Shown: piece by piece, positions 1-64,000 of the stretch
Layout: every line of letters begins with the position of its first letter
How positions within the stretch are numbered: the first letter of the stretch is position 1
Source: Monocercomonoides exilis PA203
Taxonomy: Eukaryota > Protista > Preaxostyla
DNA length: 64,000 bases
Assembly (NCBI GenBank): GCA_001643675.2
Contig: LSRY02000027.1
Coordinates: forward strand, 806,001-870,000
Direction of reading: 5' to 3'
Position numbers and translations under genes: made by a program
The notes under the pieces: model-generated
What the model saw: the letters and a program-made list of their open reading frames with translations, nothing else
What the model was told of the DNA's origin: nothing
Database searches by the model: none

Positions 1-2607
1 AGAAGAGAAGAAGATGAAGTTAATAAAGGACTTGAAAAAGTTAAATACAAATACACAAAAGAATCAAACGAAAATCGAAGAAAATTTGAAAAAGAAGGAG
101 AAAATGCAAAATTTCCAATGAAGAATTCTTCTTCATCAAAAGGAGCAGCAGCAACGCCAAATGCAATTTCATCACTAAAGCATTTAACTTGGAGATGGTT
201 AGAAGAACAATCTTCGTCGATATCTTCTTCTCTATGCACTTCAGCCTCTTCAACCGCATCTTGGTTCTCAATGCTTTCTCTTCTTCCCCACACCCCTTTT
301 CCTTCTTATCGGCAGCTTTCTTTCTTCTTTGCTGAGCAGCTCATATCTCCCTCTGCAGGCAAGTATTCTTTGCCACCGGAGGCGCTTTTGCCTGAAAAAG
401 GGGATTTCATTGGGATTGACTGTGAAAGTGTTATTCTCAACAGCAACGCTTTAGGAATCACATTGCCATTCAATTGGATTGCACACACAGAGCAAACATC
501 AACAGATTTGAAGAATACTTCAAATGAGAAAGCACCTTCAAAAATAGTTTCCACAGAAATGAAAGAGAATGATAGTGAAAATTCATCGATTTTTTCAAAG
601 AATACAATTTCTTTAATGCTTTCTAGGTATTTGGAAGCAAATCCAACAGTTCCTCTTTTTCCTCAAAAGAAAGTTGGAGATGGCTGGATTGTGTTCACTC
701 CAAGGAAACGGAATGTGTTTGCATTTAAAGACACATTGGAACCATCATCATTGTCTGTTAATGCGCAGAAAAAGCTTTGTTCTCGCCCATTTGCACTTCC
801 TAAATCGTTTCATGCTGCTTTCTTCTCTCCTTTCATTTCTGTTGTTGCATCGCCTGCTTATTCATCGCTTGTTTCTTCCTCTTCTTCTCTCACTTCATCA
901 CTCAACATTCTGTCTTCTTTCCATTCAATGGGCAGAGTTAGCCTTGTGACATTTCTGAATCCTACCTCAGCATCATCAAAGCATTATGCAAGCAATCTTT
1001 CCAACACTTCATCTGCGTTTAGCTATTCATCTTCTTCAACATCTGTGCCTCTCACATCAACTAGCGTGAATTCCGTTTCTTCTTCATTTTCTCCTCTTCA
1101 ACCTCCTCCTCTTCCTTTGAAAGCACGAGTCATCAGTGATGTTCTTGTTACACACACTATTAACGATGTCACGGATTACTTGACATTTGTTTCTGGGCTA
1201 CAGAAAGAAATGATTGATGAAAAGCAGCAAAAGAAGGAAGCTGGCGTGAAGAATGAGATTGGAGGCGGAATCAGTATTTCTCATTCTCACAAAAATTCTG
1301 CTCCATCTTCTTCTGGTTTGCATGCAGATTCCGCTTCTTCAGATCAAAAGTTTTTCTCATTTGCAGCAGGGTCATCAGCAATGACTTCTTTTCCTCAAGA
1401 GTCTTCTTCAATGCCGAATCTTCTTCCCCCATCATCATCGCGCCTTCCTCTTCTTCATCGCTCTGAAGTTGTCACGTTTCTTCAGTTTCTTGTGTGGCGT
1501 GGCTGTGTGTTTGTTGGGCATGCTGTGAACGGAGATGTTAACCAGTGCTCAATCTCTCCTGCCCCATCGCGCACTGCAGATACAGTTATACTCCTGAGAC
1601 TTCCATTTCGCAGGTTTCTTTCACTGAAAGTGTTGTGCTTGTGTGTGTGTGGATGGACAATGCAGACTGCAGAGCACTCTTCGGCAATTGATGCGTGGGG
1701 CGCACTGGCACTTTGGTTGTTTTATGTTTGCGTTGTGGGGAGACAGAGATGGCTCAGGAAAACATTGAGTCTTACGAATTTAAATGAAACGATCTCTTCA
1801 ACAGGAAGCGAAGGCAAAGAAAGTTTAGGATTGGAAAATGCGACAGTGCTTAAACAATTTGAGCAAGATGGAAGGGCACACATAGGTTCTGCTCATCGAC
1901 CTTATCCTCATATTCCAAGCATCGATGAACGAAAACATCGGAATGAGGAATCATTTGGGTGGGAAGAATTGTGCGACTCACTATTTCAAACATTTTCAGC
2001 ACATGAATCAAATCATTGCACAAATCAAATGAATCTCATTCGCTCGTTCATGTTATATCCAGAAACTGGAGACCCGTGGGAGTGGGGCAGAGGTCAATTT
2101 CTGGAAGAAAAGCTTATTGGAGATGTGGGCTCCGAAGATCTTTGTAGAGGTGATGTGGAAGATTTTGAAAGAAAAGGCGAATTTTTGTCGCATTTGATTA
2201 GCGGCTTGATTCCCACTCATACTTCAGAATTTGAGAAATCTAATCTATCGAGAAAAATGCCATTGCCACCGCAGCAGTATCTTTCTGAAGGTGTGGCTGG
2301 CGCAACTCATTCAGAATATTTCATCCCTCAGAATCCATTTTCTATGGCTTCGTCACAGATACTGAATGAGCCTCTTCCACGTCATTCATCATTTAACTTT
2401 TACAATTTGCAATCATCCAATCTACCATTACAGAATCAGAATTCTCCTTCTCATAGGCGTGTTCATCAAGACGTATTACTGAATGTACCTCAACGGTCGA
2501 AGCATGCACCATCATCTTCACCTTCTGAACTTCTCAAAGAATTTTTGGAGCATGCATACTTTGTAGCAAACAGAGAACGATGGGGTGTGCAAAAACATCA
2601 CAGATAA
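1..2607 (+). CDS. PAN2: PAN2-like poly(A) deadenylase, 3' part (left-arm copy; 5' end lies outside the window)
   Basis: Frame is open from base 1. DEDDh exonuclease motifs in PAN2 order: FIGIDCESV, MGRVSLV, DYLTFVSGL, LVWRGCVFVGHAVNGD, DTVILL..RRFLSLKVL, QTAEHSSAIDAWGALALW. Near-identical to the C-terminus of 36899..44956. Confidence 0.8.
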   Translation, partial: RREEDEVNKGLEKVKYKYTKESNENRRKFEKEGENAKFPMKNSSSSKGAAATPNAISSLKHLTWRWLEEQSSSISSSLCTSASSTASWFSMLSLLPHTPFPSYRQLSFFFAEQLISPSAGKYSLPPEALLPEKGDFIGIDCESVILNSNALGITLPFNWIAHTEQTSTDLKNTSNEKAPSKIVSTEMKENDSENSSIFSKNTISLMLSRYLEANPTVPLFPQKKVGDGWIVFTPRKRNVFAFKDTLEPSSLSVNAQKKLCSRPFALPKSFHAAFFSPFISVVASPAYSSLVSSSSSLTSSLNILSSFHSMGRVSLVTFLNPTSASSKHYASNLSNTSSAFSYSSSSTSVPLTSTSVNSVSSSFSPLQPPPLPLKARVISDVLVTHTINDVTDYLTFVSGLQKEMIDEKQQKKEAGVKNEIGGGISISHSHKNSAPSSSGLHADSASSDQKFFSFAAGSSAMTSFPQESSSMPNLLPPSSSRLPLLHRSEVVTFLQFLVWRGCVFVGHAVNGDVNQCSISPAPSRTADTVILLRLPFRRFLSLKVLCLCVCGWTMQTAEHSSAIDAWGALALWLFYVCVVGRQRWLRKTLSLTNLNETISSTGSEGKESLGLENATVLKQFEQDGRAHIGSAHRPYPHIPSIDERKHRNEESFGWEELCDSLFQTFSAHESNHCTNQMNLIRSFMLYPETGDPWEWGRGQFLEEKLIGDVGSEDLCRGDVEDFERKGEFLSHLISGLIPTHTSEFEKSNLSRKMPLPPQQYLSEGVAGATHSEYFIPQNPFSMASSQILNEPLPRHSSFNFYNLQSSNLPLQNQNSPSHRRVHQDVLLNVPQRSKHAPSSSPSELLKEFLEHAYFVANRERWGVQKHHR

Positions 2608-3242
2608 AGAAGGAAGGAAATATTATGGAAAAAAACAGATTTTGTCGGCATGTAACGTACTTTTGCTAATTCTCAAAAGATTCAACAAGATGTGTTGATA
2701 GATGTTCAAAAATCGCATTTGTGCAAAAACGTCAAAAAAAAAAATCCTGATCTTTTCTTTAATGAAAAATAAGTATAGCTCCTGTTAATATTAACATTTA
2801 AAGCTTTTTTCCTGATTAAAAGATATTTCATTTCAATTTTTAATGAATTTGCTTTTTTTTTCATCATCCGAATAATAATTCATATTAAATTTTCGATATG
2901 GATTATGAAATACAAAATCGTTGTATATTCATTTCTCGTTTTAGCTTGAAAAAATAATAACAATTAATTCATCCATGGATGAATGGGAACAAAACGCACT
3001 GTTCAAAAAATAACACAAATAGAGTTTTATTTCTAAAAAAAAGCAGGACTAAATGGATATAAAGCAATCAATAAAATTGAAATATTCATTTTCGACTCAA
3101 AATTCAAGTGATAAATAATCGCCTTTTTCATCAAAAAATCTATGAACAAACCCCAATAATATTATTTCTCAGAAATTTTTATTAGGTTTAAGAGAGGCTA
3201 TTGGTTTCAATTCCTTCACAACGAGTGAATTAGGGTATGATA

Positions 3243-3498
3243 TGGGTAATTATTTTTGTAATCATATTTTTTCAAACAAAATTTTCGGAAAGAAAAATTT
3301 CATTGAGCATTAACAAATGAACACTGAAAAATGAAATGGCTTATAAAAGATGTCTTCATCTTTATTTCAACAAAAACATTTGTTTGTGAAACTATTGGAA
3401 AGTATTTTGCATATAAATTCAAAATTTCTTTCCAAAGACTAACAACCTTTGAAAAACAGCGTTCCGAAAAAAGTTATGATTTCAAAAATAATCACCCA
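3243..3498. mobile_element. ~256-bp MITE with ~24-bp imperfect TIRs, TA-flanked (right end is a recombinant junction)
   Basis: TA|TGGGTAATTATTTTTGTAATCATA ... TATGATTTCAAAAATAATCACCCA|TA; no coding capacity; same-size relatives at 33499, 36007 and 58392. Confidence 0.75.
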
Positions 3499-3501
3499 TA
3501 T

Positions 3502-3502
<1 letters not shown>

Positions 3503-3541
<39 letters not shown>

Positions 3542-3581
3542 GTCCCAATAGAAAAAAAGGGTCCCGATAAATAACTGACCC
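3503..3581. mobile_element. Orphan end of the pogo-like transposon (poly-A run plus a single TIR at 3560-3581)
   Basis: GGTCCCGATAAATAACTGACCC|TA is identical to the TIR of the 33419-35768 element; the rest of the element is missing in this arm. Confidence 0.85.
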
Positions 3582-4040
3582 TATGTATGTTAAATTTCGG
3601 ATAGAATTTTTTTGAATTGATGAAAAATATTATGATTTGTTCCAAACTTTTTTTGCAATCGAATAATTGTAATTCTGACATTCTGGTGCAAAATAAAATA
3701 TTGAAATATTCAAAAGTTGAGAAAAATCTTTGTTAGCCATACGTGGAACAAAATTCTTGAAGCTTTATATTTCGTCACATTGGACAAACAACTAAAAAAA
3801 ATTGGTTGTTTTTTTTTTTTTTCAGAATTTTTAAACGTTCAAATATCTCATATTATCACCGCTTTTCAATAGTTAGAATTATTGAAAACATTAAAAATAT
3901 CTTTTTAATGAATGCAAATCACTATATATTAAATAAAAAAAAAAGGGTTCAAAGAAAACTAGATTCTAAAAAAAAGGGAGAACAAACTAATTGAGATCTG
4001 CAAAAGCAAAAAGGAATAATTAATTCACCAAAAATCAAAA

Positions 4041-7000
4041 ATGTTCAAAGCACTTACGTTATTCATGATAATCTCGGCTCTTCATACAAATAATTTATGT
4101 GAATGTTTCTTATCTCAAATTATCCTGACAACAAATGTTCCAATTTATAACGAAATAGCCCAACTCAAATATTCTCCAAATTTGATTCAGCCACCACTTT
4201 TATGTGTGATAAACTTTTTTCGTAAAAAATGACACATTAATTATTTCAATAATCATTCATAAAACACACAGATACAAAATTTTCAACTCTTGTTTTCACA
4301 ACAAACTGCACCCTGAGTTTGCAGAAGTTGCAGTTGAGCCAAATGCCCGATAGTCACTTTCTTTCATCCAGTGATTCACCTGAAATCAGATTTCATTCCT
4401 GCATCATGTGCGTGGCAAATCCACAACAGAACAGCTTCATCAGCATTCGCTCCACAGTGCTGATTCTGAATAATCTGACAGTGCTGCTTCACCCTCCAGG
4501 GCACACCATCCAACCGCTGATCGATCCATCTTTGCAAAGTCTGAGCAGAAAGACTGCATATTCAATGCTGTCTGTTTCCTCGTCATCGTTTTCATCATTT
4601 TCACTGGAAGAATCTTTGCCGTTCTTTTCATCAAACACTCTGGAGCACCTCCACATCAGAAATACACACTTTTCCAACATTTCGCTGTCTCCTTCAGCTT
4701 TCCCCCAAAATGAAAAGCATACTGCTTCATGTTCCGCATGCACAATGCTGGCTGAACTGTCCATGTTTGAATGTGTCGAAAATGCACTGTATGGCAGCCT
4801 TTTTGAAAGCATCTGCAGGAAAGGAGGCTTTGCTTTTCTGAATTGCTCTTTTCACAAATGCAATCGTCAAAGAGAGTTAATTACCGAGCGAGTTGATACA
4901 TCTATTGCAAATGTTTCTTTATTCAGTGATGTGGACTTCATTATGACCAAAACTCATCAAGGAATTGGAGGGGCAATTTTTCATTCAGCAAATAGTTCTC
5001 TAAATATCAGAAGATGCTACTTTAGTAATTGTATGGTAAGTGAAAGCGGAGGTGCTGTTTGCTCAATATTCAATCAAAGAGTCGATGTAATGTATTCCAA
5101 TTTCTCTAATTGCAACGCTGATAAATACGGAGGAGGCTGCATAATATATAATGAATCATTTTTGATAATTCAAAAATGTTCATTTGAAAATTGTTCTGAT
5201 AAAAATGGAGGAGGAGCAATAAATCATCACACAAGTAATGAAAATGACATTATTGATCAATGCTTATTCCAAAACTGCAGATGCAATGGAACCGATCAAG
5301 GTGGTGGTGGAATTGACATTGGTTCATCATGCAAAACAATTATCAAAAATTGTGTATTTTCAAACTTGGTATCAGCAATTCTTGGAGGAGGAATAACCAT
5401 ACATACGCATCCCAGCCACGAATCAACATGTCGGCTCCTCTTTTGCTTATTCCGAAACAACACTTCCGAATCAGACGAAGGACACGATATTCACGTTGCA
5501 AACAATGTGACGTTATTGTTCAATGAGACATCGCTCGAGACTTGCCGAACATTCACCAACAAAGAACGGAGAGTGGTGGTGGCTGATGTCGAGTGCGATG
5601 GCTGGCTGCGGCGCATGAATTATCCGATTTATGTGAGCAGTGCCAGAGGAAGCGGAGAAGGGATGTGCGGTTGGGCAGAAAGAAAGTGCAAAACAATTGC
5701 CATTGCGCTCGAAATGCCGCTGTGGGGGATCGGAGCAGAGGACGAGCCTATTGTGCAGCTGGAGTCTGAAAGCCTGAGCGAATGTCCGCTTGTGGTTGAG
5801 AGGATAAAAGTGCTGGTGAAGGGCGTTTCAAACGAGCTGACTATCATCAGCAAAGACATCACTGCATCGCCTTTGCCACTGCAACAGCCGTTGATAAGTG
5901 TGGCTGGTGGTGAGTTGAGATGGACAAACTCTTCATTGATGCATGATCCGTCGATATCCTCTGAATGCCCTCTTGCACAGATCACTTCATCAGGAGTTTT
6001 TGTTCTTGAGGAATGCATAATCGCACCAGGAGGCGCACAATCAGCCGCTTCTGCCAGGTTCGAATCTCCCTTAATCCTTGTTGCATCTGCTGGAAAACTG
6101 AATCTGTTAAGCACCAAAATTGTGGGATTCTCGCTTGCGGATGCAGCAGCAATTTCAGTGGAGGGAGGATCCACAGTGTGCGCAAATGCAACATTTTCAG
6201 AGATTGTGAGAAGCTCAGGAAGTGGAGCAGCAATTCATGGCTCGCTTCAGAGCGCATGCACACTGGATCTGGACAACACTTCGCTGGCAAATTGCGGATG
6301 CAGCAGCAATGATGGAGGGGGGATCTGGGCAAGCCTTGGAGAAGGGAGCTTCATGGAAATTGGAAAGAGTTCACTGGCACTGTTCTCACAATGCACAGTT
6401 TCCAAGGAAGGACCTGCTTGCAGGGGTGGAGGGTCGTATGTAACTGTCTCTGGGGAAGATGCAAAATTCAAGTTCCAGCACGTTGATTTTCAGTCGTGCG
6501 ATGGGTGGAAAGGCAGAAACATGTTTGTGAGCGCTCCGCGTCTGAGCACAGTAATTAGCAGAGATTCGATTGCCTTTGGCACAGATAGCATGGAGGATGA
6601 CGATCTGATGGGATACGAAGACGGATTTGGCACAGATCCAGTGCCGCTGAAAGCCTTCCTGATTGAATTTGGAGGAAAAGGGTATGTTGGGGGAGAGAAA
6701 AGCCGCGACTTCAGAGGATGTGGCAGTAAAGAGTATCCATGCTGTTCAGTTCAGTACACAGGACTGCTGCTCTTTGAAAACACAAAAAGAATAATCGTGC
6801 TGAACAGCGGATTTGTCTGGAATGATGCAGCGGAGATGACTGGCCCAGCATGGGACATAGGGTGTACGGCACAGGAAAAGATCAGAGTTGGAGCATCACG
6901 AGCTGCAAATGCAGAAGCTATGATTGCTGCAAAAGCCAATACGGACATTACAAACGTGATGTTCGCTGTGCCCGGCAGATTGTCTCCTTCGGACTCGTCA

Positions 7001-10000
7001 AGCAATGCAGTGCTGATCCAGGGGCTGAACGGAACACTGAAGCTGTCTCTTTGCGGGATACAAATGGATCAGCAAACAGAAGCTGTGAGCTATGGGCTGA
7101 TTTGCATGAAGGGCGGGTCATTGGAGTGCATTCAATTCAATGCAGCGGGATTGCGCATGAGCGGAGTCAGCCTGTTTGTAATCGAGAATACGTGTGCCAG
7201 TGCAAGACTGGACAAGTTGTCGCTCACAAACACAACCACAACAGCGGAGACTGGACTGATTGAGGCAAAAGCAGGGAGCAGCATAGAACTGAGGAATTCG
7301 ACACTTGCTTGGCAAGACGGAGCGTTATGCTGCCACTTTGTAAAGATGAGCGACAGCGGAGCGGTTGATGCGAGCAGAAGTGCAGTTGTGCAGCTTGCGA
7401 ATAACACAGCCAGCAACATGATACTTGAAAGAAGCGGAGGATGCGTCGTCGAGGGGGTTGTGAAGTGCGGAAGCACGCTGATTGTTGTTGGAGGAGTGTT
7501 TGAGAACTGCACCAGCATCGACGGGAATGGCGGTGGGATTAGCGTGAAGCTGGAGAGCGGCTCGTCGATGCAGCTGGGGAATGCTGAGTGTGCTGTGGAG
7601 CTGAGGAAATGCGAGGCCCAGGAAAGGGATGCAGTGGGGTCGGGGAATGGAGGCGGGATATTCATTGAAATGATTGGCAATGCAGAAGATATATTGCTGG
7701 AATCTGCCCTGTTCAGCAACTGTGTTGCCGCAAGGGGCAATAATGTGTTTGTTGTTGCTGCAGACTTGTCGAGACTTATTACTCCTGAAAGAGTGAAAAT
7801 GGCAGTGAACTTGAGGGATATAAGGGGATTGAGCGGGTTTGAGAGGAGCACCACAAACGAGCAGTATGCAATTCCTCTGGTGGTGTATCTGTGGGATAAC
7901 TTCAGCGGGTGTGGATTTGCGGATGAGGAGAGTGGAGGCGACTTTAGTGCCTGCGGGTTTGAGCAGACACCGTGCAAGACACTTGATTACGAAATACTTC
8001 TTCGGCGCACAAAACAGTTTTCTTCCACATCCTCTCTTCCACTCTTCTCGCTTTGTGTTTCCTCAAGGTCTTATCTGAACGCAGCAGTGGCATTACACGA
8101 ACTCAACCCATCAAGCTCAGCGTCTGCACTCCCTTTTCCACACACTTGGCATTTGAACTTTCTCAATGGCAATGCATCTTCTGGATCGGAGTTTTCATTG
8201 ATTGGGAGCGCAGGAGATTCGGCTGTGGCTGTGAACAATTCTCTTGGGGGAGAGGAAAATGCAGCTATCACTTCGTCAATTGAGCTGACTGTGCGAAATC
8301 TGCAAATCATCCTTCCGATTGTGCAAACAGGAAGCAGAGCATGCATCATCTCTTCGAGTAAAATGCTGCACATCGACAAATGCACATTCAGCACAGGTGA
8401 AGAGCACAGACTCGGATGCTTCTTGCTCGAAATAGTTAAAGGCAGCTTTGATGGGAAAGATGTAGTGTTTGGCTCGAGCTCGTCTGCCGTCGATCTGACT
8501 TGCAAAGAATCAGCTGTCATGATCAGTCCGTTGAGTGCAACTTCTTTCATCAACTGCACATTCAGAAGCGTGCGCCACGCAGATGGAAACTCTTCCTGCA
8601 TTTCTGTCAAAGAAGGAGAAGAGGATGGAGAAGAAGAAGGAGAAACAGCAATTGAGATTGAAGACTGCACATTCGACGGTTGCAGCGTTTGCGCTGGAAG
8701 CGGCGTTGGAGGAGGGATCATGACAGCAAAAGGAAACCGTCAGAGGCTTTGGATAACCAATACTTCTTTGTGGAGATGCTCAGTGCCAAGCGACTCAGCG
8801 AGTGGCAGGGGCTTAGGGGGCGGACTGTTTGTCTCGTGTTGGGGCGCATCTTCCTTCAGGCTCGCCACTGTGTCATTTTCAGAATGCAATGCATGGAGAG
8901 GGAAGAACATGTTTGTTAGCTCGGACAACCTAAGTGAGAGAGTCACGAGGGAGTCAATGAACATTGTGATAGATGTTGAGATAGAGGAGGCACCAGACTT
9001 CGACGAGTTTTGCGGCTATGAGAATGAAGTCACTTCAACCGCTGTTCCGTTGGTGCTGTTTTTGCGAGATCCTCCACAACCCGTGCTCATTGGCGGAGAT
9101 TCTGCGGAGGAATGTCGGGTGTGTGGCTACATAGACTTTCCCTGTCCGTCGATTCCTTATGCTGTGGAGAACAGATTCAAAGAAGGAAAAGCAATCCTCA
9201 GGCTTCTCGAATCCTTCGCATTTCGCGATCATCTTGCTCTCAAAACACAAGAAATGTTCATCGACACAGCAGAAGAAAGACACAAGATTGCAGTGAATTC
9301 TGGAGGAAGCGGAGAAGAAATCGGCTTGATTGAGACCGGAAATGCGATCACATTCAATAACATCACTTTTCTCCTTCCTCCTTCGCTGTCGATGAGAGAA
9401 GTGCTCTTATTATGCTCAAGCTCCACTTGCATTGTGAACGGCTGCTCGGCTGAAATGAAAGAAGCAGGGCAGCAGCCATTGTTCGGGCTGTTTGCCGTTG
9501 AAGGGGGAAAATTGGTTGTGATGGATTTCGAAGTGTGCAACATGTTGTTTGGATCTGAATATCTGATATCTGTTCGGAGCATCGGAAGAAGCTCCGAGGC
9601 ACAACTGAGCAATGTGCACTGGGAGGGAGTGCAGAAAAGCGGCACAAGAGGGCTGATAGAAGTCGGACCAGGGTGTATCCTAAAAGTTGAAAAGAGCGGA
9701 TTTGGAAATGCAGAGGAAGTGAGCTGCTGCATGATTGAGGCGAACGGGAAGGCAGATGTGACAATATTAGACACACTGTTTAATGGAGTCACTCGCGGAA
9801 CAGGAAAAGGGGCAGCATTCAGCGGGAATTTCGATGAAGACGGGTCAGCCACTTTTAGAAACAACACATTTGACAGATGCAAGTGCGCTGCAGAACTGAC
9901 AGGAGGAGCAATATATGCAAATGTGGAATCAAGAGGGCAGTTGATATTCGACAACAACTCCGTGAGTTCGTGCGAGGTGCCAACAGTCGAAGGATTGGGA

Positions 10001-13000
10001 GGTGGGCTGTACGTGAAACTGGGAGCCATGGATACCCACTACTCCATGATGAACGATAACTTCGGGCAGAACAAGGCATATCTGGGAAGAGATGTGTTCA
10101 TGGTGTGTCCTTCGCCCCGCAACATGATCGATATAGCGCATTGGGAAGGATCTGCAGTTGAAGGGCAGGATAGCAGCACGCTATGGACTGCAGACAGCGA
10201 TGTTTCGGCGCAGATCAGCGAAACTATTTTGAGGTTTCTATTTCCCCCCAAAACTGACATCGTGTTCGTGATGGCAGGAGGATCCAATGAAAGCGATTGT
10301 GGAGACGACCTAAAGCCATGTGGCGATCTGTATGAAGGCTTTAGAAAAATGGACGAGTCAAAAATGTTTCTGCACATCAACGATTCAGGCAGGATCAGCA
10401 AGAAAATGGAAAGAGATAATGCTCCCCTGACGTTGAGAGGCAGCCAAGCAGAAAGATCGATTCTTTATGTGGAGTCAGGTGGCTGTCTGTCTCAGACTCG
10501 CGGTGATTCTTCGACAAGCATGACTGTCACCGATCTGATCATAATGCTACCAACATCCAGTTCTGTTGATGCTGTGATAAGCGGGAGTGCAGGGAAAATA
10601 TTTATTACGAAGTGTGCAATCCAGCTGGCAGCAGGCACCACAAACGAGGAGTCGGCATGCACAACGATGTGGATTGCCAAAGGATGTGGCAGCAGCATCC
10701 GCTTCAACAATGTGTCTGTGCCAGGCATCGTCTTTTCAGGAAAAGGAGGAGTTGCTGTGGTAGATGGTGGAGAGCTGATCGTTTCTCACTTGACCGCTTT
10801 GGATGTGTCGGCACATGGCCAGGAGCATGGATTGATACAGGCAGTCAATGCAAAGAATGTGAAAGTCGAATATTCTGAAGTGGCTGTCTGCTCATCATCT
10901 GAAGGGCCATTTATTAGCATTACTGGGGTTCATGCAACAGAAATATCAGGGAACTGTTCCTTCAGATGCTGTAGCAATGGGGCTGAGAATGGAGAAGGCG
11001 GGTTTATGCTGTGCCAGCTGGATAACAAAGAATGCTTGAAAATGCGAAATACATCGATTTCTGAGTGCAGTGTGGATCAAAGCAGCGGAAAAGGAGGAGG
11101 CCTGCTATTAAGCTTGGGAAATAACTCAAACAGCAATTTTTCTCTGGAGAGCATTTCATTTGCCGGAAATAGCGGGAAGTATGGTCGAGATGTATTTGTT
11201 GTATGCAAAGCATTGAACGAGAGTATTGCTTCCAGTCGATTTGTGTCGATTGCTGGGGACAGAGAAAATGGGAAAGCCGATATGGCCGGAACAGATTCGG
11301 ACCTATTTCGCGGAAAAGTGGTGGATCTGGATTTGCTGTTGACGCAGTATTGCTCGAGCGAAATCTGTGTGTCTTCAGAAGGTTTGGATGTGCTGGGATG
11401 TGGAAAGAAGGAGATGGCGTGCCACACATTCTGGAGAGGCGTGCAGAATATGGAAAGAGATTCTCTTTTGAAAGTCTTGGAGATCAGAGACGAGACATGC
11501 TTGGCTGATTATCATAACCTCTCAACGTTTGTTTTGGAGCATGAGAAACAGGAATCGTCGATCGCTGAGCTTGCGAGGGTAATTGTAATGGATGGAGTTG
11601 AAGCAAACAGCAGGAAATGTGTCCTTCTGAACGAGTTGTCGCTGACCATCAGGAGGATAGAATTTGTCATTCCTCCGATTATTTCAGATGACATTAATGC
11701 ACTTCTGCTCAGCGAGGCGCCAGCTGAGATAATCACGATGGATGCGTGCTCATTTTCGACAGCAAGTGCCGAATCAGTTGGATACCATGTGCTTGAGACA
11801 AGATCAGGAAAAAGTGAGATCGTCAATACGACAATCATTAACATGGCTTTTGCGGTTTCTCCTTTCAACTTATTGGCAGATACCTATTTTGAGGGAGGTT
11901 TATATGAAAATGTCAGTTCTTCTAAGTGTAGTGCTGGCGGAGTTCAGATGGTTGTGTTGGATGCGCTTGATGAATTTGTCATGACGAACACAACAGGCAG
12001 AAACTGCAGCTGCTCGACGGCAAGCGGAAGAGGGGGTTTTTTGTATTTGGATTGTAACGAAAGCGCATCATCAACCCCATTTAGCTTGCATGGCGTCGAT
12101 TTTAGTGAAAACAACGCAAATGTTGGGAAGAATATGTTTCTTGTCTCGTCTGACTTGAATGCAACTGTGACCAATGCAAGCTTTGATTTTTTGTGGGGGC
12201 CAAGCAGCGCAGACGGCGAGCTGTATGTGGGGAAAGACATGGTGTTCGACGAATGCGACTTATTCAAGTTTCTTGTTGATTACCGTTCATCAACAATTCA
12301 TATATCTGATAAAGGTCATGATTTTGCTCGCTGTGGAAGCTCTGAGGAGCCTTGCTTGTCGTTATGGCAAGGAATCGCACACTGTGCTGGAGAGGTAGTT
12401 TCAAAAGCATTAATCATTGAAGGTTCGGCAGAAGTCAATGATTCATACAACATGACTAATTATGCGTTTTCCTCTGGTACAGACGATACAGAGGAACAGG
12501 AATATTCTTCTCTGATATTTGACAAAAAGAGTTCAAGAGAAGGCGAAACTTTTATAGAGAACTCAGGAGAATTGAAGTTTGGGCTGATAAAGTTTGTGCT
12601 AACGGAAGACTTTGATAATGAGATAAAAGCAGTGATAAATCATGCAAAGGGGAGACTTGAGCTGAGCAATTGCTTGTTGCAGTCGAGAAAGGAAAACGGA
12701 AATCACAGGCAAGGATTTGTTGCGGCAAAGCAGGGCTCGGTGAAAGTTCATTCCCTTTCAATAGAAAGCGTGAATATGATATATTCTGTCTTTACGATAA
12801 CATCAGGATGCGAGTGTGTGCTAAAGAGCCTTCAAATGCACTCGTGCAGCATCGAAAGCGGGAGCGTGCTGATGGAGATAGAAGAATCCGCCAGTCAAAA
12901 TGAAGAGAAGGAAACACACATCTCTTTGGACGAATCGTATTTTGCACTATGTGTTGCTCATCAAAACGGGCCGAGCATTATATGCTGCCGCGGAAGAAGC

Positions 13001-16000
13001 ACAACGACTCTTGCGATCAACAGCTCATGCTTTGATGGGTGTAAAGCTCTGAGCTCAGAGAAAGGAGGCGCTGTATTCTTTGAGTTGAACGAAAGGGGAT
13101 CGCTTGAGATGAAGCAGTCAAATGTGTCTCAGTGCGGATGCTCGCCCGAGACTGGAAAAGGAGGAGGCATTTATGTGAAATCGCAGCTGTTTGGGGAGCT
13201 GAACTTTATTTTTGACAAGTGCAAATTTTCCGGAAACAGCGGATGGAAAGGAAGAGACATATTTGTGGAGTGCATCGAGATCTCGAAGCAGGTGAACGAC
13301 ACTCAGTTCAAGATGGATTTGAGGGAAAACGAGTACAACAGGAGCAATGCTATCTTCGGGATCGATATTGCAAACGAAGCGCCTATTGATCTGTTTGACT
13401 TCATATCAACGCTGCTGCAAAGCACAATATTTGTCTCTTCTTCGGCAAGCAGGGGTGGTAATAATGGGCGGCAATGTGGCACTTTTTCTCGCCCATGCAA
13501 AAGTGTGAATTATGGGCTGGGCCATCTTGTTGCTGATTACGAATGCAGATTACTTGTGGATCTGGAAAGCGTGGTAGACGGGATGATGGAACTGTCAGAC
13601 ATGATACTGAAATCCTTGGCGCAATCCATTGCGCGTGTAAGGATTGAGATAGGAACGGCTCGGCAAGGAGATCCAGCAATCAGGATTGGCGGAAATGTGA
13701 TCGTTGAGAACATAGGATTTATCTTTGCAAGATCTCTTGTTTCTGGTTGTGATATCCTATTTCTTGTAGAAGATGCGGCTTTGTCGATGGAGTCGTGCGA
13801 AGTGTGCTCAAACAAGACTGAGGGTACAGCACATACAGTACCTTGCGCTCTTCGATGCACAGCAGGTTCAATAAAAATGGCAAAGTCTGCAATAACGAAA
13901 ATAAGAGGGATACGCCTGATTGAGCTGTTCAATTCGACAATGGAACTGAAAGAAGTTGACATCATAGATGCTGAAGCAAGCAAATGCTTCTTTGCTCTGG
14001 ACAGCTCGGACATTGTTCTGAAAGATGCAACACTTCGCGATCTGCGCATTGATGATGGCTCGGTTTTCTGTTCAAGCAGCAGCACTTTGGGGAATATTCT
14101 GTCAATGGGTATTTCAGTATTTCAGAACATTACTCGCCCATCGTTTGGAGCTTCATTAGCTGAACTTGAAAACGAAAAAACGAAAATAAGCATGGTGAAC
14201 TGCTCGGTTTACGAATGCACAATAGATGATGTTACAGGATCTTCAATCGAGAAGTGCGATCCAGCAAAAGTGTCGAATTTGAGAGTTGCACTTTTGCTGG
14301 GGCAAGAGATGAGATATCTCATGAATTACCAAAATTAGAGGGCATTTGCCAATGGAATGAATCGATGCTTGCGTTTTGGAAGTGCATAACCTTGATAAAA
14401 GACACAACAATATGCAACTCTTCGCGAGGGGGAGTGTATGTTTCCGACGGAGCAATGACAATTGAGAAGGGAGAATTCACGGAAAACAATCCACTCGTCA
14501 GTGGATATCCATCGATGCGTAGAAATGTTGCTTGCTCAGGCAGTGGAACAGTGAATGTGGTGAGCTTGAAAGGAGGAGATGGGGTGAAGGATAATTCATC
14601 GTTATGGATGTTGAATGAAGGGTGCAGTTTTGAAGGGATTGTTTCAGAAAGAGCATCATCATTTTTCATTCCTGTGCTAGAGTCTGTAGAAATAGAAGAA
14701 GCCGGAAACGAAATGAGGTTGGCATTTGCAGGGCTGCTTCTTCTTCCATGCAATCTATCATTCAAGGTTGTTAGCAGCATTGGTGATGAGGAGGCTATTG
14801 AAACGAAGATGTTCGACGAGGATGGGTTTGTTTCTGAGAAAGAAGTGGAGGGACTGATTGCAGCGAGCACAATCACAGGAGCCGGGGCAGAGGTGGAAGT
14901 GAAGACAGCAATCGAGTATTGGAGCTCTGGAAAGTGTGGGATAACTTCATGGTGGATCCTGAAAAATATCACAGAGCAAAGGAAAGAGTACGAAGTACAA
15001 ACTAACTTGGATAAAAAAGAGGGATCAATGTGGCCAGTTATTGTTGCTGTAATGTCAATAATACTTTTAATTGTCCTCATTGCATCCATTGCCGTTACAA
15101 TAAGATGGAGAAAGTCAAAAAGACGAACGGAGGAATTAGAAGAGATTGTGAATGATAACATCAGAAAGGATCCGAAGGCGTTTGAGATGGTGACGATGGA
15201 GATGTCGCCGGAGGAGCAGTGGAGGAGAGTGGCAGGGGATGTCGAGAAGAAGGACGATGAGAGGATAAAGAAGAGGGTGTATGAGAAAAGCTTGGGACAC
15301 TCGGAGTCATCTGAGCATTTGCTGAGTGAGAGCGGTTCCACAGAATATATTCTTGGAAAGGACTCAGACAACATTCCCGATTGGGTATTGGAGAAAGTTG
15401 AGGAAGAAGAAGAAGAGATAAGGAAGAGAACACCATCACCTTCCATCTCGTCCACTTCAACAACAGACACTTCAGACACAGAATCGACTTTTGTTCGGGG
15501 GGAGGATCTGTGCCCAACTACCTCATCGATGTCTAACTTGGTGGATGCAATGGCATGTTCTTCGCCTCATGAGAAGCTCATTGTGGATCTGAGGGATTCG
15601 CTGTTCATGTTGTTGCATGGAAGGAATGAAAAGAAGGAGATGGCGATTGGCACATTGAAGGAGAGAGAACAAACAGCTGCTCAAATCCTGTTCTGGGTGG
15701 CTAACCTTGCTCTCCACTCCTTTGATGAAATGGAAAATTCACTTCAATCATTAGCCAATTTGAGTCCCCACATTGTATTGTTCTCTGAACACATGGTCAT
15801 CTGCATTGTCATGCACTCAGACTTCTTGTCTGATGATGATTCAGACTCGTCTTCCATCTCCTCATCAACTGTTGTGACTTCTGCCAGCGATGATGATGAT
15901 GATGACTCTCTGCCCTCATCCGCCTTTGAGGATGAGGATGACTTCAAAAAGGAGTGCCTGAGATGGAAGGCACCAGAGCTGTTGATCAACAAGAAGATGG

Positions 16001-16356
16001 GAGCAACAAAGGAGTCAGTTGCCTTTTCGATTGGAATGATGCTGTGGGAGTGCTTGACGCTCCAGATCCCGTTCGGGGAGTATGAAGCAGAGGTGGCGGG
16101 ACAGAAGATTGTGAACGGAGAAAGACCAGATTTAAGAAAAGTGCTGGAATCTTCATACGCAGAGGTGCTGCATCACGCTTTTTCTCCTCAGCAAGGCAAC
16201 CGCCCAACGCTAATTGCAATGAAAAGGGAGTTTATTCAGCGTTTCCCAGCAGGCACTGTGATGCTCACAGTTTCAGATGCCATCGATTTCGAGAACGAAA
16301 GCGAAGGAGAGGGCAGCACTGCCATGGAATCAAGGTCCTTGTCGAGCAGCAGTTGA
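4041..16356 (+). CDS. Giant single-pass receptor-like protein, copy A (~4,100 aa): signal peptide, Cys/Gly-rich beta-helix (Pmp/pectin-lyase-like) ectodomain, TM, TKL-like pseudokinase C-lobe
   Basis: ORFs 4319..14338 and 14254..16356 are joined by a 2-bp insertion at ~14250 (ATCGAGAAGTG vs ATCGAAGTG in copy B). A hydrophobic exon starting at ATG 4041 (MFKALTLFMIISALHT) splices in frame via GT..CAG 4222-4271; donor 4204 is also in frame. GGAI/GGGxYV and FxxNxAxxGxDxFV repeats; TM WPVIVAVMSIILLIVLIASIAVTI-RWRK; RWKAPE..SIGMMLWE..PF..GERP. Confidence 0.85.
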
Positions 16357-18450
16357 TTTCTGGCATTTTTTCTGTTGAGCAGCAGTATATAATTGATGAA
16401 TTCTAAGAAGAGGAAATTGCCGGACTGTAATTTCTCGCTGCCGGCGTGAGCAAACAGAATATTTGTAACATAAATATCGGATTTTGGATGAATTAATGTT
16501 GCAGTAAAAAGGCCGCGAAAACATGTAAATTTCTGAGTCGGAAATAGGAAAGACTGACGAATAAAAATAAATGTGGTTGTTCATTTTGCTTGCCAATCAG
16601 AAGGGATTCCAATATGCTCCATTCAATCGATTTTTTGTTTCTTCTTTTTTGGATCATATCACTTCTCTCTCAAAGAGCGAGGCGTGCAACAAGCACACAA
16701 TCAAACAATTGTGCCAATTGGCAGATTTCTGATTCTTAGCCAATAAAAATCGTTCCGACTTGATGATATGCCTTATTTGCGAATAAACTAAAAAATATTT
16801 ATATTGTCATTTTATCTTTAAAAAAATAAAATAAAATAAATTCTGTATAGAAGTACCAATAAATAATGAATTTTACCATTGGATGTTGCTGACGTTGTTG
16901 GCATCTTAAATTTTGAGCTTCAAGCTGTGCCCTGCACAAATCCTTGGGGAAGTGGCATATTCAGCACGTCGAGTCAACCAATCTCCATATCAAAGTGCAT
17001 TGAAAAAATCATTTGAAATAGCAAATAAATTATAAAGTCATACTTCCACTGTTAAAGGCCTGTTTTGGTTTTTATTTGACTTTTTATAATTTGGAAAAAA
17101 TGTTTTCAAACCCAGTTGCGGCTTATCAGAAACTTAGAGTCGATTAAAAATAATAAAACGTATAAATCATTGCGGGTAAAAGTGCTGATTGTGGGATGAT
17201 TCATTGGCAATCTCATTAACAATCCTAACATAAATATTTTTATGGTTGCCTTTTTTATACCGAGCATTTTTGAAAAAATCACAGCAAAATTAATATATAT
17301 TTTTATTGGGAGAAAATTAAACTGAAGCACGAATAAGCATGATTTTGTGACGGCTTTTAACCTTTTCTGATTTTTTTTTTCTATTTAAAGAGATCTTGAG
17401 TATTTTCAATTAATATCCAACATTTTCTGCTTCTTTTCTTTTAAAAAACCATTTCACTTCTTCTGTTTGTTTTTATCATGCAGTCATGAAACAAACAAAA
17501 ATATCTTTCGTTTATTTTTATTTCAAAGAGTTGTGCTCTTTTCCATTTTATTGATTTTTGTGTGACAAAAACTAATTATTACTCAAAATTGTTGAACTTG
17601 TTATTTGAGATTATTAAACTAATAATTCAAAATTAATCAAATTGAGTATTTATTAACAAAACATTTTATGTGAAAAATTAGTTTTTGGCTGAATGCCGGA
17701 AAGTGCTGAAAATATTATATTCAGTCAATATTCGTTAAAACGATGAAAAATTGAACCTCTATTTTTAATAATTGTCAATAAACATAAAAATATTCACTTT
17801 TTCAGAAAATATCAACAAAGATGGAATCTGCGTATTTTCAAAATTATTTCTTTTTTGATTATTAATTAATAATCCAAGAAATATTTTAAAAGAAATTATT
17901 TTATAGAGGGAAGTTATACACCACAATTCAAAAACCTGAGTTTTATAGTATTTAACCACTTATTATTCATTTACAAGCCAGAATTTATATTAAAAACCTC
18001 CGGGCTTTTGAGAAAACTCTCTTTTGAATTATGGAAAAAATGAATTCTATTTAAGGGATGGATCTATTTTGATCACGTTGATGTCTCACTTTCCAGATCG
18101 CAAATCAAATATTTCTCAAAAAACGAAATTATTCCAAGATAATGAAGCAACATAGAATTGACTAATGAGATTTTAATAATTTGCAGCGAACAGAAGATGC
18201 CTTAAGTGTTTAAAAATTTTCTTCATAGAAGCTAGAGATAGTTGCAGGTATCATATGTGTTTCAGGCGTATAAAATACTGTTTATAATTGGAAATCACTT
18301 TTTTGTTATTTTCAAAAATACCTATCGAGAAAATTGTGATGATATTTTTGTGTTTCTGGATGAACAAAGAAATATATGGGTAATTCTTTTTGAAAAGTCG
18401 CAAATGTTTGAATTTCAAATAAATCAAAAATTTTACATTTTGCTCAAATT

Positions 18451-18544
18451 TCTGTTTCCACTCGCGAATCTTCTTAAGTTTGCTTGAAATAGAATTATCC
18501 AGAAATAGATATTTTTTCTGTGAAACTTGGTGTATGTCAACAAT
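18451..18544. other. Unique 94-bp spacer (loop) of the palindrome
   Basis: Arm complementarity ends at 18450/18545. Confidence 0.9.
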
Positions 18545-20647
18545 AATTTGAGCAAAATGTAAAATTTTTGATTTATTTGAAATTCAAACATTTGCGACTT
18601 TTCAAAAAGAATTACCCATATATTTCTTTGTTCATCCAGAGACACAAAAATATCATCACAATTTTCTCGATAGGTATTTTTGAAAATATCAAAAAAGTGA
18701 TTTCCAATTATAAACAGTATTTTATACGCCTGAAACACATATGATACCTGCAACTATCTCTAGCTTCAATGAATAAAATTTTTCAACACATAAGGCATCT
18801 TCTGTTCGCTATAAATGGTTAAAATCTCATTAGTCAATTCTATGTTGCTTCATTATCTTGGAATAATTTCGTTTTTTGAGAAATATTTGATTTGCGATCT
18901 GGAAAGTGAGACATCAACGTGATCAAAATAGATCCATCCCTTAAATAGAATTCATTTTTTCCATAATTCAAAAGAGAGTTTTCTCAAAAGCCCGGAGGTT
19001 TTTAATATAAATTCTGGCTTGTAAATGAATAATAAGTGGTTAAATACTATAAAACTCAGGTTTTTGAATTGTGGTGTATAACTTCCCTCTATAAAATAAT
19101 TTCTTTTAAAATATTTCTTGGATTATTAATTAATAATCAAAAAAGAAATAATTTTGAAAATACGCAGATTCCATCTTTGTTGATATTTTCTGAAAAAGTG
19201 AATATTTTTATGTTTATTGACAATTATTAAAAATAGAGGTTCAATTTTTCATCGTTTTAACGAATATTGACTGAATATAATATTTTCAGCACTTTCCGGC
19301 ATTCAGCCAAAAACTAATTTTTCACATAAAATGTTTTGTTAATAAATACTCAATTTGATTAATTTTGAATTATTAGTTTAATAATCTCAAATAACAAGTT
19401 CAACAATTTTGAGTAATAATTAGTTTTTGTCACACAAAAATCAATAAAATGGAAAAGAGCACAACTCTTTGAAATAAAAATAAACGAAAGATATTTTTGT
19501 TTGTTTCATGACTGCATGATAAAAAACAAACAGAAGAAGTGAAATGGTTTTTTTAAAAGAAAAAGAAGCAGAAAATGTTGGATATTAATTGAAAATACTC
19601 AAGATCTCTTTAAATAGAAAAAAAAAAATCAGAAAAGGTTAAAAGCCGTCACAAAATCATGCTTATTCGTGCTTCAGTTTAATTTTCTCCCAATAAAAAT
19701 ATATATTAATTTTGCTGTGATTTTTTTCAAAAAATGCTCGGTATAAAAAAAGGCAACCATAAAAATATTTATGTTAGGATTGTTAATGAGATTGCCAATG
19801 AATCATCCCACAATCAGCACTTTTACCCGCAATGATTTATACGTTTTATTATTTTTAATCGACTCTAAGTTTCTGATAAGCCGCAACTGGGTTTGAAAAC
19901 ATTTTTTTCCAAATTATAAAAAGTCAAATAAAAACCAAAACAGGCCTTTAACAGTGGAAGTATGACTTTATAATTTATTTGCTATTTCAAATGATTTTTT
20001 TCAATGCACTTTGATATGGAGATTGGTTGACTCGACGTGCTGAATATGCCACTTCCCCAAGGATTTGTGCAGGGCACAGCTTGAAGCTCAAAATTTAAGA
20101 TGCCAACAACGTCAGCAACATCCAATGGTAAAATTCATTATTTATTGGTACTTCTATACAGAATTTATTTTATTTTATTTTTTTAAAGATAAAATGACAA
20201 TATAAATATTTTTTAGTTTATTCGCAAATAAGGCATATCATCAAGTCGGAACGATTTTTATTGGCTAAGAATCAGAAATCTGCCAATTGGCACAATTGTT
20301 TGATTGTGTGCTTGTTGCACGCCTCGCTCTTTGAGAGAGAAGTGATATGATCCAAAAAAGAAGAAACAAAAAATCGATTGAATGGAGCATATTGGAATCC
20401 CTTCTGATTGGCAAGCAAAATGAACAACCACATTTATTTTTATTCGTCAGTCTTTCCTATTTCCGACTCAGAAATTTACATGTTTTCGCGGCCTTTTTAC
20501 TGCAACATTAATTCATCCAAAATCCGATATTTATGTTACAAATATTCTGTTTGCTCACGCCGGCAGCGAGAAATTACAGTCCGGCAATTTCCTCTTCTTA
20601 GAATTCATCAATTATATACTGCTGCTCAACAGAAAAAATGCCAGAAA

Positions 20648-23600
20648 TCAACTGCTGCTCGACAAGGACCTTGATTCCATGGCAGTGCTGCCCTCTCCTT
20701 CGCTTTCGTTCTCGAAATCGATGGCATCTGAAACTGTGAGCATCACAGTGCCTGCTGGGAAACGCTGAATAAACTCCCTTTTCATTGCAATTAGCGTTGG
20801 GCGGTTGCCTTGCTGAGGAGAAAAAAGCGTGATGCAGCACCTCTGCGTATGAAGATTCCAGCACTTTTCTTAAATCTGGTCTTTCTCCGTTCACAATCTT
20901 CTGTCCCGCCACCTCTGCTTCATACTCCCCGAACGGGATCTGGAGCGTCAAGCACTCCCACAGCATCATTCCAATCGAAAAGGCAACTGACTCCTTTGTT
21001 GCTCCCATCTTCTTGTTGATCAACAGCTCTGGTGCCTTCCATCTCAGGCACTCCTTTTTGAAGTCATCCTCATCCTCAAAGGCGGATGAGGGCAGAGAGT
21101 CATCATCATCATCATCGCTGGCAGAAGTCACAACAGTTGATGAGGAGATGGAAGACGAGTCTGAATCATCATCAGACAAGAAGTCTGAGTGCATGACAAT
21201 GCAGATGACCATGTGTTCAGAGAACAATACAATGTGGGGACTCAAATTGGCTAATGATTGAAGTGAATTTTCCATTTCATCAAAGGAGTGGAGAGCAAGG
21301 TTAGCCACCCAGAACAGGATTTGAGCAGCTGTTTGTTCTCTCTCCTTCAATGTGCCAATCGCCATCTCCTTCTTTTCATTCCTTCCATGCAACAACATGA
21401 ACAGCGAATCCCTCAGATCCACAATGAGCTTCTCATGAGGCGAAGAACATGCCATTGCATCCACCAAGTTAGACATCGATGAGGTAGTTGGGCACAGATC
21501 CTCCCCCGAACAAAAGTCGATTCTGTGTCTGAAGTGTCTGTTGTTGAAGTGGACGAGATGGAAGGTGATGGTGTTCTCTTCCTTATCTCTTCTTCTTCTT
21601 CCTCAACTTTCTCCAATACCCAATCGGGAATGTTGTCTGAGTCCTTTCCAAGAATATATTCTGTGGAACCGCTCTCACTCAGCAAATGCTCAGATGACTC
21701 CGAGTGTCCCAAGCTTTTCTCATACACCCTCTTCTTTATCCTCTCATCGTCCTTCTTCTCGACATCCCCTGCCACTCTCCTCCACTGCTCCTCCGGCGAC
21801 ATCTCCATCGTCACCATCTCAAACGCCTTCGGATCCTTTCTGATGTTATCATTCACAATCTCTTCTAATTCCTCCGTTCGTCTTTTTGACTTTCTCCATC
21901 TTATTGTAACGGCAATGGATGCAATGAGGACAATTAAAAGTATTATTGACATTACAGCAACAATAACTGGCCACATTGATCCCTCTTTTTTATCCAAGTT
22001 AGTTTGTACTTCGTACTCTTTCCTTTGCTCTGTGATATTTTTCAGGATCCACCATGAAGTTATCCCACACTTTCCAGAGCTCCAATACTCGATTGCTGTC
22101 TTCACTTCCACCTCTGCCCCGGCTCCTGTGATTGTGCTCGCTGCAATCAGTCCCTCCACTTCTTTCTCAGAAACAAACCCATCCTCGTCGAACATCTTCG
22201 TTTCAATAGCCTCCTCATCACCAATGCTGCTAACAACCTTGAATGATAGATTGCATGGAAGAAGAAGCAGCCCTGCAAATGCCAACCTCATTTCGTTTCC
22301 GGCTTCTTCTATTTCTACAGACTCTAGCACAGGAATGAAAAATGATGATGCTCTTTCTGAAACAATCCCTTCAAAACTGCACCCTTCATTCAACATCCAT
22401 AACGATGAATTATCCTTCACCCCATCTCCTCCTTTCAAGCTCACCACATTCACTGTTCCACTGCCTGAGCAAGCAACATTTCTACGCATCGATGGATATC
22501 CACTGACGAGTGGATTGTTTTCCGTGAATTCTCCCTTCTCAATTGTCATTGCTCCGTCGGAAACATACACTCCCCCTCGCGAAGAGTTGCATATTGTTGT
22601 GTCTTTTATCAAGGTTATGCACTTCCAAAACGCAAGCATCGATTCATTCCATTGGCAAATGCCCTCTAATTTTGGTAATTCATGAGATATCTCATCTCTT
22701 GCCCCAGCAAAAGTGCAACTCTCAAATTCGACACTTTTGCTGGATCGCACTTCGATTGAAGATCCTGTAACATCATCTATTGTGCATTCGTAAACCGAGC
22801 AGTTCACCATGCTTATTTTCGTTTTTTCGTTTTCAAGTTCAGCTAATGAAGCTCCAAACGATGGGCGAGTAATGTTCTGAAATACTGAAATACCCATTGA
22901 CAGAATATTCCCCAAAGTGCTGCTGCTTGAACAGAAAACCGAGCCATCATCAATGCGCAGATCGCGAAGTGTTGCATCTTTCAGAACAATGTCCGAGCTG
23001 TCCAGAGCAAAGAAGCATTTGCTTGCTTCAGCATCTATGATGTCAACTTCTTTCAGTTCCATTGTCGAATTGAACAGCTCAATCAGGCGTATCCCTCTTA
23101 TTTTCGTTATTGCAGACTTTGCCATTTTTATTGAACCTGCTGTGCATCGAAGAGCGCAAGGTACTGTATGTGCTGTACCCTCAGTCTTGTTTGAGCACAC
23201 TTCGCACGACTCCATCGACAAAGCCGCATCTTCTACAAGAAATAGGATATCACAACCAGAAACAAGAGATCTTGCAAAGATAAATCCTATGTTCTCAACG
23301 ATCACATTTCCGCCAATCCTGATTGCTGGATCTCCTTGCCGAGCCGTTCCTATCTCAATCCTTACACGCGCAATGGATTGCGCCAAGGATTTCAGTATCA
23401 TGTCTGACAGTTCCATCATCCCGTCTACCACGCTTTCCAGATCCACAAGTAATCTGCATTCGTAATCAGCAACAAGATGGCCCAGCCCATAATTCACACT
23501 TTTGCATGGGCGAGAAAAAGTGCCACATTGCCGCCCATTATTACCACCCCTGCTTGCCGAAGAAGAGACAAATATTGTGCTTTGCAGCAGCGTTGATATG

Positions 23601-26600
23601 AAGTCAAACAGATCAATAGGCGCTTCGTTTGCAATATCGATCCCGAAGATAGCATTGCTCCTGTTGTACTCGTTTTCCCTCAAATCCATCTTGAACTGAG
23701 TGTCGTTCACCTGCTTCGAGATCTCGATGCACTCCACAAATATGTCTCTTCCTTTCCATCCGCTGTTTCCGGAAAATTTGCACTTGTCAAAAATAAAGTT
23801 CAGCTCCCCAAACAGCTGCGATTTCACATAAATGCCTCCTCCTTTTCCAGTCTCGGGCGAGCATCCGCACTGAGACACATTTGACTGCTTCATCTCAAGC
23901 GATCCCCTTTCGTTCAACTCAAAGAATACAGCGCCTCCTTTCTCTGAGCTCAGAGCTTTACACCCATCAAAGCATGAGCTGTTGATCGCAAGAGTCGTTG
24001 TGCTTCTTCCGCGGCAGCATATAATGCTCGGCCCGTTTTGATGAGCAACACATAGTGCAAAATACGATTCGTCCAAAGAGATGTGTGTTTCCTTCTCTTC
24101 ATTTTGACTGGCGGATTCTTCTATCTCCATCAGCACGCTCCCGCTTTCGATGCTGCACGAGTGCATTTGAAGGCTCTTTAGCACACACTCGCATCCTGAT
24201 GTTATCGTAAAGACAGAATATATCATATTCACGCTTTCTATTGAAAGGGAATGAACTTTCACCGAGCCCTGCTTTGCCGCAACAAATCCTTGCCTGTGAT
24301 TTCCGTTTTCCTTTCTCGACTGCAACAAGCAATTGCTCAGCTCAAGTCTCCCCTTTGCATGATTTATCACTGCTTTTATCTCATTATCAAAGTCTTCCGT
24401 TAGCACAAACTTTATCAGCCCAAACTTCAATTCTCCTGAGTTCTCTATAAAAGTTTCGCCTTCTCTTGAACTCTTTTTGTCAAATATCAGAGAAGAATAT
24501 TCCTGTTCCTCTGTATCGTCTGTACCAGAGGAAAACGCATAATTAGTCATGTTGTATGAATCATTGACTTCTGCCGAACCTTCAATGATTAATGCTTTTG
24601 AAACTACCTCTCCAGCACAGTGTGCGATTCCTTGCCATAACGACAAGCAAGGCTCCTCAGAGCTTCCACAGCGAGCAAAATCATGACCTTTATCAGATAT
24701 ATGAATTGTTGATGAACGGTAATCAACAAGAAACTTGAATAAGTCGCATTCGTCGAACACCATGTCTTTCCCCACATACAGCTCGCCGTCTGCGCTGCTT
24801 GGCCCCCACAAAAAATCAAAGCTTGCATTGGTCACAGTTGCATTCAAGTCAGACGAGACAAGAAACATATTCTTCCCAACATTTGCGTTGTTTTCACTAA
24901 AATCGACGCCATGCAAGCTAAATGGGGTTGATGATGCGCTTTCGTTACAATCCAAATACAAAAAACCCCCTCTTCCGCTTGCCGTCGAGCAGCTGCAGTT
25001 TCTGCCTGTTGTGTTCGTCATGACAAATTCATCAAGCGCATCCAACACAACCATCTGAACTCCGCCAGCACTACACTTAGAAGAACTGACATTTTCATAT
25101 AAACCTCCCTCAAAATAGGTATCTGCCAATAAGTTGAAAGGAGAAACCGCAAAAGCCATGTTAATGATTGTCGTATTGACGATCTCACTTTTTCCTGATC
25201 TTGTCTCAAGCACATGGTATCCAACTGATTCGGCACTTGCTGTCGAAAATGAGCACGCATCCATCGTGATTATCTCAGCTGGCGCCTCGCTGAGCAGAAG
25301 TGCATTAATGTCATCTGAAATAATCGGAGGAATGACAAATTCTATCCTCCTGATGGTCAGCGACAACTCGTTCAGAAGGACACATTTCCTGCTGTTTGCT
25401 TCAACTCCATCCATTACAATTACCCTCGCAAGCTCAGCGATCGACGATTCCTGTTTCTCATGCTCCAAAACAAACGTTGAGAGGTTATGATAATCAGCCA
25501 AGCATGTCTCGTCTCTGATCTCCAAGACTTTCAAAAGAGAATCTCTTTCCATATTCTGCACGCCTCTCCAGAATGTGTGGCACGCCATCTCCTTCTTTCC
25601 ACATCCCAGCACATCCAAACCTTCTGAAGACACACAGATTTCGCTCGAGCAATACTGCGTCAACAGCAAATCCAGATCCACCACTTTTCCGCGAAATAGG
25701 TCCGAATCTGTTCCGGCCATATCGGCTTTCCCATTTTCTCTGTCCCCAGCAATCGACACAAATCGACTGGAAGCAATACTCTCGTTCAATGCTTTGCATA
25801 CAACAAATACATCTCGACCATACTTCCCGCTATTTCCGGCAAATGAAATGCTCTCCAGAGAAAAATTGCTGTTTGAGTTATTTCCCAAGCTTAATAGCAG
25901 GCCTCCTCCTTTTCCGCTGCTTTGATCCACACTGCACTCAGAAATCGATGTATTTCGCATTTTCAAGCATTCTTTGTTATCCAGCTGGCACAGCATAAAC
26001 CCGCCTTCTCCATTCTCAGCCCCATTGCTACAGCATCTGAAGGAACAGTTCCCTGATATTTCTGTTGCATGAACCCCAGTAATGCTAATAAATGGCCCTT
26101 CAGATGATGAGCAGACAGCCACTTCAGAATATTCGACTTTCACATTCTTTGCATTGACTGCCTGTATCAATCCATGCTCCTGGCCATGTGCCGACACATC
26201 CAAAGCGGTCAAGTGAGAAACGATCAGCTCTCCACCATCTACCACAGCAACTCCTCCTTTTCCTGAAAAGACGATGCCTGGCACAGACACATTGTTGAAG
26301 CGGATGCTGCTGCCACATCCTTTGGCAATCCACATCGTTGTGCATGCCGACTCCTCGTTTGTGGTGCCTGCTGCCAGCTGGATTGCACACTTCGTAATAA
26401 ATATTTTCCCTGCACTCCCGCTTATCACAGCATCAACAGAACTGGATGTTGGTAGCATTATGATCAGATCGGTGACAGTCATGCTTGTCGAAGAATCACC
26501 GCGAGTCTGAGACAGACAGCCACCTGACTCCACATAAAGAATCGATCTTTCTGCTTGGCTGCCTCTCAACGTCAGGGGAGCATTATCTCTTTCCATTTTC

Positions 26601-29600
26601 TTGCTGATCCTGCCTGAATCGTTGATGTGCAGAAACATTTTTGACTCGTCCATTTTTCTAAAGCCTTCATACAGATCGCCACATGGCTTTAGGTCGTCTC
26701 CACAATCGCTTTCATTGGATCCTCCTGCCATCACGAACACGATGTCAGTTTTGGGGGGAAATAGAAACCTCAAAATAGTTTCGCTGATCTGCGCCGAAAC
26801 ATCGCTGTCTGCAGTCCATAGCGTGCTGCTATCCTGCCCTTCAACTGCAGATCCTTCCCAATGCGCTATATCGATCATGTTGCGGGGCGAAGGACACACC
26901 ATGAACACATCTCTTCCCAGATATGCCTTGTTCTGCCCGAAGTTATCGTTCATCATGGAGTAGTGGGTATCCATGGCTCCCAGTTTCACGTACAGCCCAC
27001 CTCCCAATCCTTCGACTGTTGGCACCTCGCACGAACTCACGGAGTTGTTGTCGAATATCAACTGCCCTCTTGATTCCACATTTGCATATATTGCTCCTCC
27101 TGTCAGTTCTGCAGCGCACTTGCATCTGTCAAATGTGTTGTTTCTAAAAGTGGCTGACCCGTCTTCATCGAAATTCCCGCTGAATGCTGCCCCTTTTCCT
27201 GTTCCGCGAGTGACTCCATTAAACAGTGTGTCTAATATTGTCACATCTGCCTTCCCGTTCGCCTCAATCATGCAGCAGCTCACTTCCTCTGCATTTCCAA
27301 ATCCGCTCTTTTCAACTTTTAGGATACACCCTGGTCCGACTTCTATCAGCCCTCTTGTGCCGCTTTTCTGCACTCCCTCCCAGTGCACATTGCTCAGTTG
27401 TGCCTCGGAGCTTCTTCCGATGCTCCGAACAGATATCAGATATTCAGATCCAAACAACATGTTGCACACTTCGAAATCCATCACAACCAATTTTCCCCCT
27501 TCAACGGCAAACAGCCCGAACAATGGCTGCTGCCCTGCTTCTTTCATTTCAGCCGAGCAGCCGTTCACAATGCAAGTGGAGCTTGAGCATAATAAGAGCA
27601 CTTCTCTCATCGACAGCGAAGGAGGAAGGAGAAAAGTGATGTTATTGAATGTGATCGCATTTCCGGTCTCAATCAAGCCGATTCCTTCTCCGCTTCCTCC
27701 AGAATTCACTGCAATCTTGTGTCTTTCTTCTGCTGTGTCGATGAACATTTCTTGTGTTTTGAGAGCAAGATGATCGCGAAATGCGAAGGATTCGAGAAGC
27801 CTGAGGATTGCTTTTCCTTCTTTGAATCTGTTCGCCACAGCATAAGGAATCGACGGACAGGGAAAGTCTATGTATCCACACACCCGACATTCCTCCGCAG
27901 AATCTCCGCCAATGAGCACGGGTTGTGGAGGATCTCGCAAAAACAGCACCAACGGAACAGCGGTTGAAGTGACTTCATTCTCATAGCCGCAAAACTCGTC
28001 GAAGTCTGGTGCCTCCTCTATCTCAACATCTATCACAATGTTCATTGACTCCCTCGTGACTCTCTCACTTAGGTTGTCCGAGCTAACAAACATGTTCTTC
28101 CCTCTCCATGCATTGCATTCTGAAAATGACACAGTGGCGAGCCTGAAGGAAGATGCGCCCCAACACGAGACAAACAGTCCGCCCCCTAAGCCCCTGCCAC
28201 TCGCTGAGTCGCTTGGCACTGAGCATCTCCACAAAGAAGTATTGGTTATCCAAAGCCTCTGACGGTTTCCTTTTGCTGTCATGATCCCTCCTCCAACGCC
28301 GCTTCCAGCGCAAACGCTGCAACCGTCGAATGTGCAGTCTTCAATCTCAATTGCTGTTTCTCCTTCTTCTTCTCCATCCTCTTCTCCTTCTTTGACAGAA
28401 ATGCAGGAAGAGTTTCCATCTGCGTGGCGCACGCTTCTGAATGTGCAGTTGATGAAAGAAGTTGCACTCAACGGACTGATCATGACAGCTGATTCTTTGC
28501 AAGTCAGATCGACGGCAGACGAGCTCGAGCCAAACACTACATCTTTCCCATCAAAGCTGCCTTTAACTATTTCGAGCAAGAAGCATCCGAGTCTGTGCTC
28601 TTCACCTGTGCTGAATGTGCATTTGTCGATGTGCAGCATTTTACTCGAAGAGATGATGCATGCTCTGCTTCCTGTTTGCACAATCGGAAGGATGATTTGC
28701 AGATTTCGCACAGTCAGCTCAATTGACGAAGTGATAGCGGCATTTTCCTCTCCCCCAAGAGAATTGTTCACAGCCACTGCCGAATCTCCTGCGCTTCCAA
28801 TCAATGAAAACTCCGATCCAGAAGATGCATTGCCATTGAGAAAGTTCAAATGCCAAGTGTGTGGAAAAGGGAGTGCAGACGCTGAGCTTGATGGATTGAG
28901 TTCGTGTAATGCCACTGCTGCGTTCAGATAAGACCTTGAGGAAACACAAAGCGAGAAGAGTGGAAGAGAGGATGTGGAAGAAAACTGTTTTGTGCGCCGA
29001 AGAAGTATTTCGTAATCAAGTGTCTTGCACGGTGTCTGCTCAAACCCGCAGGCACTAAAGTCGCCTCCACTCTCCTCATCCGCAAATCCACACCCGCTGA
29101 AGTTATCCCACAGATACACCACCAGAGGAATTGCATACTGCTCGTTTGTGGTGCTCCTCTCAAACCCGCTCAATCCCCTTATATCCCTCAAGTTCACTGC
29201 CATTTTCACTCTTTCAGGAGTAATAAGTCTCGACAAGTCTGCAGCAACAACAAACACATTATTGCCCCTTGCGGCAACACAGTTGCTGAACAGGGCAGAT
29301 TCCAGCAATATATCTTCTGCATTGCCAATCATTTCAATGAATATCCCGCCTCCATTCCCCGACCCCTCCGCATCCCTTTCCTGGGCCTCGCATTTCCTCA
29401 GCTCCACAGCACACTCAGCATCCCCCAGCTGCATCGACGAGCCGCTCTCCAGCTTCACGCTCATCCCACCACCATTCCCGTCGATGCTGGTGCAGTTCTC
29501 AAACACTCCTCCAACAACAATCAGCGTGCTTCCGCGCTTCACAACCCCCTCGACGACGCATCCTCCGCTTCTTTCAAGTTTCATGTTGCTGGCTGTGTTA

Positions 29601-32600
29601 TTCGCAAGCTGCACAACTGCACTTCTGCTCGCATCAACCGCTCCGCTGTCGCTCATCTTTACAAAGTGGCAGCATAACGCTCCGTCTTGCCAAGCAAGTG
29701 TCGAATTCCTCAGTTCTATGCTGCTCCCTGCTTTTGCCTCAATCAGTCCAGTCTCCGCTGTTGTGGTTGTGTTTGTGAGCGACAACTTGTCCAGTCTTGC
29801 ACTGGCACACGTATTCTCGATTACAAACAGGCTGACTCCGCTCATGCGCAATCCCGCTGCATTGAATTGAATGCACTCCAATGACCCGCCCTTCATGCAA
29901 ATCAGCCCATAGCTCACAGCTTCTGTTTGCTGATCCATTTGTATCCCGCAAAGAGACAGCTTCAGTGTTCCGTTCAGCCCCTGGATCAGCACTGCATTGC
30001 TTGACGAGTCCGAAGGAGACAATCTGCCGGGCACAGCGAACATCACGTTTGTAATGTCCGTATTGGCTTTTGCAGCAATCATAGCTTCTGCATTTGCAGC
30101 TCGTGATGCTCCAACTCTGATCTTTTCCTGTGCCGTACACCCTATGTCCCATGCTGGGCCAGTCATCTCCGCTGCATCATTCCAGACAAATCCGCTGTTC
30201 AGCACGATTATTCTTTTTGTGTTTTCAAAGAGCAGCAGTCCTGTGTACTGAACTGAACAGCATGGATACTCTTTACTGCCACATCCTCTGAAGTCGCGGC
30301 TTTTCTCTCCCCCAACATACCCTTTTCCTCCAAATTCAATCAGGAAGGCTTTCAGCGGCACTGGATCTGTGCCAAATCCGTCTTCGTATCCCATCAGATC
30401 GTCATCCTCCATGCTATCTGTGCCAAAGGCAATCGAATCTCTGCTAATTACTGTGCTCAGACGCGGAGCGCTCACAAACATGTTTCTGCCTTTCCACCCA
30501 TCGCACGACTGAAAATCAACGTGCTGGAACTTGAATTTTGCATCTTCCCCAGAGACAGTTACATACGACCCTCCACCCCTGCAAGCAGGTCCTTCCTTGG
30601 AAACTGTGCATTGTGAGAACAGTGCCAGTGAACTCTTTCCAATTTCCATGAAGCTCCCTTCTCCAAGGCTTGCCCAGATCCCCCCTCCATCATTGCTGCT
30701 GCATCCGCAATTTGCCAGCGAAGTGTTGTCCAGATCCAGTGTGCATGCGCTCTGAAGCGAGCCATGAATTGCTGCTCCACTTCCTGAGCTTCTCACAATC
30801 TCTGAAAATGTTGCATTTGCGCACACTGTGGATCCTCCCTCCACCGAAATTGCAGCTGCATCCGCAAGCGAGAATCCCACAATTTTGGTGCTTAACAGAT
30901 TCAGTTTTCCAGCAGATGCAACAAGGATTAAGGGAGATTCGAACCTGGCAGAAGCGGCTGATTGTGCGCCTCCTGGTGCGATTATGCATTCCTCAAGAAC
31001 AAAAACTCCTGATGAAGTGATCTGTGCAAGAGGGCATTCAGAGGATATCGACGAATCATGCACAAATGAAGAAGTAGTCCATCTCAACTCACCACCAGCC
31101 ACACTTATCAACGGCTGTTGCAGTGGCAAAGGCGATGCAGTGATGTCTTTGCTGATGATAGTCAGCTCGTTTGAAACGCCCTTCACCAGCACTTTTATCC
31201 TCTCAACCACAAGCGGACATTCGCTCAGGCTTTCAGACTCCAGCTGCACAATAGGCTCGTCCTCTGCTCCGATCCCCCACAGCGGCATTTCGAGCGCAAT
31301 GGCAATTGTTTTGCACTTTCTTTCTGCCCAACCGCACATCCCTTCTCCGCTTCCTCTGGCACTGCTCACATAAATCGGATAGTTCATGTGCCGCAGCCAG
31401 CCATCGCACACGACATCAGCCACCACCACTCTCCGTTCTTTGTTGGTGAATGTTCGGCAAGTCTCAAGCGATGTCTCATTGAACAATGACGTCACATTGT
31501 TTGCAACGTGAATATCGTGTCCTTCGTCCGATTCGGAAGTGTTGTTTCGGAATAAGCAAAAGAGGAGTTGACATGTGGATTCGTGGCTGGGATGCGTATG
31601 TATGGTTATTCCTCCTCCAAGAATTGCTGATACCAAGTTTGAAAATACACAATTTTTGACAATTGTTTTGCATGATGAACCAATGTCAATTCCACCACCA
31701 CCTTGATCGGTTCCATTGCATCTGCAGTTTTGGAATAAGCATTGATCAATAATGTCACCTTCATTACTAGTGTGATGATTAATTGCTCCTCCACCCATCA
31801 CGTCTGAGCTATTTTCAAATAGACAACTATCAATAATCAGTGAATCTTCATTATATATAATACAACATCCTCCATAATACCCTGATTCACAAAAAGAGAA
31901 ATTTGTACTAATGAGATTTATGGTTTGTTTTATTGCAGAATATATTGCACCTCCACTTGAAGAACTTGAGCAATGCTTGAAGCTACATCTTTCAATGATC
32001 AAGGAATTATTTGCTGAATGGAAAATTGCACCTCCAGATCCTTGATGAGTTCTGGTCATAACGAAGTCCACATCACTGAATAAAGAAACATTTGAGGAAG
32101 ATGTGTCGGTTCTTTCTGTGATTAGCTCTCTTTGCCGATTGCATTTGTGAAAAGAGCAATTCAGAAAAGCAAAGCCTCCTTTCCTGCAGATGCTTTCAAA
32201 AAGGCTGCCATGCAGTGCATTTTCGACACATTCAAACATGGACAGTTCAGCCAGCATTGTGCATGCGGAACATGAAGCAGTATGCTTTTCATTTTGGGGG
32301 AAAGCTGAAGGAGACAGCGAAATGTTGGAAAAGTGTGTATTGCTGATGTGGAGGTGCTCCAGAGTGTTTGATGAAAAGAACGGCAAAGATTCTTCCAGTG
32401 AAAATGATGAAAACGATGACGAGGAAACAAACAGCATTGAATATGCAGTATTTCTGCTCAGACTTTGCAAAGATGGATCGATCAGCGGTTGGACGGTGTG
32501 TCCTGGAGGGTGAAGCAGCACTGTCAGATTATTCAGAATCAGCACTGTGGAGCGAACGCTGATGAAGCTGCTCTGTTGTGGATTTGCCACGCACATGATG

Positions 32601-32961
32601 CAGGAATGAAACCTGATTTCAGGTGAATCACTGGATGAAAGAAAGTGACTATCGGGCATTTGGCTCAAGTGCAACTTCTGCAAATTCAGGGTGCAGTTTG
32701 TTGTGAAAACAAGAGTTGAAAATTTTGTATCTGTGTGTTTTATGAATGATTATTGAAATAATTAATGTGTCATATTTTACGAAAAAAGTTTATCACACAT
32801 AAAAGTGGTGGCTTAATCAAATTTGGAGAATATTTGAGTTGGGCTATTTCGTCATAAATTGGAATATTTGTTGTCAGGATAATTTGAGATAAGAAACATT
32901 CACAAAAATTATTTGTATGAAGAGCCGAGATTGTCATGAATAACGTTAGTGCTTTGAACAT
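20648..32961 (-). CDS. Giant receptor-like protein, copy B (mirror of copy A)
   Basis: ORFs 21413..32683 and 20598..21476. One-base shifts in homopolymers at ~21503-21507 (G5 vs G6 in copy A) and ~20821-20826 (T6 vs T5). Predicted signal exon 32961-32781 and intron 32731-32780. Stop mirrored at 20648-20650. Confidence 0.85.
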
Positions 32962-33458
32962 TTTTGATTTTTGGTAAATTTATTATTCCTTTTTGCTTTT
33001 GCAGATCTCAATTAATTTGTTCTCCCTTTTTTTTAGAATCTTGTTTCTCTTTGAAGCCTTTTTTTATATAATTTATAGTGATTTGCATTCATTAAAAAGA
33101 TATTTTTAATGTTTTCAATAATTCTAACTATTGAAAAGCGGTGCTAATATGAGATATTTGAACGTTTAAAAATTCTGAAAAAAAAAACACAACCAATTTT
33201 TTTTTTTAATAGTTTGTCCAATGGGACGAAATATAAAGCTTCAAGAATTTTGTTCCACATATGGCTTTCAAATATTTTTCTCAACTGTAAAAATTTCCTT
33301 CTTTTTTTTTGAACCAGAATGTCAGAATTACACTTATTCGATTGCAAAAAAAGTTTGGAACAAATCATAATATTTTTCATCAATTCAAAAAAATTCTATC
33401 CGAAATTTAACATACATAGGGTCAGTTATTTATCGGGACCCTTTTTTTCTATTGGGAC

Positions 33459-33495
<37 letters not shown>

Positions 33496-33498
33496 ATA

Positions 33499-33758
33499 TG
33501 GGTGATTATTTTTGAAACCATATTGTTTAACACTAAATTTTCGGTGCTAAAATTTTTCTTGAATATCAATAAACAAAATTGAAAAGTGAAAAGGCTTATT
33601 GAATGCATTTTAATCTTTGATTCGGTAAAAAAACATTTGTTTTTTGAAAAAAATACCATGCTTTTTCTCTTTTGAATTAATATTTTCTTTCAATAAACTT
33701 TCAATCTTTGAAAAATCAACACCCCGAAAAAAGATATGATTTCAAAAATAATCACCCA
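33499..33758. mobile_element. 260-bp MITE nested in the pogo element
   Basis: TA|TGGGTGATTATTTTTGAAACCATA ... TATGATTTCAAAAATAATCACCCA|TA. Confidence 0.8.
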
Positions 33759-33849
33759 TATGAAAAAAAATTTAATAAAAAAAAATTAAAAAAACACAAA
33801 TGACGAATCCAATTTACGTATGACTTTTCATTTTCCTTTTTTTTCTTTC

Positions 33850-35425
33850 AGAACATTGATTTCTTCCATTTCATTTTCATGATCATCTTCTTTCACTTCA
33901 AATTTTCTCTTCATTTTTTTTCATTTCAACCAAAGACTCTTACTCATTATCTTCTTTTTGCTCTTCTTTTTTCATTTCTTCAGAAGAATTCTTATCATCA
34001 TCAACTTTTTCTTCTTTTTCAACTATTTCTTCTTCTTTAATTCCCAAATGTTCACTCCAATCATTCAGAAGCTTCTCGTCAGTAATTATACATGCCATAG
34101 AAGTCGAATCTGTTTGAATGTGATGAAGGTTGACATTCCGATGAATCTGGCAGCTTCATGAGAATCGGTCTAGATTCGTTTCGAAGAACTCCACTTGTTG
34201 CAAAGGCTTTTTTGATGACAGCAGGTGAGAGGGCGGTATGAATTGCTTGAGGGAGAACATCCACAAGAGCTGTTCTTTTCGATGAAGATGTCTATGAAGA
34301 TGGAGGTTCATGTTTTGCTTGCAGTTCTGTTTTGAGGACAGCGAAGACTTCTCTGTCAAGAGGCTGGGCGATATGTGTACTGTGAGGAATGAAGGTGACG
34401 ACGTCAATATTTTCTTTTTGAAATTCTCTCCAGATTGTTGGATCTGCGCGAGAAATGTGTGAGTCGATGAGAAGCAAGCAGCGAGAGTTTTCCAGTGACA
34501 TGTGCTTGCTGCGATCGATAATTCCTTGAAGGAGTGTTGTCAGTGCGTTCTTTTTGAATTGATTGCAGCCCATCCAACCACTTCCGTTCGGCCAGATATC
34601 CAGAGTCTGTGACAGCAGCGGCTTCATTTCATCAGAAAGACTCTTGCTAGGCCATAGAATCACAGAAGGAAATGCAAATCCATCAGCAGCCACAGCAGCA
34701 ACCAGAGTAGAATTATCAATTTTGGTGGTTCTTTGCGAAATCCTGGATTTTCATTTTTAAGATGAACCACCCTCAGCTTTGAATTGGTAGGAACTCTTTG
34801 TGATGATTCATCCATGTTGAATATTAGTTCTTTGCGGTATTCATTTTTTTCATGAAAGCCGTCCAGTAATGAATACCAGGGCTGTTGAATACTTTTGCCT
34901 TACACCGAAAGGCTATTAACATCAACATTTTTCGGTGAACTTCTCTTCAACTCGGGATGGCGCTTCACAAATTGGTAAGCCGTGACAATTGAAACGTTAA
35001 TATATGGTGAGTCTTTGGAATCTGTTTCATTAATCACATTTTCGATCTAATATATTTATTAGGATTATTTATTATTTAAGAACAACAAACCAGTTCGCGA
35101 ACTTCCCGTATAGGCAAACAGCTTCCAGATCTTGATTCAATGATAATTTCATCCAGCACAATTTGTTCTTTGTCTCCAATCACAAATTGCGGTCTTCCAA
35201 CTTTTGAAACCAGCCTTTTCTTCTCAGTGCCCTTACAGCATTTTTAATCCTTTTGCGTGAGAATTCCATGGAGTTTATTGCGTCTGTGATCCTGACAACT
35301 CCATCCACCACAATGCGCGCCATCCGTTCCAGCCGATTGTCAATCCTTCTGTAATCGAAAGATTTCATTGCAACACGTTATTTCCTTTGTCCAGCAATTC
35401 TCTTTTGTTCCTCAGCAATTTTCAT
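33850..35425 (-). pseudogene. Frameshifted pogo-family DDE_1 transposase
   Basis: Motifs ELIFNMDESS (~34802-34830), WPNGSGWM..F, CLLLIDSHISR, FIPHSTHIAQPLDREVFAVLK, IKKAF..SG, split over several short ORFs (35180..35368, 34292..34693, 34079..34264). Ends are approximate. Confidence 0.85.
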
Positions 35426-35772
35426 TTTTTTATTATGGTTATGATCTTTAGTCCAGTTTATTAATTTATTAATTTTAACTTACAATTTTCATTGAAATTA
35501 AATTTTTATTTACATTTTATACGAATTTATATGGTTTTACACCCCTTGTAACCCATCCATTTATTTATTTTTTTCGATGGAAGGGATTAACCCCTCCATC
35601 TCCCTCACATTGGAAATAGGCTTCGTATTCAAATGTAATTATCCTAATTTTCAGGGTTTGCTAACATACTGATAATGTTAATAAATATATAAAAAGTGGG
35701 AATTTTAATTTTCAATTAAAAAATTTAGGCACCGTTAAAAAAAAAAGGTCCCGATAAATAACTGACCCTATA

Positions 35773-36530
35773 TGGGTAAGTGGGAACAAAACGAACTGTT
35801 CAAAATGCTTTTAAAAACGAAAATGTTCATTATCAAAATAAGTGATAAGTCCATATGGGATATTTTTACTGGAAAATTTAATCCTATTCGAATTATTGAA
35901 TTTGTGACCCATTTTTGAAATTTTAAATCAACAAAACACATGTTTTTTTATCTTTTTTGATAAATAAAACCCTAATCAGTGATTTAGGTTCATATTATAA
36001 TTTATATGGGTGATTATTTTTGAAATCATAACTTTTTTCGGAACGCTGTTTTTTCAAAGGTTGTTAGTCTTTGGAAAGAAATTTTGAATTTATATGCAAA
36101 ATACTTTCCAATAGTTTCACAAACAAATGTTTTTGTTGAAATAAAGATGAAGACATCTTTTATAAGCCATTTCATTTTTCAGTGTTCATTTGTTAATGCT
36201 CAATGAAATTTTTCTTTCCGAAAATTTTGTTTGAAAAAATATGATTACAAAAATAATTACCCATATCATACCCTAATTCACTCGTTGTGAAGGAATTGAA
36301 ACCAATAGCCTCTCTTAAACCTAATAAAAATTTCTGAGAAATAATATTATTGGGGTTTGTTCATAGATTTTTTGATGAAAAAGGCGATTATTTATCACTT
36401 GAATTTTGAGTCGAAAATGAATATTTCAATTTTATTGATTGCTTTATATCCATTTAGTCCTGCTTTTTTTTAGAAATAAAACTCTATTTGTGTTATTTTT
36501 TGAACAGTGCGTTTTGTTCCCATTCATCCA
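35773..36530. mobile_element. Putative ~760-bp non-autonomous TIR element abutting the pogo element and hosting a MITE
   Basis: TGGGTAAGTGGGAACAAAACGAACTGTTCAAAA at 35773 has an imperfect inverted partner TTTTGAACAGTGCGTTTTGTTCCCATTCATCCA ending at 36530. Only one end survives in the left arm (~2976-3008). TSD unclear. Confidence 0.5.
36007..36263. mobile_element. 257-bp MITE (mirror of 3243-3498)
   Basis: TA|TGGGTGATTATTTTTGAAATCATA ... TATGATTACAAAAATAATTACCCA|TA. Confidence 0.8.
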
Positions 36531-36898
36531 TGGATGAATTAATTGTTATTATTTTTTCAAGCTAAAACGAGAAATGAATATACAACGATTTTGTATTTCA
36601 TAATCCATATCGAAAATTTAATATGAATTATTATTCGGATGATGAAAAAAAAAGCAAATTCATTAAAAATTGAAATGAAATATCTTTTAATCAGGAAAAA
36701 AGCTTTAAATGTTAATATTAACAGGAGCTATACTTATTTTTCATTAAAGAAAAGATCAGGATTTTTTTTTTTGACGTTTTTGCACAAATGCGATTTTTGA
36801 ACATCTATCAACACATCTTGTTGAATCTTTTGAGAATTAGCAAAAGTACGTTACATGCCGACAAAATCTGTTTTTTTCCATAATGTTTCCTTCCTTCT

Positions 36899-39800
36899 TT
36901 ATCTGTGATGTTTTTGCACACCCCATCGTTCTCTGTTTGCTACAAAGTATGCATGCTCCAAAAATTCTTTGAGAAGTTCAGAAGGTGAAGATGATGGAGC
37001 ATGCTTCGACCGTTGAGGTACATTCAGTAATACGTCTTGATGAACACGCCTATGAGAAGGAGAATTCTGATTCTGTAATGGTAGATTGGATGATTGCAAA
37101 TTGTAAAAGTTAAATGATGAATGATGTGGAAGAGGCTCATTCAGTATCTGTGGCGAAGCCATAGAAAATGGATTCTGAGGGATGAAATATTCTGAATGAG
37201 TTGCGCCAGTCATACCTTCAGAAAGATACTGCTGTGGTGGCAATGGCATTCTTCTCGATAGATTAGATTTCTCAAATTCTGAAGTATGAGTGGGAATCAA
37301 GCTGCTAATCAAATGCGACAAAAATTCGCCTTTTCTTTCAAAATCTTCCACATCACCTCTACAAAGATCTTCGGAGCCCACATCTCCAATAAGCTTTTCT
37401 TCCAGAAATTGACCTCTGCCCCACTCCCACGGGTCTCCAGTTTCTGGATATAACATGAACGAGCGAATGAGATTCATTTGATTTGTGCAATGATTTGATT
37501 CATGTGCTGAAAATGTTTGAAATAGTGAGTCGCACAATTCTTCCCACCCAAATGATTCCTCATTCCGATGCTTTCGTTCATCGCTGCTTGGAATATAAGA
37601 ATAAGTTCGATGAGCAGAACCTATGTGTGCCCTTCCATCTTGCTCAAATTGTTTAAGCACTGTCGCATTTTCCAATCCTAAACTTTCTTTGCCTTCGCTT
37701 CCTGTTGAAGAGATTGTTTCATTTAAATTCGTAAGACTCAAAGTTTTCCTGAGCCATCTCTGTCTCCCCACAACGCAAACATAAAACAACCAAAGTGCCA
37801 GTGCGCCCCACGCATCAATTGCCGAAGAGTGCTCTGCAGTCTGCATTGTCCATCCACACACACACAAGCACAACACTTTCAGTGAAAGAAACCTGCGAAA
37901 TGGAAGTCTCAGGAGTATAACTGTATCTGCAGTGCGCGATGGGGCAGGAGAGATTGAGCACTGGTTAACATCTCCGTTCACAGCATGCCCAACAAACACA
38001 CAGCCACGCCACACAAGAAACTGAAGAAACGTGACAACTTCAGAGCGATGAAGAAGAGGAAGGCGCGATGATGATGGGGGAAGAAGATTCGGCATTGAAG
38101 AAGACTCTTGAGGAAAAGAAGTCATTGCTGATGACCCTGCTGCAAATGAGAAAAACTTTTGATCTGATGAAACGGAATCTGCATGCAAACCAGAAGAAGA
38201 TGGAGCAGAATTTATGTGAGAACGAGAAATACTGATTCCACCTCCAACCTCATTCTTCACTCCAGCTTCCTTTTTTTGCTGCTTTTCATCAATCATTTCT
38301 TTCTGTAGCCCAGAAACAAATGTCAAGTAATCCGTGACATCGTTAATAGTGTGTGTAACAAGAACATCACTGATGACTCGTGCTTTCAAAGGAAGAGGAG
38401 GAGGCTGAAGAGGAGAAAATGAAGAAGAAACGGAATTCACGCTATTTGATGTGAGAGGCACAGATGTTGAAGAAGATGAATAGCTAAACGCAGATGAAGT
38501 GTTGGAAAGATTGCTTGCATAATGCTTTGATGATGCTGAGGTAGGATTCAGAAATGTCACAAGGCTAACTCTGCCCATTGAATGGAAAGAAGACAGAATG
38601 TTGAGTGATGAAGTGAGAGAAGAAGAGGAAGAAACAAGCGATGAATAAGCAGGCGATGCAACAACAGAAATGAAAGGAGAGAAGAAAGCAGCATGAAACG
38701 ATTTAGGAAGTGCAAATGGGCGAGAACAAAGCTTTTTCTGCGCATTAACAGACAATGATGATGGTTCCAATGTGTCTTTAAATGCAAACCCATTCCGTTT
38801 CCTTGGAGTGAACACAATCCAGCCATCTCCAACTTTCTTTTGAGGAAAAAGAGGAACTGTTGGATTTGCTTCCAAATACCTAGAAAGCATTGAAAAAATT
38901 GAATTCTTTGAAAAAATCGATGAATTTTCACTATCATTCTCTTTCATTTCTGTGGAAATTATTTTTGAAGGTGCTTTCTCATTTGAAGTTTTCTTCAAAT
39001 CTGCTGATGTTTGCTCTGTGTGTGCAATCCAATTGAATGGCAATGTGATTCCTAAAGCGTTGCTGTTGAGAATAACACTTTCACAGTCAATCCCAATGAA
39101 ATCCCCTTTTTCAGGCAAAAGCGCCTCCGGTGGCAAAGAATACTTGCCTGCAGAGGGAGATATGAGCTGCTCAGCAAAGAAGAAAGAAAGCTGCCGATCA
39201 GAAGGAAAAGGGGTGTGGGGAAGAAGAGAAAGCATTGAGAACCAAGATGCAGTTGAAGAGGCTGAAGTGCATAGAGAAGAAGATATCGACGAAGATTGTT
39301 CTTCTAACCATCTCCAAGTTAAATGCTTTAGTGATGAAATTGCATTTGACGTTGCTGCTGCTTCTTTTGATGAAGAAGAATTCTTTATTGGAAATTTTGC
39401 ATTTTCTCCTTCTTTTTCAAATTTTCTTCGATTTTCGTTTGATTCTTTTGTGTATTTGTATTTAACTTTTTCAAGTCCTTTATTAACTTCATCTTCTTCT
39501 CTTCTTGACATTTTTGAGATTGCTAACTCTTTCTTCCTTTGATGCACTTTGAATGGATGTTGAGAAATGATCAGAATATTCAGAAGTTGACTGCATACGA
39601 CACGAGCCGTGGTATAAAGAGAATGAATTGACAGGGAAGGAGAAGGGAGCAGCAGAGAACGAGGGATTATTGAAGAAGAAGAAGAAGAAGAAGAAGATGG
39701 ATTAAAAAGCGAATATTTGTGCTGTGTGTAAAGAAGAAGCACTGGAACACGCCATTTTTGTGCTGGAGCTGAAAAATCCAAAGCAGATGAACGAGAAGAA

Positions 39801-42800
39801 GGAGCAATCAATGTCTGGTTCACAACAAACCACTGTGGACTGAAGTGCATAGAAGATGGAGCGAAAGAAGAGGCAGATTCAGATAATGGAAGAGAAGTTG
39901 GATGTGACTTGAATTGCTTTAGAGAGCCCATTTGCAATGGATTTGATGGGATTGATGGAGATGAGTCTGAAGAATTTGCTGGTTGAGAAGAAGAAAAAGC
40001 AGAAGAAATTGAAGAAGAAAAAGAAGATGATGATGATGAAGATGATGTTTTTGAAGGAGAGTCGGGAAATGGAACTAAATCAGGCGAAATGAGAGTGTGA
40101 AGAATGAAGTGCTCTATTCGTGTTGTGTATTCGGGAGTTATTGAATGAAGTGATGTGAGTGAAGGCAAATCAGATTCTGAAGCAGAAGCGGGTGAAGTTG
40201 AAGAAGAAGAAGAAGAAGAAGAAGAGGGAGAAGAGGGAGAAGAGGGAGAAGAGGGAGAAGAGGGAGAAGAAGTTGCAGATGATGATGCAGAAGAAGAATT
40301 GGAATGTGTTGATTCATCAAATGAATCTGCATCTGCTTCAGTTTTGAACCGAACATGAAGCACCTTTTGTTTGTCATCATCGATCATTTCCTCATCTTCT
40401 TTATTCTCTTCCTTCACTTCATTCACTTCTATTGCTTTATTGCTTTCTTCCTTTTTGTTTGTATTGCAAGCATTTCCCTTCGCTTCAATGCAATTTCTGT
40501 CTGTTTTTTCAATGTGACAGGAAGAAGAAGGATTATCATTCATCTCATCGTCGTACTCCACAACGTTAGAGACGATGGCAGTCAAAGAATAAAGAGTGTG
40601 GTCAATGATGAACGAGGGAGGAATAGTTGAAGGATCAAAAGGAATGCAATAGGGATTGTTTGAAGGAGAAGAAGAAGATGAAGAAGAAGAAGAAGGTTGT
40701 GAAGCGATGGAAACAAAGAGAAGAGCAGGCAGAGGAGATGATTGAGGAAACGAAGGGAAAGAAAAAGAAGAAGGAGATGAGGAAGAAGAACAAGAAGAAG
40801 GAGAATGAGAAGAAGAAGAAGAAGAAGAAGATAACTCTTGACATGAATTTTTTACCCTTCCAAATGAAATGTGAGTGCAGAAGAGAGGAAGCTGAGTCGG
40901 TTCGACAGATGGAAAAGAAAGGCGCGACGACCATTGCTCCACAAAGGAAGGGACAAACACATCCAAAAATGAAGGCTTTGGTAAAGGGTCGTTCAAAGAG
41001 GAGCAAGAAGAAGGTAAAAGAGATGGAAATTCGAAGTGATTTTTGTGGTTTTTTATTGAAGAAGAATCAGTTTTTGTTGGCGAATCAGAAGAAGACGTGT
41101 TTGATTTATTCAGAGAATTATCAATTTCTTCATTCATTTTCTTTTTATTTTGTGATTTCTTTCTTTTATTCGAAGATCCACCAACATTCACTGAATGCTT
41201 GCAGACATATGAATTGATGGCTCTTAAGTCTTTGAGAGAGAGGGAGTCCCAATGAAGCTGCTGAAGAATCAACCGCATTGCCAATTGAGTGGCAGTGAGG
41301 AAACAAGGAGATGGATGGAAGGAAGAGGAAAATGAAAGTAAAGGCAATTCATTGTGGTGGAAGTGCTTTTCCGGTTGAAAAGAAGAAGAAGAAGAAGAAG
41401 AAGAAGAAGAAGAAGATGATGATGATGATGAGGTTGAAGTGGAAGAAATAGAAGAATTTGAAACAGAAGAGGAGGAAGAAGAATTTGAAGAATTAGAAGC
41501 AGAACAAGAACAAGAACCAGAACAAGAGCAGTTAATAGCGCAATTCCACATCGCCATCTGCCTCATCTCCACGCTCACTGAGTCAACCTCATCGATTCTG
41601 CTGAGGAGCTGCTGAATGATGCATTCTTTGCGGAGACGCGTGTAAAGGGCACTCAGCTGGAAGAGAGAGAGAGGAAGAGGGTCGCCTTCACACAGAAGCC
41701 TCTTCATGGCAGAATTGTCAGATTTGATCTGGGTTTCTTCTTCTTCTTCTATTGTTTCTTCTCCTTCTCCTTCTCCTTCTCCTTCTTTATCTTTTTCATC
41801 TTTATCCCCTCCTCCTCGTCCTCTTTTTTCTTTCTTTCTCCCATTCAATTTTTCGTTTTTCCGATGATTTTCACTGTTTGCACCGAATTTATTCCCTTTT
41901 TCTGAGTCATTTTGCTTCTCTAATTGAATTTCTGCTGAATTTCTTGCAAGAAACCTGGCCAAATGCTGTTGAACGTTTCTTTCTTCAGCTTCGTCTTCGC
42001 TTTTCTCTTTCGCATATTCTTCCCACTCTTCCATCATTTCTGCTTCAAACATGTCTTTTTCTTCTTCTTTGCTTGCTTCTTCTCTTTCTTCTTTTCCTTC
42101 TTTTCCTTCTTTTCCTTCTTTTCCTTCTTTTCCTTCTTTTCCTTCTTTTCCTTCTTTTCCTTCTTTTCCTTCTTTTCCTTCTTTTCCTTCTTTTTCCTCT
42201 TCCTCTTCAGAAATATTATCTTTTGTTTTCTTTTTCTCTTCTATTTCTTTTTCTTTCTCTATTTCTCTCTCATTCTCCTTCTCCTTCTCTTTCTCCTTCT
42301 CCTTCTCTTTCTCCTTCTTCATTGCTATCAGCCTTTTCATCCTCTGTTTATATCGGATGATGTTTGTCAGCATCATCGTCAGGTCTTTTGTTGACACGAC
42401 TCGTTGTGTTCTCAGCTTTTCCCACAAATCTTCAGAGGAAGAAGAAGAGGAGGAGGAGGATGAAGAAGAAGGAGAGGAAGGAGGTAATGAAGAAAACGAA
42501 GGAGAAGAAGAAGAAATTGATGATGATGATGAACTCGATTTAGAAGGACGAGAAAATGTTTGATTGTTTGAAGCAACTGCAACTTCTGAAGTTTGCTTGT
42601 CAGCCGAAGAAGATTTTGCTGGTTTTGTTTTTTGTTCAGGCGATGAATCAGAAGAATGGTCAGACAAAACAGGAGAAACAGAACTGCTGGTGATTTCAGG
42701 CAAGGGATTGAAAACAGGGTGGAAAGAAGGAGATTGAGAGGAAGAAAGAGAAGAAGAAGAAGAAGAAGATGAAGATGATGATGATGATGATGATGATGAT

Positions 42801-44956
42801 TTTGAAGTCAAACTCAAATTTTTCTTTTTATTCCTCATTTTTTCCATTTGTTTCTTCAAGTTTTCTTCCCACAGCACAACAACATTAGCGAATATCATCC
42901 GGACGATGCAGAAGACGCAAGAGCGGTTGAAGCAGAAGTGAAGAGAAGAAGCAGCACGAAAGACGGGTGAGAAAAAGAGCATCAGAAGAAAAGAATGCAA
43001 AGAAGAGTGAGGGAGTGAGTGGTCGAAGGAAGGGAGAGGCGCTTGGCAGAGGAGAGAGAGAAAGAAAGAATTGGAGGAAGGAGAAGAGGGAAAAGAGGGA
43101 GAAGAGGGAGAAGAAGAAGAAAGAGAAGAAGAAGAAGTGAAAGATGGGAAAGAAGAAGAAGAAGGAAGAGAGGAAGAAAAAGGCTTTTGATGCAAGGGAA
43201 AGTCAGTTTGATGTGATTGTATTGAAGCAGGCTCTTTGAAAGAAGAAGTTTCAATGTTTGAGGAATCGATGGAAGAAGAGGAAGAAGAAGAAGAAGAAGA
43301 TGATGATGATGATGATGAGGTAATTGTTTGTGAAATAACAGTGGAAGAAGAACGGGAAGAAGAAGAAGAAGAAGAAGTTGATGAAGGAATATGAGAAGAG
43401 GAAGAGGAACAAGGAAATGAAGAAGAAGCAGAAGAAGAAGAAGAAGAAGAAGAAGAAGAATTCAAACTTGCCAAAGAAGTTGTTGGAAGAGCTTTGAAAA
43501 GCGGATTTGTGAGGATCAAAGAAGGAAAGCGAAAAGCAGCAAAAAATGGAACAGAAGAAGGAAGAAGAAGAGAATCACAGCAATTTGAAGGAAGATGGGC
43601 TGGATTATGAAGAGAAGAAAGAGAAAGAGAGGAAGAGGAAGAGGAAGAAGATGAAATATTGTGATTTTTCACATTTCCTTCTTCTCTTTCTTTCTCATTT
43701 TCTTCTTTTTTCTCAATTTTATTTTCTTCTTCTTTATCTTCACTTATGTTTTCACATTTTGCATTTTCCATTTTTTCCTTCTTTTCCTTCTTTTCCTTCA
43801 TCTCCTTCATCTCCTTCTTTTCTTTCTTTTCTTCCTCATTTTTCTTATCAGAAGGCAAACGATATCTTCTTTGAATGTCTTCGAATGTTTCTGTTCGAAC
43901 ATTCTGCGACAAAGCAACTCTTTTCTTTAGCATTCGAATGGCAGAGGAGGCAGTTTGAGAAGAAGAAGAAGAAGAAGATGATGATGATGAAATGAAATAT
44001 TCAGAGTTTGAGGGGAGTGAAGAAAAAGAGGAAGAGGAAGAGGAAGAGGAAGAAGAAGGAGGAGGAGGAGAGGAAGAAGAAGAGGAAGAAGATGATGATG
44101 AAGGCAATGTTAACGTAACAGTTGAATCTTTCTGATGTTGAGAAGAAAGAGGAGAATTATCCTCTTTGTCTTTTGCATTTCTTTGGATCAGTTTCGGCCT
44201 TGTGATGATACGTGGAGGAGGAGAATTGGTGGATGTAGCAGAAGGAGAAGAGGAAGAAGATGAAGAAGAAGATGATGATGATTTTATTCGAACAGAAGAA
44301 GAAGCAGAAGCAGAAGAAGAAGAAGAAGAAGAAGAAGAAGAAGACGAAGAATCCAACATCATTTTTTCTCCAGCTCTTCCACGAGCATTCTGTTTGGATG
44401 CATCAGAAGCAGAAGAGACAGAAAGAGTGCCAAACAGCTTTCTATTTGAAGACTTTGCTGCTTCTTTTTCTTTCTCTTCTTCTTCTTCAGACAATTTGAT
44501 TGCATTCAACCTTCCTGTAGCATCTCCCACAAGACATAAAAGACTCTTCTGAGAAGGAAAACGAGAGGATAGTGAAGAAAGCGAAATGCAGCTGATGTCT
44601 GGGAAGGAAGAAGAGGAAGAGGAAGAAGAGGAAGAAAAAGAAGGAGAAGAAGGAGAAGAAGGAGAAGAAGATATAAAAGAATTATGAGTCAGGTTGGGGT
44701 TATTCTTATGTGATGGATTTGATGAATGAAGGGATACTTTTCTGTTGACCGTTTTGGAGGTTTTATGAGCTTGAAGACTTGTGTGTTCATCATTCTCTTC
44801 CTCTTCCTCTTCCTCCTCCTCCTCTTCTTCTTCTTCCTCTTCCTCCTCCTCCTCCTCTTTCTCTTCCTCCTCCTCTGATGGTCTTTCGTGCTTCGCCTTA
44901 TCAGCATAACCTCCTTCACACACATTCAGTGGCTCAAAAGTGCAAAGAGTCTTCAT
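36899..44956 (-). CDS. PAN2: PAN2-like poly(A) deadenylase with large low-complexity insertions (>=2685 aa; further 5' exons likely)
   Basis: C-terminal DEDDh nuclease motifs preceded by a PAN2 UCH-like domain end (YSLTAIVSNV..HFILH..QWFVVNQTLI..ALDF..KWRVPVLLLY). Poly-Ser, poly-Glu and EK tracts throughout. Confidence 0.8.
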   Translation of the reverse strand: MKTLCTFEPLNVCEGGYADKAKHERPSEEEEEKEEEEEEEEEEEEEEEEEEEEENDEHTSLQAHKTSKTVNRKVSLHSSNPSHKNNPNLTHNSFISSSPSSPSSPSFSSSSSSSSSSFPDISCISLSSLSSRFPSQKSLLCLVGDATGRLNAIKLSEEEEEKEKEAAKSSNRKLFGTLSVSSASDASKQNARGRAGEKMMLDSSSSSSSSSSSSSASASSSVRIKSSSSSSSSSSSSPSATSTNSPPPRIITRPKLIQRNAKDKEDNSPLSSQHQKDSTVTLTLPSSSSSSSSSSSPPPPSSSSSSSSSSFSSLPSNSEYFISSSSSSSSSSSQTASSAIRMLKKRVALSQNVRTETFEDIQRRYRLPSDKKNEEEKKEKKEMKEMKEKKEKKEKMENAKCENISEDKEEENKIEKKEENEKEREEGNVKNHNISSSSSSSSSLSLSSLHNPAHLPSNCCDSLLLPSSVPFFAAFRFPSLILTNPLFKALPTTSLASLNSSSSSSSSSSASSSFPCSSSSSHIPSSTSSSSSSSRSSSTVISQTITSSSSSSSSSSSSSSSSIDSSNIETSSFKEPASIQSHQTDFPLHQKPFSSSLPSSSSFPSFTSSSSLSSSSPSSPSFPSSPSSNSFFLSLLCQAPLPSFDHSLPHSSLHSFLLMLFFSPVFRAASSLHFCFNRSCVFCIVRMIFANVVVLWEENLKKQMEKMRNKKKNLSLTSKSSSSSSSSSSSSSSSSSLSSSQSPSFHPVFNPLPEITSSSVSPVLSDHSSDSSPEQKTKPAKSSSADKQTSEVAVASNNQTFSRPSKSSSSSSSISSSSPSFSSLPPSSPSSSSSSSSSSSSEDLWEKLRTQRVVSTKDLTMMLTNIIRYKQRMKRLIAMKKEKEKEKEKEKEKENEREIEKEKEIEEKKKTKDNISEEEEEKEGKEGKEGKEGKEGKEGKEGKEGKEGKEGKEGKEEREEASKEEEKDMFEAEMMEEWEEYAKEKSEDEAEERNVQQHLARFLARNSAEIQLEKQNDSEKGNKFGANSENHRKNEKLNGRKKEKRGRGGGDKDEKDKEGEGEGEGEETIEEEEETQIKSDNSAMKRLLCEGDPLPLSLFQLSALYTRLRKECIIQQLLSRIDEVDSVSVEMRQMAMWNCAINCSCSGSCSCSASNSSNSSSSSSVSNSSISSTSTSSSSSSSSSSSSSSSSSFQPEKHFHHNELPLLSFSSSFHPSPCFLTATQLAMRLILQQLHWDSLSLKDLRAINSYVCKHSVNVGGSSNKRKKSQNKKKMNEEIDNSLNKSNTSSSDSPTKTDSSSIKNHKNHFEFPSLLPSSCSSLNDPLPKPSFLDVFVPSFVEQWSSRLSFPSVEPTQLPLFCTHISFGRVKNSCQELSSSSSSSSHSPSSCSSSSSPSSFSFPSFPQSSPLPALLFVSIASQPSSSSSSSSSPSNNPYCIPFDPSTIPPSFIIDHTLYSLTAIVSNVVEYDDEMNDNPSSSCHIEKTDRNCIEAKGNACNTNKKEESNKAIEVNEVKEENKEDEEMIDDDKQKVLHVRFKTEADADSFDESTHSNSSSASSSATSSPSSPSSPSSPSSPSSSSSSSSSTSPASASESDLPSLTSLHSITPEYTTRIEHFILHTLISPDLVPFPDSPSKTSSSSSSSSFSSSISSAFSSSQPANSSDSSPSIPSNPLQMGSLKQFKSHPTSLPLSESASSFAPSSMHFSPQWFVVNQTLIAPSSRSSALDFSAPAQKWRVPVLLLYTQHKYSLFNPSSSSSSSSSIIPRSLLLPSPSLSIHSLYTTARVVCSQLLNILIISQHPFKVHQRKKELAISKMSRREEDEVNKGLEKVKYKYTKESNENRRKFEKEGENAKFPIKNSSSSKEAAATSNAISSLKHLTWRWLEEQSSSISSSLCTSASSTASWFSMLSLLPHTPFPSDRQLSFFFAEQLISPSAGKYSLPPEALLPEKGDFIGIDCESVILNSNALGITLPFNWIAHTEQTSADLKKTSNEKAPSKIISTEMKENDSENSSIFSKNSIFSMLSRYLEANPTVPLFPQKKVGDGWIVFTPRKRNGFAFKDTLEPSSLSVNAQKKLCSRPFALPKSFHAAFFSPFISVVASPAYSSLVSSSSSLTSSLNILSSFHSMGRVSLVTFLNPTSASSKHYASNLSNTSSAFSYSSSSTSVPLTSNSVNSVSSSFSPLQPPPLPLKARVISDVLVTHTINDVTDYLTFVSGLQKEMIDEKQQKKEAGVKNEVGGGISISRSHINSAPSSSGLHADSVSSDQKFFSFAAGSSAMTSFPQESSSMPNLLPPSSSRLPLLHRSEVVTFLQFLVWRGCVFVGHAVNGDVNQCSISPAPSRTADTVILLRLPFRRFLSLKVLCLCVCGWTMQTAEHSSAIDAWGALALWLFYVCVVGRQRWLRKTLSLTNLNETISSTGSEGKESLGLENATVLKQFEQDGRAHIGSAHRTYSYIPSSDERKHRNEESFGWEELCDSLFQTFSAHESNHCTNQMNLIRSFMLYPETGDPWEWGRGQFLEEKLIGDVGSEDLCRGDVEDFERKGEFLSHLISSLIPTHTSEFEKSNLSRRMPLPPQQYLSEGMTGATHSEYFIPQNPFSMASPQILNEPLPHHSSFNFYNLQSSNLPLQNQNSPSHRRVHQDVLLNVPQRSKHAPSSSPSELLKEFLEHAYFVANRERWGVQKHHR
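40221..40268. repeat. 9-bp tandem repeat (GAAGAGGGA)n, ~5 copies, encoding (SPS)n in PAN2
   Basis: Directly visible. Confidence 0.85.
42089..42191. repeat. 9-bp tandem repeat (TTTTCCTTC)n, ~11 copies, encoding (EGK)n in PAN2
   Basis: Directly visible; protein reads KEGKEGKEG... Confidence 0.9.
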
Positions 44957-47487
44957 CGAAGAGAGAGAAATAACTGAAGCCGAGGCAGCTTTTTGCGAAT
45001 CGAGTGAGGATTTTGTGGGCGGAATTGAAGAGCCAGACGGAGTCGAGGCTATGAGAAGAGAACTGATTTTTTTTGTTTTGTGGGGAAGGGAAGAAGAGGG
45101 GAGTGTTAAAATTCGGAAAATACATGCAAATAATTATGAGTCAAAGAAAAGAATGAGAAATATTTTTGAAAAATAAATGTGTTTTAAAAAAGCAAAATTT
45201 TAAAAATTTAATAGAATGCATAAATAAATAAATAAAATTAAATAATGAAAGAAGAAAATCTTTTTTTCTCCGATCTTTTCAAAATGTTCTAATGAAAATA
45301 AACAAACTCGCAATCGTTTGAGTCGAAAGATACAAAGCTGGCGTTCGGAAACCGGAAGGTTTCGCATATCCATCTTTGGCTGTCTGTGTCTTTGCCAAGC
45401 TGACGCCTGTCAAATAACAGCACTGTATTCGAATTTTGCAAAATTTGTGAATTTGAATCATGTCTATGTGGGGTGAAAAAATCGGAAAAAATTTTTTTAA
45501 TGAAAATAAAATCAATGGTCATTTTTAAAGGACAAACGAGAACTGATATCCACAACATGCGATAAAAGGTTCTTTTAAGTCCAAGTCTGAAATTATCGAT
45601 AATGGAAATTTGTTCGAAAAATGACAAAATTTCTGTGGTTTCAGTTTTTCGCGAGAATCATGAAACATATGAAATCCTTGGAGAAAAATAATGCAAGCAT
45701 TTTCATAATAATGAAAACCTAAGAGGAATTAACTTCCAAAACACACCATCATATGATGAAAATAAAACTTCGTTTCCCATCCATCGACAATATGTGGCGT
45801 CTCTTGAAAATTGAAACTATTTTATAGAAGACTTATAAGTTATATTAATGAATATTTTTCAAAAGTTAAACCGACTGGATTACGCATTCAGTTGTCAAAT
45901 CAATATTAAATGCTTTATTGTTTTGCGCAGACAAGATAACAATTGGGCTTTCATTTTTTGAATATGAAGTTTGCGAAGGAGCGCACATATCAAAAAAGCA
46001 AGTACATCCAAGCGATTTCGCAAGAATACTTTCTTTTTGTTGTCCATAATGAGTTGTGAAGCAAAATTCATGATCGGACAGAGACGCAATTCCACATTTT
46101 GTTGATGAGATAGCACGAACCGAATCAAAATGAAGGAATAAGTCGAATGTAATTTTTCTGTCAAATGGCGAATATCTGGAAACATTGCCCTGAAAGTATT
46201 AAAATGAAAAATAATTTTTGTTCGAAATAAACTAAAATGCAAACATCATCTCTTCCAAGATAAATGAAATTATCAATGTTTCCTCGTTGTATGCATGAAA
46301 TTGGAGACCTGTTAGCACACGAAGATATTAAACTTTCATGCATACAAAATTTTCAGATTTTTTATTATGCAAATCGATAAATTTTTTCATAAAAAAAATG
46401 AAGATTAAAAAAGCGTTTTTTCGAATTAAGGTGAATGTTAAAGCAAATAACAAATTTGCCATTATTATTATTAATAAATATTCTAAAATGATTTTTTCGT
46501 TTTGAACCAGAAAAAAGTCAAAAAAAAAAAATAGAAAAGGAAGTTCAATAACAAGTGATTTATTGCCTGTACGAAGGGGATTAAGCAATACATTTCATGA
46601 GAAGATAATTTTCATCTATTAAACCTCAATTGTCCGCCGGCTGATGACGACTTTTGTGTTGAATAAATATACAGAAATCGATCTTGAAATAGTGGTGAAG
46701 TTCATTTGAAGATTTCTGAAAAATGACAATTATTGCTGAGTGCTTACGAAATGGAAGTTTATGTTTTCCTGAAAAAAGAAAGAATGGAAATAGATTGCGC
46801 ATTTCTGATGTTGAGCATACACGCAATTGTTGAAAACAAATTAAATTTATATCGGAAATTGCTATTTGCAAAGAAAAGAAATGATTTTTTGCATGAGTTC
46901 AGAATGAATGAAACAGAAAAGATTTCCCATTGAAGAAATATACAAATAAATTGGAGGAGGTTTCAAATGCAAATGTTTGAAAATATTATCGCAATTAAAT
47001 GCAAGATATTCAAGATAAAATATGGCAAAAGAACTTATATTGTTCTTGGTCAATTGTCTGTACTGTATCATCTATTAATGAATGAACGGATATAAGAAAT
47101 TCACTTTAATGCAATATCAACAAACTCAGTATCTCATCAGAGATATCACGAGCAGAAATAACATAAATAATGTTTTTTTCAACGAAAGTAAAATACTTAT
47201 TCCAACAATGCGATTGTCAAATTTTCGAAAGGAGAAATTGAAAAAGCAGAAAGTTTAAAAGCAAATTCAGAATTCTGTAAATTCATTCATTTTCATAAGA
47301 CACAAGAGGTTGCATAAGTGGAAAGCGCAAAAATGAACTAACGAATTTTCAATACATCTTAAAAGTCAAAAGTTGGACGTTTTTATCTCCCCAATGACAG
47401 AGAAAGAGGAAATCTTTAATTCTCTTGAAGATATTTTGGTACTAACAAATAGACATTGATAAGTTGATATAGCAAATGTTTTCAAGA

Positions 47488-50400
47488 CTAGATAACTATA
47501 CGATTGTTCGTTATAGCAGCTGAATGAATGTCACTTTCTCTATTTTCTAAGTTTATTGCATCAGTCATTGTGAATACCATTGCACTTTGCGGAAACAGTT
47601 CCACAAACTCCCGCTTGATCTGTGCTAATGAGTGTCGATGCTCTGCATTCATGCTCATCGCTTTTTCAACCATTCCCTTCATTCGAGATTCACTGATTAT
47701 CTCCATCTTTGGCCTTTCTCCATTCACAATCTTCTGTCCAGCAATCTCTGCCTCATACTCCCCGAACGGGATCTTGAGCGTCAAGCACTCCCATAGCATC
47801 ATTCCAATCGAAAAGGCAACTGACTCCTTTGTTGCTCCCATCTTCTTGTTGATCAACAGCTCTGGTGCCTTCCACCTCATGCACTCTTTTTTGAAGTCAT
47901 CCTCATCTTCAAACGCAGATGAGGGCAGAGAGTCATCATCATCATCGCTGGCAGAAGTCACAACAGTTGATGAGGAGATGGAAGACGAGTCTGAATCATC
48001 ATCAGACAAGAAGTCTGAATGCATCACAATGCAGATGACCATGTGTTCAGAGAACAATACAATGTGGGGACTCAAATTGGCTAATGATTGAAGTGAATTT
48101 TCCATTTCATCAAAGGAGTGGAGAGCAAGGTTAGCCACCCAGAACAGGATTTGAGCAGCCGTTTGTTCTCTCTCCTTCAATGTGCCAATCGCCATCTCCT
48201 TCTTTTCATTCCTTCCATGCAACAACATGAACAGCGAATCCCTCAGATCCACAATGAGCTTCTCATGAGGCGAAGAACATGCCATTGCATCCACCAAGTT
48301 AGACATCGATGAGGTAGTTGGACACAAACTCTCCGATCGAACAAATGTTGAATCTGAATCAGTCGTTGAAGTGGTGGAAGTGGATGAAATGGATGGTGAT
48401 AAAGCTCTCTTTCTTGTCTCTTCTTCTTCTTTCTCATCCACTTTCTCCAACATCCATTGAGGTATTTTGTCTGAGTCTCTTCCCAGAATGTATTCAGTGG
48501 AACCACTCTCACTCAGCAAATGCTCTGATGACTCTGAATGTCCCAGGCTTTTCTCATACACCCTCTTCTTTATCCTCTCATCGTTCTTCTTCTCTGCTTC
48601 CTTCTCTGCTCTCATCCACTGCTCCTCAAGAGACATCTCCATCGTCGCCATCTCGAATGCCTTCGGATCCTTTTTAACATTGTCTTCCACTATTATCTCC
48701 AATTCTTCTGTTCGTCTCTTTTGCTTTCTCCATCTAACAATAAAGGCTATTGCGACGATGAGAACAATCAATAAAATCACAATCAACAAAACAATCACAA
48801 TCAATGCCCACGAAGATTTTCCTTCTTTCCCTCCTTCAACTAATCTTTCATCATCTTTTTGTTTTGTTTCGCTTGCATTCTTCAGTATGAATGACTGAGT
48901 TGATGAAGGAGATTCTGTATTCCCAAACAGAATGCATGCACTAATTTCAGTGTTTCCTGTTGTTGAAGCAAAGTCTGAAGATGGAATTGAGGAATGGATT
49001 TCATTTTCTGACACATAATCATCAATTCCAAAATTATATGTTTCAATATGTTCTTCATTTCCTGAACTAATTATTATTTGGAGAGAAAGATTGCAAGGAA
49101 GAAGAAGAGAACCAGCGAAGAACAATTCGATTTCATTTTCTGATTGTTGTGATCGAATTGAATGAAGAGAAGGAATGAAAAAAGGAGATGTCAAAATCGA
49201 TGGAATTCCGGACAGATTGCACCCATTATTCAGGATCCACAATGAAGAGCTGCTCGCTGCTTCATCACCTTTTTTCAAACTTTCCGCATCAATCTGCGCA
49301 GCATCTTCACAGAGAATATTTCTTCGGGCAGATTCAAAGAAAGGAATTGATGGCGAATTGTTTCTGAACTCCACATTTTTCAGTCGAATATCTCCACCTG
49401 ATGCTGATAATGCTCCAGATGGGGCATTGACGAATGAAGAGTTAACGTCTTCAACTGAGCAGCAAGTAATATCCACAATCGACGAGTTCCAGCTGCATAT
49501 TTCTGAAACAGTGGAAGATGAAATCTTGCTTCTTTGTGGATTGAGGCTTATGACATTTTCGGAATGAGCTGAAGCATTGTTGTCAAAAATATCAGCATGA
49601 TTTCTTTCATGAAGACAAACTTCGTTTTCTTTGTTTGATGCTCCATCAAATGTGCACGATTCCAGTTTGAGTTTTGGAAGCGATGAAAATGAAGCCAGTT
49701 GGCCTCTGTCACCAGACGATGAACACAAAGAGCAGCTACAGTTGAGCAAGTGAACTTCACATATTTGAGATGCAAAAGAGAAAATTGTTGATGAACTATC
49801 AGAGCTTGTGATATTTCTGAACGAAGAAAAAGACATATTTATCCGAACAAAAGGCTGTTTCTGTTCTGTTTGAACTGTGTTATTCACGGAAAAAACGCTT
49901 CCTTTCTTCAGTGTTATATTTCTGGCATCTATCCATTCGAGGGAGGAGTTTTTCTTTGGCTCCTCGAACACAAAGATAGAGTTCATGCAAGTGACAGCGT
50001 CAAGGCAAATGTGAGACAGCTCAGCGCTTGCCGTATCTATCACAAGAGGAGAGTGAAGCACAACTCGTCTGCATGAGAAATCTTGGATTTGGAGTTTTGC
50101 TGAATTCTTGCAGATGAAGCAGGTGTTTTTGCAGCTGGAGTCTTCCAGCTCGCATGACTGTAAAATTGCATCTGATGAATCGATGAGCAGGAGAGTGAAC
50201 GGGATGGAAGCCATTGAATCCTGTTGACTGTTTCGAACAGAATCAGCTTCAGAAAGCTTAAACGAACAACGAGTGAATTTAACTTCACCAGAGTTAAGAA
50301 AGAAGAAAGTTTGGTGAAGTGAGCAAAAGGATATTCCAAAGAAAAAGGACTGATATTCAATCCCAACATTTCCTGCGCAGCACATCAAGCTGTCTCGAGT

Positions 50401-53400
50401 GCAGTTGATATCAGAGTTGACGAGAAGAGATGTTATTGCTTTGGAGATACTGCGAATGCTGAGATCTTGGAGGTTGCATTCGCTGCTGATTGTGCTGCTT
50501 CCATTCACAACAATCCGACTTTCAAAAGACTGTGTCAGACGTTCCAGTCCATGATTCAGCGTGAGGCATGGCACAGTTGCTCGTCCGCAATTCTTCAGAA
50601 TTGTTCCTCCATGCAGCTCGTTGCCGATGAATATCAGATCGTTCCGATAACCCATGATGAGATCGATGATGTTCACATCTTCTTCATCTGATCCTCTGTG
50701 AATATTGGAACCGAAGATTGCATTTTTTGTATTATACGCAGGTTCTTCAACGTGGAATCTGAACTGTTTCTCGCTTATTTGTGTTTCAAGACTTGTGCAA
50801 CACACGAAAATGTCTCTCCCGCTCAACGCATCGTTCATATTGAATATGTCTTCCGTAAACTGAAATGATAATTCACCTTCACAATCGCAATTCAGATACG
50901 CCCCGCCTCCTTTTCCTCGTGGTGCTTTGCACAGCATGAAAATCGAGTCTTTGATTTCCAATTTCATTCCTTCGCAGTACTCTATGAACACGCAGCCTCC
51001 TTTCAACGAGTTTTGAGCTTCACAGCTGATGAAGTTAGAATTGTTCACAAGTATATCTGTTGACTTGAGCATTTTGTTGCTGAAGGAATTTGATGATGAA
51101 TTGACTGAAGATATTAAATTTTCTTTTGCAAGAGAAATCAATCCACAAGTTGAAGTTGTTTGTGTGTAATTCAGAGTCATTTCTGTAATATTCATTGTTG
51201 ATGATGAAGCAGTAAAAGCAGAACATCTTCCAAAAATCAATTTTGATGCTGAAACTCTATCAATGATGAGATTTCCTCCAGTTGCAGACAGAAGTGAATA
51301 AGTCAATTCGCAAGATATTTCTTCTTGCGCAGAGAGAAGAAATGAACATTTCCTGAGAGAAAGAGCGGAGAGATTGGACAAATCAAAAGAGGAGCGGATT
51401 AATGAAGATCGTTGGTTGAGAGAAGATGGAAGAACAAAAAAGATTCCACATATCGAAGTTGAAATAGAAACAAGCAGTAGTTCATCAGACTGCTTTTGTG
51501 ACATTCCATTCACGCTTATGGAAACGGGCAGATTCTCATCTCCAATCGCATATTCGTGATCTTCAAGATGCATTTCATGATCAAGAACAAATCCAGTTCC
51601 CAGCATTACCATTCTTTTCTGATCAGGAAAGCGCAATGCAACAGCTGCTTCAATTGTCTGGCAAGGACAATCATCGAAGCCACAGCCACTGAAATCTGTT
51701 CCTTCGCTCCCATTCACATGCGCTGCTCCGTTCCACTGACGGAGAAAACACACAAGAGGGATGATGTGTTCCAGACTTGCTGATCTATCTATTCCGCACA
51801 ACGCTGAAAGGTTGTTCAAGTCGAGAACAAAATTAAAAGTGTTTTTTCTCACAATTTCTTTCAAAACATTTCCATTAATGAATATGTCCGAACCCATCTG
51901 TGCATTGCACTCTTCAAATGAAACATTTGTCAACGAAATTGAGTGAGATGAATCAGAGAAATAAACATAAATCCCTCCTCCATATCCGCTTTGTCTGGTT
52001 TGTCCATTCTGTGCGTTCCGAGCTCTGCATTTTGAAAATTTTGTGCATTCTGTTCCGTTAACTTCAATTTTCCCTTCATCTTCCACGTTAATGCTCAATG
52101 CTCCACCATTTCCATCTTCACACACGCTTTCTTTCATTAAGCAATTTGATACAATTATCTTTCCTCCAGATGATAATGTTCCTTCAGCTATAGACCCGCC
52201 TCCATTTGCTCTTGTTAATTTGCTTGAGTTTGTTGAAATGATCTCCAATACGCATGTCTCTGCTTCCTGTTCAAAAGAAATTGCACAGCAACTGGAGAAT
52301 CTTACCTCAAACATTCTCACTTCTTCCAAAAGGGCATATCCTGCATTCACTTTGAACACACTTGAGTGAACTTCATTCTGCTCATCAACACAAGAAACAT
52401 CACATTTCTTCACTGTTGTTTTTCCATTTCCACTCATCACCAGAAAACAATTGGATGTACCATTGACTCCATCCATGTGCTTCAAGTGGAAGTTGTTAAT
52501 ATCCAAAGTGCCAGTTTCCACTGTGAAAACATTATTCCCTTCAAGTGATCTGATAATTGTTTCTTCTCTCGAAATGCCAGCTAAAGAAGCAAGTCCTGTG
52601 CCCACTTCAATTATTTCTTCGCAGAATTCACAGGAATCTGCAAGAATTGTGGTATTGGTGCTATTTGTGTTTCTGGAAAGAGAATATTTCAGAGTTCTGC
52701 AATAAGGCGCCAAACCACAGCCATCATGATTAATTCCTTCGCTGAAATGAGCTTTGATCTGAAAATCTGTTTGATAATTTGGAAGCCAATCGAATGGTTT
52801 TGAATCCTTGCATGTGTACCAGTTTTGTGTGATACATCGAACGACTCTTGTTCCTTGGGACAAAGAATAACATTCAACAAAATTATCTTTCGTTAAAGAG
52901 TTTAAACCAACGTGTGCTGTGATGTGAACATCCATTCCGCATTGTTGAGCTGCAGTGTTATTCTGGAACAAGCAAAATGAGCATTGAAATGTAATTATTT
53001 CGTTATCACTTTGTATCCCAAGTAAAATGCAAGGTGCAAATGTTTTAGCTGTATTATGTTGGAATAGGTTATTTGAGAGGATTATGCTGGAATTGATGTA
53101 ATATGTGTGAAATGCTCCAGTGTATTGTGTTCTACAATCACCTTTTTCAAAAAAATTCGATTGAAATAAATGAGATCCCTTCTGTAAATAACCCAACATT
53201 ATATGTCCCTTTCCATCTCCACTGTTATTTAAAAACAGCGTTGATTGAGTTGTTGATTGTGTGTTATTCATGTAATTAATAGCACCTGCTTGAATTGAGT
53301 GACAGTTCGTAAAAATGCAATGATCACACACAAATGAACCTTTTGTTGATTCAAAACTTACTGCTCCTCCATAATTTGTGGAATCGCATTTATCAAAATG

Positions 53401-54299
53401 ACAGTCTAATATTTTTAATGAAGCATTTTGCTCGCATTGAATGGCACCACCATTTCCCGAACTGTTGACAGAAAAGAAATCATTGGAAAACGAGTTGTTG
53501 CCCGATACGAAAGGTTGTTTTGTTGAATAGTTTGAGCTGCATTTGTCAAATGACGAATTGATGCAAATGAATGAAGATTGGGCTGGAGTGACTATCAATC
53601 CGTTGTATGGATTCATGCATTTCGCCATATTCGTTGAAGTTATTTCAATATTTTCAATCTCTTTTGAATTGTTGATTTGCTTTGAGCATGGAGAGGTGAG
53701 ATTGAAAAAGTTGCAGTTTGCGATTGACAAAGAAAAAGCATCCATCGAACACACAAATGGAGGAGAATCGATTCTCAACGATATGAATGAGGATTGAGAA
53801 AGAAATACCGATCCGCTGGGCTTCAAATTCAATTTTTCTTCTTGACCTGTGATAATTGGTGGACTGCTTGAAAAGTGCATGTTGGAGAAAAATGAAATAT
53901 TCTCCAAATGGAATAACCCACCTATCGATGAAAATGGAGAACATTCGGAACAGGAGCCAATGATGGAACACGATTTCAAAACTATAGCTGAAAATGGATC
54001 AATATGTGCAACAATGGAGTATGCTCCGAGCCTGAATTCAAGGGATTTCAGATGAATCGTACTGTTGATAATAATGAACGATTTGCACGTGTCAGAAGAA
54101 GACAAAATCGTGGAAGAATTGTTGAAACAGTCATATTTTCGAAAGATATTCTTTTTCTGAAATGGGCTTGCCTGTGATTTTTCTGAAAATTATTGTATAG
54201 CAGTTGGTTCATTCAAGTCTTCAGAGAAAATAAAAAAGGCAAACGAGCAAAGATTACAAAAGATACAGAATGAATAAAAGCAGCGAACAAAATCAGCAT
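47488..54299 (-). CDS. Third receptor-like paralog, C (~2,250 aa): 3-module ectodomain, TM, same pseudokinase tail
   Basis: Uninterrupted ORF 47488..54105, open upstream to ~54190. Predicted signal exon from ATG 54299 (MLILFAAFIHSVSFVIFA) joins in frame via a GTTTG..TTTTCAG intron at 54244-54183. TM WALIVIVLLIVILLIVLIVAIAFIV-RWRK; tail RWKAPE..SIGMMLWE. Confidence 0.85.
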
Positions 54300-54993
54300 C
54301 ACTGCAAGTTATCTGTTTTCAAGAATTAAAAAATTCTTCTCGTTCTGTTGTTTGTACTTCTTTTGATTTTTTTATATGCAGAATCAATCAAAATTTTAAG
54401 TCGAAAAGCCTTTGCTGCCAAATTTGATGAACCATAAACAATATTTCTTAATAAATAATTTGAAATTTTCAACAAATATTTTTTATTCTCATTTTTCTCC
54501 TTCTTTTTTTGCAAATGAAAATAATCATTTTTTGCTCATGAGAAATTAATCAAAAGGGCTTTCAATCTCAGAAAACTTGGCAAACAAGAGCAGTTATTAT
54601 TTTTTATTTTGTTTTATTTTATTTTGAAGAAAACAAAAAGTTCAACCATTGGATTGAAGTTGCTGATTTCACCATCGCATTTGTCGTCATGCCCGGAACA
54701 ATTGTGTTTGAAAAGTGAAAGGATAAAAGAAAGAAAATTGTTTGAAACGAATTTTGGCAAAACAAAATGAGGAAAAAATAAAGACAACAATTCATTTTAT
54801 AATAAAAATGAAATACCTTAAAGTTCATGTGAAAAGAAGCAAGTTGACCCATAATTTGAAATGAATGGAAATTATTTGTATGAACTTCTCACATATTTTT
54901 GCCACAAGCATCACTCAAGAAGAACCACCCACACCTTCTATTCGATTTGTTTCTCTTTCCTTCTTTGTTTTTCTGTTTTGGATGATTACCACC

Positions 54994-56313
54994 TCATTCT
55001 CTGACTTTTGCTTTTGGTGAGTTCTGGAATAACTCTTCAATCTCTTCTTGCTTCACTTCGCTGATCCTTTCCTCATCTCCCATCTCGCCATTTTCTCTCT
55101 CTTCGTCATCTTCCTCCTCCCTTTCCCCCTCCTTCTCTTTCTCCTTCTCCTTTTGCATCTCGTTTTCTTTCTCCTCTTCATCCTCCATCAAATCCAGTGC
55201 ATCTTCAAGAACCGAAAGGTCGATGATCAATTTCTTCCTTTTGATCAGCTTCTCTTCAATCTCCTTCAGAACTGCATCCACAAATACAATTCTCTGCTTT
55301 CTCGTCTTCTTCAGCCACAGCATAAGCAACGAATACACTTCCACTCCGTTCTTCACACACAAATGAATATCTGTCCCACAAAACAACGAAATCGTAATTG
55401 TCTCCACTGTGTCATCTGCCTCTTCATCCTCATCTTTCCCATTGCCCGCTTCTCCATCTCTTCCATGGATCCTCGCACCAGCCGCATTTCTTGCTTTATT
55501 CCCTTTCTTAGCAGTCCTTCCCGGAGAGCTTTTTCTTCCTTTCTTCTTCTTCTTCAGACCAGATGAAACCAAAGGTGATGCTGATGCTCTTGGTGTTACA
55601 GGAGACGAAGGTGAATTGACTGGGTTTGTTGATCTAACAGGTGTCGACAGAGGCTGTCTTGTTGATAAGGGTTTCGGTTTCGGTGTTGTTGGCATTGGAT
55701 CAGATGAATGAGATGCAAATGAAGAAGAAGAAGAAGATGATGATGATGATGATGATGATAGTAAAGACGAAGAAGAAGGCAATGCAATCACAGGCTTCCT
55801 CTTCTTGGCATTGGGGCTCTGATCAGCAAGCGACGGGATGAAAATCGACTCAAACACCATCTTCTTCTTGTCTTGTGCTTGTTGGGCTGATGGAGACAAG
55901 TTCAGCGACTGGAAGCGGGAAGGTGAAGAACGGATGCGTTTGGAAGGAGAAGCTGAGCGAGAAGGAGCTGAGGAGGAGGAAGAAGAAGAAGAAGAAGAAT
56001 ATGAGAGAGAATATGAATGGGAAATAGACAAGCGAGATGGAGATGAAGGGCGGGAAGGAAAAGGAGTGGAGGAAGGCGAATGCGAAGGAGAAAGAAAAAA
56101 TGAAGGAGAGGGTGAGTGAGAAGCAGAGGGAGAAACAGGCACAGACGGAGTTGGAGAATGAGTACCTTCACATTCTTCACAGACGCTCTGCCTGAGATTG
56201 AGGTTCTTGTCTTTGTGGAGCTTTGTGTCTTTGTCGACGAGATGGTCAAATTCAGACTCAATTTTGAGTTTTTCCTGTTTGTTTTCATTATCGCACTCAT
56301 TCTCTTCCACCAC
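54994..56313 (-). CDS. Exon of an unknown Ser/Pro-rich and acidic protein (probably multi-exon)
   Basis: 439-aa ORF with coding-like composition, bounded by AT-rich intron-like sequence; no recognisable domain. Confidence 0.55.
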   Translation of the reverse strand: MVEENECDNENKQEKLKIESEFDHLVDKDTKLHKDKNLNLRQSVCEECEGTHSPTPSVPVSPSASHSPSPSFFLSPSHSPSSTPFPSRPSSPSRLSISHSYSLSYSSSSSSSSSSAPSRSASPSKRIRSSPSRFQSLNLSPSAQQAQDKKKMVFESIFIPSLADQSPNAKKRKPVIALPSSSSLLSSSSSSSSSSSSSFASHSSDPMPTTPKPKPLSTRQPLSTPVRSTNPVNSPSSPVTPRASASPLVSSGLKKKKKGRKSSPGRTAKKGNKARNAAGARIHGRDGEAGNGKDEDEEADDTVETITISLFCGTDIHLCVKNGVEVYSLLMLWLKKTRKQRIVFVDAVLKEIEEKLIKRKKLIIDLSVLEDALDLMEDEEEKENEMQKEKEKEKEGEREEEDDEERENGEMGDEERISEVKQEEIEELFQNSPKAKVRE

Positions 56314-56999
56314 AGCTTCAGTTCTCTCTCTTGGTTTTTTTCATTTTTTCCGACAAAATGAAAAAAGATTCGGAAAAATAAAAAATAATGTCAATCATCT
56401 TATATATTGCATGAAGTTAATTTTCATGTCTTTTTCCATTTTAAATGAAAGCATTTGAAGATTTTGTTTGTCAATAATTGTTTTGAATGATCAATTTTTT
56501 AAAAATTCTACAGAGAATCAACAAATACTTTTGTTATCCTTTCCAACATATCTAGCAATATTATTTATCTTCTGTCATCTGATAATATCCAATGATAAAA
56601 AGAAAAAATTGAACACAAAAATTGAAAGAAACATTTCAATCCAAATTTCATCTCGGGAGTTCACTTCCAAAACTTCAAGCGATATCAGAAATTAATAAAC
56701 AATATCTAATTGCTACACTTATTTGCACATCAGTTGTTTTGACGCAAAATATACTCTTCATCTTTATAATGTTTGATCAATTATGCCATTAATAAACCTC
56801 ACATATTTTTATCATTCTTCTTGTTTGAAACAGCAATCAAAATAAAGAAAATAAAAAGATAGGTGCGATCACTGTTTTTTTCATGATGAATTGTGAATTT
56901 ATTTTCTCAATTTTCAAATATTGCTATATTAAATTTTCGACACAAACGTCGAAAATTTTGCTGTTTTCTGTTTGCAACATGTAAAGAAAGATACTGTTC

Positions 57000-58656
57000 A
57001 TGAATGACACTGAAAAGCTTCTGGGTTTGAAAACATTATTGCATATGAATTTTTTCTGATTGAAATTTTTTCTGACTTTTTTTGAAGTTTTATTTGAAGA
57101 ACTGAAACATTGCACCGACGATGAACAAAAGCCAAAAATTTCAGAAATGAACAAATTGATAGCAGAAATGGAGATAAATAAATTTGTTTTATTTTTCACT
57201 GAAGAAAAATTCAATGAAGTTGGCAGAATGGTTAAAGATAAGAAATTATCATTGGAAAATGCAATTCCACTGTTGAAGAAAATTGGATATAAGCAAGTGT
57301 TGAAAATTGTGATTAATTAGTGTTTTTCTGCCTCTCGATTGAACAAAATATTTGAGAAGTTAATTTTAGAAGAAGGGATGAAAAAAGAAAAAAATGAACG
57401 AAATCCTTTTGATTGATCTTTGCGAATGCTTTCTTCTATTGCATTTCAAATATCATTGCTTCCCAAAAAGTCTTGCAAACATCTTGGAGCCTTGTCTTCT
57501 GAAGGTGGCTTTGAGCAAGGAAAAAAGCAAAGAAGCACAAAAAAAAGTGGAGATATCGTTGATGGCTTTGAGTAATCTATTTTCAAGGGAAGTGTGAAAG
57601 AGTTATCATTGAAGCTCAATTTATTGATATTTTTGTTCTTTTTCAATAGAAAATGGAAGAAAATGTATATTCGAATGATATAAAAGAGATCATTGAATAT
57701 CATCAAAAGCAACGCAATCTGACTCGTCTGGCTTATCAATCAGCTTGGGAATATTTTTTAAATAGAAATTTATTTGTTGTAAAATTTGAAGATTTTTTAA
57801 TGAATGAACTTCATTATGCAAGAGAAGCAACGAGGGAAATGGAAGAGCTCATGGAATTGATCGACTGGAAGAGAAACGAAGATGTTATAAATGAAATGAA
57901 TGAGATAATGAGATGGTTATTTGCATTCGAAGAGTTATTTTACAACATCCAATCATGGAATGAAGAAATGGTTGAACTGATCCGCTGCAATGTCAGGCTG
58001 TTCAGAGTTGCAAGAGAGAATAAAAGAGAAATATGTGAAATTAGTGTTTCAAATTTTCGTGAAATTGCAGGTGAGAAGACTGAAAGCGGTGGAATTTTGC
58101 TGAAAAGTGGAGCTATTTATTTCGTTTTAGAGGAAATTCAACTGTTAACATTAACAAAAAAAATCACTTGTGATTCCTTGAGGTTCTTTTTGGAGCTTTC
58201 TAAAAAATTGAAAGGAAAAACGGAAACTGAAAAGAAGGGGGTGAAAAGAAAGGCAAACAAAAGAGAAGTGTTTGAAAAGTTGGAGGAAGTGGGATATGAA
58301 AACAGTTTAACAAGCTTTTTAAAAACATCAACTTTCACAAACGAAGTGTGTTACAAATTTTCATTTCATTTATCAGATTTTATTGTCTATATGGGAGAAT
58401 ATTTTTGTAATCATATTTTTTCATTCAATTATTTCTGTTTTATATTTTCTTTTTCATATCACTTTAAGAACACTGAAAAGAGAAAAGGATTTTTAAAGAC
58501 ATCGTCGTTTTTTATTCAAAAAAAACATTTGTCTAAAAAATAGTTCTGATAATTTTATGCATTTTTATACAAAATCTCTTCCCAGTGACAAGTAACCTTT
58601 GAAAAATCAACACACCGAAAAAAGTTCTGATTTCAAAAATAATTTCCCATATTTGA
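57000..58656 (+). pseudogene. Disrupted member of a helical Glu/Lys-rich hypothetical protein family (LFEELKHC..EQK.KI.EMN; IKEIIEYHQ..RNLTRLAYQSAW)
   Basis: ATG at 57000; in-frame intron 57025-57087; in-frame TAG at 57318; frameshift in an A-run at ~57390; probable intron ~57592-57649; ORF 57653..; MITE inserted just before the natural stop. Confidence 0.6.
58392..58649. mobile_element. 258-bp MITE, same family
   Basis: TA|TGGGAGAATATTTTTGTAATCATA ... TCTGATTTCAAAAATAATTTCCCA|TA; subterminal sequence similar to 33705-33758. Confidence 0.8.
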
Positions 58657-59059
58657 AAAAAAAAATCTGAAGCTAAAATTCTTTGAATGGAAAAACATAG
58701 AATATCTTTCAAAAAAAGACAATTTTATTAATGAAGATGACTCATCAAATAAGTGAAAAAACAAACCCAAACTGAATTTGATATGAGAATTTCACAAAGT
58801 TTGTTACAAATGGATTTTGCAGATTTGTTTGTTCTATTAAAAAATCTTCAGTATTTTTTGTTTTTTAATTGTTATTTATTTCCTCACACAACTTATTCAA
58901 TTCATTTTTTTCACTATTTTTTCAATCCTTCTCAATGAAAAAATAAATTAATTAAATAATAAAATAAAAAATAAAATAATTAAAAATTGGTAAATGTTCT
59001 CAAATTGGACGATATTTCTTCACTTTATAATTTTAATTTCATTCTTCTTTTGCGCGATT

Positions 59060-59172
59060 GTTTTTGACATCATAACTTTTTTCTGTATTGTTTTTTAAAA
59101 GATTGATTGTTTCCCCAAAGAAATTATGAATTCTTCAGAGATTTAACATGGGTGATTTTTTTTGAAATCATA
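59060..59172. mobile_element. Fragments of the same MITE family
   Basis: 59065-59130 resembles 36021-36090; TIR-like TGGGTGATTTTTTTTGAAATCATA at 59149. Confidence 0.5.
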
Positions 59173-59591
59173 AAAAAAGATCAAAAAAAGAAAATATAAA
59201 ATCTATTGTGGTATTTATTGATCAAAGAGGAAATTTTGTAATTCTGAGTATTCAGCTTTTAAAACTGTGATTTATATATGTTTTATTTATTTACATAAAA
59301 AAAACATACCTATTTGTTATTTTTTATGAAAATGAATTTTTTTATCAAGTTTAATAAAAATTAACAAAAAACAAATAAATGAAACTTCAAAAAGGAAAAT
59401 AGAAATATTATAATTGGAAAATCAAAACATTGTTAAGAGAAAGTTTATAAAGAAGAACAGAAAAGAAGATAAGAAAACAAAATTATCGAAATTAATTGAT
59501 CAAAATCAGTTAATTTTCTTTTTTGTTCTTTCCTTTGTATAGCAAACAAATCTCCATTCCTTTAATTCGGTTCAATAGCTTCATCAACCGT

Positions 59592-62500
59592 TTAATGAAA
59601 TTGTGAACCATTGGATAAAGCGAAGTTAAACAGCTGTCTCCCTCTTAAAGCCCAGAACAAAATTGTTGACAACAATGGAACAGATGCTGATGTCCGTGGA
59701 AAAACACAGCAAAGCCCAAGTGCCACCGTGGAGTATGCTATCAACGGCTTCATAACTCCCTTCAGTGATGCCTTCCTCTCTCTTCTCCTCTCCATTTTCA
59801 CTGCAACAAAGACTCTCAACCTCATCGCTGTCGATATAAAAAGCACTGAAAATGATAATCATTTTTCGATTTCTTTTTTGTTTCTTCAATTATCTCTTCT
59901 AATTTTGATTATTTTCCAAATAACTGAAAAACTTTTGTGCCTTCTAAACATTTTTATTTGAGGAAAGCGGCATCGCTTATTCTATCAAAGAGCCCAAAAT
60001 CAGCTCCGGAAATAATATATCTTTGTCATTTCTTCATCCAATTTCTTCTTTTCATCAAATGAAAACAAAACTCGTTGCTTAAATGAATGTTTTCAATTAT
60101 TCTTTTCTTTAAATAGCATTTCTTCAAGCATATCAACAAGTTCTTCAAAACTCTCAATTTCTTTTGTTATTCCCATTTCACTTTTTTTGTCCGCTGCAGA
60201 GGCACTTATTTCATAGAATTATCCTTCGATTATTGATTTTCCTATAAATCGCTTTATCTTATTGTTTCATCTTCGATGACTCATTAAAAGTGTATCGCAT
60301 TGTGAAATCTCTCGAAGATCATCCACATAATCGTTCATTCCAAATGTTGTTTTCTGCCCTGCTCCTTCTGTTTTCTGTGAATTCTTCAAAATTCCAAATA
60401 AATAATGTAGATTTGATCTTCATGGATTGTGCACCCGATGATCAGCTTTTCTTGGTTTAATATAGTTCTCTCATTTTCAAATAACTTCAGCTTGCATTCT
60501 ATGTTAGAAGAAACGATTATCTGTGCTTCTGAATGTGAATGAAAGTGAGGAACGATGTCGAATTCGAGGGGAGTTGAATGAAAGAGAAGGAGACGAAGAT
60601 AGAGCAGGAAGTGAGAGTAGAGAAAGAGAGCCAGGATCAGCAAGACTAGCAGAAGATAGAAGTTAAGCTTGGGACTGCAGTGAAGGAGATAAAGATGTTC
60701 TGAGAGAAGAAGAAGATTGAAGTTGGATGTTCATAAAAAAGGTTGAATCGACAAGTGAAGAGGTGCAACGAGAAAGAGGATGAAGAGCAATGTTCACATT
60801 AGAAGCGAAATCAGCACATAATTAAAGGGCACAATCAAAGTGAGCGCAGGGCGTTTCTGCATCAGATCCATTGCCATTGAATTCTGCGAAGCGAAGTGAG
60901 ACGCCAACTTTGAGAACGACAGCGAAGAAAACAGTTTTGATAGCACATCTCTTTTTCCGGGTACGCTACTCTGGCTGAATGTTCTTATCCATTTCTCTTT
61001 CAGAAACAACAAAGATGATCCTTTCCCTGTCCCTTTCCTTCTCTTTCCGTGCGTCACGTCTGCGTTGTCTTCTTCATACAGCCAGCCATCCCCTGTACCT
61101 ATGCTCCACCAGTCGTCTTCAAAAAACTCTTCCTCTCTTATTCTGAATACTGTCAGTATTTCCTGCAGCTTCTTCTCCCGTACGTCATCTTCTATATCTT
61201 CATCAATTCCAGTCAAGTTGCAAACTTCTGCCTTCTTCTTCCTGTTTTTAGGTTTTGATATGTTTTTTATTTTCTTTGTTTTTGAAACAACTGGTTTGGG
61301 ATTATTAATTGAATCCTCCAAAATCTCTTCTTCGTTTTCATCGTTGTTCTTGCAGTCATCTTCTTCATCCTCATCATTCGTGTTATCTTCATCGCCTTCA
61401 TCTTTTTTCTTGTTTCCACAACCCCAAACTCTTCCATATTCCCTCCTCATTCTCCTTCTCTTCCTCATCTCCTCCTCCCTCGCTTCAATTCCAATAAACA
61501 TAGACTTTACCTTTTCCTCCAGCTCAGAATCCAGTCATCTCCTCTGCTCTTCTTCGATCTTGGCCATCTCATTCGCCAGCACTTCCTCGGATTTCCTCCG
61601 CTCCTCCGCTTCTTTTGTCTTTCGTATTCCCTCTTTCTCTCCTTTCAGAATCCCATTCCCTTCTTCTCCTCTTTCTCCTCCTCACCACCAATCATCCAAA
61701 TCCCCTGGCTCGCTGCATATGCTGCGTTGTTCAGAAGGATGCTCCGCGGCCCAAAAACATCCCTCTAGGCTGACGTGCTCCTTCTCGCAAACACATTTGT
61801 ATTGTATAATCTGTTCTTTCCAAGAATCGCTAAAGGAATCTGCAGCGAGAACGAAGAGAAAGAAGAAGGAGATGAAGAAGTGGAGCTTTGTCCAGTTGTG
61901 TAGAAGGACTTCTGTGTAAGTGATGAGGTGTCTGTGGTGGGATGCAATGGAGCGCCAGCAAGAACAGAAGTGGCAGATAATTTGGTGCAGGGCAAGTTAA
62001 AAAAAAAGAAGTGGTGGCAATTGTCGAGGAGGCTGTGGTGTTTTGAGTGTTCAACTGAGCCGATGAGAGTGTGCTGTCGAACGAGCAAAAAAACTGCTGC
62101 TGTTCATCATGATCATCACCTCCTTCTTCTTCTCTTCCTCTTCCCCTTCTTTTTTTGTTGCTGCTTGTTCAAGTCTTGTTTCGAAAGTGTCTTTATGTGA
62201 TGTAGTTATCTTGTTATTCTCGTTCTTCATCATCTTCTTCTTTGGCATTTCCTGCTGTCTCCCTTTCCTCTGCTCTGCACTCAACTAACTTCTGAGCTCA
62301 GCGGTCTTTGCCTCTTCTCTTTGAACATGCGCTTCTCTCTCTTCGCTTCTTGGTATTGTCAATGAGCGAGAAGATGTGCGCAATGAGCCAAACAGCTCCT
62401 CCCCCCTTCCGTTGCCATTTTTCATGTGACGCCCATTCACCTCATTCACTCCGTTCAGCACAGCCTGATTGTGGAATCCGTACGAAGTGCTGAAGCAGAG
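59592..62500 (-). CDS. Probable fragmented or multi-exon gene(s) of unknown function (acidic/Lys-rich)
   Basis: Several minus-strand coding-like ORFs (60794..61501, 62051..62284, 59592..59846) in GC-richer sequence; exon structure not resolved. Confidence 0.35.
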
Positions 62501-62917
62501 CTGAATGTACTACTGCAAAAAAGGAAAACAGTTCAGATGTGTATTCAGCAAAGCTGCAGAATGCATCGATAACGAAGATGATGATGTTGAGAGAAAAGAA
62601 ACAGAATAATGAAATTTTCAGTTCAATTTTGTAGCTCTGTTAAATGACTCTAACATATGAATCAAAATGTCGATGATCTGATTCATCAGAATGTGAGAGA
62701 AATCAACAAAGAAAATATTAAAGAAGTTGAGAGAATGAAAAGACGCAGAAGAAGATGAAGGCGTGGTGATTGAGAGATGTGAAATCAGTCGAACGATATT
62801 TCCGAAGAAAAATATGAATTCAATGTGATGTTTTCATTAAATGCAAGATCGTATAAAGCAAGTTGACTCCACAAGAAGGTAATTATTCAAATTGCAAATA
62901 TTTTGGCTGATGTTCTG

Positions 62918-63716
62918 TTATTCTTCAATCAAGTTGGATTTCATCAAAGTCAATTCACTAACTGTTTGCGATTTCCTCTTCTTTCGCTTCAAAAATAGAA
63001 AATGCAAATCTCTCTCAATTTCCTTTCCTTTCCATTTCCATCTTCCATTCAGCTCACAAAATTCTCTGAAAATATCAATACCCTCCTTTTCTTCATCTTT
63101 CCCATTCTCTTTCATAAAATCTTCTTCTCTTGCAATAAATATCCCTCTTCCATTTGAATATTTCACAATTGTCCTCTTCTTTCCCGCCTTTGCCCTCTTT
63201 TCCTTCTCTTCGAAATCCATTTCTCAAATCAACAATAAACACGTCCCTCGTCATCCTCAACCACTTCTCTATATGTTTTCTATATATTATTCTCTAAATC
63301 TCCACCTGCTCTTCCCCACCCATTTGTCTCCAAATTTCTTCCATTCAAAAATCTCTCCCGAAATATAAATATTCAAAAATATCCTCAACTTCCACCCCCT
63401 TCCACAAATAATCCTCTTCCATCTCCTCTCTGCCCCATATCCCTCCTGCACATGGTGTTGATGAGATAAACACAAAATACTGTCTGGATGTCTGAAAACA
63501 TTTTTTAAGGGGTAGATCATAACATAAATAGAAAAAACACCTCTGGACATCCACCACAATGTGTACAGGCTGAGAAGACCATTCCAATGGGATATATGCA
63601 ATATATTGTGGAGATTTATTCCGAGCCGCAATTTGACCACTCTTCGGTTGAAGCTGAAGAGTGTTTTTTTTTTTTTTTTGAATGATAATGGCTGTGGAAA
63701 TGAGTGTGTTTGGCAA
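62918..63716 (-). CDS. Possible coding fragments of unknown function
   Basis: ORFs 62918..63220 and 63345..63716 with Glu/Lys/Trp-rich coding-like bias. Confidence 0.3.
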
Positions 63717-64000
63717 AAAACAGTCGAAGGGCAGTTTGGTATTATTTTATTTTTATTTATATGAATATTTATCTGTTGAATGTTTTTGTGTTGTTTTCAG
63801 GGCAACAGACGGTAAAGAATGAAAATGAATAAAAGCTTTATATCTCGTAATGCAAGGTGACCATAAAGTTGAGCCAGCAGATTCATATGGAAAGTGGGAA
63901 TGATAGATGGATTGAGAAGGAAATAAGAGCTGTTAATTTCTGAAGAAAAACAATCTGTTTAAAATCGAGAAAGATGGAACTGAACGGAAGGCAAAAACAT

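Follow-up and report, generated by a model that had tools for sequence, protein, structure and literature searches.

Large palindromes, such as the ampliconic ones of primate Y chromosomes, undergo arm-to-arm gene conversion, and the opposition of gene conversion by selection is the subject of general theory. Segmental gene conversion is also the means of antigenic variation at Anaplasma msp2/p44, Borrelia vlsE, Neisseria pilE/pilS and the trypanosome VSG genes. Diversifying gene conversion has been reviewed (PMC3924843), and the hypervariable region of csd, set against fem, in Hymenoptera serves as an example of a divergence island amid concerted evolution (PMC3990544). Monocercomonoides exilis is the first eukaryote known to lack mitochondria, and its largest gene family appears in the literature solely under the name 'protein tyrosine kinases' (PMC6759080, PMC8767320). 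Neither of the two genome papers mentions palindromes, gene conversion or a hypervariable region in this family, and searches for related work yielded analogies only. The evolution described below is of a known kind, and is unpublished for M. exilis.

Self-alignment of the window (the whole stretch of 64,000 nucleotides analysed here) revealed a 30-kb palindrome with 98.3% identity, in which position p mirrors 37002-p and which carries two copies of one gene, each with its own version of a short cassette:

3475..33522, no strand, palindrome core with its centre near 18500, from self-alignment
4343..16356, forward strand, gene A: ectodomain ORF to 14338, a frame change, then ORF 14254-16356 with the membrane span and the kinase remnant
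20598..32683, reverse strand, gene B (MONOS_4007), the mirror copy of A, from the ORF listing and the annotated protein
4867..5244, forward strand, cassette copy A: residues 175-301 from the Met at 4343, the first beta-helix coils
31758..32135, reverse strand, cassette copy B, in the mirror arm, gene MONOS_4007

The outer arms comprise 1-3504 and 36001-39505, and the palindrome extends past the start of the window, its total size being at least 47 kb. About 400 bases are mismatched at the centre (18081-18480); this very centre aside, arm identity drops outward from 100% (9500-16600) to about 98-99%, and then to 91% in the outermost arms. Between the two cassettes, 114 of 378 positions are mismatched without a single gap, whereas the remaining arm is mismatched at 105 of 14,595 positions (0.7%), a rate at which 2.7 mismatches would be expected in the cassette (Poisson P = 9e-139). 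The original prediction, which had placed a hypervariable cassette of ~380 bp at 4866-5245 and 31757-32136 within otherwise near-identical arms, was correct in these coordinates and in its peptide readings of both copies. It was likewise right that synonymous sites differ (A vs B dS 1.13 in the cassette, 0.016-0.017 in the flanks) and that the segment is AT-richer, with GC3 of 0.22-0.24 vs 0.43-0.55 outside. The equivalent segment that it proposed in the paralog C of the same window was also recovered, with the motifs N.SF..C (53559) and DWL (52791) and a modest GC3 dip in between.

Two further copies, D and E, lie on the same contig as A and B and are 96-99% identical to them for up to 10 kb. 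All four are 96-99% identical over A 4341-7934 (A vs E to 14536), with the exception of 4841-5234, and in copy E the divergence continues to 5434. The B cassette is present without any change in the MONOS_4007 protein, as is the D cassette in MONOS_13257, an entry of EukProt. MONOS_4007 belongs to the annotated gene set and to a multigene family, for which the genome has at least 1,980 first-look candidates. Together, the four genes A, B, D and E constitute one clade, and their products are giant receptor-like proteins of type I: each begins with a right-handed beta-helix head and has an ectodomain of ~3,600 residues, a single membrane span and, last, a kinase remnant. The membrane span, a hydrophobic stretch of ~25 residues followed by a basic cluster, was read from the sequence of ORF 14254-16356. 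The kinase remnant matches PF07714 (E 1e-6, 28.8 bits against a cut-off of 23.1) at profile positions 162-257 only, corresponding to the C-lobe, and inspection by eye shows neither an HRD nor a DFG motif. Gene A has a 2-base insertion at 14249 that is absent from B and E, and in gene B a G run is one base shorter at the mirror of A 15497, which brings the annotated MONOS_4007 protein to its end. Since both genes are frameshifted in the assembly, A or B may be decaying.

In the case of near-identical paralogs assembled from nanopore reads and polished by ten rounds of Pilon (PMC8767320), one must bear in mind that a paralog patch could have been written into one arm, or that the palindrome itself could be artificial; small indels are indeed present in both arms at the G run and at a GA repeat. 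This artefact is largely refuted, however, and is considered extremely improbable. A 354-base short-read contig identical to 4910-5263 of the A version occurs in four public runs of two studies (2016, 2022, 2024), and the B, D and E versions are likewise represented by short-read contigs of their own in libraries of DNA and of RNA from two studies. With all four versions present in short-read contigs of 2016, 2022 and 2024, the cassette is not a polishing artefact, and the objection of a mis-polished patch, foreseen together with the original prediction, is answered. In one run (X2) word depth is much alike for the A, D and E contigs (105-112), and in the shared flanks it is 185-305. Furthermore, the A and D cores are both unique in the assembly and so were not copied from another assembled paralog, and the palindrome sits mid-contig, with outer arms of 91% identity and a 2.5-kb insertion in one arm only. 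The identity of the flanks may nevertheless be somewhat inflated by ten short-read polishing rounds on near-identical paralogs (PMC8767320).

The protein segment encoded by the cassette was modelled with AlphaFold2 (mean pLDDT 81; about 90 over residues 190-420), and the fold was named by structural alignment:

4865..5623, forward strand, first right-handed parallel beta-helix domain: residues 175-427, the cassette being its N-terminal half, from AlphaFold2 and VIA-align

VIA-align superposed the 175-427 range of the model on tailspikes and polysaccharide lyases with Z of 19-20 and an rmsd of 2.7-2.9 A over 210-225 residues, while Foldseek with the same model returned weak rows only from the PDB. 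A Pfam search of the 3,339-residue ectodomain ORF gave no family at E <= 0.01, PF13229 and PF02415 included; these two families are carried only by distant database matches. The predicted beta-helix fold begins exactly at the cassette. Positions belonging to the family-conserved scaffold vary at 8 of 31 sites and other positions at 48 of 73 (P = 2e-4), so that, judging by scaffold conservation and repeat register rather than geometry, the variable residues would be surface-facing. As the cassette opens the beta-helix domain nearest the N terminus, of which it forms the first coils, and varies off the scaffold, the terms 'receptor tip' and 'ligand-binding surface' are reasonable, and the cassette may reasonably be regarded as a candidate ligand-binding or recognition surface. 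Given the modelled fold, the putative ligand would plausibly be a glycan.

Comparison of the four copies shows that the variable zone is a patchwork, with three cassette types among them (A, D, and B together with E):

4790..4924, forward strand, left patch: two haplotypes only, A = D and B = E, with 15 of 16 informative sites supporting AD|BE
4925..5161, forward strand, cassette core: three allele types (A, D, and B with E)
5162..5245, forward strand, right patches: at 5162-5189 A matches D and B matches E, at 5190-5245 A alone departs from the sequence common to B, D and E
5246..5440, forward strand, continuation of the variable zone through coils 5-7: homogenised in A, B and D, diverged in E only

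Over 4865-4924 there are zero differences within either haplotype, and dS between the two is 1.2. The core of D has a 6-base deletion compensated by a 6-base insertion. The core of A is unique in the genome. The 5246-5440 segment contains 51 sites private to E, with dS of 1.2-1.3 against E and 0.05-0.18 among A, B and D. Informative sites in the 3' flank group the copies as AB|DE (19 vs 3 for AD|BE), but those within 4790-5245 group them as AD|BE (52 vs 4 for AB|DE; Fisher P = 1.7e-11). Exchange between paralogs is thereby shown, and the B cassette is 93.4% identical to that of copy E (C22:359290-359673), located 450 kb away. Import by segmental gene conversion, one of the two explanations initially offered for the cassette, is borne out as far as exchange is concerned; no cassette has a near-identical donor. 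The whole-genome DNA search, proposed at the outset as a way of finding a donor or silent cassette, returned matches to the A, B, D and E cassettes in these four genes only. The best match of the A cassette beyond itself is copy D (76%), and outside the four-gene clade nothing in the genome exceeds 39% amino-acid identity. At least one import is needed, since a palindrome born by inverted duplication should start with identical cassettes, and for A no donor exists.

The simplest form of such an event is a single accidental import, in which, once the palindrome had formed, arm B was overwritten by one conversion tract of about 455-520 bases whose source was an E-like paralog, and which arm-to-arm conversion has not yet erased, neither selection nor any special property of the segment being required. 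In agreement with it, B and E have the same base at every informative site of 4790-4924 and reach 93% identity over the cassette, a tract of this length is usual in mitotic conversion, and the cassette is located in the outer, less homogenised part of the arm. The core of B and E differs by 7%, however, which exceeds the difference between their flanks (dS 0.30 in the core vs 0.04-0.09), and the present E sequence is therefore not a recent donor of B. Moreover, a single import leaves unexplained the unique core of D, the private island of E at 5246-5440 and the fact that six or more unrelated paralog pairs carry an island in the same coils (see below), and it is considered unlikely.

The cassette variants are very old. 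Estimates by the Nei-Gojobori method gave dS of 1.1-1.8 and dN of 0.24-0.39 among the cassettes (dN/dS 0.2-0.35), compared with dS of 0.016-0.10 and dN/dS of 0.3-0.5 in the flanks; for the core alone (4925-5161), dN is 0.33-0.39 and dN/dS 0.21-0.35. Tested for positive selection, no pair reaches a dN/dS of 1, although the saturation of dS in the deep comparisons leaves this test with little power. Shielding by selection, the second explanation offered in the original prediction, stands in part: the segment does escape homogenisation, with saturated dS inside, tiny dS outside and six other pairs behaving alike, while selection would be a putative cause, dN/dS being 0.2-0.35 and not above 1.

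A recurrence survey of 45 paralog loci of the family revealed the same island in at least six other close paralog pairs, at about residues 181-370 of the query:

L015 and L023
L058 and L059
L038 and L045
L014 and L049
L017 and L026
L051 and L054

The most extreme pair, L015/L023, has no differences in 472 flank codons or in the neighbouring non-coding DNA and 180 differences in 146 cassette codons, and neither cassette has any other match or any donor in a DNA search of the whole genome. This pair is what one would expect of a dedicated local diversifier that, by targeted mutagenesis or templated rewriting of the coil segment, provides every fresh duplicate with a new cassette. Such a diversifier seems highly improbable all the same: the A cassette is identical in the runs of 2016, 2022 and 2024 (contigs hide rare variants, so that switching at low frequency may still take place), discrete haplotypes are common to several copies, and a dN/dS well below 1 combined with saturated dS misfits a recent mutational burst. 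Substitutions occur at all bases without adenine bias, and the genome DNA search yielded no template copy. It is likewise very doubtful that a dedicated mechanism, whether targeted or copying from a template absent from the assembly, rewrites the first coils, so that fresh duplicates gain a unique cassette amid unchanged surroundings. Mutagenesis resembling that of diversity-generating retroelements was rejected, as there is no second copy or template and the substitutions are not adenine-specific (A>T 21, T>C 20, G>A 11, C>T 10).

The island might also be a neutral cold spot of conversion, an AT-rich coil segment that is refractory because of its low GC, or because of heteroduplex rejection by mismatch repair once diverged, and that drifts without selection for diversity. 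The dN/dS of the island (0.2-0.35) is about equal to that of the flanks (0.3-0.5), and with dN/dS below 1 everywhere a neutral cold spot would yield the same picture. The GC3 dip, too, is family-wide: in 26 distant paralogs GC3 is 0.27 in the variable zone vs 0.36 and 0.41, which would be expected were GC-biased conversion seldom to reach the zone, and which also speaks for the explanation preferred below. Within 5246-5440, GC3 is 0.31 in the version common to A, B and D, but 0.17 in that of E, which has diverged. On the other hand, conversion does enter the zone, as can be seen from the patches in which A = D and B = E and from the homogenisation of 5246-5440 in three copies, and the variation avoids scaffold positions, though purifying selection alone would also have this effect. 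The neutral cold spot is regarded as improbable.

The explanation preferred here, with moderate confidence, is that gene conversion homogenises the receptor genes while old alleles of the recognition surface escape it and are occasionally exchanged. Arm-to-arm and inter-locus conversion would hold nearly the whole ectodomain coding region at 96-100% identity, and the stretch of about 380-580 bases that codes for the first beta-helix coils would be left out of homogenisation, thereby retaining old, still constrained alleles. Short conversion tracts may occasionally move whole cassettes or sub-patches between copies; this would account for the resemblance of arm B's cassette to that of E, and for the distant relationship between the cassettes of arm A and copy D. 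The outcome would be a common chassis with a separate recognition surface for each gene. We infer that selection for distinct binding specificities maintains the island, probably with the aid of its high divergence, which acts as a barrier to heteroduplex formation. Recurrence in the same coils and avoidance of scaffold positions are suggestive only of an island kept by selection.

New at this locus are a variable segment that differs between the arms of a homogenised palindrome, a quantified switch of topology, saturated dS and read-confirmed versions. The locus reveals how a family known from the literature as 'tyrosine kinases' is organised: a chassis kept uniform by conversion and one short, old, gene-specific segment with which the outermost beta-helix domain begins. 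This segment is the part of the protein most likely to set what each receptor recognises in the gut, and provides a target of 130-190 residues for binding studies. The family also constitutes a natural system in which the coexistence of homogenising conversion and maintained divergence can be studied in many replicates within one haploid genome. For annotation it calls for caution, as repeat masking and short-read polishing can conceal the only informative differences between family copies.

With respect to fold, Chlam_PMP (PF02415) and Beta_helix (PF13229) adhesins and tailspikes share with the M. exilis protein coils of ~27 residues composed of a GGAI-type strand and an F..C/N strand. Unlike chlamydial Pmp and beta-helix adhesins, it belongs to a eukaryote, spans the membrane as a type-I protein and ends in a kinase-remnant tail; the asparagine of the FxxN motif is replaced by cysteine, and the Pfam models are not significant on the protein itself. 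The systems of antigenic variation by segmental conversion resemble this locus in the conserved flanks around a central hypervariable cassette and in cassettes that are mosaics of common patches. In M. exilis, however, there is no matching silent donor cassette, each of the four copies is a full-length gene, and the cassette remained stable between 2016 and 2024, with no sign of a single expression site or of rapid switching.

The ampliconic palindromes of primate Y chromosomes are similar in having gene-bearing inverted arms of tens of kb with 98-100% identity. They differ in that the identity of the M. exilis arms declines away from the centre (100%, about 98%, 91%) and that one short coding segment is 30% diverged and exchanged with a copy outside the palindrome. 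As in concerted evolution of the csd/fem type, the paralogs are homogenised over most of their length and contain a short, deeply diverged segment whose tree differs from that of the flanks, with dS of 0.016-0.10 in the flanks vs 1.1-1.8 in the island. Here, unlike in csd/fem, selection is putative, the island lies inside a palindrome, and the M. exilis family consists of hundreds of receptor genes of 8-12 kb in which the same beta-helix coils are affected in many independent pairs.

The receptor genes A and B occupy the two arms of a palindrome, which self-comparison of the window (C22:806001-870000) placed at 3475-33522 (98.3% identity), with outer arms at 1-3504 and 36001-39505, a 2.5-kb insertion interrupting the right arm and a continuation of ~3.9 kb past the window start at 91% identity. 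With arm A position p paired to arm B position 37002-p, the two cassettes (4867-5244, plus strand, in A; 31758-32135, minus strand, in B) show 114 mismatches over 378 positions and zero gaps; the remainder of the arm is 0.72% different, which gives an expectation of 2.7 differences in a 378-base patch (P = 9e-139). The alignment of the arms bears out the coordinates of the ~380-bp hypervariable cassette in the original prediction, and the peptide strings read from its copies were correct. That synonymous sites differ too, and that the segment is AT-richer than the rest of the gene, agrees with Nei-Gojobori dS and the GC3 comparison, respectively. For the equivalent proposed in paralog C, the bounding motifs lie at 53559 and 52791, and GC3 drops modestly between them.

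The whole palindrome measures at least 47 kb (window 1-43384, on to C22:802143 of the same contig) and holds two genes per arm. Arm identity declines outward from the centre (100% at 9500-16600, ~98-99% beyond, 91% in the outermost 3.9 kb), with the exception of ~400 mismatched bases right in the middle; within the inner 7 kb only three differences separate the arms, namely a GA insertion in A (14249), a G6/G5 run (15497, mirror 21505) and a T5/T6 run (16178). The right-arm-only insertion (33494-36268) is flanked by ~270-base inverted repeats (33494-33764 versus 36268-36001, 74%), has related copies at 3238-3540 and 58389-58677, contains no ORF of at least 150 codons, and may represent a non-autonomous transposon. 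A minus-strand ORF of 2,685 codons (36899-44956) shows strong GC skew and ~270-base internal repeats that match hundreds of genome sites at 70-80%, its Pfam matches being weak and collagen-like only. In the genome-wide lists, hits of the receptor family are often inverted pairs with equal scores, 4-46 kb apart (contigs C44, C46, C50, C58, C29, C25, C80, C98); palindromic duplication of receptor genes and short head-only ORFs is therefore common.

Two further close copies of the gene lie on the same contig.

Copy D: C22:975539, plus strand
Copy E: C22:360195, minus strand

Logan contigs from four public runs, two of DNA (one sample, 2016 and 2022) and two RNA libraries (another study, 2024), were placed on 4300-5800. 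A 354-base contig identical to 4910-5263 (the A cassette) was present in all four runs, and the B, D and E versions occurred on separate contigs or loose ends. In addition, the exact B cassette is found in MONOS_4007, identified by protein search as the arm-B gene, and the exact D cassette in MONOS_13257 (EukProt entry). The presence of cassette sequences in the RNA libraries is consistent with, though no proof of, transcription of the genes. Assembly or polishing as the source of the cassette is ruled out, since short-read contigs carry the A, B, D and E versions. Word depth in one of the runs, X2, was 105-112 on the unique cassette contigs of A, D and E versus 185-305 on the shared flanks, depth not being equal to copy number. 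One DNA contig of X2 tracks the A cassette to 5177, after which 255 unrelated, AT-rich bases follow; it may stem from an additional, truncated copy or from a structural variant absent from the assembly.

Copy E shares 96% identity with A over 4357-14771, and D matches A at 4304-7949 and then at 15015-18304, the tail of D sitting within its own 7.5-kb palindrome. In 100-base windows of 4441-7934, the four copies differ by 0-9 bases outside 4841-5234 and pairwise by 15-49 bases inside it, the divergence of E persisting to 5434. The four-copy alignment resolves this stretch into a mosaic.

Haplotypes of the four copies along the cassette
4867-4907: two haplotypes only, A = D and B = E
4925-5161: three types, A; D; B close to E
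5162-5189: again A = D and B = E
5190-5243: B = D = E, A alone distinct
5246-5440: E alone distinct

Within 4925-5161, D carries a 6-base deletion and a compensating 6-base insertion. Cassette identity is 69.8% for A-B, 76.3% for A-D, 68.0% for A-E, 71.8% for B-D, 93.4% for B-E and 69.1% for D-E. The tails, comprising the membrane span and a kinase remnant, are only ~55-85% identical between E and A (14537-16600) although the ectodomains share 96%, and D (region 18427-25971) has A's tail but is missing A's 7950-15014; tails and ectodomains have therefore been reshuffled independently.

In the 3' flank (5441-7940), 19 parsimony-informative sites favour AB|DE versus 3 for AD|BE, whereas at 4790-5245 the counts are 52 for AD|BE and 4 for AB|DE (Fisher P = 1.7e-11 for the switch), which calls for one or more non-reciprocal exchanges between loci. 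In the simplest case, arm B would bear an E-like tract of ~455-520 bases. Since the B-E divergence in the core exceeds that in the flanks, flank homogenisation went on after the cassette lineages split. For import from another paralog, one of the two origins first proposed, no donor turned up in the genome (82.3 Mb, 101 contigs; nanopore assembly, PMC8767320; reported as monoploid, PMC6759080): DNA searches with the four cassettes each matched the four genes alone, and protein searches gave no match above 39% outside this clade.

Nei-Gojobori divergence of cassette and flanks
Cassette core: dS 1.1-1.8 (saturated), dN 0.33-0.39, dN/dS 0.21-0.35
B versus E, core: dS 0.30, dN 0.041, dN/dS 0.14
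Flanks: dS 0.016-0.10, dN 0.006-0.046, dN/dS mostly 0.3-0.6

From these values, the patch does not stem from recent positive selection on fresh duplicates; the sequence comparison indicates that the cassette consists of old alleles kept under purifying constraint. Variation among the four copies at residues 184-289 affects 8 of the 31 positions that 40 distant family members conserve, versus 48 of the 73 remaining ones (Fisher P = 2e-4). In 26 distant paralogs GC3 averages 0.27 in the cassette zone versus 0.36 and 0.41 in the flanks, and at 5246-5440 it is 0.31 in the A/B/D version versus 0.17 in the diverged E version. This pattern, which is only suggestive, fits GC-biased conversion acting on the rest of the receptor gene and rarely on the coils.

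Comparison of 45 N-terminal family loci revealed that close pairs of unrelated subfamilies have a divergent island at the same site (query residues ~181-370). The following two loci are identical over 4.7 kb outside the cassette.

L015: C35:34081-38850
L023: C67:4338-9113

Their flanks show 0 differences in 472 codons, and nearly none across 3 kb of surrounding DNA, and their cassettes 180 differences in 146 codons (dN 0.46, dS 1.66); neither cassette matches anywhere else in the genome. Because the C67 copy lies 6 kb from a contig end, the two may be a single locus that was assembled twice, in which case the culture would be polymorphic. In L058/L059 the island is 30-42% different versus 0-1% for the flanks, and a weaker island of the same pattern occurs in L038/L045, L014/L049, L017/L026 and L051/L054. 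A divergent island is not obligatory, as the heads of one palindromic pair, L024/L025, are identical. Pairs with identical flanks but unique cassettes leave a small probability for an active diversifier that rewrites the cassette; such a process is nevertheless unlikely, because the A cassette stayed unchanged from 2016 to 2024, different copies share haplotypes, substitutions are of mixed types and no template is present.

The best-supported account is concerted evolution of the rest of the gene, within which the first beta-helix coils form an island of old alleles and sister genes occasionally exchange cassettes or patches. The island may persist through selection for distinct specificities, in line with the shielded binding surface of the original prediction, or because the segment is a mechanical cold spot; no dN/dS value points to positive selection.

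Published work on the M. exilis family goes no further than calling it the largest gene family, one of TKL-group 'protein tyrosine kinases' that overlaps unclassified repeats (PMC6759080), and our literature search found no paper describing a variable segment, palindromes or gene conversion in it. The sequence suggests a type-I membrane protein. An upstream exon in the annotated model begins much like a signal peptide, and the gene further encodes an ectodomain of ~3,600 residues, a clear membrane span and a cytoplasmic tail in which the kinase-profile match is confined to the C-lobe. Compared with the intact copy E (4,067 codons), A is thrown out of frame in the assembly by a 2-base insertion at 14249, and B by a G run that is one base short where it mirrors 15497; either real decay or homopolymer errors of nanopore sequencing may account for these. 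For residues 1-470, AlphaFold2 modelling on 44 sequences of the family (mean pLDDT 81; ~90 across residues 190-420) gave three-stranded coils with a period of ~27 residues. Each coil retains glycine pairs, cysteines, phenylalanines and inward aliphatic residues, and varies at turns and alternate strand positions. Foldseek by itself returned weak rows only. VIA-align matched residues 175-427 to the right-handed parallel beta-helices of phage tailspikes, polysaccharide lyases and epimerases (Z 19-20, rmsd 2.7-2.9 A, 210-225 residues); the match therefore starts at the cassette's first residue, and the cassette is predicted to encode the first coils of such a helix.

Follow-up and report, generated by a model that had tools for sequence, protein, structure and literature searches.

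A very large family of giant membrane proteins with predicted beta-helix ectodomains and a kinase-remnant tail in Monocercomonoides exilis

The 64,000-nucleotide stretch of DNA analysed here (the window) carries three members, A, B and C, of a family of about 800 copies, the largest gene family of Monocercomonoides exilis. On balance, the family probably encodes giant type I receptors with beta-helix ectodomains and a near-invariant tail from a dead kinase, the genes evolving as mosaics through palindromes and gene conversion. The literature gives the largest gene family of this organism as 'protein tyrosine kinases', with the architecture undescribed (PMC6759080, PMC8767320). In the public record the family is found under this name and among 'unclassified repeats'; our analysis indicates that its members are not kinases. 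The record would change to giant membrane proteins, probably of the surface, with several beta-helices in the ectodomain and a dead kinase remnant lacking the N-lobe, in about 800 copies as compared to the 332 reported. M. exilis is the best-known amitochondriate eukaryote, and it is its largest gene family that is re-described.

Results

Layout of genes A, B and C

The three genes share one layout, and all the parts described in the first-pass annotation are present: a signal peptide, an N-terminal beta-helix domain, a string of modules, a juxtamembrane beta-helix, a transmembrane (TM) helix and a tail of 415 amino acids. Genes of the family have 3-7 modules, each a predicted beta-helix of ~390 amino acids. 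Gene A is located on the forward strand. Its putative signal-peptide exon (4041-4098, MFKALTLFMIISALHT...) was placed by reading the sequence and by an in-frame donor/acceptor search, which also gave the putative intron (4099-4271, GTGAAT...ACACACAG). The main exon (4272-16356) holds the main ORF at 4319-14338, continued at 14254-16356. Its first part is the GGx-rich beta-helix of the N-terminal domain, ahead of seven modules, the last six of which occupy 6719-7951, 7952-9121, 9122-10297, 10298-11398, 11399-12331 and 12332-13474. These are followed by the juxtamembrane domain (13475-15039) and the TM helix (15040-15102); after the TM helix come the conserved tail (15103-16128) and, at 16129-16353, a C-terminus that varies. 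Gene B, the mirror copy of A, is on the reverse strand (20598-32961), with the ATG at 32961 and ORFs at 32683-21413 and 21476-20598, the former unbroken across the ectodomain and the TM helix. Gene C (public model MONOS_4010) is also on the reverse strand (47488-54299). Its signal exon starts with the ATG at 54299, and the main ORF (54105-47491) includes the TM helix (about 48801-48739) and the conserved tail (48735-47710). It has fewer modules than A and B, which have seven each (~310-410 amino acids, marked by GRNMFV-like and CGx4-7PC motifs). The signal exons of all three genes are predictions read in place, and A and B entered the searches as separate ORF pieces.

Gene A has a frameshift at 14249 (an extra GA). 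In gene B, a run of G5 rather than G6 at 21508 and of T6 rather than T5 at 20826 disturbs the frame of the tail. These indels fall in homopolymer or dinucleotide runs, where the palindrome arms that carry A and B are otherwise identical, and look like unpolished nanopore errors. The contigs aligned to the window show no indel at 15497, 16178 or 20826.

The ectodomain of C is 21-23% identical to those of A and B at the protein level, whereas the tails (15103-16128 against 48735-47710) are 90% identical at the DNA level. The proposed split into a variable outside and a constant inside holds, with identities of 87-95% (amino acids) for the tail and ~20% for the distal ectodomain.

Fold and topology of the ectodomain

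The model of a module (pLDDT 83.8, pTM 0.88) and its structural matches give a right-handed parallel beta-helix (pectin-lyase-like fold). VIA-align superimposes 250-290 residues on many parallel beta-helix proteins with Z 20-22; Foldseek against the PDB returns weak rows only (best E 0.02). The language-model neighbours of the module fall in the DUF1565, Chlam_PMP and Beta_helix clusters. Both the juxtamembrane domain and P0098 pass the cut-off of PF13229. Neither the N-terminal domain nor any single module has a Pfam match, and the Chlamydia-type Pmp repeat profile PF02415 gives no match at E up to 1. In 38 aligned modules, the invariant or near-invariant columns are solely C, G, F and A, the invariant ones being Gly, Cys and Phe.

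NxS/T sequons number 1.8 per 100 amino acids in the ectodomain and 0.47 in the tail, and Cys makes up 4% and 1.6%, respectively. The signal peptide, the one TM helix and this bias of sequons and Cys to the N-terminal side point to type I topology, and A, B and C are predicted to be type I membrane proteins. The ectodomain would be glycosylated, Cys-rich and rod-like, and the proteins of the family are probably located at the cell surface.

The tail is a predicted kinase remnant

The tail matches PF07714 with 28.8-29.8 bits (cut-off 23.1) over profile positions 162-257 only. Sequence matches in the PDB are BTK, ZAK, TAK1 and ILK (E about 1e-5); these and the Pfam matches are limited to positions after the activation loop. 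APE is found in 120/120 tails, HRD and a VAIK-like motif in 0/120 each, DFG and GxGxxG in 1/120 each and D[LIVM][KR]..N in 2/120. By eye, LANLSPH and HSDF occupy the places of the catalytic-loop and DFG motifs. The 280 residues before the recognisable kinase part have no known relative, and the tail also has segments that are coiled or acidic/Ser-rich and contain invariant motifs. AlphaFold2 with a family alignment of 20 sequences gave a pLDDT of 36.5 for the tail, and its predicted secondary structure, which is of low confidence, contains no N-lobe strands. Canonical endocytic motifs were rejected as a tail feature, as none is conserved. Judged by its motifs, the tail would be the remnant of a kinase C-lobe that lacks both the N-lobe and the catalytic residues. 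The first reading as a pseudokinase tail agrees with this, HRD, DFG, Gly-loop and VAIK being missing in 119-120 of the 120 members.

The score of PF07714 above cut-off, together with the classification in genome papers, is what speaks for the public annotation as active receptor kinases ('protein tyrosine kinases', TKL group). A match confined to profile positions 162-257, the loss of HRD, VAIK, DFG and Gly-loop in almost every member and the missing N-lobe strands (in the low-confidence prediction) make activity extremely unlikely. Kinome counts that rely on Pfam C-lobe matches warrant caution. At the other end of the protein, the modules could be lyases or hydrolases acting on bacterial or dietary glycans, the family then being surface-anchored polysaccharide-degrading enzymes; PL6 alginate lyases, polygalacturonases and phage depolymerase tailspikes are indeed the best structural matches. 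However, sequence identity to these is 7-14%, and no acidic or basic residue that could form an active site is conserved in the 38 modules. Adhesins without enzymatic activity have this fold just as typically, and two of them, pertactin and Vag8, are also among the structural matches. We regard an enzymatic function as very improbable and favour receptors with beta-helix ectodomains.

Tail conservation

For the tail, pN is 0.06 and pS 0.54 (pN/pS 0.11). Inside contig C22, pS is 0.16-0.35; between contigs it is 0.55. The tail is conserved because of purifying selection together with homogenisation within chromosomes. Gene conversion alone was rejected as the cause, pS between chromosomes being 0.55 with pN at 0.06. 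The near identity of the tail of C to those of A and B, singled out in the first reading, is real, but most of it is due to selection acting on the whole family and to homogenisation within the chromosome.

The palindrome carrying A and B

A and B are located on the two arms of a ~46.8-kb palindrome with its centre at 18498. The left arm covers 1-18450 of the window and extends 3,584 bases past its left edge, to C22:802417. The right arm (18546-43182) includes an insertion found in this arm only (33496-36000), which is bounded by two ~270-bp foldback elements and contains the remnant of a DDE_1 (pogo-like) transposase on the reverse strand (34295-34693). The centre (18374-18624) is a ~250-bp foldback (MITE-like) repeat with a non-palindromic spacer at ~18451-18545. 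This element is 85% self-complementary, and further copies are found at L035:9557-9807 and L031:2228-2477 (L031 is the left flank). Self-comparison and alignment of the arms give 100% identity for the inner ~9 kb, falling outwards to 98-99%, to 96% and finally to 91% at the outer end. At the centre, DNA contigs reach a very high word depth. One short-read contig crosses 18421-18574 with zero differences, and may derive from other copies of the foldback repeat. Two more gene pairs of the family are mirror copies (98-99% identical), and palindromic pairs with different spacers are also present at other family loci. Since A and B mirror each other across a single palindrome, they represent one duplicated locus and not two diversified paralogues; their use as evidence of paralogue diversification has to be abandoned.

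The family grows by duplication, and the duplicates frequently form tail-to-tail palindromes, such as that of A/B with its short foldback element at the centre. Gene conversion is most intense close to the centre of the palindrome and between genes that share a chromosome. It keeps the tails alike and shifts cassettes, modules and tails between copies, so that each gene becomes a mosaic. The remaining likeness of the tails is due to purifying selection on their protein sequence.

Cassettes and segment exchange

The main difference between A and B is, as proposed, a single N-terminal cassette (forward strand 4868-5245 in A, mirrored at 32129-31752 in B) of 380 bp, corresponding to about three coils of the N-terminal beta-helix. 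It contains ~130 substitutions and no indel; outside it the A/B arms are 98-100% identical. Between A and B, pS is 0.58 in the cassette and 0.009-0.014 in the flanks. The cassette is old sequence. With pN/pS of 0.39 and pS of 0.58, point hypermutation and positive selection were rejected as its source. The B version is 91-99% identical to a paralogue at C22:359 kb; for the A version, no closer copy was found in the assembly. At a second variable cassette (5294-5503, forward strand), A, B and the paralogue at C22:976 kb are alike and the paralogue at C22:359 kb differs (pS 0.55). A recombination breakpoint is located at 7949-7952 (forward strand), the boundary of modules 2 and 3: upstream of it MONOS_8208 (L032) is 95% identical to A, and downstream the two are unalignable. 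Comparison by segment also shows head and tail in common around a middle that differs.

Beyond A, B and C, the sample contained 15 more full-length genes and 30 tail loci. Trees built by segment, the check suggested at the outset, are in strong conflict (AU p down to 3e-15, for groups named after the trees had been inspected). The conflicting trees, the old synonymous divergence of the cassette and the breakpoint at a module boundary together establish that segment exchange, the mode of diversification first proposed, is real.

Family size and transcription

The expectation of a very large family proved correct. The M. exilis genome contains 806 occurrences of an invariant tail motif, the reversed control none, and the annotation includes at least 526 long proteins of the family. 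The first look at the genome gave 1395 candidates, with E < 1e-217 for 92 of the 92 scored. Up to ~8% of the genome may belong to the family. All 14 sampled loci have an uninterrupted ORF (2355-3073 amino acids), 12 of them with an in-frame signal peptide; many public gene models are without the N-terminus. The best protein matches are all from M. exilis. No relative from another organism was present among the best 120 listed in protein searches, whose prefilter requires shared 5-residue words, and a metagenome scan with tail peptides found none.

For the 3' end of A/B, an independent study provides RNA contigs with zero mismatches. One of them has a spliced 62-nt intron nearby, which belongs to the neighbouring transcript on the opposite strand. 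In the RNA contig libraries, hundreds of distinct contigs match the conserved tail at 95-99%, which suggests that bulk cultures transcribe many paralogues. Searches with the cassettes found no dedicated donor array in the assembly, and no switch element was seen.

Discussion

Three other readings of the locus and of the family were weighed. The palindrome could be a nanopore fold-back or a mis-join, with A and B being one gene or copies that are not inverted neighbours. The inner 18 kb are identical save for homopolymer indels, and short reads give ambiguous support, the foldback repeat at the centre being present in high copy number. Against this, divergence increases stepwise outwards, the arms differ by the 380-bp cassette and the 2.5-kb insertion, the spacer at the centre is not palindromic and family pairs at other loci have other spacers. 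We consider such an artefact unlikely. That the family is selfish or decaying repeat DNA, an 'unclassified repeat' with no cellular function, is highly improbable: it does overlap with the 'unclassified repeats' of RepeatModeler, and about one in eight scored copies has a short open frame, but the 7-9-kb ORFs are intact in all 14 sampled genes, the tail pN/pS is 0.11 and neither a transposase nor terminal repeats are part of the unit.

An antigenic-variation coat of the var/VSP type would express one or few genes per cell and use the palindromes and cassettes for programmed switching. The large repertoire, the variable outside with a constant inside, the cassette mosaics at the receptor tip and the life of the organism in the vertebrate gut all fit, and mosaic genes formed by recombination among paralogues, a trait of antigenic families, are present here. 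However, the hundreds of tail-matching RNA contigs suggest broad transcription in bulk, the cassettes show old synonymous divergence with no dedicated donor array, and no switch element was seen. Such a coat is quite unlikely.

Under the favoured reading of giant receptors evolving as mosaics, the variable beta-helix rods would bind diverse surface ligands, for example glycans on bacteria taken as prey or in the gut of the host, and the common tail, judged on sequence alone, may act as a non-catalytic scaffold that couples every receptor to the same intracellular machinery. The family is a concrete candidate for prey or host recognition by a bacterivorous gut commensal. A bolder proposal is that the ~800 receptors form a recognition repertoire (e.g., for bacterial prey or host mucosa) with one non-catalytic tail, in which palindromes and tail homogenisation are a mechanism for trying new ectodomains, possibly with restricted expression per cell; this we hold to be unlikely. 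Of the interpretation in the first-pass annotation, the family size, the variable/constant split, the dead tail and the segment exchange stand; A and B as paralogues do not.

The TMKs of Entamoeba histolytica have ectodomains of Cys-rich CXXC-type repeats and not strings of beta-helix modules. Many have a full kinase domain, whereas the M. exilis tail is N-lobe-less and nearly invariant, and the family has roughly 90 members as compared to ~800. They resemble the M. exilis proteins in forming, in a gut protist that feeds on bacteria, a large type I family whose variable ectodomains are joined to a cytoplasmic domain of kinase type, and also in their subfamilies at least 95% identical and many truncated copies; some are linked to phagocytosis (PATMK) (PMC2211552, PMC2880585). 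The Pmp-like/BspA-like proteins of Trichomonas vaginalis, also a metamonad, similarly join expanded 'sticky' repeat ectodomains to a TM and a cytoplasmic tail (PMC6701047). The Pmp type is beta-helical with GGA/FxxN-like coils, and the M. exilis modules have GGG-hydrophobic and F..N.A..GKD.F motifs. The Trichomonas tails, however, are short and contain endocytic motifs, NPx[YF] or acidic, that the M. exilis tail lacks, and none of the about two dozen Pmps is a multi-module giant or carries a kinase remnant (PMC6701047). Chlamydial Pmp, pertactin and Vag8 share the right-handed parallel beta-helix with short coils and Gly-rich turns, but are autotransporters of bacteria, in which a single helix is anchored by a beta-barrel (PMC10715098, PMC11166332). 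The M. exilis proteins differ in having several helices in series, a eukaryotic TM anchor and a cytoplasmic tail.

ILK and the plant RLK pseudokinases likewise have a kinase-fold cytoplasmic part without catalytic residues and a presumed scaffold role in signalling; they keep both lobes, whereas the M. exilis tail is recognisable only after the activation loop. In Giardia VSP and Plasmodium var/PfEMP1, too, the outside varies, the inside is conserved and recombination among paralogues produces mosaics. Both are defined by mutually exclusive expression and switching, their folds are unrelated to the M. exilis ectodomain, and the VSP tail has 5 residues as compared to 415. The family is also a natural system for the study of gene conversion in palindromes and of homogenisation within chromosomes. 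The ampliconic palindromes of the human Y chromosome, which are homogenised by arm-to-arm gene conversion, likewise have near-identical inverted arms of tens of kilobases, a short spacer and genes in mirror pairs. The M. exilis palindrome differs from these in that identity falls off outwards, the centre is a foldback repeat and the arrangement recurs at many loci of one family.

Genes A and B are mirror copies

The window holds very long open frames set in AT-rich intergenic DNA and, in self-comparison, is dominated by one palindrome: 3475-33522 matches its own reverse complement at 98.4% identity and 1-3505 matches 39505-36001 at 98.9%. With the left flank (L031) taken from the genome, the palindrome extends over about 46.8 kb: it begins 3,584 bases before the window, ends at 43182 and has its centre at about 18498. 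Because the alignment of the arms places gene A (4041-16356, +) and gene B (20648-32961, -) within it, these are mirror copies. The first-pass annotation had described three genes of common layout; the layout is confirmed for A, B and C (47488-54299, -), but A and B are mirror arms of one palindrome rather than two genes apart. In a base-by-base comparison of the arms, 9318-17272 contains zero substitutions, the differences being homopolymer lengths and one GA indel only. Outward of 9318, the arms diverge by 1-2%, and identity then drops to 96% and, at the outer end, 91%. At 4868-5245, about 130 substitutions are concentrated in one indel-free block, and a 2,505-bp insertion (33496-36000) is found in the right arm only.

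The exact centre is occupied by a foldback (MITE-like) element of about 250 bp (18374-18624, 85% self-complementary), with dispersed copies in two fetched loci (L035:9557-9807 and L031:2228-2477) and a word depth in short-read contigs about 50 times that of neighbouring DNA. One short-read contig spans 18421-18574 exactly; as the element is a high-depth repeat with copies elsewhere, this contig may derive from another copy. We regard an assembly artefact as improbable, since arm divergence increases stepwise outward, the 4868-5245 cassette and the insertion are each confined to one arm, and the centre contains a non-palindromic spacer. Furthermore, the convergent family pairs L002/L003 (checked in part) and L007/L008, elsewhere in the genome, are also mirror copies (98-99%) with different spacers, and more family pairs have identical scores or closely spaced inverted tail motifs. 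Large palindromes are known to arise from short inverted repeats, and the position of the centre inside a foldback element would fit this route.

The frame of A is interrupted by an extra GA at 14249 and that of B at 21508 (G5) and 20826 (T6), all in short runs within the otherwise identical stretch of the arms. Wherever one copy is broken the other is open, and the reading of the A tail is consistent with all paralogues. The interruptions look like residual nanopore length errors creating false frameshifts in both genes, in a stretch where short reads fit either arm and are not uniquely placeable. The inner-arm differences at 14249, 15497, 16178 and 17002-17469, and their mirrors, are all homopolymer or dinucleotide length changes.

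Architecture of the receptors

All 14 further full-length loci are single uninterrupted ORFs (2355-3073 aa), 12 of them with a signal peptide at the start. The main ORFs of A, B and C are without one; each is preceded by a putative short ATG exon, read from the sequence, that encodes a signal-like peptide and is followed by an in-frame GT..AG intron (exon 4041-4098, +, and intron 4099-4271 in A). Exons were left unjoined in all searches. The ectodomain is periodic, with seven units in A and B and three to seven in other members (period 316-416 aa), marked by the motifs CGx4-7PC and G[RK][ND]xF[VL]. An AlphaFold2 model built from an alignment of 38 modules (pLDDT 83.8, pTM 0.88) predicts a right-handed parallel β-helix, with Z of 20-22 to PL6 lyases, polygalacturonases, tailspikes, pertactin and Vag8. 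The juxtamembrane domain matches PF13229. Only C, G, F and A occur as invariant columns across the 38 modules, which argues for a scaffold or adhesin, not an enzyme. Sequon and Cys densities are consistent with an extracellular ectodomain. Surface recognition is a reasonable candidate function of the family.

A single TM helix and the stop-transfer motif RWRKxK are common to all members, whose tails measure 413-437 aa. Kinase resemblance is confined to the part after the activation loop. No canonical endocytic motif is conserved. Among 120 tails, APE is universal and HRD, VAIK, DFG and the Gly-loop are all but missing. Judged by these kinase motifs, the tail would be a dead kinase, in keeping with its earlier description as a pseudokinase.

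Constancy of the tail

Averaged over pairs of 16 genes, protein identity is 87-95% in the tail, 39-62% in the last 250 aa of the ectodomain and about 20% further out. The tail has pS 0.54 and pN 0.06; with the resulting pN/pS of 0.11, strong purifying selection on the protein, acidic and Ser-rich parts included, is the main cause of constancy. Tails also cluster by chromosome. All five sampled from C22 (the contig of the window) form one clade, and the tail tree has 15 label changes, the minimum possible (shuffled mean 19.3; 0/500 shuffles reach 15). Tail pS is 0.16-0.35 within C22 versus 0.55 between contigs, and juxtamembrane pS is 0.57-0.77 in seven of ten of the same C22 pairs. The near identity of the C tail to that of A/B noted earlier amounts to 90% at the DNA level and is explained by family-wide constraint plus local homogenisation. 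On another contig, C8, all seven sampled tails (L005, L016, L017, L023, L024, L026 and L029; 309-986 kb) fall in one well-supported clade with members up to 680 kb apart, which suggests homogenisation across the whole chromosome.

Segment exchange

Neighbouring segments of one gene pair differ strongly in identity. The paralogue L036 matches A/B at 0.95 in the tail and 0.52 in the C-terminus, and C at 0.97 in the TM segment; L032 (C22:976 kb) matches A/B at 0.56 in the juxtamembrane domain, 0.92 in the tail and 0.97 in the C-terminus, and L036 at 0.91 in the juxtamembrane domain and 0.62 in the TM segment. Separate segment trees conflict with full support: the juxtamembrane clade L032+L033+L036 (100/100) is rejected by the AU test for the C-terminus (p 3e-15) and the TM segment (p 5e-4), the groups having been chosen after the trees were seen.

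The N-termini of A, B, L032 and L046 (C22:359 kb) are 95-100% alike outside two cassettes. In the cassette at 4868-5245, B is 91-99% identical to L046 and A is unique, with no closer copy found in the assembly. Cassette pS is 0.58 versus 0.009-0.014 in the flanks, with pN/pS 0.39. These values indicate old sequence inserted in a young background, not local hypermutation. L032 shares the head of A to 7949, the exact end of module 2, and again from the TM past the 3' flank, with a different middle. Diversification by segment exchange, as first proposed, is thus upheld by the trees, AU rejections, cassette pS and shared ends; the analogy to var/VSP would draw support from this mosaicism and nothing beyond it.

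Family size and expression

A first look with the A tail gave 1395 candidates in the same genome; those scored (92) are all 76-92% identical. Searching for the invariant peptide MSNLVDAMAC as a degenerate pattern gave 806 occurrences, versus 0 for the reversed control. Together with the fall in identity from tail to outer ectodomain, these counts bear out the huge variable-outside, constant-inside family envisaged by the first-pass annotation. If each motif copy lay in a median-size gene, the family would occupy at most about 6.5 Mb, by extrapolation 8% of the genome. Database proteins matching number 526 long and 128 short, and all 240 matches listed are from M. exilis, nearly all "uncharacterized protein". 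The genome papers give "protein tyrosine kinases" as the largest family (332, of which 320 TKL), overlapping unclassified repeats (PMC6759080, PMC8767320); no description of the architecture was found in the literature, a Preaxostyla comparison included (PMC10703272).

By protein search, gene C is the public model MONOS_4010, with 1766 aa versus 2205 in our ORF. Public models are frequently truncated N-terminally and only 26/120 have a hydrophobic start; N-termini of the family are widely mis-annotated. The start chosen in MONOS_4010 is an internal Met lying about 409 codons after the beginning of the ORF, and the model departs from the ORF upstream of the last 1108 residues.

Contigs of four RNA libraries from an independent study contain parts of the region, although level, strand and ends are not readable from contigs. 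One of 935 nt covers the last 220 coding bases of A/B and 460 bases downstream with zero mismatches and runs into a spliced 62-nt intron (19960-20021, GT..AG, +), which is part of a convergent neighbour, not of the receptor. This small transcript (19814-20128, +) overlaps the receptor 3' region just downstream of the B 3' end and is present in both arms (mirror about 16869-17183, -). Hundreds of other RNA contigs are 95-99% identical to the conserved tail, a pattern to be expected under transcription of many paralogues.

Other elements

The right-arm insertion is flanked by two foldback elements of about 270 bp (33493-33794 and 36001-36266) and contains a DDE_1 (pogo-like) transposase remnant (34295-34693, -; Pfam E 1.7e-9). 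Another copy of the 270-bp element is located at 58389-58665. Gene D (36899-44956, -) encodes 2685 aa, Ser/Glu/Lys-rich and low-complexity, without clear assignment to a family. The palindrome takes in the 3' two thirds of this gene, hence a truncated mirror copy at 118-2607 (+) that extends past the left edge of the window. Three more ORFs (284-439 aa), with no Pfam family, are located at 54994-56313 (-), 57653-58543 (+) and 61065-61919 (+).
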